A stretch of DNA of 64,000 nucleotides from Bacillota bacterium (GTDB lineage: Bacteria; Bacillota; Dehalobacteriia; UBA4068; UBA4997), in NCBI GenBank assembly GCA_036677375.1, contig JAVBWO010000012.1, forward strand, positions 173,374 through 237,373, in the 5' to 3' direction. The position numbers were made by a program, and so were the translations under genes. Below the pieces are notes generated by a model, which did not search any database, had not been told where the DNA came from, and saw nothing but the letters and a program-made list of their open reading frames with translations. How positions within the stretch are numbered: the stretch's first letter is position 1; each line of letters starts with the position of its first letter. Below, piece by piece: positions 1 through 64,000 of the stretch.

Positions 1-2
1 TC

Positions 3-1481
3 GCCATCCGTCTGTTTGTTACTTGTTTTGCGCTATTCGCCCTTTATTTGTATGTGCCCTCCACTAAGGACGCCGCCGATTTTGTCAGCATTGCCCTGAC
101 TAATTTTAAATCGGCCTTCGTCGCTCTGCTCTACGGCGTCATCCTTTTTTTAGGGCTTCTTGCCATCTATTATGCGGTCGACCTCCTTTTGATTGATCTT
201 AACAGTAATCTCCCCTCTCACCTTGCCGCCATCGTCTTTATCTTCTTCACTCCGGTCTATTTTCTTTCTCTTTTACCCTATTTCAATTCCACGGAAAAGG
301 CGGAGCAGGAAAAACGGGATGCGGCCGCCGCTTATCCGCGATTTTTGGCAATTCTTATTTCTTATATTGCTATTCCTTTGGTCTTTACCTTTTCGGCGGT
401 TCTTGCCGCTTACTTTATCAAGATTCTGATCACCATGAATTGGCCTGTGGGGCAAATCGGTCCCATGGTCTTGGTCTATTCGGCGGTAGGTCTGCTCCTC
501 TATATCCTGAGCGGGCATCTGACCGACCGTTTTGCCCTTCTTTACCGTAAGCTTTTCCCGATCCTATTGATCCCCTTTGTGGCCTTGCAGTTAACTTCCG
601 TATATATCCGTTTGAATGCTTACGGTGTTACGGAATCCCGCTATTATGTCGCGCTGTTCGGTATCTTTTCCATTGTCTGCTCTTTGTATCTTATTTTCTC
701 CAAATTCAAAAAACAAAGAATGATCGCCCTCTTGGCGGCCTGCTTCGCAATTTTTTCCATTTTACCGATCTTTGGCGCTTTTCATATCTCCCGCGCCAGT
801 CAGACCGCCAGGGTAGAACAGATATTGGAAAAAAACGGCATGCTGCAAGATGATCAACTAACGCCTAAGACCGATATCCCGGACGAGGACAAACAGGAAA
901 TCACCAGTATTATTAATTATATGCAAGGCATGGGACATTTGAACGGGCTTTCCTGGCTTCCCGAGGAGTATAAAAAAGACAGCCGAACCTATATTGACTT
1001 TGAAAAGGTTTTCGGATTTTCGCCCTATTATGAAAGCACTCCTTCCGGCGAATATCCAACTTTCATCAATCTTGGGCTCAATTATAATACCCCGATAGAT
1101 ATAACAGGCTTTGAATCTTTTTCCAGGATAAGCTTCTACAGTGAGGCGCCTAAAGATAACAATACTGCGACTTTTTTGATAGCGGGTAAAGAATATGTTA
1201 TAAAGCAAATGCCAACGGATAATGAAAAATTACTTTTTTCCGTCTTTGATCCGGCAGGCAATGTGGTTCTTGATATTTCCCTGGATGATTTCCTCAAGCA
1301 AGTGGCTAAAAAAGGCGGCGACCCGAAAAGCCAGGTGCCGCCGGAAGATGTAACATTCGATATCTCCAATAATACGATTCGCTTGCGACTCATCCTGGAA
1401 AACATCAATTTACAATTAACAAAGGATGGCGAGATCACACAGGTGGACGGCAGCGCCCTTCTTTTAGCCGCAAAACCTTGA
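3..1481 (+). CDS. Polytopic membrane protein (DUF4153-like), 5' end outside window
   Basis: ORF 48..1481 starts at TTG; same frame is open back to the window start with no stop. Many predicted TM helices. Intrinsic terminator downstream. Confidence 0.55.
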   Translation, partial: AIRLFVTCFALFALYLYVPSTKDAADFVSIALTNFKSAFVALLYGVILFLGLLAIYYAVDLLLIDLNSNLPSHLAAIVFIFFTPVYFLSLLPYFNSTEKAEQEKRDAAAAYPRFLAILISYIAIPLVFTFSAVLAAYFIKILITMNWPVGQIGPMVLVYSAVGLLLYILSGHLTDRFALLYRKLFPILLIPFVALQLTSVYIRLNAYGVTESRYYVALFGIFSIVCSLYLIFSKFKKQRMIALLAACFAIFSILPIFGAFHISRASQTARVEQILEKNGMLQDDQLTPKTDIPDEDKQEITSIINYMQGMGHLNGLSWLPEEYKKDSRTYIDFEKVFGFSPYYESTPSGEYPTFINLGLNYNTPIDITGFESFSRISFYSEAPKDNNTATFLIAGKEYVIKQMPTDNEKLLFSVFDPAGNVVLDISLDDFLKQVAKKGGDPKSQVPPEDVTFDISNNTIRLRLILENINLQLTKDGEITQVDGSALLLAAKP

Positions 1482-1563
1482 TAATGGATATTAAGCCATT
1501 ACGGAAACCGCACACTTTACGCACTTCACGCACTTTCAGAGCAAAGCATATTAACCGCAACGT

Positions 1564-1603
1564 AAAAAAGCTGCACGTCTTTAACGTGCAGCTTTTATTT
1601 TTC
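1564..1603. terminator. Bidirectional rho-independent terminator (GCTGCACG..CGTGCAGC stem, A-run 5' and T-run 3')
   Basis: Hairpin aaaaaagctgcacgtctttaacgtgcagcttttattttt lies between convergent genes. Confidence 0.8.
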
Positions 1604-2104
1604 CGGCAATTGTTCCCGAAACTTTTGATAAATTTCGGGATATTCCTCAAAGAATTCAATGAGCTCGCCAAGGCTTTCCACTGTTTTTCTGCTCAGGATA
1701 TGCTCCGCCAGCTCCGCCTCTACAAAAGAATCGGCGCCGCCCGGCCCGTTCACCATGATAAAAAAATGATGTAATGTATCATGACGCCACAACAAGTATT
1801 TGCCAATGGCCTCTCCTTGTTCCGTTAAACGGATGGAACCATACTTTTCATAATCGAGAAAATGCAGATCCGCCAAGCGCCGGATCATCTTAGAGACGGA
1901 GGAGGGGCGGACATGCAGTTCCTTAGCCAGATCTTTCACCCGGACACGGCCGTTTGTGATAATATTACGGCAGATCATCTCCAAGTAGTCTTCCAAAGAA
2001 GCGGTGAGATTGTTTTGATGCTGATCCAGAAGCTGGTAACCCCGAACGGTATAAAAAACTTTTTTTTCCATTTTTTCCACTTTTTCTTTTTCTGTTTTTT
2101 CCAT
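1595..2104 (-). CDS. DtxR/MntR-family metal-dependent transcriptional repressor
   Basis: 169 aa with winged-HTH and metal-binding/dimerisation domain pattern typical of DtxR/IdeR/MntR. Divergent from feoAB. Confidence 0.8.
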   Translation of the reverse strand: MEKTEKEKVEKMEKKVFYTVRGYQLLDQHQNNLTASLEDYLEMICRNIITNGRVRVKDLAKELHVRPSSVSKMIRRLADLHFLDYEKYGSIRLTEQGEAIGKYLLWRHDTLHHFFIMVNGPGGADSFVEAELAEHILSRKTVESLGELIEFFEEYPEIYQKFREQLPEK

Positions 2105-2269
2105 GCGCCGTCTCCCCTCTGCCGCTGCGCCCGTTTTTCAGTTGGCTTACGGTATCGCTTTTGATGCTTTTGTCATGTTACCACGCTTTAAAACTATCTT
2201 ATACCCGTAACCAACCGATTATGCACCGCATATATTAGCTACGGGAAACATTATCGGGAGGAAACGTCA

Positions 2270-2530
2270 ATGAAAAAATTATTAGAGGGAACCACCCTCC
2301 CCTTGTCTTTAAACGCCCTGCCCCTGGGGCATAAGGGCACCGTATTGGCCCTCAGTTGTGAAGGGAAGGAGCGCCGCCGTATGCTTGATCTGGGATTTGT
2401 GCAAGGGACAACGGTGGAAGCCCTGCATTTGAGCCCCTCCGGCGACCCTACCGCTTATTTTATCCGGGGCGCCGTTATTGCCCTGCGCGGTGAAGACGCG
2501 GCAAAAATTTTGGTAGAAGCCTTACGTTAA
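2270..2530 (+). CDS. feoA: FeoA family ferrous iron transport protein
   Basis: 86 aa SH3-like FeoA, immediately upstream of feoB. Confidence 0.85.
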   Translation: MKKLLEGTTLPLSLNALPLGHKGTVLALSCEGKERRRMLDLGFVQGTTVEALHLSPSGDPTAYFIRGAVIALRGEDAAKILVEALR

Positions 2531-2554
2531 CAAAAAAATAGAAGGGGTGTCCGT

Positions 2555-4048
2555 ATGGGTCTGAGTTATCAATCAACCGGCAGGTTGGCAGCCGCAACTG
2601 CTCTGCAAATTGTTAAGAGTTCCTACGAAGACAAAGTGATCGCCCTGGCAGGGAACCCTAACGTGGGGAAAAGTACCGTATTTAATGGCCTCACCGGATT
2701 GAATCAGCATACCGGTAACTGGCCCGGCAAAACCGTTACCAATGCACAGGGCAGCTATGTTTATCAAAACCAAAATTTTATCCTCGTGGACGTACCTGGC
2801 ACCTATTCCCTTCTGGCCAGTTCCGTTGAGGAAGAAGTCGCCCGGGATTTTATCTGCTTTGGCGACCCGGATGCCACCATCATCGTGGCAGACGCCACCT
2901 GTCTGGAACGCAATCTGAATCTGATGCTGCAAATTTTGGAAATCACGGGCAATGCGGTAGTCTGCGTCAATCTATTGGATGAAGCCAAAAAGAAAAAAAT
3001 CCGGGTCGACTTGGCGGCACTCCAAAAAGAATTAGGCGTTCCGGTGGTAGGAACCAGCGCCGTTGCCAAAAAAGGACTGGCGCAGTTGCCGCAGGAAGTC
3101 CACGGCATTACCGCAGGCTCCAAAACAACATCACCCTTTCGGCTTTCTTATGATCCCGTCATCGAAGAAGCCGCTGCCATGCTAAAACCCGCTTTGACAA
3201 AGCTTTTACAAGGCAGACTGGATTCCCGCTGGGTTGCCCTAAAGCTCCTAGACCTGGATGAAACGCTTTACAAGGCGCTTACCGCCTACCTTTCCTATGA
3301 TCTTCTGGCCGACCCTATTTTGCAAAAGTTGTTGGCACAAGCAAAAGCCTATCTGGAAGAAAAAGGCATGGGGCGGGAGCTTTTACGGGATAGAATCGTA
3401 GAAAGCCTGGTAGCCGAAAGCGAACGGATTTTTCACAACTGCGTTGTCTTGGAAAATCAAAGGTACCACAGCCGCGACCGCAGAATTGACCACCTTCTGA
3501 CGGCCAAAGCCACCGGAATTCCCATTATGCTGGCTTTGCTGGCTCTGATCTTCTGGTTGACCATCGTGGGGGCTAACTACCCTTCATCCTTGCTTTCCAC
3601 ATTTTTTTTCTGGCTGGAAGACCGGATCACCGTTTTTTTTCATCTCATTGGAGCGCCGGGCTGGCTACATGGCATGTTAATTGCGGGATGCTACCGAACA
3701 CTGGCCTGGGTCGTTTCTGTGATGCTGCCGCCCATGGCCATCTTTTTCCCGCTATTCACCCTGCTTGAAGATTCCGGTTATTTGCCACGGATCGCCTTCA
3801 ACATGGATCGCTTCTTTAAAAAAGCCTGCGCTCATGGCAAACAATCATTGACCATGTGCATGGGGTTTGGTTGCAATGCCTGCGGCGTCATCGGCTGCCG
3901 GATCATCGATTCACCAAGAGAACGGTTGATCGCCATTCTGACCAATAATTTTGTACCCTGCAACGGCAGATTACCGCCACCATCCTTAGGGCAAAAATCA
4001 GTCATGCCTTATACCTATACTTGCTCTTATGAAGCCTGTTTCTCATGA
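2555..4048 (+). CDS. feoB: FeoB 5' segment: G-domain plus first part of membrane domain. Interrupted: homology ends after ...FVPCNGRLP at ~3975, followed by an unrelated 23-aa tail and stop.
   Basis: GNPNVGKST G1 motif. Collinear with the intact FeoB paralog at 37949..39955 up to GFGC...SAKLP. C-terminal ~250 aa absent here and found at 34420..35304. Confidence 0.85.
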   Translation: MGLSYQSTGRLAAATALQIVKSSYEDKVIALAGNPNVGKSTVFNGLTGLNQHTGNWPGKTVTNAQGSYVYQNQNFILVDVPGTYSLLASSVEEEVARDFICFGDPDATIIVADATCLERNLNLMLQILEITGNAVVCVNLLDEAKKKKIRVDLAALQKELGVPVVGTSAVAKKGLAQLPQEVHGITAGSKTTSPFRLSYDPVIEEAAAMLKPALTKLLQGRLDSRWVALKLLDLDETLYKALTAYLSYDLLADPILQKLLAQAKAYLEEKGMGRELLRDRIVESLVAESERIFHNCVVLENQRYHSRDRRIDHLLTAKATGIPIMLALLALIFWLTIVGANYPSSLLSTFFFWLEDRITVFFHLIGAPGWLHGMLIAGCYRTLAWVVSVMLPPMAIFFPLFTLLEDSGYLPRIAFNMDRFFKKACAHGKQSLTMCMGFGCNACGVIGCRIIDSPRERLIAILTNNFVPCNGRLPPPSLGQKSVMPYTYTCSYEACFS

Positions 4049-4075
4049 GCGGCGGCTCACTGGGCAGGCGACAGA

Positions 4076-4112
4076 AAAACCCTCCTCCGTACAGGTAACG
4101 GAGGAGGGTTTT
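4076..4112 (+). terminator. Rho-independent terminator just after truncated feoB
   Basis: aaaaaccctcctccgtacaggtaacggaggagggttttt. Confidence 0.7.
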
Positions 4113-4697
4113 TCCACAAGATGGCACGTGACGAGATGCTGCCGCGCCAGGGGCCCCGCTTAATCCTAAGGCGGCTTCAGTACCAATGCCGAAAGCGATA
4201 CCGGGCGCAAAGCGCCGCAGCTACCATCACTCCTATGGGAAAATGGTTTTCTTAAGGCATCGTCCCCCTTTCCTCCTGCGCTTTCAGGTGATTGATGATG
4301 CCGTTGACAACCCGAATTTTTTCCGATGTTGTCAGACAGGAGGTGTTTAATCTGTTTTCAATTAACTGTACATGAAAAGCATTGACGCGTTCTTCCACGA
4401 CTTCTCTCTTGTCTTGACTGCCGGGATAGATGCGAATATTTTTGACCTGAGTTCTTTCAATTCACCCCCCTCCCTAAACCGCCTGGGGATGCGATTCTGT
4501 CCGGTTCGGTAGGGTTTTGCATTTCATTTTTCTTCAGGAGCCGTTGCTCCCTATAAGATGGTCATGATTCATGATGGTGATTGCCCTAACCGTTTGCATC
4601 CCCACGGGCGCTTTATGCAATCATATGAAGCAACCGGCATGACCTATGCATGATAAACATTTATACGTTTGATCTTTTGCATCTTTTTTTACTAGCG

Positions 4698-4760
4698 CTT
4701 GACAAAAGGTAATATATTGCATATTATATAAGTAATATATTACATATATGGCGGGAGGAA
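4698..4760 (+). promoter_or_regulatory. marR promoter (TTGACA -35) with direct repeats GTAATATATT x2 (candidate MarR operator) and GGGAGG RBS
   Basis: ttgacaaaaggtaatatattgcatattatataagtaatatattacatata precedes the RBS. Confidence 0.45.
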
Positions 4761-4766
4761 TCATGC

Positions 4767-5225
4767 ATGGATGAATTAGCCAAGAAAGCTTATATTTTCG
4801 GCACGATCTTCGCCTTATCCAATCAATTGCAAGTGCTTGGCGATGCCTTCGATCCTAATATTACTATCAAACAATGGCTTTTTATGGCAAGCGTTTCCAA
4901 ATTTAAAGATCCGCCCACGATCAGTGAAGCAGCGGATTTTATCGGCTATTCCAGGCAAAACGCCAAGCGCATCGCAACTGCTCTAAAAGAACAAGGCTAT
5001 GTAACCATCACAAAGGATCCATATGATTCACGCGCCTTACGAATCGCCTTGACCCCCCAATGCACAGAGTATTTTGCCGGGCGATGGCAAAAAGAAGCCG
5101 ATTTTTTGGAGCGGCTTTTTAGCGGATTTGACGCAGAATTCATTGACAAGTTTTGCCAGAGCTTGTCGAAGCTTGGGAAAAATATTGAAATGATGGTGAG
5201 TGAACATGAAACGATCAAAGATTAG
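4767..5225 (+). CDS. MarR family transcriptional regulator
   Basis: 152 aa winged-helix MarR pattern. First gene inside the left end of the element. Confidence 0.75.
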   Translation: MDELAKKAYIFGTIFALSNQLQVLGDAFDPNITIKQWLFMASVSKFKDPPTISEAADFIGYSRQNAKRIATALKEQGYVTITKDPYDSRALRIALTPQCTEYFAGRWQKEADFLERLFSGFDAEFIDKFCQSLSKLGKNIEMMVSEHETIKD

Positions 5226-5265
5226 AAAAAGCAGAGAAAGCAGCAGAAGCAGAAGGAGCAGATTG

Positions 5266-6099
5266 ATGATTATTTTAGGAATCATAGTTGGTCTGATATT
5301 GCTGATTACCATCTATTTTATACAGCCGTATTCGGCTTTGAAATCGGATTTTACTCAAAATGTCAATGCGGCTGCCACAAAAATGCCAATAGAAGCAAGC
5401 CAATTTACCGCAGAAGACATTGCCGGTCTTCCCGAACCTGTTCAAAAATATTTTACCGATTGCGGATATATCGGCACACCTAAAATGTCCTATATGAAAG
5501 CAACCTTCCAAAACGTTGCATTTTCAACCGGACCTAACAATCGGACACTGAAAATCGATTATACGCAATATAACTTTGTCAAAGAGCCCACCCGATTTGC
5601 TTTTATCGATAGCGCCATGTTCGGTATTCCGTTTCAGGGATTTGACTGTTATTTCGGCGGCGCCGGCAATATGAAGGGCGTACTTGCCAAGACCTTCACA
5701 CTATTTGACCAGAAAGGTGCCGAGATGGATCAAGCCAGTCTTGTTACCGTACTTTCGGAATGCCTGCTGATCCCCAATGTTGCTTTGCAAGACTACATTA
5801 CTTGGGAAAGTATTGACGAGACCCATGCCAAAGCAATCATATCCTACTTGGGAAATCGCGCAAGCGGCCTTTTCACCTTTGCCGAAAACGGTGAAATGCG
5901 CTCATTTACCACGGATGACAGAACGGCAATCGACTTTAACGGAAATAAACAGCATGTAAAATGGACTGCCATTTGTGATGATTACAAAGATCATAACGGA
6001 ATCAAACAGCCTTCCACATTAAAAGCAGTCTGGCATTATCCGGAGGGTGACCACACCTATTTCGACGGGTCCAATGTCAAAATCGAATTTTATCAATAA
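5266..6099 (+). CDS. Hypothetical membrane-anchored protein (N-terminal TM helix, ~250 aa extracytoplasmic domain)
   Basis: ORF track starts at 5200, but ATG at 5266 has GAAGGAG RBS 7 nt upstream. Co-oriented with marR. No recognisable catalytic motifs. Confidence 0.5.
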   Translation: MIILGIIVGLILLITIYFIQPYSALKSDFTQNVNAAATKMPIEASQFTAEDIAGLPEPVQKYFTDCGYIGTPKMSYMKATFQNVAFSTGPNNRTLKIDYTQYNFVKEPTRFAFIDSAMFGIPFQGFDCYFGGAGNMKGVLAKTFTLFDQKGAEMDQASLVTVLSECLLIPNVALQDYITWESIDETHAKAIISYLGNRASGLFTFAENGEMRSFTTDDRTAIDFNGNKQHVKWTAICDDYKDHNGIKQPSTLKAVWHYPEGDHTYFDGSNVKIEFYQ

Positions 6100-6114
6100 G
6101 CAGCCGAAAAAACA

Positions 6115-6140
6115 AACCTGCCGGAATTACCGGCAGGAAG
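6115..6140 (+). terminator. Terminator hairpin CCTGCCGG-aatta-CCGGCAGG
   Basis: Perfect 8 bp stem downstream of 6099 stop. Confidence 0.55.
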
Positions 6141-6414
6141 ATAAGAGGATAAAAGGGCATGCGCCATAGAGTGCATGACCTTCCTTTTTTGGGGTTGACT
6201 TTCTATTATGACTTGATGCTGTATTATTTGATTCTATAAATAGCGCGGCGCGTATGAATGAAAGAACCACCCGCTATTGAATTGTTTCAGAACTGTTCAT
6301 TGACGGGTGGTTATGATTCTCTTTACCGGCTTCCCCTACTCCGTTTGATTTGCCACTTCGCTTTTAAATTCACTTCTCCTTGCGCCATCCGGTTTTCTTT
6401 TCCTGTCAGAGTGG

Positions 6415-8826
6415 TCATTGAAGCTCAAAAACGGCATAATCACGGTATTCGTAATAACCGTTGGAGATCAAAAGCTCCAGCGGATCATCGCTGTCCAGAT
6501 TGGCCAGAAAGCCAATATTTTCCGTTTTATAGTCCCAGTCGGTATGGGTCCATATATTTGATTTCACAATCCGGTAGGTCTGAGGAGTGTTAAGGTCGTC
6601 AATGATGAGCATGGCGTTGACAAATGCCGTTTTGCCGTCTTTGAAATGCTGTTCACTCCATTTTTCCTGAAATGGCAGCGGGTCCCCATCAATTTTCCGG
6701 TAGACATCATTGATCTCAAGAACCGCGCCAATGACGCCGTCGCCGCAAACATCCCCTTCATAAGCGGCATCAATGGCAACCGGCGCATTTTCAATCTGAT
6801 TGTCTTTGAGATACTGTTTCACAGTATCCATATATTTTGCCGTATTCGTTCCTTTTCTGACTTCCCGGTAACCGCTATTAGCGCTTTTCAAGACCCCATA
6901 ATATTCTTCCGGCATATCGTCCGGTTTTAGCCTGTCACATGCCGGAAAGGATAAAAAGATCTCGCCCTCATAATCTCCCGGAACCAATTTTACCTGATAA
7001 GTTCCCAGTTTTTCATCCTGTGTATACAGGTCAAAATCCAAGCCCTGCAAAACGGAGATGGGAAAATCAAACCCCTCTGGCCGAGCGACGCCGTTCACGA
7101 TGAGCATATCATTGGCTACGACAATCTGATAGTCGTTCAAATTGACGGTGCGGGGGTAATCCGCCGCTTTCGCCGGATCACAAAGCTCGAAGACTTCCTC
7201 ATAACCATCCGTAAGGTTCAAATAAACAAATTGGCCGTCCCGTACCGCGTAGGTAGAACGGCCCTCGTCACGGTAAGCGCAATATAGTTCGTCATAGAGC
7301 AAAGGCACCACCAGCTCACCTGCGGTATTGATAAAACCGTACTTACCGTCTTTTAGCACAGGTGACAGGCCAAAGTAGAAACCGTCCACTTCGTCATAGT
7401 CATAGAGTTTGCCGTTGACGTCAATGGGTTTCCAAACAGGTTCGCCATTTGTGTCAACGCGCACTTTGCCAACACCTTTCCAAAAATCCGAAGCGCCGTC
7501 ATATGTGGCCTCCACCAAAACATTGCCTTTTTGATCCTGAAATCCCGCTTTGCCGTTCTCATGGAAAACCACGGGATAACGCCAGTTAGGAATATCCGGA
7601 GTGATCTTAAAACCGGCAAACGGGGTTTGAATGGCGCCATACAGCATGTCGGTCACCGATTCCTGCTCACTGCTTTTTGCCGGATCTTCCGCACTCGTAG
7701 TGCCTTCTTGAATGCCAGGCTCCACCAAAGCAGAGTTAGCCGGCTCTACCTGTTTGCCGTTGGTTAAAGTAACTGCCGCTACGATAACCACCAAAATTAA
7801 TGCGAGAACCGTTACCAAGGCGCTCTTTTTTTTAAAGTTCATGATCGCCTTGATCCTTGACTTCAGGTTGCTTTCGCCAAAGGAAAGGATACCACCGTTT
7901 AAAAGCCCGTTTTGTCTGGCACTGAAATCAATCAGGGTATTGGCGTAATCGGCGCGGGCTTCGCCGCCGAAAACAGCCAAAACCTTCTCATCACAGGAAA
8001 ACTCCATGTCTTTCTTAAATAAAAAATAACATAACCAAACCAGAGGATTAAAAAAATGGATGCAAACAGCCAACAAAAACAAGAGGTTCCAAACAGGGTC
8101 CGCCCGCTTGATATGGCAGAGCTCGTGCACAAGGATCTTTTCCAGCTTTTCATCCGGCTGACTTTCACAGGCCACAGGCAGGATGATACGGGGATGAATC
8201 AGACCGCATAGGATAGGACCTTTTATATTTTCACTCAAAAGAACTTTGCTTTCTCTTTTCAAATTGATCCGGCCTTGGCTTATTTGGATCAGTCCGCTAT
8301 TTTGGTAAAGGCAAGCCGTTTTCAGCTTTGACCGGATTTTTATGTAACCCGCGATACTGAACAGCAAGAGCAATAGGACTCCTGCCACCCAAAAAAGCGA
8401 AGCGGCAAAGTAGGCTGCCTGAACAGTGTCAAGACTGCCAATCTTTTGGCTTAGCCCCGTCTTTTTCGTTGTCTCTGAGGGATTGATCTGATATGTTGCA
8501 TCTGCCGCAGGCAGATTTTGCCGAGACGGCAGGTTGAATTGGGATTTGCTTGGCTTCAGCAAGTCCGGCTCCAGATACTCATTGACGGCAATCCTTTGGG
8601 CGGGAACCGGCGTAGGCACCGCATTGAATATGCTGAGACCGGCGGCAAACGAAAATGGGAGCAGCAGCCGGATCAGTAAGACGATCCAAAGAACATAAAG
8701 AATTCTTTTAGGGATGAGCCTGGCAAAACAAAAACGCACCAGCAAGATCACAAGGGCAACAAGAGAACCGGTAAAGGTCAGGTTCAATACGGTCCGGAAT
8801 ACGGTGTCAAGCATTATCTTTCTCAC
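6415..8826 (-). CDS. BlaR1/MecR1-family M56 metallopeptidase sensor with large C-terminal extracytoplasmic domain containing KWG/WG-like repeats
   Basis: N-terminal TM segments, HELCH(x)KRxD zinc motif, second TM block. ~450 aa C-terminal domain with repeated GKYGFIN / KDGKYGF-like motifs. Overlaps blaI stop. Confidence 0.75.
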   Translation of the reverse strand: MRKIMLDTVFRTVLNLTFTGSLVALVILLVRFCFARLIPKRILYVLWIVLLIRLLLPFSFAAGLSIFNAVPTPVPAQRIAVNEYLEPDLLKPSKSQFNLPSRQNLPAADATYQINPSETTKKTGLSQKIGSLDTVQAAYFAASLFWVAGVLLLLLFSIAGYIKIRSKLKTACLYQNSGLIQISQGRINLKRESKVLLSENIKGPILCGLIHPRIILPVACESQPDEKLEKILVHELCHIKRADPVWNLLFLLAVCIHFFNPLVWLCYFLFKKDMEFSCDEKVLAVFGGEARADYANTLIDFSARQNGLLNGGILSFGESNLKSRIKAIMNFKKKSALVTVLALILVVIVAAVTLTNGKQVEPANSALVEPGIQEGTTSAEDPAKSSEQESVTDMLYGAIQTPFAGFKITPDIPNWRYPVVFHENGKAGFQDQKGNVLVEATYDGASDFWKGVGKVRVDTNGEPVWKPIDVNGKLYDYDEVDGFYFGLSPVLKDGKYGFINTAGELVVPLLYDELYCAYRDEGRSTYAVRDGQFVYLNLTDGYEEVFELCDPAKAADYPRTVNLNDYQIVVANDMLIVNGVARPEGFDFPISVLQGLDFDLYTQDEKLGTYQVKLVPGDYEGEIFLSFPACDRLKPDDMPEEYYGVLKSANSGYREVRKGTNTAKYMDTVKQYLKDNQIENAPVAIDAAYEGDVCGDGVIGAVLEINDVYRKIDGDPLPFQEKWSEQHFKDGKTAFVNAMLIIDDLNTPQTYRIVKSNIWTHTDWDYKTENIGFLANLDSDDPLELLISNGYYEYRDYAVFELQ

Positions 8827-9238
8827 CCCTTTCCACTCTTTCTGCTCTTTCTGCTCTTTCTAATTTTTCTAATTTTTCTACACCGTCTACTTTTCCCACG
8901 ATTTTACGCAGCTCGTCAATTTCTGTTTGACTGAGCTTTTCATCCTGTAAAAAGCTGACAAAAAAAGCTTTTAAAGAACCGCTGTATATTTTTTCGATAT
9001 GCTGGCGGCTCTCCTGTTTTTGCACCTGTTCACGGGTAACCAAGCTTTTGATGACACTGTCTTCCTTTTGGATAACACCCCTTTGGCAAAGCCTTCTGAT
9101 GACGGTAAAGGTGGTTGATTTTTTCCAGGAAAGCTCCTTTTCGCAAAGCTTAACCAGCTCGCCGCTGCCCATCGGTTCTTGATCCCAGACCAGGTTCATA
9201 AAACGCATTTCCGCGTCAAAGATTTTAATATTTGCCAT
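8807..9238 (-). CDS. BlaI/MecI/CopY-family penicillinase-type transcriptional repressor, with repetitive EKLEKLERAERAERVE C-terminal tail
   Basis: Winged helix N-terminal domain typical of BlaI. Tail encoded by tandem DNA repeats at 8835-8880. Confidence 0.75.
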   Translation of the reverse strand: MANIKIFDAEMRFMNLVWDQEPMGSGELVKLCEKELSWKKSTTFTVIRRLCQRGVIQKEDSVIKSLVTREQVQKQESRQHIEKIYSGSLKAFFVSFLQDEKLSQTEIDELRKIVGKVDGVEKLEKLERAERAERVERGEKDNA

Positions 9239-9291
9239 CCCATAGCGCTCCTACTCGTATTTTATTTAGTTTATTCTATTAAACCTATCAA

Positions 9292-9311
9292 AAGTTTAAT
9301 TCATTAAACTT
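9292..9311. promoter_or_regulatory. Perfect dyad AAGTTTAAT-tc-ATTAAACTT upstream of blaI, candidate BlaI operator
   Basis: 20 bp palindrome ~55 bp upstream of blaI start. Confidence 0.45.
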
Positions 9312-9325
9312 AAAATGTCAATAAT

Positions 9326-9358
9326 AAAAAGAGCTGTCAAATGACAACTCTTTTTTGC
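9326..9358 (-). terminator. Rho-independent terminator downstream of the TudS-like gene
   Basis: aaaaagagctgtcaaatgacaactctttttt. Confidence 0.7.
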
Positions 9359-9390
9359 CTTATCATAACTCTATCACAATTCTGATCCGG

Positions 9391-9960
9391 CTATTCCTGG
9401 CTCTTCAAAAAATACCGCAATGCCTCTTCGTCCACTTGTCCGTCCTTCATATCCAGCGGCAGGCCGAAAGCAGGAATCCTGGAGACGCCCCGCTCCTTTG
9501 CAATCTGATGGATGATATCAATAAAAGCGCCGCTGTCTTGGATATAAGCCACAGGCTGGTCGATCTCACTCCAAAAGCCCATGGAACCGCCCCACTGGGT
9601 ATTGCTTTCCGTGATGCTGACACCGCAGGAAGGGCTGCCGTCAATGCCCAGCAAGATGACCTTATAATCTTCCCGCAAATAATCCATGATGCCGTCAAAC
9701 AAAAACTCCGCCGCCCGCCGATAAGCCATGGTGTAGCCGTAACAGGCATATTGCTCTTTCACCTGGCCCCAGCGCCGGGTTCCAGCCGCGTAAACCTCCG
9801 GACAAGGCATCTGCACGATGGAATAACCAAAATCCTCCAGGATCTTGGCAATATGAGGCACCTGGGCAGGGAATCTGGCCAATCCGCCCACCTTGGCTTG
9901 CTGGTTCAATAAACAATGTGCTAAAAGGGCAATCTTTTTGCTTCTTCCGTCATCATGCAT
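9391..9960 (-). CDS. DUF523 (TudS-like) Cys-rich putative [4Fe-4S] protein. Paralog of 22512..23123.
   Basis: LLAHCLLNQ...MPCPE...GIDGSPSCG cysteine pattern resembles DUF523/2-thiouracil desulfurase family. GGGGAGG RBS. Confidence 0.5.
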   Translation of the reverse strand: MHDDGRSKKIALLAHCLLNQQAKVGGLARFPAQVPHIAKILEDFGYSIVQMPCPEVYAAGTRRWGQVKEQYACYGYTMAYRRAAEFLFDGIMDYLREDYKVILLGIDGSPSCGVSITESNTQWGGSMGFWSEIDQPVAYIQDSGAFIDIIHQIAKERGVSRIPAFGLPLDMKDGQVDEEALRYFLKSQE

Positions 9961-10169
9961 CTTCTGTTCCTCCCCTTATGTTCCGAGCATATTTACCGGT
10001 AATTTTTGCTAACTTATTGGTTTAAGTTCTTGTCTTATTTTCATATTATTCTACTCTATTTTACTTAAGCTAGACAATAACCACCGGCGGTTTCAAACCG
10101 CCGGTGGTCGTAAGCGAACATTGAAAAACCTCTTAGGCAAGCCGGTTTCGCATGCTCAAGGCTTTATCG

Positions 10170-10937
10170 CTAAAGGATCTTCGAGAAGAAATCCTTGGTT
10201 CGTTCGTTTTTGGGATTTTCGAAAATTTCCGCCGGTATGCCTTCTTCCAAAACGATACCGCCGTCCATAAACAAGACTCTGTCGGCAACCTCCCTGGCAA
10301 AACCCATTTCATGGGTTACAACCACCATCGTCATATGAGCCTTTGCCAGATTTTTCATAACATCTAAAACTTCCGAGATCATTTCCGGGTCCAAAGCTGA
10401 GGTAGGCTCGTCAAACAACATGACCTTAGGCTCCATGGCCAAGGCTCTGGCAATTGCCACCCGCTGCTGTTGACCGCCGGAAAGATTGTCGGGATAGGCG
10501 TCCTTTTTTTCCGCCAAACCGACCCTGACTAAAAGCTGCATCGCCTGATCTTCCGCTTGCGCTCTGCTTTGCTTTTTAACGATCTGTGGCGCCAACAGGA
10601 TATTTTGCAAAACGGTCTTATGAGGGAACAGGTTGAATTGCTGAAAAACCATACCCATCTCGGCTCTGGTCTTATTGACATTATGTTTCTTTAAAATATC
10701 ATTGCCCTCAAAAAAGATATTGCCCTCCTGCGGGTGTTCCAGGAGATTCAGGCAGCGTAAAAAAGTGCTCTTGCCGCTGCCACTGGGGCCGATGACCACA
10801 ATGACCTCGCCTTGTTTAATGGTAACATCAATGCCTTGCAAAACATGATGATCGCCGTAATATTTATGAAGTCCCTGCACCTCAAGGATGACAGGTCTAT
10901 TTTGCAAGTCTTGCTTGCGCGTTTTCTCGTCTATCAC
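10170..10937 (-). CDS. Polar amino acid ABC transporter ATP-binding protein
   Basis: Walker [18 protein letters not shown] signature, C-terminal [17 protein letters not shown] typical of GlnQ/HisP group. Confidence 0.9.
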
Positions 10938-11602
10938 GATTTCTTCATCCTCTTTTCCATCGTGTCTGACAACTTAACAAAAGGCCAAATCACAATAAAG
11001 TAAATAATCGCCGCGGCCATTAACGGGGTGGCATTGGCTTGCCAGGTCTGTAATTGCCGCCCTTGTTTCAGAAGTTCCACCACCCCGATCACAGATACCA
11101 AAGACGTATCCTTCAATAAAGCAACGAAGCAATTGGTCAGCGCCGGTAAGGAACGTTTAAATGCCTGGGGTAAGATAATCTTGGACATGGTCTGCGTATA
11201 AGACATCCCCAAGGACTGAGCAGCCTCATACTGGCCTTTCGGGATGGACTCAATGCCGCCCCGGAATACTTCGGCAATAAAGGCGCCGCTATTAAGAGTC
11301 AAAGAAAGAATTGCCGCCGGCCAGCGCGCTAAATTCAATCCCAAGTAAGGGAAAGCATAGAAGATCACCATGATCTGCACCAAAAGAGGCGTACCCCGGA
11401 AAATATTGATATAGATAGACATGATAGCCGATACGACTTTGATTTTCGCCACCTTCAGAAGCGCGACCAAAAGACCCAAAATCATAGCGGTAACCAAACA
11501 GATCAAAGCCATCTCTAAGGTAACAATGACCCCATTCAGCAGGGAAGTCCAACAGTTAAGGAAAACTCCCCAATTTAAGAAATTCTCAATTAGTTTTGTC
11601 AT
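10934..11602 (-). CDS. Polar amino acid ABC transporter permease (His/Gln/Glu/Arg/opine family)
   Basis: 222 aa, 5 TM, EAA-like loop. Overlaps ATPase gene by 4 nt. Confidence 0.85.
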
Positions 11603-11796
11603 AAGAAAGCCTCTTTAACGATAGATTTTATCCTGTGTATATCCTGGGTTTATTTTTGGTTTATTTTGGGTTATCTTAATTTCACCATTTACATTTACAT
11701 TGGATTGCAGCAACATGGAACCTTGGGTGGAATCAAAGAAACGCGATGCCCCGGAAAGTATATCACCGGGGCATCACAATGACTTAAAAAGTCAGT

Positions 11797-12633
11797 TTAT
11801 TCTTCATGAGGCAGATCTGCTTCGTTGGGAGCAATACCGAACCATTTTTCGTAAATCGTCGCATACGTGCCGTCGGCAACGATGTCTTTAATGGCTTGAT
11901 TGATTTGGGCGGTCAATTCGGAGTTTTCTTTGGCAACGCCAATACCGATCTTAATGTTATCGCCGAAGGAATCGGACAATAATTTGATGGTATCATTGTT
12001 TTTCAGAGTATAGCCTAAGTAAGGTTTGTCATTGAATACCGCATCGATGCGGCCGGATTCCAGGTCCATGATCCCGTCGTTCATGACTTCGTAGGGAACG
12101 ATTTCTTTAATGCCTAAGTCGGCTTGATTATCCCGGGTCCATTTTTCAGCCATGGTGCCGGTTTGTACGCCGACGATTTTATCCTTGGTATCGGCCAGGC
12201 AAGTGATCCCGGAATCATTTCTCACCGCTAAACCAAAATTGGAATAGAAGTAAGGCATACTAAAATCGATTTCTTTCAAACGGTCGTCTGTAATTCCCAT
12301 GCAGGACATAATAACATCGAACTTCTGAGCTTTCAGTCCGGAAATCAGGCCATCCCAAGCATAGTTATCATGCCTGGCTTCTCTGCCCAGACGATTGCCG
12401 ATTTCTTTCCAAAGGTCAACGTCAAAGCCTACGGTTTCAGTGCCTTCCATGTACTCAAAAGGCGGATAAGAAATGTCCGCACCGGCAACCAAAGGAGCAG
12501 CATCCGCTGCGCTGCCGGTCGTATCCCCTGTTGCACCTTCATCGGTGGTACCGGAGGTATCAGTGGTACCGCCACATGCAACTAAGGCAATTGCCAGAAC
12601 TAAGAGACCCAGAATCAGTAAAACTTTTTTCAC
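11797..12633 (-). CDS. Amino acid ABC transporter substrate-binding lipoprotein
   Basis: Lipoprotein signal LVACGG, Thr/Ser/Gly-rich linker, type-3 SBP fold pattern. Hairpin terminator 11744-11776 downstream. Confidence 0.85.
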   Translation of the reverse strand: MKKVLLILGLLVLAIALVACGGTTDTSGTTDEGATGDTTGSAADAAPLVAGADISYPPFEYMEGTETVGFDVDLWKEIGNRLGREARHDNYAWDGLISGLKAQKFDVIMSCMGITDDRLKEIDFSMPYFYSNFGLAVRNDSGITCLADTKDKIVGVQTGTMAEKWTRDNQADLGIKEIVPYEVMNDGIMDLESGRIDAVFNDKPYLGYTLKNNDTIKLLSDSFGDNIKIGIGVAKENSELTAQINQAIKDIVADGTYATIYEKWFGIAPNEADLPHEE

Positions 12634-12924
12634 AAAATCTCCCCCTTTTCGATATTTTTCTGTTATTCTGTTCTACAGTGAAACGCCGGACGATACCAGC
12701 TTATATCTATACCATAATCCCAAAGCGCGGTAATAAATTTGAGGATAAAACGGGCTATGGTAAAAGAAAACTGCAGGGGCACATCATGACCACCATCAGA
12801 AAAATGAGCAAATATCAGCAATTGGGAATATTCAAACAATATTTTCATATAACATTCTATACTAAAATGATTGTTTGTCAATATGCAACAATTGGCTTTC
12901 ACAGAAAAGTCCATTTTAAATAAA

Positions 12925-13330
12925 TCCTGCTAAACAGTTTAAGAAATTTTAACGGTAAAAAAACAAAAAAATATGTTAATAATTATAGTACAAATAAAAG
13001 TAAGCTTCTGAATTTAAAATTTTTTTATTTTTTATTTTGAATTGGTCCGTATCCAGTAATTTTTTGGAAAAATGATTTAAAATGACAGAATTCGACATTA
13101 AAAATTCGCAAAAATTATTGATAATTATTCAAAACAATTACTACATTTAAAATTAATTTCTTTACAAAGACAACCTTATTATAACATTATAACCAGATAA
13201 TCCAGCATTTACCAATGCGGAAAATTTCAATAATTAAAAAAATTTTTGCAGGGATTTCAAAAGAAGACGCGAATATATTCACAAACAATAAAGCAATAAA
13301 GCCATGGACATGTCAGTATAATGTCATCTT
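12925..13330. other. ~400 bp strongly AT-rich (<30% GC by eye) noncoding block between divergent transporter and catabolic operons. Contains near-consensus TATAAT at ~13314.
   Basis: No ORF >=60 aa. Composition contrasts with ~50% GC surroundings. Confidence 0.5.
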
Positions 13331-13392
13331 TTCTTTCTTACATGATTAAGGTTCACCTTCAGTATGAGTAAGAAGAATATGCCATTTCGGAC

Positions 13393-13429
13393 AGGATGAG
13401 CAAAAGCCAGCCTTCGGGCTGGCTTTTTT
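13393..13429 (+). terminator. Repeat copy 1: AGGATGAGCAA(A/G)(A/C)GCCAGCCTTC(G/A)GGCTGGC + T-run terminator-like module
   Basis: Stem GCCAGCC/GGCTGGC followed by TTTTTT. Near-identical copy at 13576-13614. Confidence 0.6.
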
Positions 13430-13575
13430 GAACGGATCACCGTAAGCCGGCAGGTATCAAATCTGTCAAATCAATTTTCTGTCATAATCTTCCTTATATC
13501 ACAATATCACAGATAAGGGAATCCGGGTTTTGTAACAGATTTATAGAAATCCATAGCATGTTTTCAGCATGTACT

Positions 13576-13614
13576 AGGATGAGCAAGCGCCAGCCTTCAG
13601 GCTGGCGTTTATTT
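13576..13614 (+). terminator. Repeat copy 2 of the same hairpin module, ~20 nt upstream of the CoA-transferase RBS (attenuator position)
   Basis: aggatgagcaagcgccagccttcaggctggcgtttatttt directly precedes taaggaggcaaatacatcATG. Confidence 0.6.
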
Positions 13615-13632
13615 TAAGGAGGCAAATACATC

Positions 13633-14832
13633 ATGGAGTTTTTAAAAGGGATCAAGGTGTTGGATATGACACAGTTTCTTTCCGCTTCCTACTGCACCCA
13701 AATTCTGGGCGACTTCGGCGCGGATGTCATGAAGATTGAACAACCGGGGAAAGGCGAAGTCTACAGAACCTACGGACCAAAGTTCATCCATGGCGAAAGC
13801 ACCAGCTTTTTAGCCATGAATAGAAATAAGCGCAGCCTCACCCTGAATATCAAGACTCCGGAAGGCCAGGAGGTTTTACGCAGGCTGGCCAAAGACGCCG
13901 ACGTTCTGGTGGAAAATTTCCGTACCGGTACGCTGAAGAAATACGCCTTGGATTATGAAAGCCTAAAAACCGTCAATCCCCGTCTCGTCTACTGTTCCGT
14001 TTCCGGGTTTGGGCAGACCGGACCTTATGCCGAAAAGGGCGGCTTTGATCTGACGGCGCAAGCCATGTCCGGACTGATGTACGTGACCGGTGAAGCGGAC
14101 CGTCCTCCCGTTAAAGTCGGCTATCCCATCACCGATATCGGCGGCGGGCTCTATGCCGCCTTGGGCATCGTGGCCGCTTTGTGCGGCAGAGAGAAAAGCG
14201 GTCTGGGCCAGTTGGTTGACACCTCTTTATTTGAAGCGGGCGTTGCTTGGGGTATGATGGCCAGCTTGAACTATTTTGCCGATGGCTCCGTCCAGGGACG
14301 CATGGGTTCGGCCAGTCCGCAGAATGCTCCTTACCAAGCCTTTACCGTAAAAGACGGCGCTTTTACCATGGGTACCGGCAACGACGTGCTCTGGGAAAAA
14401 TTTTGCCAGGTCTTTGAAATTACTTATCTCTTGCAGGATGAACGTTATCAAGATAATGCTTCCCGGGTCAAAAACCAAGACCCCCTGGCTGCCGATATTG
14501 AGAAGGCTCTTGCAGATCTGACGGTGGCGGACTGCCTTGAAAGAATGGACAGCGTCGGCATCCCGTGCGGCGCCATCAATTCCATTGATAAGGTGGTCAG
14601 CGACCCTCATGTCACCAATCGCGGCATGGTCTTAAAGATCAACCACCCCTCAGCCGGCGAGATTCCTAATATTGCTTTCCCGGTTCACTTTTCCGGTCAA
14701 ACCTGCCCGGTACGGTATGCCCCTCCCCTCTTGGGCCAGCACAGCCGCGAGATATTGTCTGAGGCCGGTTATAGCAAGGAAGAAATCGACCAACTGATCC
14801 AAAAAGGCGTTACCAGCTCGGTGAACGCATAA
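13633..14832 (+). CDS. CaiB/BaiF family (class III) CoA-transferase
   Basis: 399 aa with N-terminal VLDMTQFLSASYCTQILGDFGADVMKIEQP pattern characteristic of family III CoA-transferases. Confidence 0.85.
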   Translation: MEFLKGIKVLDMTQFLSASYCTQILGDFGADVMKIEQPGKGEVYRTYGPKFIHGESTSFLAMNRNKRSLTLNIKTPEGQEVLRRLAKDADVLVENFRTGTLKKYALDYESLKTVNPRLVYCSVSGFGQTGPYAEKGGFDLTAQAMSGLMYVTGEADRPPVKVGYPITDIGGGLYAALGIVAALCGREKSGLGQLVDTSLFEAGVAWGMMASLNYFADGSVQGRMGSASPQNAPYQAFTVKDGAFTMGTGNDVLWEKFCQVFEITYLLQDERYQDNASRVKNQDPLAADIEKALADLTVADCLERMDSVGIPCGAINSIDKVVSDPHVTNRGMVLKINHPSAGEIPNIAFPVHFSGQTCPVRYAPPLLGQHSREILSEAGYSKEEIDQLIQKGVTSSVNA

Positions 14833-14852
14833 AAATAAGGGAGGACAACGTA

Positions 14853-16214
14853 ATGAGTGAAGCCATGGAGTGCCGCATGAAAGGCGCCTTGCTGGAAGCC
14901 GACCGCTGTCTGCAATGTTATGACCCACCTTGCGCCAAGGGTTGCCCCGCCGGCGTAGAGGTGGATCGTTTCATCCGTCTTTTAAGCAAGGGGGATTTCG
15001 CAGGCGCTGCCGCTGTAATTGAAAAAGACAATCCCATGGGTTGGATCTGCGGTTATATCTGCCCGCAAGAAAGCCTGTGTCAGAAAAACTGTATCTCGCA
15101 TCAATTAGGGCATCCCATCGACATTAAGATCCTACAGCAATACGCCATTGCCCAAAGCCGCGCCATGGGAGAAGGACATCAAGGTTTGAACAAAAATATA
15201 CTCGCCTCCCAGCGGTTAAACATCAACGGCAGCATTTGCGAAATCGATACGCCGGAGCAAGGTTTTGGTAAAGCCGCGGTGGTTGGCGGCGGACCCGGCG
15301 GCATGACCTGCGCCGCTTATTTGCATCAACTAGGCTATGAAGTGGATTTATTTGAAGCCGGAACAAAACTGGGCGGCAGAATGACAAAGGGTATCCCCTC
15401 CTTCCGGATGGATCAGAATATGCTTTACGGCGAGCTTGACCAAATAGCCGCCGGCATCAAAGTCAACTTCGGCAAAAAACTGGGCCGGGATTTTTCCCTG
15501 TCGGATTTAAAAGCGCAAGGATTCCAGAGTATCTTCCTCGCTACAGGCAAATGGAATGAGAAAATGCTGCCTTTGCCTGGAGCCGATCTGGCTGGCGTTT
15601 ACGGTTCTGACGAGATCTTGACCGGCACGGACTGGCAAAAATCAGGTCACCAAAAAGCGGCGATCATCGGCGCCGGCAATGTGGCCATGGATGTGGCGCG
15701 GGTGCTTTACCGGGGCGGTCTGAAAGAAGTTCATGTCTTCTTCATCGGAGCCAATCCGGAAGTGACCGCCTGGCCGGAAGAACGGGAAGAAGTATTCACA
15801 GACGGCGGTATCCTTCATATGCTGGCCATCCCGGAAATAATCCTGGGTGAGGTCGGCAAGGTCGCCGGCTTGAAGCTAAACCGCTCCAAGGTATTAAGGA
15901 AGCCGGACGGCAATTGGAGTGTGGAATCCCTGCCGGATGATCTGGATTTCAATTATCCCGTAGATATGGTTGTCATGGCCATCGGTTGCGGCACTTTCAA
16001 GCAGGAGTTGGAAGCTCTCGGTTTGAAGGTGGATACCATGGGTCATATCTTAGTGGATGAAAATTTGGAAACCAATGTGCCGGGTGTTTTTGCAGGAGGA
16101 GATACCATCGGACAAGGACGCGGCGCTGTGGTTCAGGCCATTGGCGACGGTAAACGCGCCGCTTTGAATATGCATGCTTATTTGCAGGGTCTGGCCCAAA
16201 AGGAGGGCAAATAA
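14853..16214 (+). CDS. PreT-like / glutamate-synthase-small-subunit-like FAD/NAD(P) oxidoreductase with N-terminal Fe-S domain (dihydropyrimidine dehydrogenase subunit homolog)
   Basis: N-terminal Cys cluster CLQCYDPPCAKGCPAG, GGGPGG dinucleotide motif, second GAGNVAMD Rossmann motif. Confidence 0.8.
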   Translation: MSEAMECRMKGALLEADRCLQCYDPPCAKGCPAGVEVDRFIRLLSKGDFAGAAAVIEKDNPMGWICGYICPQESLCQKNCISHQLGHPIDIKILQQYAIAQSRAMGEGHQGLNKNILASQRLNINGSICEIDTPEQGFGKAAVVGGGPGGMTCAAYLHQLGYEVDLFEAGTKLGGRMTKGIPSFRMDQNMLYGELDQIAAGIKVNFGKKLGRDFSLSDLKAQGFQSIFLATGKWNEKMLPLPGADLAGVYGSDEILTGTDWQKSGHQKAAIIGAGNVAMDVARVLYRGGLKEVHVFFIGANPEVTAWPEEREEVFTDGGILHMLAIPEIILGEVGKVAGLKLNRSKVLRKPDGNWSVESLPDDLDFNYPVDMVVMAIGCGTFKQELEALGLKVDTMGHILVDENLETNVPGVFAGGDTIGQGRGAVVQAIGDGKRAALNMHAYLQGLAQKEGK

Positions 16215-17453
16215 ATGGTAAGAAGAGATTTGAGCATCAATTTCTGCGGATTCCACTGTATCAACCCTTTCTTTTTAGCCGCCTGTCCTGTCAGCCGCAC
16301 CGGAGAGATGGTACAGCGGGCCTTTGAAGCAGGCTGGGGAGGTGTTGTGACCAAAAGCATTTCCTTGGATCAGGACTTGCCGGATCACAGCCTTTCGCCC
16401 CGCTTTTGCGGTCTGCGTCCCGGCGGCAGCGGGCTGAAATTACAAAAAAATATCATTGGCATGGGCAATATGGACTTTCGCATCGATATATCGGTGAAAG
16501 ACACTTTTGATAGTTTTGCCCGGGCCAAAGCAGCCTACCCTGACCGCATGCTCATTATCAGTGTCAAGGGAAAATTTCAAAGAGAAGAATGGCATAAACT
16601 GTCCCTTTTGGCCAAAGCAGCCGGAGCCGACGCCGTAGAGGCCTGCCTTTCCTGCCCGGACGCGGGAGCCGGCGGCAGCATCGGACAAAATCCGGAAGCT
16701 TTGCAGAAAGTCCTTTCCTGGATGCGGGAAGTCATTGATCTGCCCATTCTGGTCAAAATGACTCCTCATGTCACCAATTCCGCTATGATCGCCAATGCGG
16801 CGAAGGAAGGCGGCGCCGTGGCGGTGAGCGCCATCAACACCTTCAAAGGCATCGGCGGCATTAATTTAGCAAATGAAACACCTCTGCCCACAGTACGGAA
16901 TCATTCCACCTCCGTAGGAATTTCCGGCGCTAACATACGCCCCATGGCGCAATACTGCGTTTACGAAGTTGCCAAGAATGTCAGCGATTTGCAGATTTCC
17001 GGCGTAGGCGGCATAACCTGCGCGCAAGACGCCATCGAATATTTACTTTTAGGAGCCAGCACCATTCAGGTAGGCACACAGGTCATGCACGAAGGCTACC
17101 GCTTGGTGGAAGATATGGCGGAAGGCTTGAGCCGCTATTTGGAAAAGCACCACTATCGCAGCGTCAGAGAAATGGTGGGCTCGGCCCTCTCCTCTTATGT
17201 GGCATCCACGGAAGGTCTAAGCCGGGAACAGCAGTTGAAGTCCAATGTGGATCAGGAACTGTGCATCCACTGCGGCCGCTGTTATATCGCCTGCCGCGAC
17301 GGCGCTTACCAAGCCATTCGATTCAGCGAAGACCGGGAGGCTACCGTCGAAAAAGAAGACTGCGTGGGCTGCGGCCTTTGCCGTCTGGTTTGTCCCGTGC
17401 CCGGCGCCATTTATTTTACGGATGACGCAGGCAGAAGGGATGCCTTGAATTAA
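16215..17453 (+). CDS. PreA-like dihydroorotate/dihydropyrimidine dehydrogenase-family catalytic subunit with C-terminal 2x[4Fe-4S] ferredoxin domain
   Basis: DHOD/DPD TIM-barrel pattern, C-terminal CIHCGRCYIAC and CVGCGLCRLVCP motifs. Adjacent to the preT-like start. Confidence 0.8.
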   Translation: MVRRDLSINFCGFHCINPFFLAACPVSRTGEMVQRAFEAGWGGVVTKSISLDQDLPDHSLSPRFCGLRPGGSGLKLQKNIIGMGNMDFRIDISVKDTFDSFARAKAAYPDRMLIISVKGKFQREEWHKLSLLAKAAGADAVEACLSCPDAGAGGSIGQNPEALQKVLSWMREVIDLPILVKMTPHVTNSAMIANAAKEGGAVAVSAINTFKGIGGINLANETPLPTVRNHSTSVGISGANIRPMAQYCVYEVAKNVSDLQISGVGGITCAQDAIEYLLLGASTIQVGTQVMHEGYRLVEDMAEGLSRYLEKHHYRSVREMVGSALSSYVASTEGLSREQQLKSNVDQELCIHCGRCYIACRDGAYQAIRFSEDREATVEKEDCVGCGLCRLVCPVPGAIYFTDDAGRRDALN

Positions 17454-17551
17454 AAGGATAAAACAGCCGCACCTCCTTTGCCGGGTGTGGCTGTTATGAT
17501 CAAAAATGCTTTCATACATTAAAATAATAGCTAAGGAAGGGAGGCCCAAAT

Positions 17552-19108
17552 TTGACACAGGACGATTATATTCTAGAGTTTCAGAATGTTACCAAACGTT
17601 TCCCCGGGATCATCGCCAACGACAAAGTAAATCTAAAAATCAAAAGAGGAGAAATTCACGCTCTTTTAGGTGAGAACGGCGCCGGGAAGAGCACTTTAAT
17701 GAATGTTTTGGTGGGACTCTACACTCCGGACGAGGGACAAATCCTCATGAACGGAGAAAAGGTAGAGATCAAAAGCCCAAAGGATTCCATCCATCTGGGG
17801 ATCGGCATGGTACACCAGCATTTTAAGCTGGTAGAAGAACTATCGGTTATGGAAAACATCGTGATCGGCTATGAAAAGCAAGGCTTTGCTTTACATAAAA
17901 AGGCAACCTGCAAACAGTTGGAAGAGCTGTCCGAGCACTATCACTTACCCATCGACCCCAAGGCACTGATCCGGGATCTGTCCGCCGGAGAAAAGCAAAG
18001 AGTAGAGATCGTCAAGATGCTTTACCGCAATGTGAACTTTCTTATTTTGGACGAACCCACTTCAGTTCTCACGCCCCAGGAAGCAGAAAAACTTTTCGAT
18101 TATCTCCGGGAAATGAAGGCCGACAACAAGACCGTTATTTTCATCAGTCATAAGCTGGATGAAGTAATGGCCATCGCGGACCGGGTCACCATTCTGCGCC
18201 AGGGCAAACTCATCGAGACTATGGAAAAAGCGGAAACCAATCCCAAAGACTTAGCCAGAAAGATGATCGGCAAAGAAATGCAAAGTATTGAAAAGAAAAT
18301 CAACGATCATTTGGACAATGCCCCCGTTATCATTGCAGGCAAAAACTTAAACGCCAAAGGTGACGAAGGAGTCTTAGCCATCAAGGATGTCAATATTGAG
18401 ATCCGCCAGGGCGAGATCCTGGGCATCGCCGGCGTTTCCGGCAATGGGCAGTCAGAGCTGGCACAGGTCTTGACCGGCCTGCGTCATCTGGAATCCGGGC
18501 AAATCACGGTAAACGGCAAAGAAATCCGTGGCGGCGCTATGAGCTTTATAAATGCTAAAGTGGGTCATATTCCGGAAGACCGCATCGGTACCGGCTCCAT
18601 CCCTTCCTTCAGCGTTTTGGAAAACGTCATTTTGAAGAAATACAAAAAACCGCCCATCAAGCGCGGCCCCTTCATCGATTACAGGAAAGCCGCCTATTTC
18701 GGCAAAAATCTGCTCAAAGAATTTGACGTCAGAATGCCGTCCTATGATATGCCGGTGAAGCTTCTTTCCGGCGGTAACATGCAAAAACTGATTTTCGCCC
18801 GGGAGATCGACAACGACCCACAGGTCATCATCGCGGTACATCCCAGCTACGGCCTGGATGTCTTGGCTGTGGATATGGTTCATCAATACTTGATTAAAGA
18901 ACAGCAGCGAGGCTGCGCCATCTTACTGATCTCCGAGGACTTAGATGAGATCCTCACCCTTTCCGATTCCATCGCGGTCATGTACAAACATACCCTAACA
19001 CCCAAACGGAACCGCAATGACTGGACCATTGATGAAATAGGCTATGCCATGATGGGGATTGGCAAAAATCAGGCTACTGCCCAAGACGGGGGGGAACATA
19101 TCGCATGA
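17552..19108 (+). CDS. ABC transporter ATP-binding protein, duplicated ATPase domains (nucleoside/sugar type)
   Basis: Two Walker A / signature pairs in 518 aa. TTG start with GGGAGG RBS. Confidence 0.85.
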   Translation: MTQDDYILEFQNVTKRFPGIIANDKVNLKIKRGEIHALLGENGAGKSTLMNVLVGLYTPDEGQILMNGEKVEIKSPKDSIHLGIGMVHQHFKLVEELSVMENIVIGYEKQGFALHKKATCKQLEELSEHYHLPIDPKALIRDLSAGEKQRVEIVKMLYRNVNFLILDEPTSVLTPQEAEKLFDYLREMKADNKTVIFISHKLDEVMAIADRVTILRQGKLIETMEKAETNPKDLARKMIGKEMQSIEKKINDHLDNAPVIIAGKNLNAKGDEGVLAIKDVNIEIRQGEILGIAGVSGNGQSELAQVLTGLRHLESGQITVNGKEIRGGAMSFINAKVGHIPEDRIGTGSIPSFSVLENVILKKYKKPPIKRGPFIDYRKAAYFGKNLLKEFDVRMPSYDMPVKLLSGGNMQKLIFAREIDNDPQVIIAVHPSYGLDVLAVDMVHQYLIKEQQRGCAILLISEDLDEILTLSDSIAVMYKHTLTPKRNRNDWTIDEIGYAMMGIGKNQATAQDGGEHIA

Positions 19109-20250
19109 TCAAAATCGAAAAAAGGCGTACGCCGGCTTTATCTACCAGCATTTTGGTCGGCGTTTTAGCAGTGATCCTGGCTCTGCTCATCAGCGGCATC
19201 GTATTAAAGGTCATGGGCTATGACCCCGTTAAAGTTTTCGGAGAATCTTTCAGCAAGACTTTCTTCACATTAAACGGTGTTTTAGAAAACCTTGTTATGC
19301 TGGTTCCCCTTTCCCTTTGCGCTTTATCCGTGGTGGTAGCGGCCAAAGCGGGCCTCTGGAATATCGGGGTTGAGGGACAGTTTTACGCCGGCGCCATCGC
19401 TGCAACCGGCGTGGCCATGCTGATGCCCAACGCCCCCGGCATCGTGGTGATCCCGGTAATGATCATTGCCGGTGCCCTGGTGGCCGGTCTTTTATGCTAT
19501 ATCTCTGTTCTGCCCAAGATCTATTTTAATATCAGCGAGATCCTGACCACCATTCTTTTAAACAGCGTTGTGGTTTTATTCGTACGATGGCTGGTCTACG
19601 GCCCCTGGAAAGATCCCTCCACTATGGCGGCGCAAACCATTCCCATCGCGGATGCGGCAAAGCTGCCCATTCTGGTACAAGGTTCCAGGCTGCATCTCGG
19701 AGTAGTGATCGCCATTGCGGTCATTGTGACCTGCCATTTCTATCTCAAAAATACCGTTTCCGGTTTTGAGCTGAGAATGGTGGGGGAAAACGCCAAAGGC
19801 TCCCGGTACAACGGCGTCAATATTAAAAAATATTTCTTTATTGCCATGCTGCTTTCCGGCGTTTTATCCGGGATGGCCGGTTCCTTGGAGATCTCCGGGG
19901 TGGTACACCGCCTCCAGCCCACCATCGCAGGGGACTATGGTTTTTCCGCTTTTGCCGTTGCCTGGGTAGCGCGACTGAATGTCTATGCCATCGCCATCAT
20001 CAGCTACCTGTTCTCAGGGCTTTTAGTGGCTGGGTATAAAATGCAGATGATGTCTCTGCCCTACTCTATCACTGGTATGATGAAGGGCCTTATCCTCATC
20101 TTGGTTCTGGGCGGCGAATTCTTGGCTTATTACAAGATCACCTTTGTTAAAAAAGCCCGGACACTTTTACAAACCCAGGAAAATGAAAGCAAGCTTCCGG
20201 TTGCGGAAGCATTAGAACATGCGAAAATATTAGAAGATAAGGAAGCTTAA
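19105..20250 (+). CDS. ABC transporter permease
   Basis: 381 aa polytopic. Start overlaps ATPase stop. Confidence 0.8.
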   Translation: MIKIEKRRTPALSTSILVGVLAVILALLISGIVLKVMGYDPVKVFGESFSKTFFTLNGVLENLVMLVPLSLCALSVVVAAKAGLWNIGVEGQFYAGAIAATGVAMLMPNAPGIVVIPVMIIAGALVAGLLCYISVLPKIYFNISEILTTILLNSVVVLFVRWLVYGPWKDPSTMAAQTIPIADAAKLPILVQGSRLHLGVVIAIAVIVTCHFYLKNTVSGFELRMVGENAKGSRYNGVNIKKYFFIAMLLSGVLSGMAGSLEISGVVHRLQPTIAGDYGFSAFAVAWVARLNVYAIAIISYLFSGLLVAGYKMQMMSLPYSITGMMKGLILILVLGGEFLAYYKITFVKKARTLLQTQENESKLPVAEALEHAKILEDKEA

Positions 20251-20276
20251 ATAAGCGGAAAGAAAGGAGGAAAATC

Positions 20277-21212
20277 ATGGATCTTGATCTCAGAACCATT
20301 TGTTGGATCATAGGTATGGGAATCACCGCCGGCACTCCCCTGCTTTACGCAGCCGTAGGCGAAGTTTTAGCGGAGAGATGCGGCGTTTTGAATTTGGGAT
20401 TGGAAGGCTTAATGTTAATGGGCGCCATTACAGGTTTTATCGTGGCGCAAAAAACATCAAACCTTATATTAGCGCTTGTAACGGTGATTATCGTTTCCGC
20501 TTTTTTAGGCTTGATCCTGGCGGTTTTAATGATTACCGTCAGAGCCAATCAGGTGGCGACAGGCGTAGCCTTTACCATCTTTTGCACCGGTTTCAGCGCC
20601 TTAATCGGCAAAGCCTATGTAGGAACCCTGGCGAAGGTTTCCTTCAAAAAACTGGAAATGGGATTTTTAAGCGGATCGGAGCCATTGCGTCTTATTTTTA
20701 GTCAGGACGCTTTGGTTTACGCAGGCTTCATCATTTGTATCTTGGCCGGTCTTTTTGTTTATAAAACCAGGCCCGGTCTGCACCTGCGGGCGGCTGGCGA
20801 CAACCCCGCCACCTTGGACAGCTTAGGCGTCAATGTCATCCGGGTTCGTTACCTCTACTTGATTGTAGGCAGTATTTTGGCCGGTATCGGCGGCGCTTAC
20901 CTTTCTCTCGCTTATAGCCCCGGCTGGATCGAAAACATGGCGGCAGGACGCGGCTGGCTCACCATCGCTTTGGTCAACTTTGCGCTCTGGAAACCGCAGA
21001 ATTCCATCGGAGGCGCCTACCTTTTCGGGATCTTCTATGCTTTGAGTTATCGCCTGGAAGCCATGGGGGTAAATGTTCCTTCCTATTTTCTAAGAATGAT
21101 CCCTTATCTCTTGCCTTTGCTGATTTTAATCTTAGTCAACCTACGTAACCGCAGCAAGACCAGCGTTGCACCGAAAACTTTAGCCGTACCTTATGTCAGG
21201 GAGGCTAAATAA
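20277..21212 (+). CDS. ABC transporter permease
   Basis: 311 aa polytopic. AGGAGG RBS. Confidence 0.8.
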   Translation: MDLDLRTICWIIGMGITAGTPLLYAAVGEVLAERCGVLNLGLEGLMLMGAITGFIVAQKTSNLILALVTVIIVSAFLGLILAVLMITVRANQVATGVAFTIFCTGFSALIGKAYVGTLAKVSFKKLEMGFLSGSEPLRLIFSQDALVYAGFIICILAGLFVYKTRPGLHLRAAGDNPATLDSLGVNVIRVRYLYLIVGSILAGIGGAYLSLAYSPGWIENMAAGRGWLTIALVNFALWKPQNSIGGAYLFGIFYALSYRLEAMGVNVPSYFLRMIPYLLPLLILILVNLRNRSKTSVAPKTLAVPYVREAK

Positions 21213-21280
21213 AGATAAAATAAAATTTAATGACAAAGGAAGAAGGCAGAAAACAAAAAGGAGAAAGAGGAGGTAGATTT

Positions 21281-22408
21281 ATGAAAAAAGGTTTATTGAT
21301 CTTGCTCATGGTTCTATTGGCAGTCGGTCTTTTGGCAGGTTGCGGCAGTACGGACACCACTTCTGGTGATACCACAGGTGATGACGCTGGCAACGCACCG
21401 GCCGAAAAAATGAAAGTTGCATTTGTTTACAATGCCGTCATCGGTGACTATGGCTGGGCTTACGGCCATGAAAAAGCCCGTGAGGAAACCCAGGCCGCTT
21501 TAGATTTTGTAGAAACCAGCTGTCTGGAAAATGTGACACCCGGAGCCAATGCCGAACGGGTTATGGCCGACCTGGCCGCAGAAGGCTATGACGTCATCAT
21601 CGCTGTCAGCGGCGACTATGAAGCCGATGTCAGAAAAGTGGCTCCCAATTATCCCGACACCGATTTCCTTCTCTGCTGCGGTGCTTATTCCGCAGCCAAT
21701 GTAGAATCCTTCTATCCCAAAGCCACTCAGATCTGGTGGGTATTAGGTAAAGTAGCAGCCCAATTAACGAAGACCAATACCATCGGTATGGTCGGAGCCG
21801 TTACCGCTCCCATCGACCTTCAAATTCAAAATGCCTTCCTGTTAGGCGCGCAAAGTGTGAATCCCGACATCGTAGAACGGATCATCTACATTAACACTTA
21901 TTACGATCCTGCAGCCGAGCGGGACGCCGCTTTGAGCCTCATTGACGCCGGAGTCGACGTCATCACACAGGCAACCAATACCCCGGCTCACGTTCAGGCA
22001 GCTGTGGAAAAAGGCGTTTATGCCATGAGCCAGTTTGAAGACATGAGCCAATTTGGCCCGGACAATTATATTTCCGGTGACAAATTCGTCTGGTCGGCTT
22101 ACTACATTCCCACCCTGCAAGCCATCAAAGACGGGAATTGGGTACCTTCCACAACCATCAATGAACCGGACATCACTTCCGGCGTCTGCGACTTCGTCGA
22201 CTTCGGGCCTATGGTGACCGATGAGATGAAAACCAAGGTACAAGAAGCCGTCGAACAAGTCAAAGCAGATCCCAAGATCATGTGGAAAGGCCCCATCTAT
22301 GACAATCAGGGTAACCTGGTCGTCGCGGAGGGGGAATATCTGACCGACGAGCAATTATTGGCTATGAACTGGTGGGTAAAAGGAACCATTACCTCAGGCG
22401 GCCAATAA
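21281..22408 (+). CDS. BMP-family (PnrA/Med-like) ABC substrate-binding lipoprotein, probable nucleoside-binding
   Basis: Start re-picked at MKKGLL (GAGGAGG RBS). Lipobox LLAGCGS. BMP-family sequence pattern. Confidence 0.75.
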   Translation: MKKGLLILLMVLLAVGLLAGCGSTDTTSGDTTGDDAGNAPAEKMKVAFVYNAVIGDYGWAYGHEKAREETQAALDFVETSCLENVTPGANAERVMADLAAEGYDVIIAVSGDYEADVRKVAPNYPDTDFLLCCGAYSAANVESFYPKATQIWWVLGKVAAQLTKTNTIGMVGAVTAPIDLQIQNAFLLGAQSVNPDIVERIIYINTYYDPAAERDAALSLIDAGVDVITQATNTPAHVQAAVEKGVYAMSQFEDMSQFGPDNYISGDKFVWSAYYIPTLQAIKDGNWVPSTTINEPDITSGVCDFVDFGPMVTDEMKTKVQEAVEQVKADPKIMWKGPIYDNQGNLVVAEGEYLTDEQLLAMNWWVKGTITSGGQ

Positions 22409-22446
22409 ACCATTATCCACTAACCGATTCACATAGGAGATGCAAA

Positions 22447-22483
22447 CCGGGACGGGTGTTGAACACCTCCCCACCCGTCCCGG
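22447..22483 (+). other. GC-rich 12 bp perfect stem-loop (CCGGGACGGGTG...CACCCGTCCCGG) between SBP and TudS-like gene, no U-tract
   Basis: Seen directly in sequence. Could be an RNA processing/stability element or a weak terminator. Confidence 0.5.
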
Positions 22484-22511
22484 GGCATCAAAAGAAAGAG
22501 ACGGTGAGAAA

Positions 22512-23123
22512 ATGTTCCAAGACGCCAGAAGTACCAAAATAGCCATCCTGGCCAACTGCCTTTTGGATCAAAACGCCAAAGTAGCCAATCTGGCACGTTA
22601 CCCTGCCTTTGTTCCAGGACTTTTGGAACTTTTGGGCAAATATCAATTCGGTATCCAGCAAATGCCCTGCCCGGAGACCTATACCTTAGGACTTAGGCGT
22701 TTCTGGCAGGTGAAACCACAGTACGAGGCCAGAGGCACCAGGCGAAGCTACGAATTTTTAGCGGAATTTGTGTTAGACACTGTAGAAGATTATATCAGAA
22801 ACGGTTTTACCGTCATTCTTATTGGTGTTGACGGCAGTCCTTCCTGCGGTATCAATATTACAGACAGCGACCGATTCAATATCTGGCTGGGAGCGCCGGC
22901 CTTAGAAAAACAAGATCTGGAAGATGAAGCCATGTTCGTGCCGGGGCGGGGTGTCTTTATAGAAGCTCTTGACGCAAAGACCGCCGCAAGAGGGCTTGCT
23001 CCGATCCCCCGCTTTGGGCTGGCTTTGGACATACAAGGCGAAAAACCTGATTTTCAGGGCCTGGAAATTTTTTTACAGCAATTCAATCAAATTGAAGATG
23101 TGCAGAGTAATCTGTTCAAATAA
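22512..23123 (+). CDS. DUF523 (TudS-like) Cys-rich putative [4Fe-4S] protein, paralog of 9391..9960
   Basis: ILANCLLDQ...MPCPETY...GVDGSPSCG pattern. ORF track start 22440 lies inside the hairpin, so start re-picked at MFQDAR. Confidence 0.5.
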   Translation: MFQDARSTKIAILANCLLDQNAKVANLARYPAFVPGLLELLGKYQFGIQQMPCPETYTLGLRRFWQVKPQYEARGTRRSYEFLAEFVLDTVEDYIRNGFTVILIGVDGSPSCGINITDSDRFNIWLGAPALEKQDLEDEAMFVPGRGVFIEALDAKTAARGLAPIPRFGLALDIQGEKPDFQGLEIFLQQFNQIEDVQSNLFK

Positions 23124-23163
23124 CCCAAATAAAAAGCACATAAAACACAAGGAGGAATCACAG

Positions 23164-23889
23164 ATGGGTTTCTATGAAGAAAGACTGATCCCAATCATTG
23201 ACAGGACAGTGGACGAAATGATCAAGACGGAACATATGCAGAATATCCTGCACGGCACCATGCCGAAGGAAAAGTTCCGGTTCCAGATCAAACAGAATTT
23301 TAACTATTTGAAAGAGTTTTGCCGCAGTTGGGCAGTAGGCTTAGCCAAGTGCAGCGACATCGACGAAATGAACCTTTGGTATACCTTATTAAAAGGAACC
23401 TTTGAAAGCGAGCTGGGTGAAACCATCCGTTTCTGGGGCAAAGAAGTCGGCCTTGAACTGGATGAAATCGAAAATACCACAATGGCAGAGACGAAACGTT
23501 CTTATACCTCCCATGAAATGGCCCGGGCTTTTGAAGGCGACCATGCCACCCAAGTTATGGCCCTCTTTCCCTGCACCATTTTATACTGGCATTTGGGATT
23601 GAAACTCTTTCCCCAATGCACCTTGCCCGAAGGCAATATCTACCGCTATTGGCTGGAGTTCTATATCCTGGAATGGTATACCGGACACAGCAAACGGGCC
23701 ATTCGTTTAGTCAATAAGCTTACCGAACATAAAACTCCCAGACAATTGACTCAACTGGAAGAAATCTTCGCTATCGGCTGCAATTATGAATACATGCAAT
23801 GGACCAATATGTATAACAATATGGAAACCTGGCCCATCCCAGACATCATCCCCCCCAAGTTCACCACGGTAGAGAAATTCACAGTCTAG
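23164..23889 (+). CDS. TenA_C family (thiaminase II / aminopyrimidine aminohydrolase-like) protein
   Basis: Start re-picked at MGFYEE (AAGGAGG RBS) rather than 22969. LHGTMPKEKFRFQIKQNFNYL and active-site-like FPCTILYWHLG motifs. Confidence 0.7.
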   Translation: MGFYEERLIPIIDRTVDEMIKTEHMQNILHGTMPKEKFRFQIKQNFNYLKEFCRSWAVGLAKCSDIDEMNLWYTLLKGTFESELGETIRFWGKEVGLELDEIENTTMAETKRSYTSHEMARAFEGDHATQVMALFPCTILYWHLGLKLFPQCTLPEGNIYRYWLEFYILEWYTGHSKRAIRLVNKLTEHKTPRQLTQLEEIFAIGCNYEYMQWTNMYNNMETWPIPDIIPPKFTTVEKFTV

Positions 23890-23975
23890 CCAAGGATGGT
23901 CTGCAACGGACAAAAGAACAAGAAAATCAAGGGATATATATAATTTATATATTTTAAGGAAGGAATGATACAATA

Positions 23976-24701
23976 ATGGGTTTCTACGAAGAAAGATTAT
24001 TGCCCATGATCACCAAAACGGTGGACGCCGAAATGGAGCTGCCTTATTTTAAAGAAATGCTGGCAGGAACGCTGCCCATAGAAAACTTCAAGTTTCAATG
24101 CCGTCAGAATTTCAATTATCTAATTGAGTACGGAAAAGCCTGGGCCATCGGCTTTTCCAAATGCAACGCTTACGATGAAATGAACATCTGGTTTGAGATC
24201 CTGAAAGAAACCATTGAACACGAGATCCCCTTCTATCAAGAGCATTGGCAAAAAGTGCTGGGGGTTTCCTTTGAAGAGATGGAAACCACCATCATGGCCA
24301 ATGTGAAACGCTCCTACACCTCTCACGAGCTGGCACGGAGCTGGGAGGGCGATTTGGCTGAGCAAGTCACCGCCTTGCTGCCCTGCGACTTTGTTTACTG
24401 GCATATGGGCACCAGGCTCACCAATATGTGTACTTTACCCGAAGGGCATATCTACCGTGACTGGATGACCTTTTATACGCAAGGCTGGTTTATTGAAGTT
24501 TGCGAAAAGCTTATCCGCTTGATCGACAAGCTCACCGCTAATAAAACTCCCAGAGAACTGGCAAAAATCGAAGAAATTTTTGCCGTAGGCTGTAACTATG
24601 AGTATCTGAGCTGGCGTGATATGTATTATAAGATGGAGACCTGGCCTTTGGAAGAAATTTTCCCCGTTAAATTCAACAAAGTAGAAAAATTCTCGATTTA
24701 A
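23976..24701 (+). CDS. TenA_C family protein, tandem paralog
   Basis: Collinear with the preceding gene along its full length. Carries LPCDFVYWHMG motif. Confidence 0.7.
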   Translation: MGFYEERLLPMITKTVDAEMELPYFKEMLAGTLPIENFKFQCRQNFNYLIEYGKAWAIGFSKCNAYDEMNIWFEILKETIEHEIPFYQEHWQKVLGVSFEEMETTIMANVKRSYTSHELARSWEGDLAEQVTALLPCDFVYWHMGTRLTNMCTLPEGHIYRDWMTFYTQGWFIEVCEKLIRLIDKLTANKTPRELAKIEEIFAVGCNYEYLSWRDMYYKMETWPLEEIFPVKFNKVEKFSI

Positions 24702-24805
24702 CTTCAAAACCCGATCTATTGCCGTAATCATTCCTGGGATTGCTTATAGGAAATTGTAAAATGCACCGAAAGGAACATACAAAATAAAGCGAACAGAAAG
24801 GATGA

Positions 24806-25837
24806 ATGATGATGAAAGCAGCCAGAATTTATGCGCCCGGCAAACCTTTGCAGATCGACGAAGTAGCAAAACCCCAATTGACTCCGGGCTATGCCTTGAT
24901 TAAAGTAAAAGCCGCCGGCGTCTGCGGCAGTGAATTGGATTTTGTGGAAGGGATCTTCCCCTTCACTCCCCCCTTCACCCTGGGCCATGAGATCGCCGGT
25001 GTGATAGACGAGATTGATCCAGGCTGCCAAACCTCCCTTAAGGTAGGAGACCGGATAGCTGTTTATAACTACATCAACTGCGGCGTCTGCAAATATTGCC
25101 GCAACGATCAGGAAAACATGTGCCCCAATAAAATTGGTCAATTAGGGTTTACCATTGACGGCGGCTTTGCCGAATACGTAGCGGTTCCTCTTTATAATTT
25201 AGTTCCCATTCCGGAAAATGTCAGCTTTGAAGAAGCCGCTATTCTGGCCTGCAGCGGTATGACCGCCATGCATGCTACCCGGCGCGCCGGCACCAAAATG
25301 GGCGATTATGTTGCGGTAAACGGCGTGGGCGGCGTGGGTCTTATGTGCATTCAGGTAGCCAAGATCACCGGCGCTAAGGTTATCGCCATTGCCGATAATG
25401 AAATGCGGGCAGACCTCGCCAAACAAGTGGGCGCCGATTACGCCATCGTCGAGACCGATTACAGCAAGGTTCCCGACAAGATCAAAGCCCTCACCGAAAA
25501 TGAGGGCGTACAGGTATGGTATGACCTGGTAGGCACTAGCGAGGCTTATTATGCCGGCATCCAGAGCCAATGTCTTGGCGGCAAAGTAGTTATTATCGGC
25601 TATCAAAAAGACCATAACATCAACTTCTACCCCGTGGAAATGATGGTAAAGGAAGGCCAGATCATCAGTTCCGTTGCCGGCTGCAAAAAAGATGTGCAAC
25701 TGGCGCTGGATTACACCTCCCAGGGCAAGATCAGCGTAGTAGTAGGCCAGCGTTTCAAACTGGAAGAAGTGAACGACGCCATTCAATTGCTCATCGAGCG
25801 GAAAGCCAAAGGCCGCAGCGTTCTGGTTTTTGAGTAA
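24806..25837 (+). CDS. Zinc-dependent alcohol dehydrogenase (MDR family)
   Basis: GHEIAGVI catalytic Zn motif, structural Zn CGVCKYCRNDQENMC, GVGGVG NAD-binding motif. Confidence 0.85.
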   Translation: MMMKAARIYAPGKPLQIDEVAKPQLTPGYALIKVKAAGVCGSELDFVEGIFPFTPPFTLGHEIAGVIDEIDPGCQTSLKVGDRIAVYNYINCGVCKYCRNDQENMCPNKIGQLGFTIDGGFAEYVAVPLYNLVPIPENVSFEEAAILACSGMTAMHATRRAGTKMGDYVAVNGVGGVGLMCIQVAKITGAKVIAIADNEMRADLAKQVGADYAIVETDYSKVPDKIKALTENEGVQVWYDLVGTSEAYYAGIQSQCLGGKVVIIGYQKDHNINFYPVEMMVKEGQIISSVAGCKKDVQLALDYTSQGKISVVVGQRFKLEEVNDAIQLLIERKAKGRSVLVFE

Positions 25838-25908
25838 TATCATCAAAACCTGCCGGGGAACCGGCTTCTCAAAACGGAGCCGGTTCTCCGTTATAAGCAG
25901 TTAAGGCG

Positions 25909-26181
25909 GTGAAGCCATTGAAAAAAATTACCGTACATGTTCCCGGCCGGCCTGACCTGAAAAATAAAGAATTCCTGCTAGAGAAGGATGACCTGACGGT
26001 GGAACAATTCTTGCTGCAATTTCTCGGCAAGACCCCGGAGGAGTTGGACAGGATTTTTATTTCAGGAAACGGCTTGGTAGACTATATCATTTTTATTAAC
26101 GGAACCATCTGCCGCGACCGCAACTATGTCCTGGAAGATCAGGACAGTATGCTAATCAGCGTCATGATGGGCGGCGGCTAA
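25909..26181 (+). CDS. MoaD/ThiS-family small sulfur-carrier-like protein (C-terminal GG)
   Basis: 90 aa beta-grasp-like protein ending ...MMGGG, immediately upstream of AOR. GTG start. Confidence 0.6.
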   Translation: MKPLKKITVHVPGRPDLKNKEFLLEKDDLTVEQFLLQFLGKTPEELDRIFISGNGLVDYIIFINGTICRDRNYVLEDQDSMLISVMMGGG

Positions 26182-26337
26182 AAGCAGTGGCAGATAGGCT
26201 TTATTCCGGTTTGCGTGTTTAATCGGCAATATCGCCCGCGGTTTTAGTTGATTTATAAAACTTACAAGTCAATTTACAATGGAGTTAAACGGTTTGTTAA
26301 GACAAAAAAGCAAAGACACAAGTTAGGGGGTCTTTAA

Positions 26338-28176
26338 ATGGGGTTCAAGTTTGTTCTGCTGGATATCAATCTGTCAACCGAAGAGATCGCCACCCGTGAA
26401 CTCCCCTTCCACCTCATCAAAGAATATATCGGAGGCAGGGGCCTTGGTGGCAAACTTCTCTTGGATCTGGTGCCGCCCGGCGCCGATCCCTTGGGGGAAG
26501 AGAATGTGATGATCTGGTTGAACGGCATTTTATCCGGCACCTTGATACCCGGCAGCTCCAAGCATGCCGTTATCACAAAGTCACCTGTATCAGGCGCGTA
26601 TTGCGACAGCTACTCCTCCGGCGGGGTCGGTTTCAATATGGTATATTCCGGCTATCATGGCATGATCCTGCGGGGAAAATCGAAAAAACCGTCATATATA
26701 TATATTAAAGACGAAACGGTGGAGATCCGGGACGCTGCCCATCTATGGGGTATGTATTCCTTTGCCGCTTCCGAGAAACTCCTGGCCGAGCTGGGCGGCG
26801 AAGGCTGGGGTCACGCTATGATCGGCCCTGCCGGGGAAAACATGGTCTGCTATGCCGGTATCAACAACGACTATTTCCGCCAGGCCGCCAGAGGCGGCGT
26901 CGGCGCCGTCATGGGGTCGAAGAATATTAAGGCGGTTGTGGCAAAAGGTTCCGGCGGCGTCCCCTGTCTGGATGTGGCAGGCTTCATGAAGCTGCACCAG
27001 GATCGGCTGGCAGCCGCCAAGGTCAATCCAGCGGCGGAGCATCATAAAGCAGCCGGTACCAGCGTTACCTTAGACGTCACGGCGGTGGCTGGTATGCTGC
27101 CCACCAGGAATTTTCAAACCGGCGTCTGCCCGGATTCTTTAGGCGAGCTGGATTCCGAAGGCTATAAGAAAAAAGCCACCGCTTCGGTGGCCTGCCTAGC
27201 CTGCCCCGTTCCTTGCGGCAAGATCCTAAAGTGCCGCCAGATCGACGGCCAGGAATTCCGCATTGAAGGGCCGGAATATGAAACCGCTTGTCTTTTAGGC
27301 ACCAATCTTGGTATCGTTGACTTGAATTTTGTTTCGGAAGCCAATATGCTCTGCGACAATCTGGGCATGGATACCATTTCCGCCGGTAATATTATCGGCT
27401 TTATCATGGAACTGACCCAGCGGGGTCTAATCCCGGCAGAATTCAAAGACCAGGCCATTGCCTTCGGTGATCAAGCAGGCGCTCTCAAAGTCATGGAAGA
27501 TTTGGCCTACAGCAGAGGCATCGGCGCTTTAGCCAAAGGCGGCGTCCGCGCTTTGGCCCGGGCCATCGGACATGATTCCGAAGATTTCGCCATGCAGAGC
27601 AAAGGACTGGAATTTCCAGCCTACGATCCGCGCCGGGGCTTCGGCACCGCGCTTTCCTATGCCGTCACCCCCCGGGGAGCCTGCCACCGCCGGGCCTGGC
27701 CGCCGGGACGTGAGGTGCTGGGCGGCTTCCCGCCCTATGAATTCAAAGAGAAGGGGCAGCTCATCAAGGACCAGTTTGATGAGCGGAATATCCTGCACTC
27801 TTTGATTGCCTGCGATTTCAACTTCTTCGCGGTACCCGTATCCGTTGACCAGTATATGGAATATACCCGGCTGGTGACCGGCATCGATTTCAGTCAGGAA
27901 GAACTGGATATGGCGGTAGACCGTATCGAAAGCACCATCCGTTATTTTAATTCTCTTCAAGGCCTTACCAGGAAGGATGATACCATGCCTAAGCGCGTTC
28001 TGGAGGAACCCATGCCGGAAGGTCCTGCGCAAGGCAAAATGGTGACCAAAGAGGGCTTTGAAGATATGTTGGATCAATATTACGCATTACGAGGCTGGGA
28101 TTCCGACGGCACACCCACCCCAAAAACTTTAGACAAATATGGTATCCGGTCTGGAGGTGGCAAAATATGCGGTTAA
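26338..28176 (+). CDS. Aldehyde:ferredoxin oxidoreductase (tungsten/molybdopterin AOR family)
   Basis: 612 aa with AOR N-terminal and catalytic domain pattern, including the typical ...KSPVSGAY... region. Confidence 0.85.
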   Translation: MGFKFVLLDINLSTEEIATRELPFHLIKEYIGGRGLGGKLLLDLVPPGADPLGEENVMIWLNGILSGTLIPGSSKHAVITKSPVSGAYCDSYSSGGVGFNMVYSGYHGMILRGKSKKPSYIYIKDETVEIRDAAHLWGMYSFAASEKLLAELGGEGWGHAMIGPAGENMVCYAGINNDYFRQAARGGVGAVMGSKNIKAVVAKGSGGVPCLDVAGFMKLHQDRLAAAKVNPAAEHHKAAGTSVTLDVTAVAGMLPTRNFQTGVCPDSLGELDSEGYKKKATASVACLACPVPCGKILKCRQIDGQEFRIEGPEYETACLLGTNLGIVDLNFVSEANMLCDNLGMDTISAGNIIGFIMELTQRGLIPAEFKDQAIAFGDQAGALKVMEDLAYSRGIGALAKGGVRALARAIGHDSEDFAMQSKGLEFPAYDPRRGFGTALSYAVTPRGACHRRAWPPGREVLGGFPPYEFKEKGQLIKDQFDERNILHSLIACDFNFFAVPVSVDQYMEYTRLVTGIDFSQEELDMAVDRIESTIRYFNSLQGLTRKDDTMPKRVLEEPMPEGPAQGKMVTKEGFEDMLDQYYALRGWDSDGTPTPKTLDKYGIRSGGGKICG

Positions 28177-28568
28177 AATTTATTGCTAAAAACTGTGTCG
28201 GCTGCGAAGACTGCACCTTGGTTTGCTCTCTGGTTCATGAAGGCGTTACCGGCCTGGCTCTGGGCAGGATCAAGATCACAAGGAACTATCCGTCATTAGA
28301 AGACCCCCTGATCAAGGGCTATTTTTGCCGACAATGCAAAAAAGCAAAATGTGTGGAAGCTTGTCCCGTTCAAGCTCTCACCCAGGGAGAAGACCTGGTA
28401 AACTTTGATCAGGAGCTTTGCACCGGCTGCGGCGCCTGCGTTGAGGCCTGTCCCTTTCACAGCATATGGATGAACCAAAAAACCGGCTTACCATTTAAGT
28501 GCGATACCTGTCAGGGAGATCCCAGTTGCGTCAAGATTTGTCCTCATGAAGCGTTAAAATGGGAGTAA
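28167..28568 (+). CDS. 4Fe-4S dicluster ferredoxin (AOR-associated)
   Basis: Several CxxCxxCxxxCP motifs. Overlaps AOR stop. Confidence 0.85.
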   Translation: MRLKFIAKNCVGCEDCTLVCSLVHEGVTGLALGRIKITRNYPSLEDPLIKGYFCRQCKKAKCVEACPVQALTQGEDLVNFDQELCTGCGACVEACPFHSIWMNQKTGLPFKCDTCQGDPSCVKICPHEALKWE

Positions 28569-28781
28569 TGGATCAAGCCGGAAAAACAGCCTGTCATCAG
28601 TAGCATGCCTTGTCTTTTCCTTTGGTGCCCGGGAAGACGAACCAAAAGACCGGCTTGCCTTTTAAGTGCGATACCTGTCAGGGAGATCCCAGTTGCGTCA
28701 AGATTTGTCCTCATGAAGCGTTAAAATGGGAGTAATGGATCAAAATCGGGAAAGCAGCCTGTCATTAACAGCATGTCTTGG
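28472..28781 (+). repeat. Two tandem copies of a ~155 bp unit covering the last ~30 codons of the ferredoxin gene plus downstream intergenic sequence
   Basis: Copy 2 begins ~28627. ~95% identity between copies by eye. Copy 2 includes ...KCDTCQGDPSCVKICPHEALKWE* without a start codon. Confidence 0.85.
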
Positions 28782-28854
28782 TCTTTCCCATTGGCGACGG
28801 GGATAAAAAGCAAACTAAAGTTAAAGTATCAGACCAATATTGGAGGGAGTAAAA

Positions 28855-29291
28855 TGACAAGAAGACCTAGGATCATCTTGGCGAAGCCCGGCTTAGACGG
28901 TCATGACAAAGGAGCGCGTCTGGTCGCTATGGCCATGCGCGACGCGGGTATCGATGTGATCTATCTCGGTCTGCGCCAATCCGTGGATGCCATAGTCAAA
29001 GCGGCCGCCGAAAAAGAAGCGGACTTCATCGGTTTAAGCATTTTATCCGGCGTTCACTTGAATGTGGCGGATAAATTATTGAAAAAAGTGGCGAAAGCAG
29101 GGCTTAATTGCCCTGTCGTTATCGGCGGTATCATTCCGCCCCAGGATGAGGTTAAATTAAAAGAGATGGGCATTGCACAGGTGTTCCCCGTCGGCACCAG
29201 CTTTGCCGCAACGGTGGATTGGATCAAGCAGAATTTTGCAGAAACGGCTAAAGGGAGGGCGCTAACATGGCAGATGGAAAAAACTGTGTAA
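28855..29291 (+). CDS. Cobalamin-binding subunit of an acyl-CoA (methylmalonyl-CoA mutase-family) mutase
   Basis: Start re-picked at MTRRPRIIL (GGAGGGAG RBS). B12-binding DxHxxG motif GLDGHDKGA. Rossmann-like domain. Confidence 0.8.
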
Positions 29292-30865
29292 CCGATTCCG
29301 GTATTCCCATCAAGCCCTTCTATACCCCGGAGGACATGGCCGGCTGGGATTATGAAAGCGCTTTGGGTGTTCCCGGCGACTATCCTTATACCAGGGGCGT
29401 CTACAGTAATATGTACTTGGGGAAGATCTGGACCATGCGCCTTTATTCCGGTCTGGCAACGGCGGAGGAAACCAATGAACGTTACCGTTACCTTTTGTCC
29501 CAAGGACAGACCGGCCTTTCCGTGGCTCTTGACCTTCCCACCCAGCTGGGATATGATTCCGATAATTCGCTGGTGGAAGATGAAGTGGGCAGGATCGGTG
29601 TGGCCATCGATACCTTAGCCGACATGGAACGGCTTTTCGAGGGCATTGATTTAGGCAAGATCACCACTTCCTTTACCATCAATTCCACCGCCATTATCAT
29701 TTTGGCCATGTATGTGGCCGCCGCCGTAAAACAGGGCGTACCCATGGATAAGATCAGCGGCACCACGCAAAACGATATGGTCAAGGAATTTTTGGCCAGA
29801 AACACCTATATCTTCCCTATGGAAGACCATATTCGCATCAGCGTCGATATCATCGAATTCTGCGCCAAGCATGTTCCCAAGTGGAATCCCATCAACATTG
29901 CCGGATACCATATCCGGGAAACGGGCGCCGACGCTGTTCAGGAGCTGGCCACCATCTTAAAGACAGCTATCATGATCACAGAGGAAACGTTGAAAAGAGG
30001 CATCGACATCGACAGCTTTGCCCCCCGCCTCTCCTTTGAATTGTGGACGGGTCCGGACTTTTTTGAGGAAGTCGCTAAATACCGGGCGGCCCGCCGCATG
30101 TGGGCCAAGATCATGAAAGAGCGCTTCCATGCCCAAAATCCCAAATCTCTGCTCTTCCGGGTCTTCGCCGGCGGCAACGGCATCACCTTGCCCGCCCAGG
30201 AACCCTTGAACAACGTGGTCAGGGTTACCATGCAGAGCCTGGCTTCCGCTTTAGGCGGCGCTCAGGCCATTCATGCGCCGGCTTATGACGAAGCCATCGC
30301 AACCCCCACCCAGGAAGCTGCTTTACTAGCCTTGCGGACACAGCAGATTCTGGCTTATGAGACAGGCATCACCAAGACGGTCGATCCCCTGGCCGGTTCC
30401 TACTATGTGGAAAATCTCACCGATGAGCTGGAAAAACGGGCCTTTGCCATGATGGACGACATGGACGCCCAAGGCGGTCTCATCGAATGTGTCAATAAAG
30501 GCATCATCCAGCGCCAGGTTCAGGAAAGAGCCTACCAAAAGGAGCTGGCTATCCAAACCGGCGAACGCACAGTTATCGGCGTCAATAAATTCCATAATGC
30601 CGAGGCATCCAAGGTGGATATCCCCATCTATCAGGCGGATGAAAGCATTCGCGCAAAGCAGATCTCCCACCTGCAAAAAGTGAAGGAAAGCAGAAACAAT
30701 CATGCCGTGGCAACCACCTTGACCGCCGTGCGGGAAGCAGCCGCCGCCAGAGCTAACATTTTCCCGGCTGTTTTAGACGCTGTCCAGGCCTATGCCACCG
30801 TAGGGGAAATCACCGATACGCTGCGCAGCGTCATCGGGGAATATCAGGCGCCACCCATTTTCTAA
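29267..30865 (+). CDS. Acyl-CoA mutase large (substrate-binding TIM-barrel) subunit, methylmalonyl-CoA mutase family
   Basis: 532 aa with MCM N-terminal domain pattern: FYTPEDM...YPYTRGVY...MRLYSG. Confidence 0.85.
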   Translation: MADGKNCVTDSGIPIKPFYTPEDMAGWDYESALGVPGDYPYTRGVYSNMYLGKIWTMRLYSGLATAEETNERYRYLLSQGQTGLSVALDLPTQLGYDSDNSLVEDEVGRIGVAIDTLADMERLFEGIDLGKITTSFTINSTAIIILAMYVAAAVKQGVPMDKISGTTQNDMVKEFLARNTYIFPMEDHIRISVDIIEFCAKHVPKWNPINIAGYHIRETGADAVQELATILKTAIMITEETLKRGIDIDSFAPRLSFELWTGPDFFEEVAKYRAARRMWAKIMKERFHAQNPKSLLFRVFAGGNGITLPAQEPLNNVVRVTMQSLASALGGAQAIHAPAYDEAIATPTQEAALLALRTQQILAYETGITKTVDPLAGSYYVENLTDELEKRAFAMMDDMDAQGGLIECVNKGIIQRQVQERAYQKELAIQTGERTVIGVNKFHNAEASKVDIPIYQADESIRAKQISHLQKVKESRNNHAVATTLTAVREAAAARANIFPAVLDAVQAYATVGEITDTLRSVIGEYQAPPIF

Positions 30866-31003
30866 GATCTGCCTGCCCATCAAATAAAATTAGCAGAAAT
30901 AAAAGAGCCGCGGTTTGTTGTGAGTGGATGAACCCGGGTCTTAAATCAGCGGGCAAGTATGAAATTGCTTGTTAACAGGTAAAAGGAAGGAGCACAACTA
31001 TTC

Positions 31004-32389
31004 ATGTGCAATAGCGTTTTAATTAAAAATGGCACCATTACCAATGCCGAAGCGATATTTGCCGGAGACATCCTTATTGAAAACGGCAAAATCAGCCAGA
31101 TCGGCGCCGACCTTAAGGCTCCTGGCATCGAGGTCTATGACGCCGCCGGCATGCTGGTAATGCCAGGTATCATCGATCCTCATGTCCAATTGGAAATCAA
31201 ATACGGCAAATTTCCCATGACCGATGATTTTGACACCGGTACCATTGCCGCCGCCGCCGGCGGTGTCACCACTATCATTGACTTTGCCGACCAGCCCAAA
31301 GGCGTCGCGGCCATTGACGACTTAAAACATAGAATGAGTCTGGCCGACGGCAGGGTCAACGTGGACTATTCCCTGCATATGAGCCTGACCGACACCAAAG
31401 CCGGCGCCGTAGGCGACATCAAAGCCGTGGTGGAAAGCGGCATCGCCAGCTTCAAGCTGTATATGGCCTATAGCCGCCGGGACCGCATGGTCAACGAGGG
31501 TCAGATCGACCATATCATGTCGGAAGCCGCCAAATACGGCGCTATCACCGGTATTCACGGCGAAAACGACAATATGGTGGAATACCTGATCGCCCGCCAT
31601 CAGCAGGAGGGCAAGACAGGCATTGAATACTTCACCCAGGCTCGTCCCGACACGGCGGAGATCATCGCCGTTCAGACCGCCATTACCCTGGCTGAAAGAA
31701 ACCACTGCACCCTTTATGTGCACCATGTCAGCTGCGCCGGTACATTAAATGCCATTAAAGAAGGGCGCAAACGGGGCGTCAGGATCTATGCGGAAACCTG
31801 CCCCGCTTACCTGACCCTCACCGAAGATGTCTATCAAAAAGAAGGCGGCGAGATCTACATTCTCAACCCGGCTTTGCGCCAAGAAAGCGACCGGCTGGCT
31901 CTTTGGCAAGGCATCGTGGACGGCGAGATCGACACCATCGGCACCGACCATTGCTCCTATACTTTAGAACAAAAACGCACCAATAAAGATAATTTTGACG
32001 GCATCCCGGCAGGCTTACCAGGCATCGAGCTTTTATTTCCGGTGATGTACACCGTTGCCGTCGCCGAAAATAAAGTGACTCTGCCCCGCTTATTAGAGCT
32101 GATGACCTATAATCCGGCCCGCATCTTCGGTTTGGCGCCGCAAAAAGGCGTGCTGGCTCCGGGCAGCGACGGGGATATTCTCATCTATGATCCCAGGAAG
32201 ACCTGGCAGGTCGACCCGGCCAATCTTTATATGAACGTCGACTTCACTCCTTTCGACGGCTGGACCATGCAAGGTGAAGTGAAAGCTACCTTCCTCCGGG
32301 GCCAAAAACTCTACGAAAACCATGTATTCTGCGGTCCGCAGCATCGCGGACAATTTGTATTCGGTACGCCGGCCCCTTATCGCCGGTAA
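31004..32389 (+). CDS. Dihydropyrimidinase/hydantoinase-family cyclic amidohydrolase. First metal motif is DPHVQ, not the usual HxH.
   Basis: 461 aa. Putative carboxylated-Lys region IASFKLYMAY. Family pattern holds throughout. Confidence 0.8.
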   Translation: MCNSVLIKNGTITNAEAIFAGDILIENGKISQIGADLKAPGIEVYDAAGMLVMPGIIDPHVQLEIKYGKFPMTDDFDTGTIAAAAGGVTTIIDFADQPKGVAAIDDLKHRMSLADGRVNVDYSLHMSLTDTKAGAVGDIKAVVESGIASFKLYMAYSRRDRMVNEGQIDHIMSEAAKYGAITGIHGENDNMVEYLIARHQQEGKTGIEYFTQARPDTAEIIAVQTAITLAERNHCTLYVHHVSCAGTLNAIKEGRKRGVRIYAETCPAYLTLTEDVYQKEGGEIYILNPALRQESDRLALWQGIVDGEIDTIGTDHCSYTLEQKRTNKDNFDGIPAGLPGIELLFPVMYTVAVAENKVTLPRLLELMTYNPARIFGLAPQKGVLAPGSDGDILIYDPRKTWQVDPANLYMNVDFTPFDGWTMQGEVKATFLRGQKLYENHVFCGPQHRGQFVFGTPAPYRR

Positions 32390-32402
32390 CTTACGCTCCA
32401 TT

Positions 32403-32445
32403 TAAGGAGGCAGTGGACAGCTTGTTCCACTGCCTCCTTAAATTT
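32403..32445 (+). terminator. Rho-independent terminator after the amidohydrolase gene
   Basis: ttaaggaggcagtggacagcttgttccactgcctccttaaatttctctt. Confidence 0.75.
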
Positions 32446-32742
32446 CTCTTGCCTTATTTAACACGGCAGGTTCCTGTCTTTTCACCGAACTACTCTCTTT
32501 CTTGTATTGTACCATCCGTCAGATTGCGCCGAGAAAGGGATAATAAAAGCAAGCCGAAGTCAATAAGATAAAGCAGAACTATGCCGGAGCCCCAATCACC
32601 GCAGGGAAAGCGCCCTCTGATCAGAATTCCGTTTCTCAAAACGCTGCGAAAGCGTTTTGCTAATGAGATACCAAGAGAATTTCTGTAATCAGCGTTTAAA
32701 ATGTTGCGGGGAAAAGGGAAACCGGGACGGGGAGGCCCGCTT

Positions 32743-34341
32743 ATGGCGCGCATTGCCATCTACAGCCGGAAATCCAAATATACCGGCAAAGGAGAATCCA
32801 TCGAAAACCAGATCGAAATGTGCCGCGAGTATATCTTTAATCACATTCCCAATATACGCCATGAGGATATCACCGTATATGAAGACGAGGGTTTTTCCGC
32901 AAAAACCCTGGACCGGCCGCAGTTTCAAAAAATGCTGAAAGACGCCGCGAAAGCTCCTTTTGACTATGTGGTCTGCTACCGGCTGGACCGCATCAGCAGG
33001 AGCGTCAGCGATTTTTCCGCTCTGATCGAGGATCTTGCCCGCCGGAAAACGGCTTTTATCTGCATCAAAGAACAGTTCGACACCTCAACCCCCATGGGCA
33101 GAGCCATGATGTATATTGCCAGCGTCTTTGCCCAACTGGAACGGGAGACCATCGCCGAACGCGTCCGTGACAACATGCTCATGCTGGCCAGAACAGGCCG
33201 TTGGCTGGGCGGAACCCCACCCACGGGATTTACCTCTGAAAAGGTGGAAGAAATCATCTTGGAAGGCAAAACCAAATCCTCCTGCAAGCTGAAATGGAAT
33301 CTCACAGAGATCCGGACGGTGAAAACCATCTTTGCCAAATTTATGGAACTTGGTACGCTTTCCGGCGTCAGTAAATATCTGATCAAAAACAATATCCGGG
33401 CCAGGAGCGGCCAATTTTTTTCCCTGCCGGGCTTAAAGGAGATCTTGTCCAATCCAGTCTACTGCATGGCCGACAAGGCTGCCCGGGATTATTTTTTATC
33501 CAAAGGCTCGGATGTTTGCTTTGAAGAAGCGCAGTGCTCCGGCAAAGCCGGTTTGCTTGCCTACAACAAACGGGATTATACCAAAAAAAATGCCCCCAGG
33601 CAGGATGAGAACCGCTGGATCATCGCCATCGGCAAACATAAGGGCATCGTTTCAGGTAAAAACTGGTCCGCTATTCAAGAAATTCTGGCGGAAAACAAAA
33701 CCAAGAATCCAGTTCCGAAAACTAAAAATGATTATGCTTTGCTCTCCGGCATGATATCCTGCAGCATATGCGGTTCGCGGCTCTTTGCCAAAAACCGTCA
33801 TAACAGCAATGCTTACGATTATATTTGCAGCGGTAAGCTGCGGGGCGGCACCAAGCTGTGCGGCGTTCGAAATTTAAACGGGCAAGAAACAGATGAACAG
33901 GTCTGGCATACTTTGCTTCGCTGCACCAAAGAAAACGAGGGCATCTATCCTTTGCTGGAGCAATTAAAGGAGAGGCTGAAGGAGCAGGAAGCAAGCAACC
34001 CTTTGACAGAATTGGCCCAAAGCATCAAAAAATGTCAGGAAGAAACGGAACGCTACCTGAATGTTCTTGCTCAACCCCATTTAAATGAGGTGCTTCTGGA
34101 AAAAGTCAATACAAAAGTCCAGGAACTCCATAAGACTCTGAATAACCTGTACCGGGAGCAGGCAAGGCTGGAAGCGGCAACCTGCCAGGATGAGCCGGAA
34201 AGCCTTATTGACGGCCTTGCTTTCTGGAAAGATCATGAGTCAATTTTATCGGTACGGGAAAAACGGCAGCTGCTTAAAATCCTCATAGAGCGTATGCAAT
34301 GGAACGGCAGGGAACTTCACATCTTTCTTACCGGCTGTTAA
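32743..34341 (+). CDS. Large serine recombinase (resolvase/invertase catalytic domain + recombinase domain + zinc-ribbon + coiled coil)
   Basis: Start re-picked at MARIAIYSRKS (GGGAGG RBS). N-terminal serine-recombinase catalytic pattern. C-terminal CSICGS...CSGK...C zinc ribbon, coiled-coil tail. Confidence 0.85.
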   Translation: MARIAIYSRKSKYTGKGESIENQIEMCREYIFNHIPNIRHEDITVYEDEGFSAKTLDRPQFQKMLKDAAKAPFDYVVCYRLDRISRSVSDFSALIEDLARRKTAFICIKEQFDTSTPMGRAMMYIASVFAQLERETIAERVRDNMLMLARTGRWLGGTPPTGFTSEKVEEIILEGKTKSSCKLKWNLTEIRTVKTIFAKFMELGTLSGVSKYLIKNNIRARSGQFFSLPGLKEILSNPVYCMADKAARDYFLSKGSDVCFEEAQCSGKAGLLAYNKRDYTKKNAPRQDENRWIIAIGKHKGIVSGKNWSAIQEILAENKTKNPVPKTKNDYALLSGMISCSICGSRLFAKNRHNSNAYDYICSGKLRGGTKLCGVRNLNGQETDEQVWHTLLRCTKENEGIYPLLEQLKERLKEQEASNPLTELAQSIKKCQEETERYLNVLAQPHLNEVLLEKVNTKVQELHKTLNNLYREQARLEAATCQDEPESLIDGLAFWKDHESILSVREKRQLLKILIERMQWNGRELHIFLTGC

Positions 34342-34419
34342 AAGCAAATACGTTTTGAAAGCTTTTTATTTTTATGGATCAATGGCGGCTGACTGCCCGG
34401 AGGCGTTATACCGGAACCT

Positions 34420-35304
34420 TTGATACATAAAAGAACGGAAACCGCTGCTCTTTTTTCTCTTAACCGTAATCTCATTGACGTTATGATAAACTTTTATTAT
34501 GTCTGTACGGAGCCGCCGAACTTTAAGGAGCTATGGGCTTTGTACTCAACATTTTGCCATAGGTATGGCGGCGCCTTTCCCACCTTGATTGCAATTATCA
34601 CCATGTTCTTTGCCGGCGCGGCTGCCGGCCTTTGGCAATCGGTGCTGTCCGTATTGCTTCTCACAGGGGTGATATTGCTGGGAGTCTTCATGACATTGTC
34701 CATCTCCAAGCTGTTATCCAAGACGATACTGAAGGGCCTCCCCTCCTCCTTTGCCCTTGAGCTGCCGCCTTACCGAAAGCCGCAGATCGGCAAAGTCATC
34801 GTGCGTTCTATTTTTGACCGTACTCTTTTTGTCCTGGGCCGCGCGGTCATGGTCGCAGCCCCGGCAGGCATCCTGATCTGGCTTCTTTCCAATGTATCAT
34901 TAGACGGCGTTACCATTCTGGCGCATTGCACCGGATTTTTAGATCCTTTTGCCAGGCTTTTCGGCTTTGACGGTGTCATCCTCATGGCTTTTCTTTTAGG
35001 CTTTCCCGCCAATGAGATCGTCATTCCCATTATCATCATGAGCTATATGTCGCAAGGCAGCCTTATGGAGCTAGACAGCTTGACCCAATTGAAAGATCTG
35101 CTGATCAATAACGGCTGGACTTGGGTAACGGCGGTCTGTACCATGCTCTTTTCCTTAATGCATTTCCCCTGTGCCACCACCTGTCTTACCATCAAAAAAG
35201 AGACCCAAAGCTTGAAGTGGACTATACTTGCTTTCCTGCTGCCTACCATGACGGGACTTTTAATATGCTTTATCGTGGCCAATGGGGCAAGACTCTTATT
35301 CTGA
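34420..35304 (+). CDS. feoB: FeoB 3' segment (C-terminal membrane domain). Homology to FeoB resumes at ~34528 (...WALYSTF...). The first ~36 codons of the ORF are junction-derived.
   Basis: Collinear with residues ~430-668 of the intact FeoB paralog (ELPPYRKP vs ELPAYRLP etc.). Same strand as the 5' segment at 2555..4048. Confidence 0.8.
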   Translation: MIHKRTETAALFSLNRNLIDVMINFYYVCTEPPNFKELWALYSTFCHRYGGAFPTLIAIITMFFAGAAAGLWQSVLSVLLLTGVILLGVFMTLSISKLLSKTILKGLPSSFALELPPYRKPQIGKVIVRSIFDRTLFVLGRAVMVAAPAGILIWLLSNVSLDGVTILAHCTGFLDPFARLFGFDGVILMAFLLGFPANEIVIPIIIMSYMSQGSLMELDSLTQLKDLLINNGWTWVTAVCTMLFSLMHFPCATTCLTIKKETQSLKWTILAFLLPTMTGLLICFIVANGARLLF

Positions 35305-35428
35305 GATAAATTTTCAAAGTACCAGAATAAAATTGTATCAATATTAAATAATATTGACAAATGGGCGTAAGCACAATATAATTATTTTGTGCATATGCCC
35401 ATTATTTTAAGCATATGGAGGTGGGAGA

Positions 35429-35767
35429 ATGCCGAGAAATCAAAAATACCGGCGCGTTTGCGCCGAGCCAGTAAATCGGATCTTTACACCCCAGAACGGC
35501 AGTGAAGATTTTGTTATTTTAAATGTGGATGAGCTGGAAGCGCTGCGCCTTTGTGATCTGGAAGGGTTAGATCAGGATACTGCCGCCAGCCGCATGACCA
35601 TTTCCCGGGGAACTTTGCAGCGTATCCTCTACGCCGCCCGCAAAAGCATTGCGGAGGCCTTGGCCTATGGTAAAGGAATTCATATCGAAGGCGGCTCTTA
35701 CGTTTTGGCGGATCACACCTGCCATTGCCAAAAGGCCTGTCTCTCCTGCCATTTTCACGAAACGTAA
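35429..35767 (+). CDS. DUF134 family protein (predicted DNA-binding)
   Basis: MPRNQKYRRVCAEP N-terminus typical of DUF134. C-terminal Cys/His cluster. Confidence 0.65.
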   Translation: MPRNQKYRRVCAEPVNRIFTPQNGSEDFVILNVDELEALRLCDLEGLDQDTAASRMTISRGTLQRILYAARKSIAEALAYGKGIHIEGGSYVLADHTCHCQKACLSCHFHET

Positions 35768-35802
35768 TAATAATTCAAAAGCAATTACAAAAAGGAGATG
35801 TC

Positions 35803-36954
35803 ATGATGTCCGAAGCGGAAAACTGTAACAATCAATGCGGCAGCTGCAGTTCCGATTGCAGCTCCCGTCAAAAAGCTCCCGTCGATCTGATGGAGTCTCT
35901 TCACCCCATGAGTCAAGTAAAAAAAGTTATTGGGGTCGTCAGCGGCAAAGGCGGCGTGGGAAAATCTCTGGTCACCTCCAGCCTGGCTATTTTACTGAAT
36001 CGTCAAGGTCTGAATACCGCCATTTTAGACGCGGATATCACCGGGCCTTCCATTCCCAAGATTTTTGGCTTGCACGAAAAGGCTATGGGCAACCAATCCG
36101 GTCTCTTACCGGCAAAAACCAAGACAGGCATCCAGATCATGTCCATCAACCTCCTCTTGGAAGACGAAGATGCACCCGTTATTTGGCGCGGACCGCTGAT
36201 TGCCGGAACCGTTAAGCAGTTCTGGACCGATGTCATCTGGGATCAGGTTGACTGCATGCTGGTGGATATGCCTCCCGGCACCGGTGATGTGCCTTTGTCT
36301 GTCTTTCAATCCATTCCTTTAGACGGCATCATCATCGTCACCTCTCCTCAGGAGCTGGTTTCCCTGATCGTTGCCAAAGCCGTCAATATGGCAAAAACCA
36401 TGCATATCCCGATTTTAGGGATTATTGAAAATATGAGCTATGTCCAATGCCCTGACTGCAATAAGAAGATCTATCCTTTCGGCGAAAGCCATGTAACGGA
36501 AACGGCGGCCAAATACGGCCTGGAGGTTTTAGGGAAACTGCCTCTTGATCCCAGCCTGTCCGGAGCCTGCGACAACGGCGCAATGGAAGATTTTACCGGA
36601 AATTGGCTGGATGATGCCGCCGCTAAAGTGAAGGCCTTGGCAGGCAAAACACTGCGTATTGCCGTTCCTATAGAAGCAGAGGAAGTATTCCAACATTTCG
36701 GTCAGAGCAGCTTGTTTAACGTCTATGATATCATAAACGGCAAGATCGCAGGCAAAACTGAACTTGCAACCTCAGAAAGTGGGCACTCTGCTCTTGCCGG
36801 TTTATTACAGCAAAACGATATTGATTTGCTTATCTGCGGCGGTATCGGCGACAACGCCAAGACCACGCTGAAGGATGCCGGCATCCGGGTGATTGCAGAT
36901 GTAGAAGGCAATGGGGATGAAGCAGTGGCGGATTATCTCTTGGGAATTCTCTAA
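35803..36954 (+). CDS. Mrp/NBP35-family P-loop ATPase fused to NifX/NifB-like (dinitrogenase FeMo-cofactor-binding fold) domain
   Basis: Start re-picked at MMSEAEN (AAAGGAG RBS). N-terminal CxxC cluster, GKGGVGKS Walker A. C-terminal LLICGGIGDNAKTTL NifX-like motif. Confidence 0.75.
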   Translation: MMSEAENCNNQCGSCSSDCSSRQKAPVDLMESLHPMSQVKKVIGVVSGKGGVGKSLVTSSLAILLNRQGLNTAILDADITGPSIPKIFGLHEKAMGNQSGLLPAKTKTGIQIMSINLLLEDEDAPVIWRGPLIAGTVKQFWTDVIWDQVDCMLVDMPPGTGDVPLSVFQSIPLDGIIIVTSPQELVSLIVAKAVNMAKTMHIPILGIIENMSYVQCPDCNKKIYPFGESHVTETAAKYGLEVLGKLPLDPSLSGACDNGAMEDFTGNWLDDAAAKVKALAGKTLRIAVPIEAEEVFQHFGQSSLFNVYDIINGKIAGKTELATSESGHSALAGLLQQNDIDLLICGGIGDNAKTTLKDAGIRVIADVEGNGDEAVADYLLGIL

Positions 36955-37044
36955 AATGATCCCCACCTGATCTGCAACCATCATGAACACCATGACGAAG
37001 AGGCAGGTGGCGGCCAAGGCAACTGCGACGGCACCTGTCATTAA
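36955..37044 (+). other. In-frame 29-codon His/Cys-rich extension directly after the Mrp TAA stop: NDPHLICNHHEHHDEEAGGGQGNCDGTCH*
   Basis: Read directly from sequence. No ATG/GTG/TTG in frame. Confidence 0.4.
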
Positions 37045-37104
37045 AAAAAGGCAAACTCCTAAATTTTTTACCATAATTTTACAATAAAAGTGGATTAAGT
37101 GCTA

Positions 37105-37140
37105 AAACGAAAAAGCACCCTTTGGTGGGTGCTTTTTTTA
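37105..37140. terminator. Bidirectional terminator between Mrp gene and dtxR2
   Basis: aaaaagcaccctttggtgggtgctttttttatg. Confidence 0.75.
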
Positions 37141-37512
37141 TGAATTTTTGATAAAGAATTCCTCCAGCTTATTTAAGGTCTCCCAGCTGATGGAATGCTC
37201 CATCTTGCAGGCGTCCACTTCCGCCGTTTGAGGATTCACCATTAAAACCTCGGTGAGAAAACGTTTTAACACATTATGGCGGCGTTTTACATTGGCGGCC
37301 TCTTGCCGCCCTTTTTCCGTAAGATAGATGGGCGCATATTTTTCCTGTACAATCAGTCCGGAGGATTTCAAAACGCCCAGCGCCTTATTGACGCTGGCCC
37401 GGCTTACCCCTAACAAATTGGCGATATCAATGGAACGGATGCTTTGATTTTTTTCCGAAAGCTCCAAAATCGTTTCCAAATAATCCTGGCTGGATGCAGA
37501 AATTTTGGCCAT
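37138..37512 (-). CDS. DtxR/IdeR-family metal-dependent repressor (second copy)
   Basis: 124 aa, HTH ...IANLLGVSRASVNKAL.... Divergent from feoA2-feoB2. Confidence 0.8.
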   Translation of the reverse strand: MAKISASSQDYLETILELSEKNQSIRSIDIANLLGVSRASVNKALGVLKSSGLIVQEKYAPIYLTEKGRQEAANVKRRHNVLKRFLTEVLMVNPQTAEVDACKMEHSISWETLNKLEEFFIKNS

Positions 37513-37720
37513 GCCACCACCTGCTCGCGTTTTTATTTTTTACCAAATTTAAATCCTTTTCTTCAATATATCATGATATGCTTGACAAAACAAGGGCAAC
37601 CTATTAAAATGTAATCCAGAGCTAACATTTACAAAATTTGTTGCTGTTTTTTTTCTCTCACAATGTTAGCCATATCTAACATTTTTACAGGATAAACTCA
37701 TTGGCATTTAGGAGGCTGAC

Positions 37721-37948
37721 ATGACACTAGACCAAATCCAACCCACCAATTTCTGCGTGATACTGTCTACCGGAGGGGAAAAAATCATTCGCCGCCGTCT
37801 TTTGGATATGGGGCTGACTCCCAAAACCAAGATTCTGGTACACAAGGTCGCTCCCATGGGTGACCCCATGGAGATCTATTTACGGGGTTACGCCCTTACC
37901 CTGCGAAAGGAAGAAGCCAAACATATCCAGGTTCAAGAGGTGAGCTAA
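37721..37948 (+). CDS. feoA: FeoA family protein
   Basis: 75 aa FeoA, stop overlaps feoB2 start. Confidence 0.85.
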   Translation: MTLDQIQPTNFCVILSTGGEKIIRRRLLDMGLTPKTKILVHKVAPMGDPMEIYLRGYALTLRKEEAKHIQVQEVS

Positions 37949-39955
37949 ATGAAATATGCGCTGATCGGTAACCCCAACAGTGGCAAAACCACGCTTTTCA
38001 ACTCTTTGACCGGGAGCAAACAGCACGTAGGCAACTTTCCTGGCGTTACGGTAGAGAAAAAAGAAGGGATCTTAAAAAACACTAACAATATTACGGTAGT
38101 GGATCTGCCGGGCATTTATTCCCTCTCCCCTTATACCGAGGAAGAAGTGGTAACCAGAGACTACCTGCTCAACGAAAACGTCGACCTGATCATCGATATC
38201 GTGGATGCCACTAATATCGAAAGAAATCTTTATCTTACCCTACAGCTGATGGAATTGGACATGCCCATGGTCATTGCCTTGAACATGATGGACGAGGTGG
38301 ATTCCAACGGTGATTTCATTGATGTGAAAGGCATCGCGCAGGAACTGGCCTTGCCTATCGTGCCCATCTCCGCCGGCAAAAACCAGGGGATTAATGATCT
38401 GATCGAGATCGCCTATCAAACGGCCAAAGGCAAAAAAAACCATTTGAAATGGGATTTTTGCAGCGGTGCTACCCATAAGGCCATTCACGCCGTCACGCAC
38501 TTGATCGAGGACCGTGCGGTACAAAGCAATTTACCGCTGCGCTTCACCGCCATTAAAGTCATTGAAGGCGATGCTCTGGTAGAAAGGGAGCTTGCCATCT
38601 CGCCGCAGGAAAAGGCCATTATCGACTCTATTGTGCATGAAATGGAGAATAACCTGGCCACAGACAAGGAAGCCGCCATTGTGGATATGCGCTACAGTTT
38701 TATCGAAGAGCTATGCCGGAATTATATTCAAAAAGGCGGTGAAAGCAAGGAACGGCAGCGTTCCGTTAAAATCGACCGTTTGCTCACCCATAAAATATGG
38801 GCCATCCCAATTTTTCTCGGCATCATGGCTTTTATCTTCTGGCTGACCTTCGGTATTTTGGGCTCTACCCTAAGTAACCTTATGGGAAACTTCATTCAGT
38901 ATGTGACCAACCTGGTTGACGCCGGTCTCACGGCGCTTGGCATCAGCTTCTGGCTGCACTCTCTTATCATTGACGGCGTTTTTGTAGGGATCGGCAGCGT
39001 CTTATCCTTCCTCCCCACCATTATTATTTTGTTTTTCTTCCTCTCCCTTCTGGAGGATAGCGGTTATATGGCCAGGGTGGCTTTCGTTATGGACAAACTC
39101 TTGCGCAAGATCGGTTTGTCGGGGCGCTCTTTCGTTCCCATGCTCATCGGTTTCGGCTGTTCGGTGCCGGCCATTCTTTCCACCAGGACACTGGCCAGTA
39201 AAAAAGACCGCATGGTTACCATCCTCTTGGTACCCTTCATGTCCTGTAGTGCCAAGCTACCAATTTACGCATTGTTCACCGCAGCATTTTTTCCCAACTA
39301 CCAGGCGCTGGTTATGATTTGCCTGTATGTTTTGGGCATCGTAATGGGAATCTTAATAGGGTTCCTCTTAAAAAAGACGGCATTTAAAGGCGATGCGGCG
39401 CCTTTCATCATGGAACTGCCCGCTTACCGCCTGCCTACCTGGAACAATATCATGCTGGATGTGGGTGAAAAAGCCAAAGGTTTTATCCAACGGGCTTTTA
39501 CCGTTATTTTCCTGGCTTCTATCGTCATTTGGTTCTGCCGCACTTTAGATTGGCAGTTTAACCTGGCGGCTTCCAGCGAGGGCAGCATCTTAGCCTCCAT
39601 CGGCTCTTTGATCGCTCCCATCTTTAAACCTCTTGGTTTTGGCAGCTGGCAGGCTACTACGGCACTCATCACCGGCCTTACCGCCAAGGAAGCCGTCGTC
39701 AGTACTCTGGCTGTTTTGATGGGCTCGACGGAAGCAGCGGTGAGCGGTACCTTGCAAGGATTGTTCAGCACCTTGAGCGCCGCTTCTTTCTTGGTTTTTA
39801 CTTTACTTTACATGCCGTGTATCGCCACGTTCGCGGTGATCAAAAAAGAACTGGTTTCTCGGAAGAAGGCCGTTTTAGCCATGCTATTTCAAACTTCTGT
39901 TGCCTGGATCGTCGCTTTTATCGTTTACCGGTTCGGCCTTCTTTTGGGCTTCTAG
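37949..39955 (+). CDS. feoB: Ferrous iron transporter FeoB (intact, 668 aa)
   Basis: GNPNSGKTT G-domain plus complete membrane domain. Confidence 0.95.
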   Translation: MKYALIGNPNSGKTTLFNSLTGSKQHVGNFPGVTVEKKEGILKNTNNITVVDLPGIYSLSPYTEEEVVTRDYLLNENVDLIIDIVDATNIERNLYLTLQLMELDMPMVIALNMMDEVDSNGDFIDVKGIAQELALPIVPISAGKNQGINDLIEIAYQTAKGKKNHLKWDFCSGATHKAIHAVTHLIEDRAVQSNLPLRFTAIKVIEGDALVERELAISPQEKAIIDSIVHEMENNLATDKEAAIVDMRYSFIEELCRNYIQKGGESKERQRSVKIDRLLTHKIWAIPIFLGIMAFIFWLTFGILGSTLSNLMGNFIQYVTNLVDAGLTALGISFWLHSLIIDGVFVGIGSVLSFLPTIIILFFFLSLLEDSGYMARVAFVMDKLLRKIGLSGRSFVPMLIGFGCSVPAILSTRTLASKKDRMVTILLVPFMSCSAKLPIYALFTAAFFPNYQALVMICLYVLGIVMGILIGFLLKKTAFKGDAAPFIMELPAYRLPTWNNIMLDVGEKAKGFIQRAFTVIFLASIVIWFCRTLDWQFNLAASSEGSILASIGSLIAPIFKPLGFGSWQATTALITGLTAKEAVVSTLAVLMGSTEAAVSGTLQGLFSTLSAASFLVFTLLYMPCIATFAVIKKELVSRKKAVLAMLFQTSVAWIVAFIVYRFGLLLGF

Positions 39956-39969
39956 TGAGGTGATATTTC

Positions 39970-40164
39970 TTGCATGCAATTGATTGGGTCATTATCATTC
40001 CTTTACTGATTCTGGCAGTGGCGGCTTTTGTCAGCTGGCGTAAAAGCAAAAACCGCGGCTGCCATAACAAAAGTTGTTCTACCTGCTCCAGGAATCCCAA
40101 CACCTGCCCCTATACCAAGGAAAAACAAAATATAGAAAACCAAAATAATCATAACCAACCGTAA
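39970..40164 (+). CDS. FeoB-associated Cys-rich small membrane protein
   Basis: 64 aa, one TM helix then CxxxxCSTCSRNPNTCP motif, immediately after feoB2. Confidence 0.7.
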   Translation: MHAIDWVIIIPLLILAVAAFVSWRKSKNRGCHNKSCSTCSRNPNTCPYTKEKQNIENQNNHNQP

Positions 40165-40340
40165 AATTGAAGTGATGAAGTGATAACCTCTAAGTAGACA
40201 GAAAAACCACTGTTTACTTAGGGGTTATCATTTTATTAAAGGTGGTGTTTTGTGGCCAACGTCAAAACGTTGGCCACTCGCTAAAGCGTACATGAGAAAA
40301 GACCCGGGGATTTATATTCCCCGGGTCTCTTGCGCTTACT

Positions 40341-40730
40341 TTATAATTTAAAATACTGGTCATAATTGAGATATTTCAGCTCAATTTGGAATCCATCCTC
40401 CAAGGAAATGGATTTGGCGCCCTCTTGGGTCAATACACCTTTATCATACAGAAGCCAGCCGTCGGTGGCTGTGGAAGCCACATTGCCGAAATTATCCAAC
40501 ATGCCGTTCTTCAAGGTATACGGGACATTGTGATCCTGACAGGCCTTGGTAATAGCCGCAAGAGCGGTAGCATCCTTTTCATTCACCGATACTTCGGTAT
40601 TGAGAAGCTCTATCCCATCCGGCGCTGTGATAACAACACTGCCGGTTATGGTCTTTGCCGTTTCCTGACAGCCGGTCAAGAGCATTACACTACAAATACA
40701 ACATAAAAAGAAAACCCAAAGTTTCTTCAT
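40341..40730 (-). CDS. DUF4430-like lipoprotein
   Basis: Start re-picked at MKKLWVFF. Lipobox LLTGCQ. Terminator hairpin 40300-40332 downstream. Confidence 0.55.
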   Translation of the reverse strand: MKKLWVFFLCCICSVMLLTGCQETAKTITGSVVITAPDGIELLNTEVSVNEKDATALAAITKACQDHNVPYTLKNGMLDNFGNVASTATDGWLLYDKGVLTQEGAKSISLEDGFQIELKYLNYDQYFKL

Positions 40731-40785
40731 CACTACCCCCAAAAAATGAACAAAATTGATAAGAAAAACCCGTTAAAAAGCCGGA

Positions 40786-43700
40786 CTATTTGAAATAAGC
40801 CACGCCGGCTGAGAAGATCTTTTGATCGTAGTCACCCGGTACATTGATATACAAACCGGAATCCACCCGTTCGGTATGGCCCATTTTACCCAGGATGCGG
40901 CCGTCTGGACTGGTAATACCTTCAATGGCGTACATGGAACCGTTGGCATTATAGGCAATATCCATGGAAGGAAGGCCGTTGGTGTCCACATACTGGGTTG
41001 CGACCTGGCCATTGGCAAAGAGTGATTTGATCTCTTCTTCCGTGGCAACAAAGCGTCCTTCCCCATGAGAAATAGCCACACAATGGATGTCTCCCGCTTG
41101 CGACTGAGCCAGCCAGGGAGAAAGCGTACTGGTGATTCTGGTTTGAGCAATACGGCTGATGTGGCGGCCGATCTGATTGAAGGTTAAGGTGGGGCTGTCA
41201 GGCCGCATCTCCCGGATCTCGCCATAAGGGACTAAGCCAACTTTCACCAAAGCCTGGAAACCATTGCAGATACCGATGATCAAGCCGTCTTTTTGCTGGA
41301 GCAACCGATTTAATTGTTCCGCGATCAGCGGATTTCTTAAAACTGCGGCGATAAATTTGCCGCTGCCTTCCGGCTCGTCTCCGGCGGAGAAACCGCCGGG
41401 AATGGCCATGATCTGGCAATCGGCCAGTGAACGTGCAAAAGCGCGGATGCTTTCTTCAATATCCTGGGCATTGCGGTTCTTGATGATGATACTTTCCACC
41501 GCGGCTCCCGCTTTGGCAAAAGCTTTGCCCAGATCGTATTCACAGTTGGTGCCGGGGAAAACAGGCATGCAAACTTTAGGGCTTGACTGCTTATAAGCTG
41601 ATTTTTTGCCGGTTTGTCCGGTATAAAGAGGCATCTGTGTCATCTCAGGCAAAGGCGCCTTGGTGGAAAATACCGGTTCCAAGGTATTCTGCCAGGCCGT
41701 TAGGAGATCGCAAAGAGCAATGCTGCCGCTGCCGTAATCCACCACCGGCGCGGTCTGCACTTCGCCAATGAGGTCATATTCCATACCGAAAAGAGTTGCT
41801 TCATTTTCGATTTCCAACAAAATACTGCCATAAGCCGGAGCAAACAGCATTTGACTGTCCCACTCTCCATACAGCTTCACACCTAAATGATTGCCAAAAG
41901 CCGCTTTGGCCAAGGTAACGCCGATGCCGCCCTGTCCCAAAGCGGAGGCGGAACGCACCTTGCCTGCCTGGCCGGCCATGAAAGCAAAATTGGCCTTCAA
42001 CTGGGCAAAATCAGGCGTGCCGTATTCATCCCGGCCCACCGGGAGAACCGCTAAAAGATTACCCGGCGCTTTCAATTCCGGTGAAATGACTTTTCGCATA
42101 TCTCCAACACAAACGGCAAAAGCACATAAGGTAGGCGGTACATCCAGGTCATTAAAGCTACCAGACATGCTATCCTTACCGCCGATAGCCGGTACCGCAA
42201 GCTGCCGCATGGCGGTCTGTGCTCCCAGCAAAGCGGCAAAAGGCTTGCCCCAGCGGCTGGGCACATCATGAAGCGCGCCGAAATATTCTTGCATGGTGAG
42301 GCGGCACCGGGCCGCGTCCCCTCCTGCCGCCGCGATCTTGCTTAAGGCTTCCACCACCGCGTAAAGACCGCCGTGGTAGGGGCTCCAAGAACTTAAATAA
42401 GGGTCAAAACCATAGCTCATCCAAGTGCCGGTGTGGGTCTCGCCTTGGATCAGCGGAATCTTCGCCGCCATGACCTGACTGGGCGTCATCTGATGCATAC
42501 CGCCGAAAGGCATTAAAACGCTGCCGGCGCCGATGGTGCTGTCAAAACGCTCGACCAAGCCCTTTTTACTGCAATTGTTTAACCGTGACATGGCATCAAG
42601 CCAGGCACTTTTTATATCTCCCGCCGGGACGGTGGCAAAGAAATCTCCCTGGGGCTGGTTCACAACAACCTTGCTTTTGGCGCGAACACCATTGGTATCC
42701 AAAAAGGCGCGGGAAATATTGACGATCTTTTGCCCCCGCCAATTCATTTCCATCCTTTCCCGGTCCGTTACCACGGCAACCGGGGTGGCGTCCAGATTTT
42801 CCGCCGCCGCCAGCTTCAGCACCTTGTCCACGTCCTGCGCACGCACCACTACCGCCATACGTTCCTGGGACTCGGAAATGGCCAGCTCCGTACCATCCAA
42901 GCCTTCATACTTTTTAGGTACCGCGTCCAAGTTGATCTCCAGGCCGTCGGACAGCTCGCCGATGGCCACAGAAACGCCGCCGGCGCCAAAATCATTGCAA
43001 CGCTTAACCAAGGTAGTGAATTTCTCATTGCGATATAAGCGCTGCAGCTTGCGTTCGGTGATGGGATTACCCTTTTGCACTTCCGCGCCGCATTCCAAAA
43101 TACTGTTTTCATCATGGGCTTTGCTGGAGCCAGTGGCGCCACCGCAGCCGTCCCGTCCGGTAGCGCCGCCTAAAAGCAGCACCACATCGCCAGGTTGCGG
43201 CGTTTCCCGCACCACATGAGCGGCGGGCGCCGCCGCGATTACAGCCCCGATCTCCATTCTTTTGGCTTTATAGCCTGGATGATAAACTTCATCCACCAAA
43301 CCGGTGGCCAAACCGATCTGATTGCCGTAGCTGCTGTAACCCTGAGCTGCGCCTACCGTGATCTTCCTTTGCGGCAGCTTGCCGGGGATGGTATCCTCCA
43401 CCTTCTCCAAGGGATCGCCGCAGCCGGTGACCCGCATAGCTTGATAGACATAAGCCCTTCCGGAAAGAGGGTCCCGGATGGCGCCGCCGATACAGGTGGC
43501 CGCACCCCCAAAGGGCTCGATCTCCGTGGGGTGATTGTGTGTTTCGTTTTTGAACATGACCAAATAAGGCACTACTTTGCCGTCCACATCCACCTGGGCT
43601 TTCACGCTGCAGGCATTGATTTCCTCCGAGCTGTCCAGATCGGGGATTTTTCCGTCTGAAAGCATTTCCTTGGCATTGATGGTAGCCATATCCATCAAGG

Positions 43701-44544
43701 TAAGAGGTTTTTGCTCCCGGCCGGTTTTTTGCCGAGCCGCTTTGTATTCCGCCAAAGCTTGCCGCCACAGGGGCGCGTAAAATCCTTCTTCGATGCGGAT
43801 TTCTTCAATGGCCGTCTGGAAAGTAGTATGGCGGCAATGGTCGGACCAATAGGTGTCGATGACTTTGATCTCTGTTAAGGTAGGATCGCGTTTCTCTTCC
43901 CCGGCAAAATAATCCCGGCAGAAAGCCAGATCCGCCACGCTCATGGCCAGTCCCATCTCTTGCCATAGTTTGGTCAGCGCTTCCTCGTCCATTTGGCGGA
44001 ACCCTTTTAAAATAGGCACGTCGGCAGGCGCTGTATATGCAATATCCAAGGTATCCGGTTTGGCCGCCGCCGCTTCCCTGCTGTCCACCGGATTGATGCA
44101 ATAATTACGGATGGCCTGCCATTCCTTATCGCTGAAATCCCCTTCCAAAATATAAAGGGTAGCCACCCGCACCTGCGGCTTTTCCTGCTGGGTCAGTAAT
44201 TGCACACATTGGGCGGCGCTGTCCGCCCGCTGATCGTATTGTCCCGGCAGAAATTCCACCGCCAGGATTTTCTCTGCGGCGGCTAAAGGCGGCAGCTCCT
44301 CATGATAGAGCAGGTCCACCGCCGGTTCCGCCAATATTTGCCGGCAGGCGGCTTCATAATGAGCTTCGTCCAGACCGGCGATATCATAACGGTTGACAAT
44401 GCGAAGATTCTTTAAAGAAGCAATACCGAAGTTCTCCTTAAGATCCCGGCTCATGCCCTGCGCCGCCACGTTAAAACCTTTTTTCTTTTCCACATAAACA
44501 CGCTTTACCAAAAGATTCACCCCATTTTTGCAGTCTCGTGCCAT
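40786..44544 (-). CDS. purL: Phosphoribosylformylglycinamidine synthase (single-chain large PurL type)
   Basis: 1252 aa with AIRS/AIRS_C domains and C-terminal glutamine amidotransferase domain. Confidence 0.95.
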   Translation of the reverse strand: MARDCKNGVNLLVKRVYVEKKKGFNVAAQGMSRDLKENFGIASLKNLRIVNRYDIAGLDEAHYEAACRQILAEPAVDLLYHEELPPLAAAEKILAVEFLPGQYDQRADSAAQCVQLLTQQEKPQVRVATLYILEGDFSDKEWQAIRNYCINPVDSREAAAAKPDTLDIAYTAPADVPILKGFRQMDEEALTKLWQEMGLAMSVADLAFCRDYFAGEEKRDPTLTEIKVIDTYWSDHCRHTTFQTAIEEIRIEEGFYAPLWRQALAEYKAARQKTGREQKPLTLMDMATINAKEMLSDGKIPDLDSSEEINACSVKAQVDVDGKVVPYLVMFKNETHNHPTEIEPFGGAATCIGGAIRDPLSGRAYVYQAMRVTGCGDPLEKVEDTIPGKLPQRKITVGAAQGYSSYGNQIGLATGLVDEVYHPGYKAKRMEIGAVIAAAPAAHVVRETPQPGDVVLLLGGATGRDGCGGATGSSKAHDENSILECGAEVQKGNPITERKLQRLYRNEKFTTLVKRCNDFGAGGVSVAIGELSDGLEINLDAVPKKYEGLDGTELAISESQERMAVVVRAQDVDKVLKLAAAENLDATPVAVVTDRERMEMNWRGQKIVNISRAFLDTNGVRAKSKVVVNQPQGDFFATVPAGDIKSAWLDAMSRLNNCSKKGLVERFDSTIGAGSVLMPFGGMHQMTPSQVMAAKIPLIQGETHTGTWMSYGFDPYLSSWSPYHGGLYAVVEALSKIAAAGGDAARCRLTMQEYFGALHDVPSRWGKPFAALLGAQTAMRQLAVPAIGGKDSMSGSFNDLDVPPTLCAFAVCVGDMRKVISPELKAPGNLLAVLPVGRDEYGTPDFAQLKANFAFMAGQAGKVRSASALGQGGIGVTLAKAAFGNHLGVKLYGEWDSQMLFAPAYGSILLEIENEATLFGMEYDLIGEVQTAPVVDYGSGSIALCDLLTAWQNTLEPVFSTKAPLPEMTQMPLYTGQTGKKSAYKQSSPKVCMPVFPGTNCEYDLGKAFAKAGAAVESIIIKNRNAQDIEESIRAFARSLADCQIMAIPGGFSAGDEPEGSGKFIAAVLRNPLIAEQLNRLLQQKDGLIIGICNGFQALVKVGLVPYGEIREMRPDSPTLTFNQIGRHISRIAQTRITSTLSPWLAQSQAGDIHCVAISHGEGRFVATEEEIKSLFANGQVATQYVDTNGLPSMDIAYNANGSMYAIEGITSPDGRILGKMGHTERVDSGLYINVPGDYDQKIFSAGVAYFK

Positions 44545-44613
44545 TGAGGCATTCTCCTTCTGCTTTAATAATAATAGATTTTATCACATGCTATATCATA
44601 CCACGGGCATGGT

Positions 44614-45042
44614 TTATAAATCCAGCAAAATATCCAAGGCTTCCAAATATCCCGCCGCACCGTGGCCGCTGATCTGCTGCACACAAACCGGCTCGATCAC
44701 GGAAATGCTGCGAAACGGTTCTCTTTGACGGATATCGGAAAGATGCACCTCTACCGTGGGGATTTCTACGCCGGCAATAGCGTCCCGCAGAGCGTAACTA
44801 TAATGGGTATAGGCGCCGGGATTGAAAATAATGCCGTCTACGTTGCCGTAACCGGCATGGATCCTGTCAATCAATGCCCCTTCGCTATTGGACTGAAAGC
44901 AAACAAGCGACACCCCGCGAGTTACGGCATGAGCTTCCACCATTTTTTCAATCTCCTGCAAGGTCTGCGTACCGTAGACAGCCTTTTCCCGGATGCCTAA
45001 TAAATTTAAATTAGGGCCGTTCAGCAATAAAATGTGTTTCAT
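44614..45042 (-). CDS. aroQ: Type II 3-dehydroquinate dehydratase
   Basis: 142 aa, [10 protein letters not shown]...HLSDI motifs. Confidence 0.95.
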
Positions 45043-45094
45043 CTCTTTTCCTCCTTGACAGAACGTGATACAATAGTTTCAATAATATTGGGAG

Positions 45095-45964
45095 GTGCTT
45101 TCTTTGCCCAAAAATTTTGCCGTGATCGGTGATCCTGTGGGCCACAGCCTATCACCGGCCATTCACAACCTGCTTTATGAAATCCACCATTATGACGGGA
45201 CCTACCGTCCCCTGCGTATTCGGAAAACCCAATTGGAGCAGGAGCTGCCCCGGCTCATCGCCGAATATGATCTGGCGGGATTCAATATTACCATGCCCCA
45301 TAAGCAAGGCATCATCCCCCTTTTGGCGACCATTACCAAGGACGGCGCTTTGGCGCATTCGGTCAATACCGTTTGCTGCACTTATAAAGGACTGCAAGGC
45401 TATTCCACCGACGCTTTGGGATTTGCGCAGGCGGTACAAGCCACCGGACGGGACCCGCAAAAGCTGCCGGCGGTATTTTTAGGCTGCGGCGGCGCTTGCA
45501 ATGCTTTGGCTCTGCATTGGGCTCTGATGGAAAAAGCGCCTGTAACCATTATCGCCCGTACGCCGGAAAAGGCCGCGCCCATCAAGGAAACCATCCAAGA
45601 GCAAGGCGGCGCTCCTCTTACTATTTTAACATGGACGGAAGGAAATATCATCAATGCCATGAAAAATGCACTGCTTTTGGTGAACACCACGCCCCTGGGC
45701 ATGGTGGGCAATCCCGAAAATTTCGAAAATCTGGAATTTCTTCAAACCTTACCGGATCATTCCCTGGTTTTTGATCTCATCTACGACCCCAGAGAGACCC
45801 TGCTGCTGCAAAAAGCAAGGGAACTGGGCCATTGCACTGCCAACGGCTTGGATATGCTGATTTATCAGGCGATGGAGGCTTTTACCATTTTGACCGGCGT
45901 CAAAACGGACAAAAAGGATAAGATCACCATCGAACAGGCCTTAAAAGCACAAGGTTTGGGCTGA
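45095..45964 (+). CDS. aroE: Shikimate dehydrogenase
   Basis: TTG start with GGGAGG RBS. FAVIGDPVGHSLSP motif. Confidence 0.9.
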   Translation: MLSLPKNFAVIGDPVGHSLSPAIHNLLYEIHHYDGTYRPLRIRKTQLEQELPRLIAEYDLAGFNITMPHKQGIIPLLATITKDGALAHSVNTVCCTYKGLQGYSTDALGFAQAVQATGRDPQKLPAVFLGCGGACNALALHWALMEKAPVTIIARTPEKAAPIKETIQEQGGAPLTILTWTEGNIINAMKNALLLVNTTPLGMVGNPENFENLEFLQTLPDHSLVFDLIYDPRETLLLQKARELGHCTANGLDMLIYQAMEAFTILTGVKTDKKDKITIEQALKAQGLG

Positions 45965-46065
45965 TTGGTTAAAGCCTTTTGATATTGCAAAACATCGCTT
46001 TATCATCAAATCGCACAACATAGCCGGGGTAAGCATTTCCCGGAAAGTACGGCAAAAATCATATA

Positions 46066-46095
46066 ACACAAAAGCCCTGTAACCTTACAGGGCTT
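46066..46095. terminator. Bidirectional terminator aaaagccctgtaaccttacagggctttttg
   Basis: Perfect hairpin between convergent aroE and aroK. Confidence 0.8.
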
Positions 46096-46603
46096 TTTGA
46101 TTGAAATAGGCGCGTCCGAGATCAATCAGCTTTTGCGCTGCCAATCCCGTATCGCCGTCATGAACTAAAGTAACATGACTGGCAGTCTCGTAGAGCTTCT
46201 GCCGCTGAGCGTACAATTGCCGGAGCCGTTTTTCGGTATCACCTTGCAGCAAAGGACGTTTTGTGGGCTTTACCTCTTGGATGAGCAAATCCAGGGACCG
46301 GTTCAAATAAACCACCAAGCCGCTTTTTTGCATCAACAGGACATTGGCGGGGTCAAGAATGATACCGCCGCCCGTGGCAATGAGAAACCCATGCCGCACG
46401 GCATATTCTTGCAGGATTTTTCTCTCCAGCGTCCGGAAAGCGGCCTCCCCTTTTTGCTGAAAAATTTGATTAATGGTCGCGTTTTCTTGTTGTTCGATGC
46501 AGGCGTCTAAATCCATAGGCACAAGCCCCAATTCCCCGGCCGCCAAAGGAGCCAGGGTACTTTTGCCGCTGCCCGGCATACCGATTAGATAAAGATTAGG
46601 CAT
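46085..46603 (-). CDS. aroK: Shikimate kinase
   Basis: Walker A GMPGSGKST. Start picked at MPNLYLIG so it does not overlap pheA. Confidence 0.85.
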   Translation of the reverse strand: MPNLYLIGMPGSGKSTLAPLAAGELGLVPMDLDACIEQQENATINQIFQQKGEAAFRTLERKILQEYAVRHGFLIATGGGIILDPANVLLMQKSGLVVYLNRSLDLLIQEVKPTKRPLLQGDTEKRLRQLYAQRQKLYETASHVTLVHDGDTGLAAQKLIDLGRAYFNQKAL

Positions 46604-46607
46604 CACG

Positions 46608-47870
46608 TCAGACCTCCCTCGCCGCTTTTTCATATAGTCCCAAAAGACGGCAGGGGCTGGCATAATCGCCCAGTTCCTTCAGCATCAGAAGAGCTCCCTC
46701 CCATGTGAAATCGCCTTCAATATCGGCAAAAAAACGGTATTCAAAATTATGACCCGGAATCGGACGGGATTCGATCCTAGTCAGGTTCCAGCCCTTTTCG
46801 GCAAAGAGCCCTAAAGCTTGGTATAAAGAACCAGAGCGGTGCGGCAACGTAAAACTAAAGGTCACTTTATTCCCCACAGCCTCTTGCGGCTCTTCCGCGA
46901 TGATAAAAAAGCGAGTGCTGTTTTGGGCGGCAGCCTGGATATTTGCCGAAAGAACCGCCAGGCCGTAGGTATCTGCGGCGTATTGGCTGGCAATGGCGGC
47001 TTTCTCTTTGTCGCCGGTATTTTTCACATACTGGGCAGAGAGAGCCGTATTATGATAAGGCCGCTTTTCCCAGCCGGTATTTTTCTGTAAAAAAGGCATA
47101 CATTGCTCAAAGCCCTGTTCGTGGGAATAGACTTGCCGAATATCCGATAAGCGCGTTCCTGGCAAACCCAAAAGGCAATGCCGAACCGGCAGGATCATTT
47201 CCCCTGTAATAGAGGCTGGAAATTCCATCATCAAATCATAGACCTGAGCAATGGAACCGGTGGTGGAATTCTCTACCGGAACCACGCCATACTTGGCTTC
47301 GCCCCGAGCCACCGCTTGAAAGACACCGGCAAAATCGGGATAAGCCAAAGCAACCCCCCGGTTACCAAACCATTTTTCCAAGGCCTCGTGACTGTAAGCG
47401 CCGGGTACTCCCGCATAGGCGACTTTTACTTGGGCAGTCTCGGGAACTTTTTCTGTGGTTATCCCCGGCTTAAAGGAAGTACTTTCCGGCTCTTTGCCAT
47501 CTTGCGTCCTCTTTTTAAGGGCTTTTTCAATGGGGTTTTGGGAGGTTTGCTCCTGCTTAGGGCCGTTCTCTGTCTTATCCGTGGTCTCTGATACCGTTTT
47601 TTGAGAAAGGGATGACATCTGCTCTTTCTTGCTCAGATCCATTATGGTATGGAAAAAGACTTGCAGCTTATCTGCCAGGGTTTCATCAGACAGCCAAGCC
47701 AGGCGGCTTTGGCAGACGGCCTCCTCCCGGGAGGCGTCATAAATGGGCAGCCCGGCTTTTTCTTTCTCCCAGGCAATTTCCCGGGCCAATGCCATCCGTT
47801 CCTGGAACAGCTTGACCAGCTCACTGTCGATAGCGTCGATCTCTTTTCTTAACTGTTCCAATTCTTTCAT
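46608..47870 (-). CDS. pheA: Bifunctional chorismate mutase / prephenate dehydratase with unusually long low-complexity inter-domain linker
   Basis: N-terminal AroQ-class CM motifs (LREIDAIDSELVKLF...), PDT domain, C-terminal ACT domain. ~70 aa S/T/E/K-rich linker. Confidence 0.9.
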   Translation of the reverse strand: MKELEQLRKEIDAIDSELVKLFQERMALAREIAWEKEKAGLPIYDASREEAVCQSRLAWLSDETLADKLQVFFHTIMDLSKKEQMSSLSQKTVSETTDKTENGPKQEQTSQNPIEKALKKRTQDGKEPESTSFKPGITTEKVPETAQVKVAYAGVPGAYSHEALEKWFGNRGVALAYPDFAGVFQAVARGEAKYGVVPVENSTTGSIAQVYDLMMEFPASITGEMILPVRHCLLGLPGTRLSDIRQVYSHEQGFEQCMPFLQKNTGWEKRPYHNTALSAQYVKNTGDKEKAAIASQYAADTYGLAVLSANIQAAAQNSTRFFIIAEEPQEAVGNKVTFSFTLPHRSGSLYQALGLFAEKGWNLTRIESRPIPGHNFEYRFFADIEGDFTWEGALLMLKELGDYASPCRLLGLYEKAAREV

Positions 47871-48952
47871 GCTTTCGCCCCTTCCATGCCAATATCCATC
47901 AGGGCCAGCGCTACCGCCGCTTCCACCACCGGCACCGCCCGCAACACGATGCAGGGATCATGCCGGCCGCTGATGGAGAGCATTTTTTCCGTATGAGCCG
48001 CCATATCCACAGTCTTCTGACTTTGTCCGATGGATGGCGTGGGCTTCACCGCCGCCCGAAGGATCAAGGGCATGCCGTTGGTGATTCCGCCGTTAACACC
48101 GCCGTTATGGTTGGTAGCAGTAACGATTTTGTCTTCCTGTAAAATAAAGGGATCGTTGGCCTCGCTGCCCCGCATTTCCGCCATGGCAAAACCGGCGCCA
48201 AATTCCACGCCTTTGACGGCGGGAATGGCAAATAAAAGGGAGGCAATGACATTTTCCACACCGGCAAACATGGGGCTGCCCCAACCGGCTGGTAAACCGT
48301 AAGCGGCACATTCGATGATACCGCCCACGGAATCTTCGTTTTCTCCGGCTTCCAGAATGGCTGCCTTCATATATTCCGCCGCGCCGTCATCCAAAACGGG
48401 GATTTCTTTTTTCTTTAAGCCTGCCAAGGCCGCCGTATCAAGGTTGCAGGGGTCAAAAGAGCTGTCCGCCACATGGCCGATCATGGCCGCGTGGGCTCCC
48501 ACAACAATGTTCCGTCGGTTCAGCCACTGCGCGGCCAAAACACCGGCAAAAACCAAAGGAGCCGTCAGTCTGCCTGAGAAATGACCGCCGCCCGAAGGGT
48601 CATGAAAACCCTGGTAGCGCACCATGCCCGTATAATCGGCATGGCCGGGACGTAAAAGCGAGCCGTTGCCGTAATCCTGCCGCCGGACATTGGTATTGGC
48701 AATCATGGCGCAAAGGGGCGTGCCTGTGGTTTTCCCCTGGTAAACGCCGGAAAGGATATTAACTTCATCTTTTTCCATCCGGGGCGTGGAATATAAATTT
48801 TGGCCAGGGGCCCGCCTTGCCATGGCCAGGGCAATCTCATCCTCTTGCACCGGCAAGCCAGGAGGTAAACCGTCTATGGCCACCCCGACGGCGGGACCGT
48901 GAGATTCGCCGAAGACCGTTATTTTCAAGTTACTACCAAGAAAGATGCTCAT
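47867..48952 (-). CDS. aroC: Chorismate synthase
   Basis: 361 aa, ...TVFGESHGPAVG... signature. Confidence 0.95.
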   Translation of the reverse strand: MSIFLGSNLKITVFGESHGPAVGVAIDGLPPGLPVQEDEIALAMARRAPGQNLYSTPRMEKDEVNILSGVYQGKTTGTPLCAMIANTNVRRQDYGNGSLLRPGHADYTGMVRYQGFHDPSGGGHFSGRLTAPLVFAGVLAAQWLNRRNIVVGAHAAMIGHVADSSFDPCNLDTAALAGLKKKEIPVLDDGAAEYMKAAILEAGENEDSVGGIIECAAYGLPAGWGSPMFAGVENVIASLLFAIPAVKGVEFGAGFAMAEMRGSEANDPFILQEDKIVTATNHNGGVNGGITNGMPLILRAAVKPTPSIGQSQKTVDMAAHTEKMLSISGRHDPCIVLRAVPVVEAAVALALMDIGMEGAKA

Positions 48953-50198
48953 GTATGACGCCTCCTAACGACTCATATTCCCTCCAAAAATCGGGAGCCG
49001 ATTTTTCTACCGTTTCATAACCTTCCAAAAGCACGGGCTCCCGACAGATGGTGGCAGCAATGGCCAGAGACATGGCAATACGGTGATCGCCCCAGGCCGA
49101 AACCCTACCGCCTCTCAGGCTGCCGCTGCCATAGATCAAAAGCCCGTCCGATGTTTCCGCAACGCTGCCGCCTAAAGCAGTAATACCCGCCGCAATGGCC
49201 GCCAGGCGGTCGCTTTCCTTAAGACGCAGCCTTTCGGCATGGATAATTCTGGTTTCACCCGTTACGCCGCAGGCCGCTACTGCCAAAGCAGGCACCAAAT
49301 CAGGCACCTGCGCGGCGTCAATGATACTGGCCTGAGGTGTACCGGGCAATGCCTTTACTTCCAAAGCGGTGTCCCAGATCCGTGCTCCCATTTGTGTCAA
49401 TAGAGCCGTGACGGCTCTGTCCCCTTGCAGACTATTGCCGTAAAGGCCGCGGCAGGAAACCGGATTGCCCAGAAAGCCTGCCGTCAGGTAAAACGCGGCA
49501 TGAGACCAGTCCGCTTCCACATGGTAAGCAAAAGGAGTATATTTCCCGGGTTTTATTGTAAAATGATTCCCTTCTCTTAAGATCACAATACCGAAAAGCG
49601 CCTGCACATCTTGGGTAAGCGCCACATAATCGGCGGATTGCAGCTCGCCTTCGATCGCAATTTGGGAACTTTCTTTTAATAAGGGCAACGCCAGAAGCAG
49701 CCCCGAGACATACTGGCTGGAAACATTGCCCGGCAGAACATAGGCGCCGCTTTGCAGCCGACCCTTGGCCAAGATGCCCTCCGGCTTTTCCTCAATCGTG
49801 GCGCCGCCCCGGCGAAGCGCCTCAAGATAAGGCGCCATGGGACGCTGGAACAGCCGGCCGCCGCCAGTGAAAAGGGTTTCGACGCCGCAGGCCAAGGCTA
49901 CGGGCAAAAGAAAACGTAAGGTGGAACCGGATTCTTTGCAATCCACCATTGCCTTTTCCTTCTCCCGCAAGCCACCGGATACCGCCAGAACAGGGGGTTC
50001 CCCTAATATACGGGCCAAACCAAGGGCTTCCAGACCCCGTCCTGTCGCGATAAGATCCTGGGAAGCGCCCACATTTTTCAAAATGGAAGTACCTTCCGCC
50101 AAGGCAGCGCAAATAAGCCCCCGATGGGAAAGAGATTTTGAGGGTTGAATCCAGACATCGCCCCGAAGCTTGCCGGGTGTAATCTCCAAAAGCTTCAT
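48933..50198 (-). CDS. aroA: 3-phosphoshikimate 1-carboxyvinyltransferase (EPSP synthase)
   Basis: 421 aa EPSP synthase pattern. Overlaps aroC start. Confidence 0.95.
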   Translation of the reverse strand: MKLLEITPGKLRGDVWIQPSKSLSHRGLICAALAEGTSILKNVGASQDLIATGRGLEALGLARILGEPPVLAVSGGLREKEKAMVDCKESGSTLRFLLPVALACGVETLFTGGGRLFQRPMAPYLEALRRGGATIEEKPEGILAKGRLQSGAYVLPGNVSSQYVSGLLLALPLLKESSQIAIEGELQSADYVALTQDVQALFGIVILREGNHFTIKPGKYTPFAYHVEADWSHAAFYLTAGFLGNPVSCRGLYGNSLQGDRAVTALLTQMGARIWDTALEVKALPGTPQASIIDAAQVPDLVPALAVAACGVTGETRIIHAERLRLKESDRLAAIAAGITALGGSVAETSDGLLIYGSGSLRGGRVSAWGDHRIAMSLAIAATICREPVLLEGYETVEKSAPDFWREYESLGGVIHEHLSW

Positions 50199-51241
50199 AC
50201 GCCTACCCCCTCCAGCAATTGTTCAAGAACCAAAGCCGGCACCTGCTCCACCACAGCTTCACCAATGCCTTTTAAAAGCACCAGACGTCCGGCGCCCTTT
50301 TTATCCAATTGTAAAGCATCCGCCACTAATTTGCGATCCACAGGGGGAGCTTGCACCGGCAAATCATAACGGATGAGTACTTCTTCGATCTCTTTTGCTG
50401 TCCCTACCGGCGCCAGTCCCAATTTTTCACTGAGCCGGGCAGCGGCCGCCATGCCGATGGCAACGCCCTCGCCGTGGAGGATTCCGTTATAACCAAGGGC
50501 GCTTTCCACGGCATGCCCCAAAGTATGGCCAAAATTCAACTGGGCCCGAATCCCCCGGTCAAAGGGATCGGCGGCGGCATATTCCTGCTTAATGGCAATA
50601 CAGCGGGTCACCAGCGCGGTAAGATCCTGCCGCTCTTTTCCTTTGGCGATTTGATAAAAAAGCGCTTGATCTCTGATGCAACCGTATTTGATGACCTCCG
50701 CCATGCCTGCCGACCACTGGCGGGGTTCTAAAGTAGCCAAAGCGGCAATGTCGGCCACTACCATCTTGGGATTGTAAAAGGTGCCAGCCATATTCTTACC
50801 CTGGGGCAGGTCAATGGCTACCTTGCCGCCCACAGAGCTGTCTACCTGAGCCAGCAAGGTAGTGGGAAGCTGCACAAAATTGACGCCCCGCATATAGGTG
50901 GCGGCGGCAAAACCGGCTAAATCCCCTACTACGCCGCCGCCCAATGCCAGCACCACATCCTGGCGGGAAAGAGGAGCCTCCGCCATCTTGCCGTATAAAT
51001 AAAACAGCATTTCCGGGGATTTGCTGCCTTCTCCTTCCGGTACTGTTACTAAAGTAGACGTCATGCCGGCTTCCCTAAGAACATCAAGTAATTGTATGCC
51101 GTAAAGGGGCGCTACTTTTGCATCACTGACCACAAAGGCCTTTCTCCCGGTAAAGGCAGCCAAGTATTCCCCGGTTTTTTTCAGAAGGCCTTCGCCGATA
51201 TGAATATCATAACCATTGCCATGGACTGTTTTCAAAACCAT
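50195..51241 (-). CDS. aroB: 3-dehydroquinate synthase
   Basis: 348 aa, GGGVVGDLAGFAAATYMRG motif. Confidence 0.95.
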   Translation of the reverse strand: MVLKTVHGNGYDIHIGEGLLKKTGEYLAAFTGRKAFVVSDAKVAPLYGIQLLDVLREAGMTSTLVTVPEGEGSKSPEMLFYLYGKMAEAPLSRQDVVLALGGGVVGDLAGFAAATYMRGVNFVQLPTTLLAQVDSSVGGKVAIDLPQGKNMAGTFYNPKMVVADIAALATLEPRQWSAGMAEVIKYGCIRDQALFYQIAKGKERQDLTALVTRCIAIKQEYAAADPFDRGIRAQLNFGHTLGHAVESALGYNGILHGEGVAIGMAAAARLSEKLGLAPVGTAKEIEEVLIRYDLPVQAPPVDRKLVADALQLDKKGAGRLVLLKGIGEAVVEQVPALVLEQLLEGVGV

Positions 51242-51475
51242 CTGCTCCTTCTTTATACTGTCTTTATATTGTGCTTTTTACGCTGTTTCGTTTTTACCTG
51301 TTCATGATAGAAGAGGATAAATACAATAAAGCCATTAGAAACGTTAGCAAATTCAGCAAATTTACTTGCGGGTAAGACATGCCTTGCTGCTTATTCCGTA
51401 TTTTTGGTATGCCAGTTTCGCTTTTGCTTCATTTAAATGCTAATGATACCTCAACATAAATAGTATCCTGCTATC

Positions 51476-51555
51476 ATCCTGTTTTATCTGTTTTTTATTC
51501 GGCTTTTTCCTGTTTTATCCTGCTTTATCCTTTTTTGTCCTGCTTTGTCCAGTCA
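51476..51555. repeat. ~6 degenerate tandem copies of a 12 bp unit (minus strand GATAAA[A/G]CAGGA) between aroB and aroF
   Basis: cctgttttatc / cctgctttatc / cctgctttgtcc repeats visible directly. Confidence 0.7.
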
Positions 51556-51647
51556 AAACACGGGAAGATGGCAATGGGGCCTTCATAGAACATGCCACCG
51601 AAAGTATTTTCCTGATGCAACTTGCGGGTTTTCCTGCGCACTACTTA

Positions 51648-52661
51648 CTACATGCTGCGACCCAAGAGTTCCGCCACTTTGCCGCATTTCTCCATCAAAA
51701 CAGCGAAATCCTGTGGCAAGATGGACTGGGGTCCGTCGGAAAGGGCGTTTTTAGGATCGTTATGCACTTCGATAAGCAACCCATCGGCACCCGCGGCCAC
51801 TGCCGCCAGAGACAGGGGCTCTACCATGTAGCGCCGTCCGGCGGCGTGGGAAGGGTCCACCAAAACGGGCAAGTGGGAAAGCTCTTTCAAAGCCGGAATG
51901 GCGCTGATATCCAAAGTATTCCTGGTATAATTCTCGAAGGTGCGGATGCCCCGTTCGCATAGGATCACATTGGGGTTACCCCGGCTCATGATATACTCCG
52001 CCGACATGAGAAGCTCCTCAATGGTGCTGGAAAGGCCCCGTTTTAACAATACCGGCTTTTTGGTGCTGCCAACTTCCTTCAGAAGCTCGAAATTTTGCAT
52101 ATTGCGGGCGCCAATTTGGATGACATCCACCACCATCTCAAACATTTCCACATGCCGGGGAGTGGTCAGCTCCGTCACGATGGGCAGCCCGGTTTCCAAC
52201 CGTATCTGCTGTAGGATCTCGATGCCTTCTTTTTCCATGCCCTGGAAGGAATAGGGCGAGGTGCGCGGCTTGTAAGCGCCGCCCCGGATGGCGGAAGCCC
52301 CCGCCGCTTTGACTTGGGCCGCGATACCGCGCATTTGATCCAGGCTTTCCACCGAGCAGGGTCCGGCGATGGCAATGATTTGATTACCGCCGATTAGCAC
52401 ATCTCCCACCTGGACAACGCTGTTTTCCGGATGAAATTTCCGGTTGGCCTTTTTATAAGGCTCCTGTACGGGGATGATGCGCTCCACCCCTTCCATCAAC
52501 AAAACCTGTTCTTTGTCTACCTGGGTCGTATCTCCCAAAACTCCTAGGACCACACAATCCACGCCCTGATTCACCTGTACCTGCATTTGGCTTTTTTCCA
52601 GAGTGGCAATCACTTCTTCCGTCTGGCCGGAAGTTGCTTTCGGACTCATGATGACGATCAT
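51648..52661 (-). CDS. aroF: 3-deoxy-7-phosphoheptulonate (DAHP) synthase, type I-beta, with N-terminal regulatory domain
   Basis: Start re-picked at MIVIMSPKA (AAAGGAGG RBS). KDO8P/DAHP synthase I-beta pattern. Confidence 0.9.
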   Translation of the reverse strand: MIVIMSPKATSGQTEEVIATLEKSQMQVQVNQGVDCVVLGVLGDTTQVDKEQVLLMEGVERIIPVQEPYKKANRKFHPENSVVQVGDVLIGGNQIIAIAGPCSVESLDQMRGIAAQVKAAGASAIRGGAYKPRTSPYSFQGMEKEGIEILQQIRLETGLPIVTELTTPRHVEMFEMVVDVIQIGARNMQNFELLKEVGSTKKPVLLKRGLSSTIEELLMSAEYIMSRGNPNVILCERGIRTFENYTRNTLDISAIPALKELSHLPVLVDPSHAAGRRYMVEPLSLAAVAAGADGLLIEVHNDPKNALSDGPQSILPQDFAVLMEKCGKVAELLGRSM

Positions 52662-52724
52662 TTTATTACCTCCTTTAATTTTGATCATAATAATCAAGGC
52701 TTTAAGCTTTCATAAAATAAAAAA

Positions 52725-52751
52725 CACGGGAGCCATTATCAGGCTCCCGTG
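52725..52751 (-). terminator. Intrinsic terminator (CACGGGAGCC-loop-GGCUCCCGUG + U7) in the aroF leader, ~65 nt upstream of the start codon: attenuator
   Basis: Minus-strand transcript ...CACGGGAGCCUGAUAAUGGCUCCCGUGUUUUUUAUUUU.... Confidence 0.8.
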
Positions 52752-52791
52752 CTATAAACAAGCAGGATAAGAGTAGCCGCAAATGGTTTTT

Positions 52792-52872
52792 CTAGCCCAC
52801 GTCAAAATAGCCGTAGTTTAAAAAACTAAAGCTAAACAGGCCAAAAAATCGATTTGCAGCGCGATGAGACAT
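52792..52872 (-). CDS. 26-aa Phe/Tyr-rich leader peptide MSHRAANRFFGLFSFSFLNYGYFDVG (attenuation leader of aromatic operon)
   Basis: GGAGG RBS 8 nt upstream of ATG. 6 Phe + 2 Tyr in 26 codons. Stop lies ~40 nt before the terminator stem. Confidence 0.6.
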   Translation of the reverse strand: MSHRAANRFFGLFSFSFLNYGYFDVG

Positions 52873-52907
52873 TTTCAGACCTCCGTTTGAGGTACTTATT
52901 TGCAGTT

Positions 52908-52936
52908 ATTATAACATCAGGCAAAGTAAAGTGCAA
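52908..52936 (-). promoter_or_regulatory. Sigma-A type promoter for the aroF leader: -35 TTGCAC, 17 bp spacer, -10 TATAAT
   Basis: Read on minus strand: ttgcactttactttgcctgatgttataat. Confidence 0.6.
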
Positions 52937-53030
52937 GAAAATTTTTTCAAGCAAAAGAATATTAAACGAGGTCAATTATTACCGAACCGTAAAGTGGGAG
53001 ACCCGGCAAAGGCCGACAACATCTGCCCTA

Positions 53031-54107
53031 TCAGGACATTCTTTTCAGGATCGCTTCACCCATGGCAGCGGTGCCTAAGGCTTTTTCACCGGATTTTGCG
53101 ATATCTGCCGTACGCAGTCCCTCTGCCAGGACTTGCTCCACTGCTTTTTCGATGATCTCAGCCCCTTGGGGTAAATCCAGAGAATAGCGGCACATCATGG
53201 CCGCCGACAAAATAGTGGCGATGGGATTCGCCTTGTCCGCTCCGGCAATATCAGGAGCCGAACCGTGAATCGGCTCATAAAGCCCGCTTTTGCCTTCGCC
53301 TAAACTGGCGGAAGGCAGCATGCCGATGGAACCTGTCAGCATGGAAGCCTCGTCGGATAAAATATCTCCGAACATGTTTTCCGTTACGATGACGTCAAAC
53401 TGGCCGGGATCTCGCACCAATTGCATGGCGGCGTTATCTACCAGCATATTGCGAAATTCCACATCGGAATATTCCTGAGCCAACTCTTCCATAACTTGCC
53501 GCCAAAGGCGGGAAGTCTCCAGAACATTGGCTTTATCCACTGAGGTCAGTTTTTTGCGTCTGGCCCGGGCGGTGGCAAAGCCCACCCGGCCGATCCGTTG
53601 GATCTCTTTCACGCTATAGGGCATGATGTCATAAGCACATTGACCCTCAGGCGTTTGCCTGCGCCCTTTTTCACCAAAATAAATGCCGCCGGTCAATTCC
53701 CGGACGATGATCAAATCAAGGCCGCCCGCTACCAGTTCCGGCTTTAAAGGGCATGCCTCAGCAAGAGGCGCGTAAAGCATTGCGGGGCGCAGGTTGGCAA
53801 ATACCTCTAAATTACCACGCAAGCCAAAAAGAGCTGTTTCCGGGCGTTGGCCGCCGGGCAAATGATCCCATTTTGGACCGCCGACCGCGCCTAAAAGAAC
53901 ACTGTCCGCCTTTAGGCAAGCTTCCAAGGTGCTCTGGGGCAGAGACTCTCCCACCGTGTCGATGGCAATGCCGCCCGCCAAAACTTCCTGAAAACAAAAG
54001 TCATGTCCTAAGAGACAGCCAACTTTTTCTAAAACCAGTATGGCCTGCTCTGTAACCTCAGGCCCGATACCGTCTCCTTTGATGACCGCAATATTATAAT
54101 GTACCAT
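53031..54107 (-). CDS. leuB: 3-isopropylmalate dehydrogenase
   Basis: 358 aa with IMDH/ICDH family pattern. Confidence 0.95.
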
Positions 54108-54149
54108 AAAAGCACCTCATCTAATTTTTGTTACTCTTTTGTGATTCCT

Positions 54150-54644
54150 CTACGATTCTTTGATAGAAGCCAAAAGGCCGCCCGAAGCCACAATATTTTG
54201 GATAAATTCAGGAAATGCCTGGCTTTGATAGCTCTTGCCGCTGGTGATATCAGTGATGATTCCTGTCTTAAAATCCACCGACACGGTGTCGCATTCCTTG
54301 ATCTCCGCCGCCGCTTCCGGGCACTCCAGGATGGGCAGGCCGATATTCACCGCGTTGCGGTAGAAGATCCGGGCAAAGCTTTCCGCAATGACACAGGCAA
54401 TGCCGCTGTATTTGATGGCAAGTGGCGCATGCTCCCGGGAAGAACCGCAGCCGAAGTTTTTGCCGCCCACCATGATATCTCCCGGTCTGACCCGCTCTAC
54501 AAAAGCGGCGTCAATATCCTCCATACAATGGCGCGCCAGTTCCACGCCATCCGAGGTGTTAAGATAGCGAGCGGGAATGATGACGTCCGTATCCACATTG
54601 TCGCCATAGCGAAAGACTTTTCCTTGCGCTTGTAGTGCTTGCAT
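54150..54644 (-). CDS. leuD: 3-isopropylmalate dehydratase small subunit
   Basis: 164 aa aconitase swivel-domain LeuD pattern. Confidence 0.9.
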
Positions 54645-54659
54645 ATTCGCCGCCTCCTT

Positions 54660-55919
54660 TTAAATGCCGTCCGGGGTCGTGATGAAGCCGGCCACAGCCG
54701 TTGCGGCCGCAACAGCAGGATTGGCCAGATAGATCTCGGACTCGCTGTGTCCCATACGGCCCACAAAATTGCGGTTGGTGGTAGCCACCACCCGCTCTCC
54801 CTTGCCCAAAATTCCGCAATGACCGCCTAAGCAGGGACCGCAGGTAGGCGTGGAAACCGCTGCGCCCGCTTCGATAAAGGTCTCAATGAGTCCCTCCTTC
54901 ACCGCTTGCAGGTAGATTTCCTGAGTAGCGGGGAAAACAATGGTACGCACACCTTTTTTGATCTTACGATCCTTCAATATCCTGGCCGCTACCTGGAGAT
55001 CTTCCAGTCGTCCGTTGGTGCAGGAACCGATGACCACCTGATCCACGGGGATATAAGGCAATTCGTCGGCGAAGCGGGTATTTTCCGGCAGGTGGGGCAA
55101 AGCCACCACAGGCCGGATTTTTGAAAGGTCGATGTCATGGCTCTTTTCATAGACCGCGTCATCGTCGGCGGAAAAAACGGTAAAGGGCCGGGTTACCCGC
55201 CCCGCCACATAGCTTTGGGTCTTGGCATCCACCGGAAAGATACCGTTTTTAGCTCCGGCTTCGATGGCCATATTGGCAATGGCAAAACGATCGGACATGG
55301 AAAGGTTGGCAATGCCCTCGCCGGTGAATTCCATGGATTGGTATAAAGCGCCGGCAACGCCGATCTTGCCGATGATATATAAAATGATATCCTTGCCTGA
55401 AGACCAGGCGGGCAATTTGCCGTATAGAACAAATTGTTGGGCGAAAGGCACCTTGAACCAGGATTTCCCCGTGGCCATGGCCGCCGCGATATCGGTACTG
55501 CCCATGCCGGTGGAAAAGGCTCCCAAAGCGCCATAGGTGCAGGTATGAGAGTCAGCCCCCACCACCAGCTCGCCGGGAGCCACCAAACCTTTTTCCGGCA
55601 GGAGGGCGTGTTCAATGCCCATCTCGCCCACATCATAAAAATGGGTGATCTCTTTTTCTCTGGCGTATTCCCGGATCATGCGGCATTGTTCCGCCGCCTT
55701 GATATCACGATTGGGCGTCAGATGATCCAGGACAAGCGCAATCTTATCTTTATCAAACACTTTGGTCAATTCTGCTTTGTTCAATTCATTGATGGCCACA
55801 GGCGCCGTGATGTCATTGGCCAAAACCAGATCCACCGAAGCGGAAATCAATTGGCCCGCATGAACCTGATCCAGCCCGGCATGGGCCGCCAAAATCTTTT
55901 GAGACATGGTCATTCCCAT
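54660..55919 (-). CDS. leuC: 3-isopropylmalate dehydratase large subunit
   Basis: 419 aa aconitase-family catalytic domain with Cys ligands. Confidence 0.9.
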
Positions 55920-55970
55920 AGGTTCCCCTCCTTTGCTTGCTGATAAATTGACATGATTTCTAAGTTTGGT

Positions 55971-57482
55971 TTATCTCAGCTTATCCTGCATCTTATTGAC
56001 ACCGTTGATATAGGCTTTGATACTGGCCTCCAATACGTCGGTGCTAATACCGCGGCCTGTGACGGTGGTGCCGAAGCTTAAGAGCTTCACCGTAGCTTCC
56101 CCTAAAGCGTCTTCCCCTTCGGTGACGGAACGCAAAGAGTAATCGGCCAGCTCATAATCGACGCCCACAATATTGTTGATGGCTTTGAAGGAAGCGTCAA
56201 TAGGCCCGTGTCCCAGGGCTACTCCTTCCGTTTCCTTGCCTTCCACGGAAAGCTTCACCCGGGAGGTGGAAGAAATGGCGTTCCCGGTGGTGATGACAAA
56301 ATCCACCAGGCCATAGCGTCCGGGGGTTTCCACTTTTTTGCCGCGGACCAAAAAGTCCAGATCCTTATCTAAGATATTGCGTTTCTTATCAGCCAAAACT
56401 TTGAACTGCTCAAAAGCATCCTCAAGCTCTGCCGGAGAAAGCTTGTACCCCAAAGCGGCCAGCCTGGTCTGAAAGGCATGCTTGCCGGAGTGCTTGCCCA
56501 GAACCATGTGGTTTTGGGCAATCCCCACCGATTCCGGCGTCAGGATCTCGTAAGTACTGCGTTCCGCCAAAACACCGTGCTGGTGGATACCGGCTTCATG
56601 GGAAAAAGCATTTTCTCCGATGATGGGCTTGGTGGGGGCTACCGGCACTCCGATGATGCTTTGCAGCAAACGGCTGGTACGGTAGATCTGAGGCGTTACG
56701 ATATTGGTCTTGACCCCGAAAAAATCGGGACGGGTGGCAAGGGCCATGACCACCTCTTCCAGGGCGGAATTGCCGGCCCGTTCGCCGATGCCGTTGACAG
56801 TGCATTCCACCTGGGTGGCGCCGGCCCGGACAGCTGCCAAAGCATTGGCGGTGGCCATACCCAAATCATTATGGCAATGAACGGAAACGTCCACTTTTTC
56901 AACGCCCTTGGTGTGCTTCATGACATAGGAAAACAAATCTTCCATCTCTATAGGCGTAGCATAACCTACGGTATCGGGAATATTGATGACGGTGGCGCCT
57001 TGGGCGATGACAGCCTCAAAGATCCTGACCAAAAAGTCCCGGTCGCTGCGGCTGGCATCCTCCGCCGAGAATTCCACGTCGGTCACATATTTTTTGGCAT
57101 AGGCCACGGCCGAAACGGCGCGGTCCAATACTTCTTCTTCACTCATCCGCAGCTTATACTGCATATGAATAGGCGAAGTGGCTAAAAAGACATGGATGCG
57201 GGGCGCTACGGCATATTTGACACCGTCATAGGCGGCGTCGATATCCCGCTCCAAAGAACGGGCCAGACTGCAAACCTGTGCGTTTTTAACGATCTTGGCA
57301 ATAGCGGAGACCGCCTCCAAATCTCCAGGGGACGCAATGGCAAAACCGGCTTCCATGATATCTACGCCTAAGGTTTCTAGCTGGCGTGCCATATCCAATT
57401 TTTCATTTAGGTCCATACTGCACCCGGGTGACTGTTCGCCGTCGCGCAGCGTCGTGTCAAAAATTTTGATTTTCGCGCTCAC
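55971..57482 (-). CDS. leuA: 2-isopropylmalate synthase
   Basis: 503 aa with ...[13 protein letters not shown]... motif and C-terminal LeuA dimerisation/regulatory domain. GTG start. Confidence 0.95.
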
Positions 57483-57544
57483 TAATAAAACCTCCTTATT
57501 TTTTTATTGTTCTTCGGCTTACCTTCGGTTCTATCGGTTCGATA

Positions 57545-58495
57545 TCAAGATCCCAGCAGTTTTTCCAGCAAGCCGATGCAATACATCACTGCCGGAATGG
57601 AAAAAATGCTGCATACCGTGGTAAGGAAGATACATTTTGTGGCGTATTCCGCATCGGAGCCGTTGGCCTCGGCAATCATGGATAAAGCCACCATGGACGG
57701 CAAGGCCGCGAAAAGACATAGAAAAAATTTTGCCGTAACCGGCAGAAAGCCGGCGCATAAAGTAAGTAAAAAGTAAACCACAAAGGGCATGATAAGCATC
57801 TTGATGCCGACGATCCAATAAAGGGATTTCGTGGTGAAGACCGAGCTTGCTTTAAAGGTGGCCAGCATGCCTCCCACATAGATCATGGCGATATAGGGTA
57901 CCGCGGAACCCACTGTTTTCAAAGCGTCATAGGTCTTGCCGGAAGGACGCCAGCCGATGAGGATCATGATGATAGCTAAAAGTAGAGAAACAGTGGTGGG
58001 ATTGATCATTTTCCGCCAGTTGTTCTGCCCCGGACGCCTGCCGGAAGCAAGATAAGCTCCGAAAGACCACGAAGTGGCATGGTCAATCACCGCAAAGATG
58101 GACCAATAGATAAGTCCTTGCTCCCCCAAGACCGCCATGGTGACGGGCAAGCCAACAAAGGTACCGTTGGAAAAGGTGCTTTCCGCCACATGGATGTCCG
58201 CCGTATCACCTTTCAGCCGGGCAAGCCAAGCGGAAAGCCGCGCTGCGCCATACATCAGTAAAACAAAAAGCAAAGAACATAGGACAAAGGGTCCGGCGTT
58301 AAATAGATCCTCCCGCGTGGTGAAAAAGGGAATACAGGTCAATACCATCAAAGGAATGGCAATATTCACCAGGAAACGGGAAACGGAGTGTAGTTCTTCC
58401 TTGGTCCATAGTTTGCCTTTCAAAGCGAAGTAGCCAATTAAAAGAAGGACGGCAAACGCCGCCATTTGTTCCATCATTACTGTTACACTGTTCAT
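57545..58495 (-). CDS. AEC (auxin efflux carrier / malate permease-like) family transporter
   Basis: 316 aa, ~10 TM, AEC family pattern. Extended -10 TGTGATACAAT promoter upstream at ~58540. Confidence 0.75.
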   Translation of the reverse strand: MNSVTVMMEQMAAFAVLLLIGYFALKGKLWTKEELHSVSRFLVNIAIPLMVLTCIPFFTTREDLFNAGPFVLCSLLFVLLMYGAARLSAWLARLKGDTADIHVAESTFSNGTFVGLPVTMAVLGEQGLIYWSIFAVIDHATSWSFGAYLASGRRPGQNNWRKMINPTTVSLLLAIIMILIGWRPSGKTYDALKTVGSAVPYIAMIYVGGMLATFKASSVFTTKSLYWIVGIKMLIMPFVVYFLLTLCAGFLPVTAKFFLCLFAALPSMVALSMIAEANGSDAEYATKCIFLTTVCSIFSIPAVMYCIGLLEKLLGS

Positions 58496-58662
58496 GTTTA
58501 CAAGGGCCTGCCTTCATGAAGTTATCGTTTTGCTGTTATTTGAGCTATTGTATCACATTCTGAAACGATATGCATTAATTCCTAAGAAAATTTTGGAGGG
58601 AATTTTAAAAAAGCGGCAAAATTCCGCGAGAAATTCCAATAAGGCAGAAAAATTCAGGATTC

Positions 58663-59580
58663 TTACTCTGTTACCCTGTGGATCGCGGTCTTTTCAAAAA
58701 CGGCGTCAATGGCGCTGCGATAAACACGGTAATGCTCTACGGGCAGCAAATCCTCAATAAACGGCAGGGATGGCGCGTAGAGAAAACGGCCTCGGGGCTT
58801 CAAAGAGGCTAAAATCCGCATATAAGTCTTGGCATAGGCCGTGTGGTCGCCATCCTGGCGCAAATAATTATTGATAAAATGGCTGCTGAAAGAAAGATTG
58901 GCCAGGATAGTGCCCCATTTTTCTTTGCCGTAGTCCAATTCCAACCAATTTGCCCGGTACAAATAAGAAGAAGGCTGGCATAAACGGTCCACGCCATATG
59001 CTTCAAACCCGTTTTGCCGCAAATAAGACACCAGCCGCCCATGCCGGCCGCAGCCAATGTCTAAAATGGGTTCCGCCAGAGTTTCATCAAGAGATAACTG
59101 CAAAAGTTGCACCTGAAATTGGGGGGAATATTCGGCGCAAATCACCGGGGTGATTTGCTGTGCCTTATTGGAATTCAGTTCATAGATAAAATGGTTGGTA
59201 TCCTTGATCAAGCGTTTTATCCGGTTGTAATGGCGGGCTTCGATCTCATCGTTTGACAAAGAGGCATCCGCCATATCCCTCAAAAGCTTATCATAAAGGG
59301 CGGTAATAGACAAATAATCACGATTGGAGAAATCGATATACTGGTTTGTATCAAAAAAAGCCTCCATAAAACCCTCGGCCAAATATTGTACCAAATATTT
59401 TTTCTCCGCCGCTGTTAGGTCTTTTATCAGGTTTCGGTGTTCCGGCAGGAGGGCTTTGGTGGCGTTGGAAAAACAAAGGGTGTTGCCGCTTAAGCAAAAG
59501 ATATTTCTCGTCCGGTTACTGGCAATCTGGGCGTCGATATTTTTTAGCAGTTCTTCGATTTGGTAGTTTTGCAGATTCAT
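58663..59580 (-). CDS. Class I SAM-dependent methyltransferase
   Basis: Motif I ILDIGCGRHGRL. Terminator hairpin at ~59610-59640. Confidence 0.65.
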   Translation of the reverse strand: MNLQNYQIEELLKNIDAQIASNRTRNIFCLSGNTLCFSNATKALLPEHRNLIKDLTAAEKKYLVQYLAEGFMEAFFDTNQYIDFSNRDYLSITALYDKLLRDMADASLSNDEIEARHYNRIKRLIKDTNHFIYELNSNKAQQITPVICAEYSPQFQVQLLQLSLDETLAEPILDIGCGRHGRLVSYLRQNGFEAYGVDRLCQPSSYLYRANWLELDYGKEKWGTILANLSFSSHFINNYLRQDGDHTAYAKTYMRILASLKPRGRFLYAPSLPFIEDLLPVEHYRVYRSAIDAVFEKTAIHRVTE

Positions 59581-59809
59581 CAGTCAAACTCCTTTACGAT
59601 ACAGCCTTTTGGTTATTTTCCCTATTTTAATAGCGACAAGAAAGGTAAAAAAGAACAGGAGGGGTATCCGCTGTTCTTCTCTTACGCTCTTTTTTCCGTT
59701 CTTTCTTTCACACTTCGCTCTTAGTCTTATTACGCTTTTTTCACATACTACATTCATCATTCAACAATCATCATTTATAATAACCATTATAGTAACCATA
59801 AAAGCAATA

Positions 59810-60802
59810 TTACTTTAAACGACAGCCAAAGGCAGCCCAGCCGCCGGCCAGCTCCCGTTCCTGGACGGTAAAGCCGGCATCTTCCAAGACCTTGGAAACC
59901 TCCGCTCCTCTGGTATCAAGGATACCGGAAGCTAACAGGATCCCCCCCGGCTTTAGCTGTCCGGCAAAAAGACGCGCCATGTCGCAGATGATATCGGCCA
60001 CGATATTGGCGCAAATCATATCATACCCGCCGCCGATTTCCTCAAGACAAGCGGCATCCTCCAAAACATTGCCCTGTACGATACGGTAATCTTGCGGCAA
60101 AATGCCGTTTCGCTCCATATTATGTCGGGCGGTGGCAATGGCTTCCTTTTCGATATCCACCGCCGTCACCGAACTAGCGCCCAAAAGCGCCGCCGCTACC
60201 CCTAAAATACCGCTGCCGCATCCCATATCCAGCACCCTCATGCCCGGGCAAATCAGCTTTTCCAGAAGCTCCAGGCAAAGACGGGTGGTGCTGTGCTGTC
60301 CGGTGCCAAAACTAAGATTGGTATCCACCACCAAGGGGATGCGCCGTCCCGGTGTTTTCTCCTCATACCAGGCTGGAACCACCCAAAGCCGCTCTCCCAC
60401 CGCAAAGGGAGAAAAATAATCTTTCCAGCGGTGGAGCCACTGCTGGTCGTCTTTCTTTTGCACAGTCAAAGTCAGCTTTCCCCAGGCGTTTTCCGTGTCC
60501 GCCGTTTTTAAAGCTTGCAGGGCGTCTTCCAGTATCACAGAAGAAACCGGCGCTTCCGGCGTAGCGTTTGCCTGGCCTTCTTCCCTATATTCTATATAAA
60601 ATTTCAATACGGCGCCGGCACGATGCCGCGCCAGTACGTCTTCGTCCACATAGTCCCAGCCGGCTCTGGCTTCTTCCAAAATACGGCTGTCGGTAGCAAC
60701 GTCCTCTACAATAAGTCCGTCAATGCCCAGCTCCAACAGTTTCGCGGTTACCGGCTCAATGCCTGCGGTAGTGGTGTGTATGGCAATCTCCGTCCAGTTC
60801 AT
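59810..60802 (-). CDS. prmA: Ribosomal protein L11 methyltransferase
   Basis: PrmA N-terminal and MTase domains (LDMGCGSGIL). Start re-picked at MNWTEI with GGAGG RBS. Confidence 0.9.
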   Translation of the reverse strand: MNWTEIAIHTTTAGIEPVTAKLLELGIDGLIVEDVATDSRILEEARAGWDYVDEDVLARHRAGAVLKFYIEYREEGQANATPEAPVSSVILEDALQALKTADTENAWGKLTLTVQKKDDQQWLHRWKDYFSPFAVGERLWVVPAWYEEKTPGRRIPLVVDTNLSFGTGQHSTTRLCLELLEKLICPGMRVLDMGCGSGILGVAAALLGASSVTAVDIEKEAIATARHNMERNGILPQDYRIVQGNVLEDAACLEEIGGGYDMICANIVADIICDMARLFAGQLKPGGILLASGILDTRGAEVSKVLEDAGFTVQERELAGGWAAFGCRLK

Positions 60803-61049
60803 AAGGGCCTCCATGCATCATATTTTATTTATTAAATAAATGCAGATTTCATATTTTAATTTCAGATGCAGCTGTATTTCGGGTTAAATTCACATGATTC
60901 CAAGGTTTGTATATTGTATTAATGTTTATTTTTTATTATAATATGCATATCTATACTACTATAACCTATTCTTTTTGTCTATGTCGGATGTCAATAATAA
61001 CGTATCCCCAAAATAGAAATAAGAAAACGGAACAGAAAGGTTTGATATC

Positions 61050-61640
61050 ATGAAGGTCACCGGTATCATCCTGGCCGGCGGAAAAAGCACGCGGCTGGGC
61101 CGGGACAAGGCCATGCTCCCCATCAACGGCCATCCATTTATCTGGCATATCGCCGACCACCTGCGGCATTTTGCCGATGAGGTGATCGTCGTAACGAACC
61201 GGCCCGGGAAATATGCTTTGCCCCACACCAAAGAAGTGCAGGACATCTTCCCGGAGAAAGGCCCGCTGGCAGGGATTCATGCCGGACTGACTGCCGCGTC
61301 TTATGAATATTCTTTCGTTATGGCTTGCGATATGCCCAATTTTCATCCCAAGACAGCAGCCTTTCTTGTCAGTCAAAGCAGCGGTTATGATGTTACTGTC
61401 CCCCAAGTCGGTTCTTACCTGGAACCCCTTTTTGCGGTTTATCATAAGAACGCTTTGCCGCTGATCACGGAAGAACTCTTTCAAGGCTTATATAAAGTTA
61501 CGGGCTTCTATCAGAAAGCGAAGGTCAATTATATCAAGGAAGAGCGCTTCTTGCAGGAATGCGCTTTTCAGGAATGCTTCTTTAACGTCAACACTCCGGA
61601 AGATTATGTACGACTCTTACAAAAAGAAGAAGGAGCCTAG
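61050..61640 (+). CDS. mobA: Molybdenum cofactor guanylyltransferase
   Basis: GIILAGGKSTRLG motif, 196 aa. Confidence 0.85.
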   Translation: MKVTGIILAGGKSTRLGRDKAMLPINGHPFIWHIADHLRHFADEVIVVTNRPGKYALPHTKEVQDIFPEKGPLAGIHAGLTAASYEYSFVMACDMPNFHPKTAAFLVSQSSGYDVTVPQVGSYLEPLFAVYHKNALPLITEELFQGLYKVTGFYQKAKVNYIKEERFLQECAFQECFFNVNTPEDYVRLLQKEEGA

Positions 61641-61660
61641 GCTCCTTTTTTTGTGCCGGC

Positions 61661-62152
61661 TTAGTCCAATAAAACCAGACCAAAATAATTTTCTTCTTCG
61701 TCGCGCTCCCGCAAAGGCTGAATGAAATAACCGTTGGCTCGAACGGTGGCAAAAACATCGATACCACAAGCTTCCATGGCCGGCGCCGTCTCATTGGGGA
61801 AATTGCATTTCTCCAGATTACACTTCTTACAGCGTCCGCAAGGGCCGCAGCCAAAGCCGAAAGCCTTGTAATAGCCGGATAAAAAGGCTTCCCGTTCTAA
61901 TTTTTTAGCAATGTCTGTAGGCTGCTCCACCTGATGGCAGTGGAAAAGCAAAGCCCGGCTGTAACACTTCAATACCTCCCTGGTTTCCGTATATTTGGGG
62001 GTTCGGGGCGGGCAGTTGGGGCCGGTGCCGTATTTTTGGCAGCCGAACTGACACTTAAATGCCGGCCAAGGAGCGGTAACCACAGTGGCGGGATCAATGA
62101 TCTTGGCGCTTTCGGCGCCTAATTCTTTGGCGAAAGCAAGCAAATTTTCCAT
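61661..62152 (-). CDS. DUF2284-like Cys-rich metal-binding protein
   Basis: 163 aa with CQFGCQKYG...CPP...CGPCGRCKKCNLEKC cysteine pattern. Confidence 0.5.
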   Translation of the reverse strand: MENLLAFAKELGAESAKIIDPATVVTAPWPAFKCQFGCQKYGTGPNCPPRTPKYTETREVLKCYSRALLFHCHQVEQPTDIAKKLEREAFLSGYYKAFGFGCGPCGRCKKCNLEKCNFPNETAPAMEACGIDVFATVRANGYFIQPLRERDEEENYFGLVLLD

Positions 62153-62608
62153 AAGTACACCTGTGCTTTCTCAAGTCATATATTTCATAGATATCGTATA
62201 TCAGATATCGTATAAATTTTAACACAATCCCTACGGAATGCAAAGAAGAATGTTAAGATATCATCGTGCACTGTAACATTTAAAATTGCGATATAGCGGC
62301 GAGATGCTAAGGACAAGGCGACGGATTGAGGATTACTTTATGTATTCTAATTGACGACAATGCAGTATTACACAAAACAGCCGATATACACAAGGATTCG
62401 ACAGTGTACTAGTAAGATAAAAAGTGCAGAACGTGTGGGAACTATTATGATATGCTATAATAAATGGCAGAAAGCAGCTTTTACATAGCGGCTTTTGTTG
62501 CTGTTTCTTCTTTGGTTCATTTTTAATTATTTTTAAAATGGCTGTTTTTAAGATTTCTCTGCCATCTTCGGCATAACTTACACCATCTTTCCAACTTAGG
62601 AGGCTTTC

Positions 62609-63418
62609 ATGGACCGACAAGAAAATAAAGGTATCCCCTTTTTCACTGCTCCCAATTTAAAAGCGCTTGACTTTATCATCCATGGCTTTTCCACCAGGGA
62701 AGGCGGCGTCAGCAGCGGTCATTGCGCCACACTGAATTTTGGTTACCTTTGCGAGGAAAACCAGGAGAACGTCCGGCAAAATTACTTTTTATTTTGTGAG
62801 GCTCTGGGGGTGAATCCTCAGCATCTGGTTTTAACCTATCAGACCCACACCACTAATATCCGCCTGGTGACCCAAGAAGACCAAGGCAAAGGGCTGGTAC
62901 GGCCTCGGGACTATACCGATGTGGACGGTCTGATCACCAATGTACCGGATACCCCTTTGGCGGTGGTTTCGGCGGATTGCGTAGGCATCCTTTTGGCAGA
63001 CCCTGTGCAAAAGGTCATTGCCGTAGCCCATGCCGGCTGGCAGGGCACCGTCCATGAGATCGCGGGTAAGACCGTGGCCGCCATGTCGGAGCATTACGGC
63101 TGCCGTCCCCAAGACATCCAAGCTGCCCTGGGGCCTGCCATCGGGCCTTGCTGTTATGAAGTGGGACGGGATGTTTATCAGTCCTTTGCCGAAAAACCCG
63201 TTTTATCCAGGATGCCTTGCCTCACGCAAACCCCGGAAGGCCGTTATTTCATTGATCTTCCCCTGGCCAATACCCTGTTTTTGCAGGACGCAGGACTGCT
63301 CTCCCCCAATATTCACAATGCTGCGATATGCACCCGATGCCACAACGATCTTTTCTTTTCCCACCGGGCGCAGCAAGGCAAAAAAGGCTTAATGGCCGCT
63401 ATCATCAGTATTCACTAG
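62609..63418 (+). CDS. pgeF: YfiH/PgeF-family (laccase-domain, peptidoglycan editing factor) protein
   Basis: 269 aa, conserved HGFSTREGGVS and His/Cys metal site pattern. Confidence 0.85.
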   Translation: MDRQENKGIPFFTAPNLKALDFIIHGFSTREGGVSSGHCATLNFGYLCEENQENVRQNYFLFCEALGVNPQHLVLTYQTHTTNIRLVTQEDQGKGLVRPRDYTDVDGLITNVPDTPLAVVSADCVGILLADPVQKVIAVAHAGWQGTVHEIAGKTVAAMSEHYGCRPQDIQAALGPAIGPCCYEVGRDVYQSFAEKPVLSRMPCLTQTPEGRYFIDLPLANTLFLQDAGLLSPNIHNAAICTRCHNDLFFSHRAQQGKKGLMAAIISIH

Positions 63419-63560
63419 TTATTGTTCCTGATTTATCTGATTTATAACTTATCTGGAAAAATTTTCAGAAATTATAAAAAAAATACTTGCAATTTATAAA
63501 ACCATGTTGTATTATTGTATTAATCACTTAACACAATAATACAAGGGAGGCACTAACGTC

Positions 63561-63938
63561 ATGCAATGGGATTTTGACAACAAGCGTCCGATCTATTTGC
63601 AGCTGGTAGACTTAATCCAGCTCAAAGTGGTGGCCGGCGAATATCCGCCGGGATCACGGCTCCCTTCCGTCCGAGATATGGCAACGGAAGCAGGAGTCAA
63701 TCCCAACACCATGCAGCGGGCTTTGAGTCAACTGGAAGCGGACTGCCTACTGTACACAGAGCGGACCAACGGCCGCTTCGTGACGGAAGACAAAAATTTG
63801 ATCGGAGAATTGAGAAACAAGATCGCAACACAATGCATTGCGGCTCTGTGGGAAAAACTGCGGCAAATGGGCTTTAAAACCAGAGAAGCAATGGAATTGA
63901 TCGGAAACATTATCAAAGGAGCTGAAAGCAATGAGTGA
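63561..63938 (+). CDS. GntR-family (YtrA-like) transcriptional regulator
   Basis: 125 aa winged HTH ...SVRDMATEAGVNPNTMQRAL.... Stop overlaps the next start. Confidence 0.8.
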   Translation: MQWDFDNKRPIYLQLVDLIQLKVVAGEYPPGSRLPSVRDMATEAGVNPNTMQRALSQLEADCLLYTERTNGRFVTEDKNLIGELRNKIATQCIAALWEKLRQMGFKTREAMELIGNIIKGAESNE

Positions 63939-64000
63939 TATCCTGGAATGCACCAATCTGAATAAATCCTATGGCAGCGCCGTGGCCTTAAGGGATGTAA
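63929..64000 (+). CDS. ABC transporter ATP-binding protein, 3' end outside window
   Basis: MSDILECTNLNKSYGSAVALRDV... typical ABC ATPase N-terminus. Classic ytrA-ABC arrangement. Confidence 0.7.

Follow-up and report, generated by a model that had tools for sequence, protein, structure and literature searches.

A 30.6-kb island carrying a large serine recombinase splits feoB in a Bacillota bacterium and is probably an excisable, site-specific element

The analysed region, hereafter the window, is a stretch of 64,000 nucleotides of a Bacillota bacterium (contig JAVBWO010000012.1) that contains two feo loci. The first one comprises feoA (2270..2530, + strand; Pfam FeoA, E 1.1e-15), which adjoins on the upstream side a feoB gene split into two parts. 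The 5′ part (2555..3972, +) encodes residues 1–472 and ends with TT, the first two bases of codon 473; the 3′ part (34576..35304, +) encodes codons 473–714 and the stop codon, and lies within an ORF at 34420–35304. The second locus (37138..39955), which is intact and located outside the element, includes a DtxR-like repressor gene (− strand), feoA (37721–37948) and a feoB paralog (37949–39955) situated 2.6 kb from the split gene. The original prediction described the two fragments as halves of a single feoB gene, and the four ORFs that it listed (feoB 5′, 2555–4048; recombinase, 32701/32743–34341; 34420–35304; paralog, 37949–39955) are all present at these coordinates. Both parts indeed derive from one gene, collinear with the paralog (residues 4–449, E 7e-73, for the 5′ part and 461–659, E 2e-14, for the 3′ part). 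The original prediction placed the loss of homology after CNGRLP; the exact end of feoB-derived sequence is at 3972 (TT at 3971–3972), beyond which the ORF reads through an element-derived tail of 25 codons up to 4048. The 3′ part has the announced orientation but does not start at about 34528: the break lies between 3972 and 3973, feoB sequence picks up at 34576 (TT at 34576–34577), and the stranded part counts 242 residues instead of the proposed 255 or so.

The intervening island has a size of 30,605 bp (3973–34577) and is inserted in one feoB codon, leaving FeoB truncated after residue 472 with its last 242 codons 30.6 kb downstream; the second feo locus close by can still provide iron uptake. 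Both halves have reading frames free of stops and frameshifts. Joining them (2555–3975 to 34581–35304, the TT being common to both) produces a restored FeoB of 714 aa that aligns over 100% of its length, with 65–71% identity, to many intact FeoB proteins of 715–716 aa, without any gap at the joint. As judged from this reconstruction, precise excision of the island would give back the feoB reading frame. The cut sits within the invariant motif CNGRFPTLIA; the paralog has SCSAKLP in place of the PCNGRFP of the split gene and therefore lacks this target motif. The split is real and not an assembly artefact, because the recombinase end of the island (32629–34567) is reproduced with 100% identity in a separate Logan assembly and because a sister species, assembled by both JGI and Logan, exhibits the same split architecture. 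The proposed search for restored-feoB and circle-junction sequences was run and, for this particular element, recovered no read, contig or protein with either of them, nor did 5.8 billion protein clusters include an intact allele with more than 71% identity to the restored FeoB. For this genus, no allele of this gene other than the split one was seen.

The alignment of junctions, also suggested in the original prediction, resolved both attachment sites and a 2-bp TT crossover. The attL site (3942..3998), defined from 18 aligned attL junctions and their consensus, is composed of an attB left arm ending in TGCAACGGCAGA, the crossover TT (3971–3972) and the attP right arm ACCGCCACCATCCTTAGGGCAAAAA. 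The attR site (34551..34606), defined from 36 aligned attR junctions and from conservation with the sister species, is composed of the attP left arm TTTTGCCATAGGTATGGCGGCGCC, the crossover TT (34576–34577) and an attB right arm beginning with TCCCACCTTGATTGC. The TT falls at the same codon in 54 out of 54 junctions from different genomes. Joining 34547–34577 to 3973–4002 reconstructs attP as an imperfect palindrome of about 50 bp with the TT at its centre. Its arms form a dyad, with AAAgTTGCCcTTtggaTGGTGGCGcA as family consensus for the left arm and the reverse complement TTTGTTGCCCTTTGTATGGTGGCGGA for the right arm; the window copy is symmetrical at 19 of 30 arm positions. The attB site corresponds to the feoB sequence coding for CNGR-F-PTLIA and differs from attP, the TT dinucleotide being common to both.

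The right end of the island, just left of the feoB 3′ half, encodes a large serine recombinase (LSR; 32743..34341, +) of 532 aa (546 aa from an upstream in-frame ATG at 32701), in agreement with the original prediction. Three Pfam domains were detected in this protein: Resolvase (PF00239, E 1.4e-37), Recombinase (PF07508, E 2.7e-15) and Zn_ribbon_recom (PF13408, E 1.4e-11). The residues Y7, R9, S11 and R80-D82-R83-R86 are invariant across an alignment of 11 sequences (A1). Taken together, domains, catalytic residues and att sites indicate an intact member of the large serine recombinase family. It is only distantly related to any LSR of solved structure (best PDB match, the catalytic domain of TP901-1 integrase, E 5e-18).

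Excision by an LSR requires a recombination directionality factor (RDF), and RDFs are not conserved in sequence (PMC12286644). A small ORF (4252..4461, −; 69 codons and stop) is located just inside attL and reads toward it. It belongs to a family of conserved two-helix proteins of 63–70 aa that is present in 45 loci, is missing from two of nine complete elements (L047 and L075) and matches no Pfam or PHROG family; its dN/dS ratio relative to the sister species is 0.18. The accessory protein of the gin element came to notice because different elements share it (PMC5595907), and by the same logic we consider this small protein as the best candidate excision factor. In the window, the TTG start (4460) is out of phase with the conserved frame owing to the loss of 1 nt after codon 3. 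This frame can be entered only from ATT 4461 or GTG 4398, suggesting that excision in this genome may now be weak or lost and the element locked in. A scan for sigma-70-like promoters found none upstream of the LSR gene or of the small ORF.

A hairpin resembling a bidirectional terminator (4074..4114; −30.5 kcal/mol, z = −7.5), which is kept in the sister species, separates the truncated feoB ORF from the small ORF. Beyond the small ORF lies a module (4767..9238) missing from the element of the sister species in the synteny comparison and encoding, according to Pfam, MarR, DUF6544 and a BlaR1/BlaI-like sensor and repressor. Next come, on the − strand (9391..12633), a TudS-related desulfidase and an ABC transporter of the polar amino-acid type (ATPase, permease and binding protein). 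A large operon-like cluster (13633..32389, +) then encodes, in order, a CoA-transferase III, the PreT/PreA dihydropyrimidine dehydrogenase and a Bmp-type ABC transporter, a TudS-related protein, two TenA proteins and a Zn-ADH, and finally an aldehyde:ferredoxin oxidoreductase with a ferredoxin, the two subunits of a B12-dependent acyl-CoA mutase and a dihydropyrimidinase. These proteins share 83–96% amino acid identity with those of the sister species. A strong terminator-like hairpin (32400..32443, +), with a stem of 18 pairs and a T-rich tail, stands between this operon and the LSR gene. Together with its transporters, the cargo forms a cluster for reductive (thio)pyrimidine catabolism. As originally noticed, no Pfam family typical of phages, conjugation, relaxases or transposases is present among the island ORFs of at least 80 aa, and Pfam detected no phage structural, packaging or lysis gene; the island is neither a phage nor self-transmissible.

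One could imagine that a functional transporter is built from two separately expressed feoB pieces, with no DNA rearrangement involved, both pieces being open and under purifying selection, with in-frame upstream starts available for the 3′ piece (TTG 34420 and ATG 34483). This is highly improbable, since the cut falls inside the invariant motif CNGRFPTLIA, there is a strong terminator hairpin downstream of the 5′ piece, and the sister species does not share the upstream extension of the 3′ piece, its called gene beginning after the junction. Moreover, in related elements the pieces are 3 to >30 kb apart, with the LSR gene at either end.

In the sister species, the island is present with the same cargo, at the same site and in the same orientation. 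Median dS values between the window and this species are about 1.0 for cargo genes and 1.4 for flanking core genes, a co-divergence that rests on one species pair with dS near saturation. The dN/dS ratios are 0.073 for the 5′ and 0.11 for the 3′ part of feoB, equal to those of neighbouring core genes, and 0.14 for the LSR. The attP arms are kept, unlike the adjoining non-coding DNA, which is unalignable. Purifying selection on both parts of feoB, on the LSR and on the attP arms thus persists at dS ~1. The LSR being site-specific for feoB, the island lineage must have resided there, or have excised from there, all through this period.

These data bear on the suggestion, made in the original prediction, of a one-way insertion tolerated by the host. 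Under this scenario, a single integration is now fixed and the split gene (feoB1) is a pseudogene tolerated through the second feo locus, which is intact and nearby; what looks like conservation would date from before the island arrived, or each species would have received its island recently and independently. The frameshift at the 5′ end of the small ORF, the absence of relaxase, phage and conjugation machinery, and the failure to find a restored allele all fit with such a dead end. So do three relatives (L005, L015 and L168) that have lost the feoB 5′ part except for its last ~42 codons, and insertion can therefore end in irreversible feoB loss. Nevertheless, we consider this scenario improbable in the present lineage: the halves contain no stop or frameshift and have dN/dS ratios of 0.07–0.11 although island genes have diverged by dS ~1, and neither the LSR nor the attP arms, conserved next to saturated non-coding DNA, would be preserved in an island that had become fixed and immobile.

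A feoB fragment is present in 47 of the 59 loci whose LSR is at least 45% identical to that of the window, and the break in these 47 loci is always in the Phe codon of CNGR-F-PTLIA (residues 470–474). Among the 12 remaining loci, three are on contigs that stop at the LSR gene and one carries attP. At LSR identities of 44% or less, none of about 115 loci holds a feoB fragment. The comparison of these loci shows a discrete LSR clade for which this feoB site is the nearly exclusive target in many Clostridia. Among 80 metagenome loci picked by FeoB similarity alone, four are split at this site, and 11 of the best 120 matches to the FeoB N-terminal part are fragment-sized; roughly 5–9% of the genes of this FeoB subfamily are interrupted at one codon in the sampled metagenomes.

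In an isolate contig of [Clostridium] aerotolerans DSM 5434 (L021), the LSR gene is followed by an intact attP and by the small ORF on the opposite strand, in an element with 78–80% nucleotide identity to feoB-integrated elements of two other loci (L019 and L026). This arrangement has exactly the order expected in an excised circle and shows the circular-form junction. In many pairs of loci, the LSRs are 91–95% identical while the C-terminal parts of the host FeoB are only 70–83% identical, a clear sign that sub-groups of the clade have spread horizontally. The cargo differs widely, the 208 ORFs pooled from 37 elements forming 178 clusters, and the top 25 pooled cargo families include no phage structural family or PHROG. 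Only 2–3 clade members were found among the 2.9 million contigs of IMG/VR. MobA/VirD2 relaxases account for two of 134 pooled cargo proteins of relatives, suggesting that some of these elements may be mobilisable.

With 47 independent loci, horizontal spread and a circular-form junction, the family data speak in the first place for a site-specific element that is mobile and has feoB as its usual attB. We thus favour, with a probability of roughly 0.8, the interpretation of the island as an excisable, feoB-specific integrative element long resident in this lineage. The LSR would have recombined the palindromic attP with the attB of feoB, with strand exchange at the TT of the Phe codon, and the island would have occupied feoB since before the two species split. 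We infer that the element is still excisable, with the LSR and an RDF driving excision; the resulting circle would carry, in order, the LSR gene, attP and, on the opposite strand, the small ORF. If excision takes place now and then within the population, perhaps conditionally, this would explain the continued selection on feoB, the LSR and the att arms.

The splitting of a gene by an LSR element that restores it upon excision is a textbook mechanism, and the likeness to the skin/SpoIVCA and XisF elements drawn in the original prediction is genuine at this level, as is the likeness to SPbeta. In skin, which interrupts sigK in Bacillus subtilis, and in skinCd of Clostridioides difficile, an LSR element interrupts a coding sequence whose frame is restored by excision, and skin has lost phage functions, the feoB island being likewise devoid of phage genes. 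The directionality of skinCd is reported to depend on a small element-encoded RDF (PMC5025042). The target of skin is a sporulation sigma factor and its excision is wired to mother-cell development, whereas the feoB island targets an iron transporter gene with a paralog next door, and developmental wiring was not found. The gin element (GirC/GirX), located in gerE of Bacillus cereus ATCC 10987, is also a non-phage intervening element, excised by an LSR together with a very small accessory protein lacking known motifs. It differs from the feoB island by its sporulation excision, shown experimentally, its three recombinase genes and its 225-bp sporulation gene target, whereas the feoB island has one LSR, a large metabolic cargo, another target and an excision that is inferred. 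SPbeta (SprA/SprB) integrates inside spsM through its LSR, and its RDF SprB is reported to control excision and to reconstitute the gene (PMC5499854, PMC4191935); SPbeta is an active phage, whereas the feoB island and most of its relatives have no phage genes. Finally, Mageeney et al. (2020) associated 'regulated gene integrity' with a tight integrase clade exhibiting independent integrations at the same position of the same domain (PMC7192596), which is what the feoB clade displays. The text and the searched supplements of this survey do not mention feoB, nor do they contain a test of regulation (PMC7192596).

As for the developmentally or environmentally triggered excision evoked in the original prediction, the island might serve its host as a switch that turns FeoB1 on or off conditionally. 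The LSR and the small protein would then excise it precisely in one defined state, for example under iron limitation, in the sporulating mother cell or in some other terminal state, restoring feoB as skin does for sigK and gin for gerE. However, feoB is not known as a sporulation, heterocyst or other developmental gene, and it has an intact paralog at a distance of 2.6 kb. Neither sporulation genes nor evidence for alternative-sigma promoters were found in the window, relatives have spread horizontally with unrelated cargo, some of them have destroyed feoB, and the candidate RDF is frameshifted in this genome. In favour of such a domesticated switch, feoB can be restored precisely and in frame, the halves, the LSR, the small ORF and the att arms of the same island are under purifying selection in two species at dS ~1, only the split allele is seen in the genus, the element has no transfer genes, and GirC/GirX of gin provide a non-phage precedent with a small RDF (PMC5595907). 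Host use of the island as a switch is on balance doubtful, if slightly less so than a dead-end insertion.

The literature that we searched contains no mention of feoB as an LSR target. The target itself, the large site-faithful clade, the candidate accessory protein and a split gene kept under selection across a species split all appear to be new. The clade represents a natural set of orthogonal combinations of LSR, attP and attB, possibly with RDF, with a well-defined 2-bp crossover. For annotation, genes for 'truncated FeoB' of about 475–520 aa should be considered with caution, since they often correspond to attL junctions. We regard as tentative, and rather unlikely, the broader proposal that feoB-specific LSR elements are more than parasites of a conserved site and act as reversible switches on ferrous-iron uptake in Clostridia, this island being kept over the time scale of speciation because excision by the LSR and the small protein conditionally restores FeoB1; if true, 'regulated gene integrity' would extend for the first time to a gene of nutrient uptake with no developmental role, and the small proteins would form a new RDF family. 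The feoB-specific elements flag one source of strain-level variation in iron uptake among gut and bioreactor Clostridia.

The ORF at 2555-4048 encodes the FeoB G-domain and the initial stretch of the membrane domain, as stated in the original prediction, whose other ORFs were likewise all recovered at their coordinates. Its product matches residues 4-449 of the second, intact FeoB of the window (37949-39955; 32% identity, E 7e-73), and the product of the ORF ending at 35304 matches residues 461-659 (E 2e-14). Since the matched ranges are separate and consecutive, the two pieces are collinear, non-overlapping parts of one FeoB, in agreement with the earlier alignment. Joining the DNA halves where homology stops yields a 714-aa protein with thousands of matches among intact FeoBs; the top 120 of these are 701-727 aa long (mostly 715-718 aa) and show 65-71% identity at 97-100% coverage. 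At the joint, where orthologs read CNGRFPTLIAIIT, the restored protein has no gap and no additional residues, and neither half contains stops or frameshifts. No intact feoB allele closer than 71% identity was found in a database of 5.8 billion clusters.

Misassembly does not account for the split. A Logan assembly made separately contains the large serine recombinase (LSR) end of the element (32629-34567) with 100% identity (L001, a 1.9-kb contig), and a sister species with identical split architecture was assembled independently by JGI and Logan. Exact-protein look-ups with the window FeoB fragment and the 532-aa LSR retrieved no long contig, the sole match being L001, which is also the only other assembly found with this exact LSR. 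This contig ends 9 nt short of the crossover, perhaps because coverage broke off or the assembly graph branched near the att site, and it is uninformative on excision.

The limits of the element were defined from an alignment of junctions taken from different genomes, 36 of them attR and 18 attL. In each the break falls within the Phe codon of CNGR-F-PTLIA, and attL and attR always have the dinucleotide TT in common, so that the 2-bp crossover sought in the original prediction could be placed at 3971-3972 (attL) and 34576-34577 (attR) in the window, with an element length of 30,605 bp. The attP obtained by rejoining the element ends (...TTTTGCCATAGGTATGGCGGCGCC-TT-ACCGCCACCATCCTTAGGGCAAAAA...) is an imperfect inverted repeat with 19 of 30 arm positions symmetric, and symmetry is almost perfect in the arms of the family consensus. 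The attB, which lies in the feoB coding sequence (TGCAAYGGNMGN-TT-YCCNACNYTNATHGC), is much less symmetric (12/30 positions). The reconstructed junction sequences are CCCTGCAACGGCAGATTTCCCACCTTGATTGCAATT for the island-free feoB and CCATAGGTATGGCGGCGCCTTACCGCCACCATCCTTAGGG for the excised circle. This putative pair, a symmetric attP and a less symmetric attB sharing TT, is the standard site signature of large serine recombinases, and because TT is non-palindromic the orientation of insertion is fixed. A search of IMG/VR with the strict attP core pattern returned just three unrelated GC-rich palindromes, and neither Rfam nor tRNA scans gave a hit in the window.

The LSR (32743-34341, plus strand) is composed of Resolvase, Recombinase and zinc-ribbon domains and keeps the invariant catalytic Tyr, Arg and Ser as well as the RLDRxSR motif; its nearest relative of solved structure is the TP901-1 integrase, for the catalytic domain only. 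Thousands of clusters in the protein database share 56-60% identity with it. Related loci were fetched from species-representative genomes (80) and IMG/VR (80), with several more obtained by exact look-ups, and each was scored for FeoB fragments. Fragments of feoB with the break at residues 470-474 are present in 47 of the 59 loci whose LSR is at least 45% identical to that of the window (directly adjoining the LSR gene in 44 cases) and in none of the ~115 loci at 44% identity or less; these recombinases thus form a discrete clade whose attB is this feoB site. Among the 12 fragment-free loci at 45% or above, three lie on contigs that stop at the LSR and a further one contains attP. Hosts of the clade include Lachnospiraceae, Oscillospiraceae, Anaerotignum, Brassicibacter, Youxingia, Massiliimalia and Anaerotruncus. 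The site is often interrupted: 4 of 80 metagenome loci chosen by FeoB similarity alone, among the matches listed, are split there, and 11 of the best 120 matches to the FeoB N part are fragment-sized proteins. The sister-species contig was reached by protein search and is absent among the matches listed from the metagenome scan with the FeoB N part.

Three clade members are atypical. In L023 (2127-9093) and L075 (6293-14861) the LSR is not at the element end; in L023 it lies 5.3 kb from attR. In the third, L033, an arm resembling the right side of attP adjoins non-feoB DNA at position 5743, which may correspond to another target or an off-target event. A study of Streptococcus suis prophages lists FeoB as 'carried' by two predicted prophages (PMC13141850); these entries could instead be prophage boundaries that take in a feoB fragment.

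The only recurrent gene beside the LSR is an ORF of 63-70 aa, nearly always on the opposite strand. With a profile built from three copies it was detected in 45 loci, some of them belonging to neighbouring LSR clades, and it lies just inside attL, pointing at attL, in the window, the sister species and six other loci (L011, L032, L034, L109, L162 and L247). It has no match in Pfam or PHROG, and its structure predicted by single-sequence AlphaFold is only a two-helix hairpin (pLDDT 72); relatives of the same length exist in a library of 1.8 billion proteins. Because excision by LSRs requires a small, non-conserved directionality factor encoded by the element (PMC12286644), and GirX of the gin element was recognized through this kind of conservation (PMC5595907), we infer that the small ORF is a candidate recombination directionality factor. 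Compared with the sister species (TTG AAA GAA CGT CAG...), the window copy (4252-4461, minus strand) has a 1-nt deletion after the third codon (TTG AAA GAA C-T CAG). This shifts the RBS-proximal TTG out of the reading frame of the conserved small protein, whose only in-frame starts are an ATT at 4461, one base upstream of the TTG, and an internal GTG at 4398; the sister-species copy lies at 11560-11766 of L165 (minus strand). The deletion could be a recent disabling mutation or a sequencing error, or the protein could be made at a low level from the AUU.

A fuzzy search with the full attP across all fetched loci revealed one true site, at 11630-11681 of L021, a 14,411-bp contig of [Clostridium] aerotolerans DSM 5434 (NZ_JHWJ01000028.1). 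In this contig an intact attP separates the stop codon of the LSR from the small ORF, which lies on the opposite strand with its 3′ end towards the site. This order matches the predicted excised circle, and the contig, judging by its length, may represent the whole circular element. It is 78-80% identical at the nucleotide level to the feoB-integrated elements of two Lacrimispora-like genomes. Horizontal spread is clear elsewhere in the clade; in many locus pairs the LSRs are 91-95% identical and the host FeoB C parts only 70-83%, and at attR the element-side DNA is nearly identical between loci whose host side differs. The feoB targets of three loci have decayed, only the last ~42 codons of the 5′ part being left beside attL (L005 1961-2086, L015 819-944 and L168 1904-2035), and insertion into feoB can thus turn permanent.

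The window element encodes no phage, conjugation or transposase genes, as originally noted. Its cargo includes two TudS-related desulfidases (one within 9391-9960, minus strand), an amino-acid ABC transporter and a window-specific module (MarR, DUF6544 and BlaR1/BlaI) that is missing from the sister species. A same-strand cluster that is kept in the sister species (13633-32389, plus strand) starts with CoA-transferase III, PreT/PreA, a Bmp-type ABC transporter that looks nucleoside-like and two TenA genes, followed by Zn-ADH, aldehyde:ferredoxin oxidoreductase with ferredoxin, a two-subunit B12 acyl-CoA mutase and dihydropyrimidinase. Together with the desulfidase region, this cluster looks like an undescribed anaerobic reductive route for (thio)pyrimidine or thymine breakdown, with methylmalonyl- or succinyl-CoA as a plausible end point. 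Minus-strand ORFs preceding the LSR (32490-32759) were dropped, their protein sequences not being conserved in the sister species. Elements of the clade range from ~3 kb to >30 kb (L034, L045, L047, L011 and L075), and their pooled cargo (208 ORFs in 178 clusters) is almost never shared; it comprises transporters, two-component systems, kinases, methylases and radical-SAM enzymes. The pool contains two relaxases and no phage structural family among its top 25 families, and only 2-3 clade members occur among 2.9 million IMG/VR viral contigs.

The mechanism is already known: skin/SpoIVCA, to which the island had been likened from the start, and SPbeta SprA/SprB share it, and the non-phage gin element with GirC/GirX is the closest match. 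The feoB clade also fits the pattern by which one survey picks out elements proposed for 'regulated gene integrity', a tight integrase clade repeatedly striking one domain position (PMC7192596). As a target, feoB is unreported in the literature searched; it appears neither in the text nor in the examined supplements of that survey, and full-text searches found no paper in which it is tied to an att site or to any serine recombinase.

The split gene, and with it the island, lies amid an iron-homeostasis neighbourhood, flanked as it is by DtxR-like genes, DUF134, a P-loop/NifX-like protein and a second feoAB. A DtxR-like gene (1595-2104, minus strand) is located upstream of feoA; the split feoB is followed at 35429-36954 by a DUF134 regulator and a NUBPL/ParA-type P-loop protein fused to a NifX/FeMo-cofactor-binding-like domain, then at 37138-39955 by a DtxR-like repressor and the second feoAB. 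This intact feo locus, 2.6 kb downstream of the split gene, lacks the attB motif. That the island is a reversible switch acting on feoB through regulated excision seems unlikely (roughly one chance in five); sigma-70 scans upstream of the LSR and the small ORF detected no convincing promoter. The remainder of the window contains only housekeeping operons (purL, aro, leu, prmA). A 163-aa ORF at 61661-62152 (minus strand) scores 130 bits, less than the cutoff, against DUF2284/MbdU-type 'double selenoprotein' models and covers just their C-terminal third; an in-frame UGA (selenocysteine) upstream may conceal the remainder of the gene.

The sister species, to which loci L002/L003 and L165/L166 belong, carries an island with the same cargo, cargo order, site and orientation, except for the MarR-BlaI module. 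By the NG86 method, cargo proteins (83-96% aa identity) have a median dS of ~1.0 and dN/dS of 0.017-0.11, and flanking core proteins (67-91%) a median dS of ~1.4 and dN/dS of 0.027-0.13. The corresponding values (aa identity, dS, dN/dS) are 81%, 1.60 and 0.073 for the feoB 5′ part, 84%, 0.94 and 0.11 for the 3′ part, 70%, 1.44 and 0.14 for the LSR, and 55%, 1.98 and 0.18 for the small ORF. Non-coding DNA adjoining the att sites is unalignable, whereas the attP arms show hardly any base changes; a strong terminator hairpin following attL is likewise conserved. Divergence in this pair is greater for the LSR (67% identity) than for the host gene (85%), the reverse of the horizontal-transfer pairs. 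The LSR being feoB-specific, the island lineage would have been at feoB throughout the divergence of the two species, either continuously or through excision and re-entry. That feoB, the LSR and the att arms have all stayed constrained, as seen in a single species pair with near-saturated dS, suggests that the gene is restored at least part of the time in this lineage: the LSR would integrate the island at the TT of feoB, and occasional excision would restore the gene and so maintain selection on both halves, the LSR and the att arms.

Follow-up and report, generated by a model that had tools for sequence, protein, structure and literature searches.

The window, that is, the whole 64 kb stretch of DNA that was analysed, carries on its + strand a run of 17 genes (13633-32389), all of which were confirmed by Pfam and NCBIfam profile searches in the families originally predicted for them (Table 1). 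The intergenic gaps do not exceed 204 bp and the only strong + strand terminator lies directly 3′ of the last gene, so that transcription as a single unit is plausible. The cluster reaches further left, to 9391, because the − strand genes at 9391-12633 have counterparts which, elsewhere, belong to the cluster itself; together the two groups cover 23 kb. The importer on the − strand, divergently transcribed from the main operon, shows 68-75% identity to an ABC system within the clusters of three loci of other genomes (L010, L014 and L015), and the neighbouring TudS-like gene is 54% identical to the one in the L014 cluster.

Table 1. Features of the locus, with window coordinates and the supporting matches or motifs.
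Feature	Position	Strand	Evidence
feoB N-terminal part (chromosomal flank outside element)	2555-3975	+	FeoB_N, FeoB_Cyto, Gate domains
attL junction inside feoB	3971-3996	+	FeoB match of N-part ends here
MarR (other element cargo)	4767-5225	+	
DUF6544 (other element cargo)	5200-6099	+	
BlaR1-like M56 sensor (other element cargo)	6415-8826	-	
BlaI-like repressor (other element cargo)	8807-9238	-	
Second TudS-related putative desulfidase paralog	9391-9960	-	C..CPE..SPSC motifs; NF045597 118 bits, below cut-off 130
Amino-acid-type ABC importer, ATPase	10170-10937	-	
Amino-acid-type ABC importer, permease	10934-11602	-	
Amino-acid-type ABC importer, binding protein	11797-12633	-	SBP_bac_3
Family III CoA-transferase, dicarboxylate type	13633-14832	+	CoA_transf_3 family match
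PreT-like subunit	14853-16214	+	Fer4_20 + Pyr_redox_2
PreA-like subunit	16215-17453	+	NF006183 412.6 bits, cut-off 335
Bmp/PnrA-type ABC importer, ATPase	17552-19108	+	Family match
Bmp/PnrA-type ABC importer, two permeases	19105-20250, 20277-21212	+	Family match
Bmp/PnrA-type ABC importer, binding lipoprotein	21230-22408	+	Bmp family match
TudS-related putative [4Fe-4S] desulfidase, CD3072 family (may begin at 22440)	about 22512-23123	+	NF045597 108 bits, below cut-off 130; PF04463 E=0.16
TenA_C-type paralog 1	23164-23889	+	TIGR04306 126 bits, cut-off 130
TenA_C-type paralog 2, in tandem with paralog 1	23976-24701	+	TIGR04306 136 bits, cut-off 130
Zn-dependent alcohol dehydrogenase (Zn-ADH)	24806-25837	+	Catalytic Cys/His/Glu; structural Cx2Cx2Cx7C site
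Small conserved ORF (90 aa) upstream of AOR	25909-26181	+	C-terminus GGG; no family match
Aldehyde:ferredoxin oxidoreductase (AOR)	26338-28176	+	Family match; CxxCxxxC cluster motif
Poly-ferredoxin-like 4Fe-4S subunit	28167-28568	+	Family match
B12-binding small subunit of split acyl-CoA mutase	28773-29291	+	DGHDKG motif
MCM-family large subunit of split mutase	29267-30865	+	TIGR00641 688 bits
Dihydropyrimidinase/hydantoinase-family cyclic amidohydrolase	31004-32389	+	TIGR02033 430 bits, cut-off 393
Intrinsic-terminator-like hairpin closing the operon	32400-32443	+	18 pairs, then T-rich tail TTCTCTT
Large serine recombinase of element	32701-34341	+	Resolvase + Recombinase + Zn_ribbon_recom
attR junction	34552-34580	+	Dyad symmetry 18/29
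feoB C-terminal part (chromosomal flank)	34581-35304	+	Rest of disrupted feoB

The gene set is the cargo of a 30.6 kb serine-recombinase mobile element inserted in feoB, in agreement with its having been described as an island. The N-terminal part of feoB aligns to residues 4-449 of an intact FeoB paralog, convincingly to about 436, and the candidate crossover dinucleotides are TT (3971-3972) or CC (3974-3975) at attL and TT (34576-34577) or CC (34579-34580) at attR, either of which rebuilds an in-frame feoB; the reconstructed attP has the left arm TTTTGCCATAGGTATGGCGGC and the right arm GCCACCATCCTTAGGGCAAAA. A recombinase homolog, 75% identical, occupies the equivalent place in L013 and L096.

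The gene set turns up again, variously arranged, in four or more further lineages, which goes beyond chance, and its members are co-located there rather than scattered; the complete set occurs in at least three orders, at 44-95% protein identity. L013 and L096 keep the order of the window (75-95% aa identity); L014 reads PreT-PreA-epimerase-ABC-ABC-TudS-like-TenAx2-ADH-small ORF-AOR-ferredoxin, the L098+L010 composite reads mutase-CoA-transferase-dihydropyrimidinase-PreT-PreA-epimerase-ABC-ABC-TudS-like-TenAx3-ADH-ALDH-GntR, and L011 reads B12-mutase-ALDH-ABC-TudS-like-TenAx2-ADH. Two modules are apparent: an upper one of transport, TudS-like proteins, TenA copies, Zn-ADH and AOR or aldehyde dehydrogenase (ALDH), and a lower one of PreTA, the dihydropyrimidinase-like enzyme, CoA-transferase and B12 mutase. 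In the window the upper module interrupts the lower one, and in L101 the lower module stands alone, with identical residue signatures. The Bmp-type importer is kept in L010, L011, L013, L014 and L098, and CoA-transferase and mutase are paired in L098, L099, L100 and L101 (56-78% identity).

Judged by its families, the PreT/PreA-like pair is a two-subunit reductase of the dihydropyrimidine-dehydrogenase (DPD) type, and the match of its PreA subunit to the PreA equivalog speaks against placing this homolog in glutamate synthase or DHOD proper. This subunit has Cys where pig DPD has Asn668, a position which we take to be functionally relevant; the change is found in the PreA of all the cluster homologs, while among 150 family representatives scanned the position is Asn in 78 motif matches and Cys in 2. 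The metal motif of the amidohydrolase is DPHVQ as against DxHxH, and DxHVQ recurs in all eight cluster-linked homologs, the solved enzymes having DxHTH. The large subunit of the mutase, which belongs to the MCM family and not to that of glutamate mutase, retains the carboxylate-binding Tyr/Arg, with equivalents of Tyr89, Arg207 and His244, and carries RVFAGGNG in place of RxHxQTxG (HxQT to FAGG, again at a position assumed to be functionally relevant), as does every cluster homolog. Both TenA proteins, the first of which starts at 23164 (the ORF start at 22969 being incorrect), keep Cys135, Glu205 and the Tyr positions, have a conserved Lys at 109, and show Asn at position 44; in their clade Cys135 and Glu205 are invariant, and 65 of the 72 members have Asn for Asp44. 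It is through Asp44 that TenA contacts the 4-amino group of HMP (PMC5623701). Four enzymes with clade-specific changes, each at a position that their characterised relatives conserve, thus argue against the ordinary uracil or thymine pathway.

As for the remaining components, the TudS-like protein encoded at 22512-23123 has a pattern (C16, C53-P-E55, S109-P-S111-C112) that matches Cys10/43/104, Glu45 and Ser101/103 of TudS (PMC10611767). Wherever a TenA-type cluster was seen, the Zn-ADH gene came immediately 3′ of its final TenA. The 90-aa ORF had been called MoaD-like: it ends in GGG, it has no family match of its own, and it is 82% identical to its L013 counterpart and 36% to that of L014, which matches ThiS at E=2e-4, so that a ThiS/MoaD-like beta-grasp protein is possible, if weakly indicated. 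In two lineages (L010 and L011) an Aldedh protein stands in place of AOR with the neighbours unchanged, which points to a required aldehyde-oxidation step. Of the solved structures, the CoA-transferase is closest to 4ed9, a CaiB/BaiF-family protein that is itself uncharacterised; the closest enzyme with a name is succinate--hydroxymethylglutarate CoA-transferase. Cluster proteins of L010 and L014 pass the methylmalonyl-CoA epimerase equivalog, which fits an intermediate of the malonyl-CoA type; together with the AOR/ALDH interchange this lends support to the downstream sequence put forward in the original prediction, from aldehyde through a malonate-type acid and CoA-transferase to an MCM-type mutase.

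The original idea that these genes form a conserved and coherent cluster for the anaerobic catabolism of a compound with a pyrimidine ring is supported. Our tentative preference, at somewhat less than even probability, is for one conserved pathway acting on an imported pyrimidine whose C5 methyl group is substituted; the ring would be favoured to be of the uracil or thiouracil type, with a thiamine-pyrimidine type as the alternative, and this class assignment draws on the names of the protein families and a small number of residue changes. We infer the following chemistry and order. In the upper part: (i) the Bmp-type and amino-acid-type importers would bring in the compound or compounds; (ii) the two TudS-like Fe-S enzymes would strip a thio group; (iii) at the active-site Cys of the two TenA_C paralogs, water would displace the group on the C5-methylene, giving a 5-hydroxymethyl pyrimidine; (iv) the Zn-ADH would convert CH2OH to CHO; (v) and AOR with its ferredoxin subunit would yield the 5-carboxylate. 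In the lower part, PreT/PreA would reduce C5=C6, the amidohydrolase would open the ring to an N-substituted (aminomethyl)malonate, the CoA-transferase would form its CoA ester, and the B12 mutase, preceded in other genomes by the epimerase, would turn the branched malonyl-CoA into a linear ester of the succinyl- or aspartyl-CoA type. The constant position of Zn-ADH after the last TenA, joined to a TenA chemistry that yields a hydroxymethyl group, supports the aldehyde-oxidation step. The order of the steps is uncertain, since the ALDHs that replace AOR most resemble glutamate-semialdehyde dehydrogenases, for which an aliphatic, ring-opened aldehyde would be better suited than a ring-bound one. 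Against this reading count the scores of the TudS-like proteins, below the family cut-offs, the presence of the RVFAGGNG mutase clade in clusters that lack TenA, PreTA and dihydropyrimidinase (L100), so that it may comprise nothing more than true methylmalonyl-CoA mutases, and, as regards catabolism, the Christensenellaceae loci, where TudS-like and TenA genes accompany an ECF transporter only, in a salvage-like context and with no catabolic genes. No published description of such a route was found in the literature searched; it would appear to be an undescribed anaerobic breakdown of C5-substituted-methyl pyrimidines, ending in an unusual B12 mutase and recurring in several uncultured bacteria.

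The same chemical logic could be applied to a thiamine pyrimidine (HMP, its aminomethyl or formylaminomethyl forms, thiamine or analogues), which we consider unlikely. TenA would release HMP, ADH and AOR would produce 4-amino-2-methylpyrimidine-5-carboxylate, and ring reduction, opening and the CoA and mutase steps would follow. TenA is the thiaminase II family, and the second paralog just exceeds the TIGR04306 cut-off. L008, which holds the closest TenA homologs, has its TenA pair beside an aminohydrolase of the TRZ/ATZ type and a protein resembling thiaminase I (TIGR04541, 116 bits), neighbours that favour an aminopyrimidine of the thiamine type over our preferred ring. In L099, moreover, the same mutase, CoA-transferase and amidohydrolase adjoin an NMT1/THI5-like binding protein, and the carboxylate in question was reportedly described in the 1960s as a bacterial catabolite of thiamine. 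However, the residue that would bind the 4-amino group is the one replaced in most of the TenA clade, no gene of the window cluster is an evident deaminase, no TPP riboswitch was found in the window or in seven related loci, and the TudS-like, PreA and dihydropyrimidinase families all indicate an oxo- or thio-pyrimidine ring.

The main route first suggested, in which thymine or another simple pyrimidine would pass through PreTA and dihydropyrimidinase, with decarbamoylation and transamination encoded elsewhere, to beta-aminoisobutyrate, methylmalonate semialdehyde, methylmalonate, methylmalonyl-CoA and succinyl-CoA, appears quite improbable. It would assign the last three steps to AOR, CoA-transferase and mutase, and would regard TenA and the TudS-like proteins as side-entry or unrelated functions. 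PreA and the amidohydrolase do exceed their equivalog cut-offs, and the carboxylate-binding residues of the mutase and the epimerase of the related clusters suit it. So does L100, whose AOR, 3-hydroxyisobutyrate-dehydrogenase-like enzyme, CoA-transferase, epimerase and mutase, present without TenA, PreTA or dihydropyrimidinase genes, are what a hydroxyisobutyrate or methylmalonate-semialdehyde route needs. Yet family profile searches detected neither beta-ureidopropionase (carbamoylase) nor aminotransferase, both needed here, in the whole 64 kb window, extending the absence already noted for the cluster, nor in the full L098+L010 composite; this absence fits a route without release of a free beta-amino acid. 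The thymine route also leaves the invariant core of TudS-like genes, TenA copies and a Zn-ADH strictly adjacent to the last of these without a role, and PreA, dihydropyrimidinase (HxH to HxQ), mutase and TenA are all non-canonical at conserved positions. The caveat first entered, which left room for substituted pyrimidines (HMP and thiolated bases among them), was the better lead.

That there is no single pathway, and that independent modules merely share the element (TenA and TudS-like proteins plus an importer for salvage, PreTA with dihydropyrimidinase, and an AOR and methylmalonyl-CoA acid metabolism), is very unlikely: mobile elements do collect cargo, and the upper and lower modules also occur separately (TudS-like with TenA in Christensenellaceae, the lower module in L101, mutase with CoA-transferase and AOR in L100), but the complete set persists across several gene orders and a wide range of identity, in the window the lower module flanks the upper one within one unit that a single terminator bounds, and the exchange of AOR for ALDH preserves the function.

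The genes of the proposed island lie on the plus strand in the order family III CoA-transferase, PreT-like protein, PreA, Bmp-type ABC importer, TudS-related protein, two tandem TenA paralogs, zinc-dependent alcohol dehydrogenase (Zn-ADH), a 90-aa ORF, AOR, ferredoxin subunit, split B12 mutase and dihydropyrimidinase/hydantoinase-family amidohydrolase; the gaps between them measure at most 204 bp, and the sole strong plus-strand terminator (18 pairs) stands directly 3′ of the last gene. Each family named for this putative operon in the original prediction was recovered by the ORF listing and by Pfam and NCBIfam profiles, the weak label being that of the "MoaD-like" ORF, which has no family match, ends in GGG, and has a counterpart in a related Bacillota MAG (L014) that reaches ThiS with E=2e-4. 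Neither a beta-ureidopropionase nor an aminotransferase had been seen in the cluster at first reading, and profile searches of the whole 64 kb window find none, the remaining genes of the window being housekeeping genes.

The cluster extends beyond the limits first given to it, and it is conserved. Upstream and divergent from the operon are a second TudS-related paralog, with 54% identity to the in-cluster TudS-like gene of L014 and of a JGI metagenome locus (L015), and an SBP_bac_3-type ABC importer whose counterparts (68–75% identity) sit within the cluster in three related loci (L010, L014 and L015).

Features of the window, with positions in nucleotides
Feature	Position	Strand	Remark
DtxR-type repressor	1595-2104		
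feoB, N-terminal part	2555-3975		
Mobile element	~3973-34580		~30.6 kb
MarR regulator, DUF6544/DUF6920 protein, BlaR1-like M56 sensor with WG repeats, BlaI-type repressor	4767-9238		other cargo
Second TudS-related paralog	9391-9960	-	
SBP_bac_3-type ABC importer	10170-12633	-	
AT-rich stretch	12634-13632		~40% GC
Putative catabolic operon	13633-32389	+	
TenA1	23164-23889	+	
TenA2	23976-24701	+	
Terminator	32400-32443	+	18 pairs
Large serine recombinase	32701-34341		right end of element
feoB, C-terminal part	34581-35304		
DtxR-type repressor	37138-37512		
Second feoAB locus	~37.7-39.96 kb		intact
Intact FeoB paralog	37949-39955		

The AT-rich stretch of 1 kb that separates the divergent importer from the main operon holds just one ORF, of 83 aa and without family match, and gives no Rfam match; its final 364 bases are ~80% conserved in a related locus (L013). 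No regulator gene adjoins it, in contrast to other versions of the cluster, which carry a GntR/FCD regulator. At the Rfam gathering threshold, neither a riboswitch nor a TPP element is found in the window and 7 related loci, and control by a thiamine regulon is therefore unsupported.

The neighbourhoods of the TenA, PreA and mutase homologs in other genomes and metagenome contigs contain the same gene set in other orders. In L014 this is PreT, PreA, epimerase, two ABC genes, TudS-like, two TenA, ADH, small ORF, AOR and ferredoxin; two loci that overlap at 98.7% identity (L098 and L010) give a composite cluster of fused mutase, CoA-transferase, amidohydrolase, PreT, PreA, epimerase, two ABC genes, TudS-like, three TenA, ADH, aldehyde dehydrogenase and GntR; and L011 reads B12 mutase, aldehyde dehydrogenase, ABC, TudS-like, two TenA and ADH. 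The "glyoxalase" genes of the related clusters score 130 and 134 bits on the methylmalonyl-CoA epimerase equivalog (cut-off 115), AOR and aldehyde dehydrogenase replace each other among the clusters, and the Zn-ADH directly follows the last TenA in every case. A carbamoylase or beta-ureidopropionase is absent from the composite as from the 64 kb window, and may be encoded elsewhere in the genome.

One related locus (L101) carries B12 mutase, amidohydrolase, CoA-transferase, PreT, PreA and epimerase at 57–78% identity, and the 21.6 kb of it that were covered contain no TenA, TudS-like, ADH or AOR gene. Thus two modules can be separated: an upper one comprising transport, TudS-like, TenA, ADH and AOR or aldehyde dehydrogenase, and a lower one comprising PreTA, amidohydrolase, CoA-transferase, epimerase and mutase. 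When contigs of species-representative genomes were scanned with TenA2, only 5 loci appeared, at ~50% identity, with TudS-like, TenA and ECF transporter genes and none of the catabolic ones; the full cluster is thus absent from the species representatives reached, or too diverged in them.

Other arrangements of these genes were encountered. In Christensenellaceae and Clostridia MAGs (L003–L007) the TudS-like/TenA pair is divergently arranged and adjoins an ECF-type transporter (S component, CbiQ and two ATPases) and an MFS gene; catabolic genes are lacking there, and the arrangement resembles a salvage setting for these two enzymes. The closest TenA homologs (83%), on JGI contig Ga0247841_10002296 (L008/L009), stand beside a 500-aa thiaminase-I-like protein, and further neighbours are GntR, RidA, AllG, a cyclase, a TRZ/ATZ-type aminohydrolase, a class III aminotransferase and a molybdenum hydroxylase (FAD and 2Fe-2S subunits); together they may constitute another way of degrading the same class of compound. 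In L015 (JGI Ga0617834_015) the cluster is duplicated in a near-perfect inverted form around position 10,100, each arm carrying the genes in mirror image; an assembly artefact is the most likely cause.

We infer all functions from sequence and gene neighbourhood. In the lower module, PreA scores 412.6 bits on the NCBIfam PreA equivalog (cut-off 335) and keeps the equivalents of Lys574, Asn609, Cys671, Asn736 and Thr737 of pig DPD; at the position of Asn668, every cluster homolog has Cys, a residue present there in 2 of the motif matches among the 150 PreA family representatives scanned, as against Asn in 78, and the closest representative from outside the cluster has 42% identity. The amidohydrolase (TIGR02033, 430 bits, cut-off 393) has the Lys (carbamylated in the binuclear metal site of dihydropyrimidinases), His, His and Asp metal ligands, and reads DPHVQ (HxQ) where solved dihydropyrimidinases read DxHTH (HxH), a variant found in 8/8 cluster-linked amidohydrolases, down to 44% identity. 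With reductive pyrimidine catabolism (PreT/PreA or DPD, dihydropyrimidinase, beta-ureidopropionase) the cluster shares, by family assignment, a two-subunit PreT/PreA-type reductase and a dihydropyrimidinase-family amidohydrolase, and it would share the logic of C5=C6 reduction before ring hydrolysis. It departs from that system in the Cys of PreA and the HxQ of the amidohydrolase, in having neither beta-ureidopropionase nor aminotransferase, and in the enzymes added on both sides, with TenA, TudS-like, ADH and AOR predicted to act before and CoA-transferase and B12 mutase after.

In the upper module, when aligned to B. subtilis TenA, the TenA proteins retain Cys135 and Glu205 in 72/72 clade members, together with the equivalents of Tyr47, Tyr112 and Tyr163, whereas at the position of Asp44, where the 4-amino group of HMP, the thiamine pyrimidine, is bound (PMC5623701), Asn stands in the two paralogs of the window and in 65/72 clade members. 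Phe208 is replaced by Gln or Ser and a new conserved Lys appears at position 109; on TIGR04306 (cut-off 130) TenA2 scores 136.0 and TenA1 126.2 bits. The TenA_C fold and the catalytic residues being conserved, the product of the two paralogs is expected to be a hydroxymethyl compound. The fold family, Cys135, Glu205 and the three Tyr are thus those of the TenA_C thiaminase II of thiamine pyrimidine salvage, but the residues at 44, 208 and 109 differ, two or three paralogs occur in tandem, and in the neighbourhood a TPP riboswitch and thiamine biosynthesis genes are missing, while an ADH and an aldehyde-oxidising enzyme follow.

Both TudS-like paralogs show C16, C53-P-E55 and S109-P-S111-C112, by pattern match and not by structural alignment, which corresponds to the three Cys ligands, the Glu and the Ser-x-Ser of TudS/DUF523 thiouracil desulfidases (PMC10611767). 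Unlike these, they are distant relatives (108 and 118 bits on NF045597, below its cut-off of 130; PF04463 E=0.16; no match in a PDB sequence search), they are longer, with a C-terminal extension, and there are two per cluster. The Zn-ADH has intact catalytic and structural zinc motifs, on which ground its reading as an enoyl-CoA reductase was rejected. AOR scores 226 bits on AFOR_N and 378 bits on AFOR_C (Pfam), contains the [4Fe-4S] Cys motif CLACPVPC and finds its best solved match in P. furiosus AOR (395 bits); the aldehyde dehydrogenases that replace it resemble glutamate-semialdehyde dehydrogenases.

The large mutase subunit belongs to the MCM family (TIGR00641, 688 bits), and the small subunit (TIGR00640, 128 bits) carries DGHDKG (DxHxxG) at residue 42. 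MRLYSGL, FLARNTYIF and GYHIRE align with Tyr89, Arg207 and His244 of human MCM, the three being kept in all cluster mutase homologs; in MCM, Tyr89 and Arg207 are the carboxylate-binding residues. The barrel motif RxHxQTxG, presumably on a strand lining the active site, is replaced by RVFAGGNG in the window mutase and in every cluster-linked homolog, whereas it is canonical in human MCM, HcmA and all ~70 generic metagenomic homologs examined. A scan of metagenome contigs with the mutase gave mostly generic split MCMs, at up to 56% identity and without cluster genes, and these served as the contrast set. Among the best 120 homologs, RVF[AS]GGNG occurs in 59, RTFSGSCG in ~40 and the canonical motif in 14; MCMs bearing the source names Thermoanaerobacter and Thermotomaculum carry the canonical motif. 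Among solved structures the mutase is matched best by 2-hydroxyisobutyryl-CoA mutase rather than by MCM. The CoA-transferase of the cluster, whose closest named solved relative is succinate-hydroxymethylglutarate CoA-transferase, is a regular partner of the RVFAGGNG clade, a clade that occurs in other contexts too. The idea that the cluster-linked mutases are all and only the homologs with at least 68% identity was dropped, as L098 (56%) is linked and RVFAGGNG is found elsewhere.

Two of these other contexts and a second clade may be mentioned. A Deltaproteobacteria MAG (L099; GCA_001797865.1, MGQP01000005.1, 14–14448) brings together an RVFAGGNG mutase, the CoA-transferase and an HVQ-type amidohydrolase with a xanthine-dehydrogenase-type molybdenum enzyme (molybdenum hydroxylase), two further amidohydrolases and an NMT1/THI5-like ABC importer; this set may represent an oxidative parallel to the same lower pathway. 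Another contig (L100; ENA ERZ27252234, k141_1929448) has two fused B12-mutase genes, CoA-transferase, epimerase, AOR, a 3-hydroxyisobutyrate-dehydrogenase-like gene, TRAP transporters, an M20 peptidase and citrate-lyase-like genes, and no pyrimidine-ring enzymes are present in it. The second clade of the MCM family has RTFSGSCG for RxHxQTxG with Tyr and Arg kept (P0274, P0276, P0285, P0303, P0319, P0325, P0340 and ~30 more), its hosts being Betaproteobacteria, Burkholderiales and Desulfomonile MAGs.

With the methylmalonyl-CoA mutase pathway the cluster has in common the MCM family, the split B12-binding subunit with DxHxxG, the Tyr89, Arg207 and His244 equivalents and, in related clusters, the epimerase equivalog; it differs in the RVFAGGNG motif and in a neighbourhood of heterocycle catabolism rather than propionate metabolism, and no MeaB-type chaperone is encoded in it. 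The first two predicted ring steps would be those of reductive pyrimidine catabolism and the last predicted steps those of the methylmalonyl-CoA pathway, with one defining feature of each apparently failing, the beta-ureidopropionase of the former and the mutase motif of the latter. There is a real chance that the mutase has a new specificity, and the cluster possibly points to a new substrate class for B12-dependent acyl-CoA mutases. In the nicotinate fermentation of Eubacterium barkeri, said to have been described by Alhapel and colleagues in 2006, the ring is reportedly reduced and then opened by an enzyme of the amidohydrolase family, a hydroxymethyl and a formyl branch are interconverted, and a branched dicarboxylate is made linear by a B12-dependent carbon-skeleton mutase, this being 2-methyleneglutarate mutase acting on the free acid. 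In its overall design for an anaerobic N-heterocycle the cluster resembles that system, which differs in its pyridine rather than pyrimidine ring and its other mutase, and in lacking CoA esters, TenA, TudS and AOR.

From these elements the following route may be proposed: (i) by TenA chemistry, a hydroxyl would take the place of the leaving group that a pyrimidine carries on its C5-methylene; (ii) the ADH, and then the aldehyde-oxidising enzyme, would convert CH2OH to CHO and COOH, for which the adjacency of the ADH and the presence of the second enzyme after it argue; (iii) PreTA and the amidohydrolase, whose presence argues for ring reduction and hydrolysis, would leave the C5 carboxylate in an N-substituted (aminomethyl)malonate; (iv) and finally, the CoA-transferase, the epimerase and the mutase would turn a branched malonyl-CoA into a linear product, with which a CoA-transferase of dicarboxylate type, the epimerase and a mutase that keeps the carboxylate site are consistent. 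With a uracil-like ring, the end product would be N-carbamoyl-aspartyl-CoA. Such a route would dispense with carbamoylase and aminotransferase, in agreement with the lack of both in two lineages. The order of oxidation and ring opening is uncertain, because of the resemblance of the AOR-replacing dehydrogenases to glutamate-semialdehyde dehydrogenases.

Because of the Cys/Glu/Ser-x-Ser pattern of the TudS-like proteins, taken with the change of Asp44 to Asn in TenA, we prefer 5-(X-methyl)(thio)uracils to the thiamine pyrimidine as substrate class. The thiamine pyrimidine is kept as an alternative, as the thiaminase-I-like neighbour and the aminohydrolase in L008 and the NMT1-type binding protein in L099 would be in keeping with it.

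Starting from 5-(X-methyl)(thio)uracils, with tRNA wobble bases and phage hypermodified thymine as possible sources, a bolder reading can be drawn, to which we would give only a slender chance: that the lower module performs a previously unknown conversion of a C5-carboxylated to a C6-carboxylated pyrimidine at the open-chain stage. Uracil-5-carboxylate (iso-orotate), formed from these uracils, would be reduced by the variant PreTA and opened by the HxQ amidohydrolase to (ureidomethyl)malonate, which the CoA-transferase would activate; a B12 mutase belonging to a new specificity class (RVFAGGNG, carboxylate site kept) would then convert it to N-carbamoyl-aspartyl-CoA. If true, this would deliver N-carbamoyl-aspartate, an intermediate of both pyrimidine biosynthesis and orotate fermentation, and would explain why carbamoylase and aminotransferase are not needed.

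Full-text literature searches yielded no description of the cluster or of the proposed intermediates, and to our knowledge the anaerobic fates of modified pyrimidines, such as thiolated or 5-substituted tRNA bases, hypermodified phage bases and the thiamine pyrimidine, are essentially uncharted. The cluster would offer a concrete and testable gene set for their degradation, and within PreA, dihydropyrimidinase, TenA and the MCM-family mutases it marks out clades whose active-site motifs are altered and to which automatic annotation now gives canonical enzyme names.

To judge from its ends, the catabolic island is a mobile element, which would make serine-recombinase elements vehicles for entire pathways of this kind. 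It splits feoB into two parts that rejoin as one ORF of 714 aa, alignable in a single segment (residues 30–706) to the intact FeoB paralog, and ~240 bp separate the right junction from the large serine recombinase at the right end of the element. In the reconstructed attP, 18/29 positions show dyad symmetry about a TT common to both junctions; an alternative core, CC, lies three bases off, and feoB is rebuilt in frame with either, the rebuilt attB being …GGCAGATT[T/A]CCCACCTTGATT…. As in the large-serine-recombinase elements that split host genes (e.g., SCC, skin and fdxN types), a recombinase with Resolvase, Recombinase and Zn-ribbon domains is encoded at one end, the divided target gene can be reconstructed in frame, and the reconstructed attP has its dyad around a common dinucleotide. 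Unlike those, the cargo here is a catabolic pathway together with BlaR/BlaI and MarR genes, for which no link to the catabolic genes is evident, and excision is a prediction. No phage or conjugation genes were seen on the element. In the sole relative examined (L096/L097; JGI Ga0325302_1114403 and Logan SRR34859213), the same element is found at 78–84% nucleotide identity, in the same feoB site and with the same chromosomal flank, so that the site is occupied and gives no evidence of an empty target or of excision. The window also has a second, intact feoAB locus, with DtxR-type repressors next to it, and the interrupted copy of feoB may therefore be dispensable or switchable.

Follow-up and report, generated by a model that had tools for sequence, protein, structure and literature searches.

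A candidate aromatic leader-peptide attenuator upstream of aroF in a Bacillota genome and in its relatives

The DAHP synthase gene aroF in the 64,000-nucleotide stretch of Bacillota DNA that we analyzed (referred to as the window) is preceded on the minus strand by a compact leader unit (positions 52936-52712 of the window sequence) that contains a promoter, a GGAGG Shine-Dalgarno (SD) sequence, a 26-codon open reading frame (ORF) and a strong intrinsic terminator. Judging from its sequence, this unit is very probably an attenuator of the ribosome-mediated type, with the charging of the aromatic tRNAs for Phe and Tyr as its signal. The evidence also tilts, if only somewhat, towards the leader being part of a large family of apparently homologous Phe/Tyr/Trp leader-peptide attenuators. 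This family would be the predominant regulator of aroF throughout the Clostridia, Christensenellales, Oscillospiraceae and Negativicutes, would trade places with T-boxes at one and the same site, and has no entry in Rfam, Pfam or NCBIfam. The features of the locus are listed in Table 1.

Table 1. Features of the aroF leader and the genes that follow it (positions are those of the window)
Feature	Positions	Strand	Sequence	Basis and remarks
-35 element	52931..52936	-	TTGCAC	Read directly; 3/6 matches to TTGACA
Extended -10 element	52908..52916	-	TGTTATAAT	Perfect TATAAT at 52913-52908 plus extended TG
Leader SD	52880..52884	-	GGAGG	Read directly; 7 nt before ATG
Leader peptide ORF	52792..52872	-	MSHRAANRFFGLFSFSFLNYGYFDVG	Read directly; 26 codons + UAG; 6 Phe + 2 Tyr
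Region 1 (P1 5' strand, anti-antiterminator)	52850..52860	-	GCUGCAAAUCG	MFE fold; ORF codons 5-8
P2 hairpin within aromatic codons	52808..52835	-	UUAGCUUUAGUU / AAACUACGGCUA	RNAalifold consensus
Region 2	52770..52786	-	CCAUUUGCGGCUACUCU	3' strand of P1; alternatively 5' strand of antiterminator
Intrinsic terminator hairpin	52723..52753	-		12 pairs, 8 G-C, 7-nt loop; -23.3 kcal/mol
Region 3 (terminator 5' arm)	52753-52742	-	AGCACGGGAGCC
Terminator loop	52741-52735	-	UGAUAAU
Region 4 (terminator 3' arm)	52734-52723	-	GGCUCCCGUGUU
U-tract after terminator stem	52712..52724	-	U6 A U4 A U	Read directly
aroF	51648..52673	-		SD GGAGG 52673-52669, ATG 52661, stop 51648; DAHP synthase with N-terminal ferredoxin-like regulatory domain
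aroB, aroA, aroC (downstream of aroF)	47867..51241	-		NCBIfam equivalogs

The aroF product matches NCBIfam NF006421 over its full length (497 bits), and Pfam domains PF18152 and PF00793 are precomputed for an identical protein. The downstream genes aroB, aroA and aroC are presumed to be co-transcribed with aroF, which would place the whole operon under the control of the attenuator; the aroF-aroB spacer is 406 nt in the window and 18-45 nt in relatives, and a search of this spacer for terminators found none. A preliminary description of this DNA had reported a near-consensus sigma-A promoter for the leader. This holds for the perfect TATAAT and the 17-nt spacer, and the promoter is kept in 10/10 close relatives as TTGCA(C/T) with the same spacing, but the -35 element falls well short of the consensus, which is why a consensus promoter scan of the window leader did not call it. 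From spacing only, transcription would start at approximately position 52901. The terminator, originally given as a perfect 10-bp stem with a U7 tract ~65 nt before aroF, is indeed strong; its dimensions are instead 12 pairs (8 G-C) followed by U6-A-U4, with 57 nt separating the end of the U6 run from the aroF start codon.

The SD sequence and the 26-codon ORF with six Phe and two Tyr codons were all found on the minus strand as first described, the Phe residues being encoded by codons 9, 10, 13, 15, 17 and 23 and the Tyr residues by codons 20 and 22. An aromatic ORF of 26-39 codons is kept in 10/10 close relatives, preceded by GGAGG, GGGGG or GGGG at the SD position, while the N-terminus of the peptide and its mixture of Phe and Tyr vary; for example, the window segment FSFSFLNYGYF corresponds to FNYSYFNYSYL in relative L165 and to FSFWGYGFL in relative L168. 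The sensor would therefore appear to be a general aromatic one, reading Phe and Tyr in the window and also Trp in relatives, and not Phe-specific like pheL. Only two other SD-preceded small ORFs with ≥8 aromatics per 15 codons occur in the 64-kb window: a Phe-rich ORF at 2015-2164 (+), which was rejected as it lies antisense to a real gene, and one at 22596-22429 (-).

Close relatives of the locus were found via protein-database and contig look-ups, and genome and metagenome scans with the AroF protein returned relatives of at most 69% identity among the matches listed. In ten relatives, with aroF identities of 69-95%, the promoter, SD, aromatic ORF and terminator are all kept, and a different upstream neighbor (feoB, aroQ or an EF-G paralogue in place of leuB) does not part the leader from aroF. 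Orthologous aroF leaders were thus found to carry the small ORF with its aromatic enrichment, in line with the preliminary description. More broadly, an SD-preceded aromatic ORF occurs in 69% of 160 aroF upstream regions, whereas the reverse strand and shuffled sequences give 1% and 1.9%, respectively, and a terminator accompanies it in 106 of the 110 ORF-bearing leaders. Five orthologues without a leader ORF have T-boxes at the same position (94-130 bits). The family was defined from 86 loci, and a hidden Markov model (HMM) of 75 distant members, from which the window and its 10 relatives had been removed, produced a single match in the 128 kb searched, at 52874-52721 (-) (50.6 bits, E = 4.8e-15); this score is to be read with the caveat that the alignment was grown iteratively out of the window's own group.

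Searches of curated libraries revealed no model that matches the leader or its peptide in Rfam, Pfam or NCBIfam. An Rfam search of the leader region with permissive filters and E-values up to 10 detected no T-box, leader-peptide or other relevant family, and a scan of the whole window at gathering scores likewise yielded nothing relevant and no T-box; neither mode returned RF00230, which agrees with the earlier observation that the window leader has no T-box motif. The best Rfam matches, RAGATH-22 (25.8 vs 120 bits) and L20_leader (22.9 vs 58.7 bits), were dismissed, as they cover only the terminator hairpin. The leader peptides themselves have no family match in Pfam or NCBIfam.

Across the family, the ORF behaves as a reading frame in which aromatic residues are maintained. 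The frame holds 10.3 aromatic codons and 0 stops, whereas the two alternative frames hold 4.2 and 6.2 aromatic codons and are broken by 2.0 and 3.3 stops, respectively. Aromatic identity persists through F->Y and F->W replacements and through synonymous changes (TTT 553 vs TTC 88; TAT 296 vs TAC 124). The termini of the peptide, its exact residues and its length (20-57 residues) vary freely, and a loose motif, F.F.F..[YA]G[YF]F, runs through the family.

The preliminary description had proposed that folding of the leader RNA be examined for alternative terminator and antiterminator structures, and both antiterminator and anti-antiterminator pairings were found, sharing region 2. The leader as a whole folds more stably than shuffled sequences (z = -5.2). 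Region 1 lies immediately upstream of the first Phe-Phe pair and forms helix P1 with region 2. The base of P1 is 73% paired in 11 sequences, with compensatory change at 3 pairs, and 63% paired in 71 family sequences, as compared to 27-47% in slid controls; a middle extension of P1 is window-specific (59% paired) and was left out of the model. The aromatic codons themselves form hairpin P2 (UAGC...GGCUA), which is conserved: pairing reaches 96% in the close group (4 compensatory pairs) and 83% in the 71 family sequences (5 compensatory pairs), as compared to 24-56% in slid controls. P2 is possibly a pause or structural element. The P1/P2 domain has a stability of -33.5 kcal/mol. For the terminator, pairing amounts to 90% in the close group, where 6 pairs show compensatory change, and to 91% in the 71 family sequences. 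An additional helix in the MFE fold, GCAAAUAAG:CUUGUUUAU, joins the 5' end of the leader to the pre-terminator segment; it was set aside, as it rests on the start site and, by eye, its partner is not kept in relatives.

Region 2 can pair either with ORF codons 5-8 (P1) or with the terminator 5' arm and loop (-16.0 kcal/mol). The best duplex has the region 2:region 3 topology in 11/11 close sequences (mean z = -2.4), with matched variants that include CCAUU:AAUGG, CCAUC:GAUGG, CCGUU...AACGG and GACCA:UGGUC. Family-wide, the antiterminator duplex has a median energy of -12.6 kcal/mol as compared to -8.2 for the control (Wilcoxon 1e-12, a pooled p-value that is optimistic, as related sequences are not independent), and it is stronger than both shuffles and a positional control. 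For the window alone, the duplex reaches modest significance (z = -2.0, p = 0.04). The window's post-stop segment folded to the end of the terminator loop is no better than shuffles (z = -0.45), and the antiterminator pairing emerged only once the first bases of the terminator 3' arm were included. Counted by alignment column, the antiterminator gives a weak signal (68% paired in 11 sequences, 56% in 71) because indels misalign the loop columns, and per-sequence duplexes were relied upon instead. In equilibrium folding with a masked ribosome footprint, the terminator wins every time. Region 2 starts 5 nt past the UAG in the window and 2-6 nt past the stop in relatives, except where the ORF reads through it (relatives L167 and L168); family-wide, the median start of the region 2 strand is 7 nt upstream of the stop codon.

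These elements suggest a model in which the leader RNA, initiated at about 52901 from the conserved promoter and encoding a 26-residue peptide with eight aromatic codons, has its fate set by three mutually exclusive pairings: helix 1:2 (P1), formed by ORF codons 5-8 and region 2 (CCAUUUGCGGC); helix 2:3 (the antiterminator), formed by region 2 with the distal part of the terminator's 5' arm, its loop and the first G's; and helix 3:4, the terminator. When Phe and Tyr are ample, the ribosome would reach the UAG and, because region 2 begins only 5 nt beyond it, cover this region, so that no antiterminator forms, the terminator folds and transcription ends short of aroF. Under a shortage of charged Phe-tRNA or Tyr-tRNA, the ribosome would stall on codons 9-23 and cover or hold apart region 1, leaving region 2 free to capture the emerging 5' arm of the terminator (-16 kcal/mol), with read-through into aroF and probably aroB, aroA and aroC. 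Without translation, the P1/P2 domain (-33.5 kcal/mol) is predicted to hold region 2 and the terminator would again form. Most of the aromatic codons lie downstream of region 1, and a ribosome stalled at codons 17-23 would not cover it directly; for these later codons the model needs steric hindrance or queued ribosomes. Bacillota are moreover classed as species with 'runaway transcription' (PMC13323073), and attenuation would therefore need a pause that lets the ribosome catch the polymerase. The preliminary description had likened the leader to pheL/pheA; the ORF, terminator, alternative pairings and conservation support ribosome-mediated attenuation, but the apparent specificity is for aromatic residues in general.

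The same terminator/antiterminator switch could instead be read by a factor other than the ribosome, such as a diverged T-box, an RNA-binding protein or an aptamer, with the ORF a by-product of a U-rich, structured RNA. The great stability of the P1/P2 domain is in keeping with this reading, as are the T-boxes found at the same position in some orthologues and the fact that diverged T-boxes may escape Rfam (PMC5314783). P2 is also conserved with compensatory changes; the RNA structure is therefore itself selected, which partly explains the 'FS..GYF' peptide motif. We nevertheless regard such a switch as improbable: no T-box or other family was recovered by Rfam to E = 10 with permissive filters, SD spacing, start codon and open frame persist in very divergent sequences whose other frames carry 2-3 stops, aromatic identity is maintained through F->Y/W and synonymous changes, and the placement of the stop codon relative to region 2 is conserved. 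A somewhat smaller chance is left for an ORF that is translated but responds to something other than tRNA charging, either as a TnaC-like peptide arrested by a free amino acid or as a functional hydrophobic micro-protein. The loose motif that runs through the family would fit a selected peptide, but it coincides with both strands of P2 (UAGC...GGCUA), so RNA pairing explains it; the freely varying termini, length and residues, and the lack of Pfam or NCBIfam matches, argue against this reading, and arrest induced by an amino acid has the wrong sign, as it would switch a biosynthetic operon on when its product is abundant.

Least probable of all, at a level that we consider very remote, is that the hairpin serves only as the terminator of the leu operon, that aroF is transcribed from a promoter downstream of the hairpin and that the Phe-rich ORF arose by chance, a scenario that the preliminary description itself had set against its proposal. 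No obvious terminator belongs to leuB itself, whose end lies 278 nt upstream of the hairpin, and a weak promoter-like sequence, ATGAAA-18-TATGAT (9/12), lies between the hairpin and aroF. This sequence, however, sits in an insertion unique to the window, and the region contains 2 promoter-like matches as compared to 2.9 expected by chance. The promoter-ORF-terminator unit also precedes aroF after feoB, aroQ and the EF-G paralogue, and conservation of the ORF far exceeds that of controls; synteny already largely refutes the scenario.

An attenuator of this type had been called unexpected in a Firmicute, which is overstated, as His leader peptides have been reported in Bacilli (PMC2965389), Leu leader peptides in Streptococcus (PMC5314783) and an aroF leader peptide in Acholeplasma. 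The His and Leu leaders are likewise classical amino-acid leader-peptide attenuators of the same phylum, and the mechanism is therefore not foreign to Firmicutes, although they differ from the window leader in amino acid, target operon and sequence. A close functional parallel is the aroR-aroF attenuator of Corynebacterium glutamicum, which was predicted in PMC4046766 and studied experimentally (Neshat et al. 2014 J Biotechnol 190:55, as described in PMC11802643). There, a leader peptide with Phe/Tyr codons directly precedes the DAHP synthase gene aroF, and when Phe is limiting, the stalled ribosome increases operon transcription (PMC11802643); target gene, signal and logic are the same as in our model. 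Compared by description, with no claim of homology, the actinobacterial aroR contains only a Phe-Tyr-Phe triplet, whereas the window leader has 8 aromatic codons over 15, and the two are likely of independent origin.

Were the family as broad as proposed above, the searchable papers would record it in just two forms: a 24-sequence Acholeplasma motif and a premature termination of unexplained cause in Clostridioides difficile. The former, uORFC-13-1 (Brewer et al. 2021, PMC8632094), is a predicted uORF reported solely in front of aroF, from Acholeplasma and environmental DNA; on its verbal description it resembles the window leader in its promoter, RBS, start codon, Phe-coding U-runs, extra paired element and adjacent intrinsic terminator. 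An Acholeplasmataceae locus in our set (L036) has an aromatic uORF (..YYFSAWYF..) and a terminator and resembles Clostridium leaders (..FYFSAGYF..); nhmmer iterations from the family did not reach it and Rfam models gave no match to it. The latter is a premature termination in the aroF 5'UTR (PMC8237595), which the leader family probably explains.

In design, the window leader resembles E. coli pheL-pheA (Rfam Phe_leader) and the proteobacterial trp, his and leu leaders. Both have the 1:2 / 2:3 / 3:4 arrangement, a peptide enriched in regulatory codons, a stop codon at which a ribosome ending translation would mask region 2, and a weaker antiterminator (~-16 kcal/mol in the window) that competes with a stronger terminator (~-23 kcal/mol). 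They differ in that the window leader has no sequence or covariance-model similarity to pheL-pheA, targets the common-pathway gene aroF instead of pheA, mixes Phe/Tyr(/Trp) codons and contains a conserved P2 hairpin made of aromatic codons; in addition, region 1 lies just upstream of the regulatory codons, whereas in pheL-type leaders it contains them. The T-box leaders (RF00230) on aroF of other Clostridia share with the window leader its genomic position, its terminator/antiterminator output and the proposed signal of uncharged aromatic tRNA, but they bind tRNA directly and do not need translation, and the window leader has no T-box sequence or specifier-loop architecture.

The mechanism is of a known kind and is not new; what the curated libraries searched all lack is a model of its Clostridia-wide version, so genome annotation misses the leader. 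In the genome of the window, translation would gauge the charging of Phe-tRNA and Tyr-tRNA and thereby switch the common aromatic pathway, adding to the enzyme's allosteric N-terminal domain; in Clostridia and neighboring groups, the majority of aroF genes from this enzyme clade are preceded by the same kind of leader. The locus is also a clean case, taken from nature, in which a T-box and a leader peptide stand in for one another, and it offers a test of ribosome-dependent attenuation in the Bacillota, a phylum whose RNA polymerase is believed to run ahead of the ribosome. If our model is true, ribosome-coupled attenuation would be widespread in a phylum classed as having 'runaway' (uncoupled) transcription, and these leaders would have a built-in pause, perhaps the conserved P1/P2 hairpin, that allows the ribosome to catch the polymerase.

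Reading of the minus strand from 52400 to 53200 recovered every element named in a preliminary description, which had proposed a Phe-rich leader-peptide attenuator controlling the DAHP synthase-shikimate operon, and its gene context was borne out: leuA, leuC, leuD and leuB lie upstream of the leader, and aroF, aroB, aroA and aroC downstream. aroF encodes a DAHP synthase that carries an N-terminal ferredoxin-like regulatory domain (PF18152). Some details require correction. The promoter boxes are present, but 'near-consensus' is too generous, as the -35 box matches the consensus at only three of six positions, which is why a consensus scan missed the promoter; the hairpin and U-run are present, but the run contains six rather than seven residues; and aroF starts 57 nt past the U6 run, not ~65. 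The terminator hairpin has a folding energy of -23.3 kcal/mol, and the leader fold a z of -5.2 versus shuffles. No Rfam family, T-box included, matched the leader at E values up to 10, in agreement with the reported absence of a T-box, and neither the leader nor its peptide was matched by an Rfam, Pfam or NCBIfam model. Across both strands of the 64-kb window, zero Rfam families reached gathering score, whether riboswitch, T-box, tRNA-like or any other curated RNA.

Coordinates of the aroF leader and associated features (window positions unless a locus is named)
Feature	Position	Strand	Description
-35 box	52936-52931	minus	TTGCAC; 17-nt spacer to -10; direct reading
-10 box	52913-52908	minus	TATAAT with TG ahead (TGTTATAAT); direct reading
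Copy of region 1	52898-52905	minus	CTGCAAAT; immediately downstream of -10 box
Ribosome-binding site	52884-52880	minus	GGAGG; 7 nt before ATG
Family HMM site	52874-52721	minus	E = 4.8e-15
Leader ORF	52872-52792	minus	26 codons, MSHRAANRFFGLFSFSFLNYGYFDVG then stop; 6 Phe, 2 Tyr; direct reading
Region 1	52860-52850	minus	GCTGCAAATCG
Terminator hairpin	52753-52723	minus	12 pairs (8 G-C), 7-nt loop, then U6-A-U4; terminator scan
Promoter-like match	52684-52713	minus	ATGAAA-18-TATGAT (9/12); between terminator and aroF
aroF ATG	52661	minus	
aroF-aroB spacer	51242-51647		406 nt
Spacer tandem repeat	51464-51550		period 10 nt, 8.5 copies
Rejected Phe-rich ORF	2015-2164	plus	FFFHFFHFFFFCFFH
Gene adjoining feoA	1595-2104	minus	
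T-box, L025	2706-2941		aroF-adjacent, 94-108 bits for the five such copies
T-box, L028	2667-2931		aroF-adjacent
T-box, L060	2631-2896		aroF-adjacent
T-box, L068	1617-1875		aroF-adjacent
T-box, L088	1151-1412		aroF-adjacent
Additional T-box, L028	639-870		farther upstream, 130 bits

Ten closer relatives (aroF identity 69-95%) were obtained from the protein database and exact-contig look-ups. All ten have a promoter of the TTGCA-17-TGnTATAAT type (TATATT in L167), a Shine-Dalgarno sequence, a Phe/Tyr/Trp-rich leader ORF of 26-39 codons and a terminator; the aromatic small ORF is kept in each of these ten leaders. The hairpin could instead have been the terminator of the leu operon; however, leuB is the upstream neighbour in only three of the ten, and the same unit precedes aroF next to feoB, aroQ or an EF-G paralogue in the others, which largely excludes that reading. 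Judged by this variation in gene order, the promoter-ORF-terminator unit belongs to aroF. The N-terminus of the leader peptide varies freely, and F, Y and W interchange at its aromatic positions, such that FSFSFLNYGYF in the window corresponds to FNYSYFNYSYL in L165 and FSFWGYGFL in L168. In L161 (2530-2925), the relative at 95% identity, the aroF stop reads TCG instead of TAG, and the product as called, 399 residues long, carries ~44 extra C-terminal residues running into the spacer and an 18-residue N-terminal over-extension that takes in the terminator 3' arm.

Helices were assessed by RNAalifold and explicit pair counts on an 11-sequence alignment, with slid-register controls. The hairpin within the aromatic codons (P2) is 96% paired with compensatory change at four pairs, the terminator (3:4) 90% with six, and the base of P1, which joins ORF codons 5-8 (region 1) to the segment directly after the stop (region 2), 73% with three; each is well above its controls. 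Among 71 distinct family sequences, P2 is 83% paired, the terminator 91% and P1 63%. The P1/P2 domain of the window folds at -33.5 kcal/mol. The preliminary description had proposed folding the leader for alternative antiterminator structures, and one was found. When folding stopped at the last base of the terminator loop, the post-stop segment did no better than shuffles; adding the opening bases of the 3' arm yielded one recurring duplex in 11/11 sequences, in which region 2 (from CCAUU after the stop) anneals to the terminator's distal 5' arm, its loop and its first G's. Its energies range from -12 to -17 kcal/mol (mean z -2.4), and it contains matched variants (CCAUU:AAUGG, CCAUC:GAUGG, CCGUU..:..AACGG and GACCA:UGGUC); column covariation is poor for this 2:3 helix. 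Over 106 leaders, its median energy is -12.6 versus -8.2 kcal/mol in an equal-length 5'UTR control (Wilcoxon 1e-12; relatedness of the sequences makes this and the other pooled statistics generous), and its upstream strand begins 7 nt (median) ahead of the stop codon. The antiterminated fold of the window is -16.0 kcal/mol. Region 2 is common to P1 and the antiterminator, and the 5' arm to the antiterminator and the terminator; as modelled, the pairings form the classical 1:2 / 2:3 / 3:4 arrangement.

From these pairings we infer how attenuation would operate. A ribosome at the UAG would mask region 2, which starts 5 nt further on, so that the terminator forms. A ribosome stalled on the Phe/Tyr codons would hold region 1 off region 2, allowing the antiterminator to form and aroF to be transcribed, and in an untranslated leader P1 would sequester region 2, leading to termination. 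A weak point of the model is that region 1 lies 5' of most aromatic codons. Like region 1 itself, its copy downstream of the -10 box is complementary to region 2; L161, L165 and L169 retain this copy, L164 and L166 have CTGCAAT(T) in its place, and it is missing from L162, L163, L167, L168 and L170. The copy could act as a second partner of region 2 that needs no translation, or it could be untranscribed DNA close to the promoter, according to where transcription really starts. The weak promoter-like match ahead of aroF sits inside a ~25-nt insertion found in the window only and is probably due to chance, though it could allow some aroF transcription to bypass attenuation. Co-transcription of aroF and aroB appears likely, since their spacer, although unusually long, contains no terminator and is no more stably folded than shuffles (z = 0.13), and the genes are only 18-45 nt apart in relatives L162-L165. 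The spacer repeat has the consensus TATCCTGCTT on the plus strand (AAGCAGGATA in gene direction), and a ~75-nt spacer core is nearly identical in L161, with diverged flanks.

When genome and metagenome collections were searched with the aroF protein, at least 160 loci at 55-69% identity were recovered. Of the 160 aroF upstream regions listed, 69% contain an ORF of 12-65 codons that follows an SD and has six or more aromatic residues within a 15-codon window, whereas the reverse strand gives 1% and dinucleotide shuffles 1.9%. The frame of these ORFs averages 10.3 aromatic codons and zero stops, versus 4.2 and 6.2 aromatic codons and 2.0 and 3.3 stops in the other two, and an intrinsic terminator precedes aroF in 106 of 110 ORF-bearing leaders. 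Iterative nhmmer seeded with the close group collected 86 loci, all having the aromatic ORF (reverse-strand control, 3), and an HMM built solely from the 75 distant members found a single site in the whole window, at the leader. Five orthologues without the aromatic ORF carry a genuine T-box at the leader position, a clear instance of two different sensors replacing one another at the same locus. A second Phe-rich ORF in the window is an artefact rather than another attenuator, being antisense to the Lys/Glu-rich N-terminus of the gene adjoining feoA, which by eye resembles a metal-dependent repressor.

The proposed mechanism matches the E. coli pheL-pheA and trp attenuators, although no covariance model fits the leader. 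Its target gene encodes a common-pathway enzyme, and its regulatory codons mix Phe and Tyr (with Trp in relatives). Functionally, the closest analogue is C. glutamicum aroR-aroF, whose attenuator was predicted in PMC4046766 and where, as relayed in PMC11802643, Phe limitation raises read-through at a Phe-Tyr-Phe leader peptide (Neshat et al. 2014). Compared by description, the uORFC-13-1 motif (an aroF uORF and terminator in 24 Acholeplasma and environmental sequences; PMC8632094) may be the nearest described relative. Fuchs et al. include C. difficile aroF among the 5'UTRs in which transcription ends prematurely and for which no riboregulator is known (PMC8237595); by analogy with a Peptostreptococcaceae member (L031), the aromatic leader family would explain this termination. 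As His (PMC2965389) and Leu (PMC5314783) leader peptides have already been reported in Firmicutes, the description of the attenuator as unexpected in a Firmicute was too strong.

The under-documented part seems to be the breadth of the family. Among the loci listed, sequence comparison places the aromatic leader as the most frequent arrangement ahead of aroF genes of this clade in Clostridia, Christensenellales, Oscillospiraceae and Negativicutes, where it alternates with T-boxes. Its presence is notable against the current view that transcription in Bacillota runs ahead of ribosomes (PMC13323073, PMC7858274). A ribosome-dependent attenuator in Bacillota needs a pause, and we speculate that this role could fall to the conserved P1/P2 hairpin.
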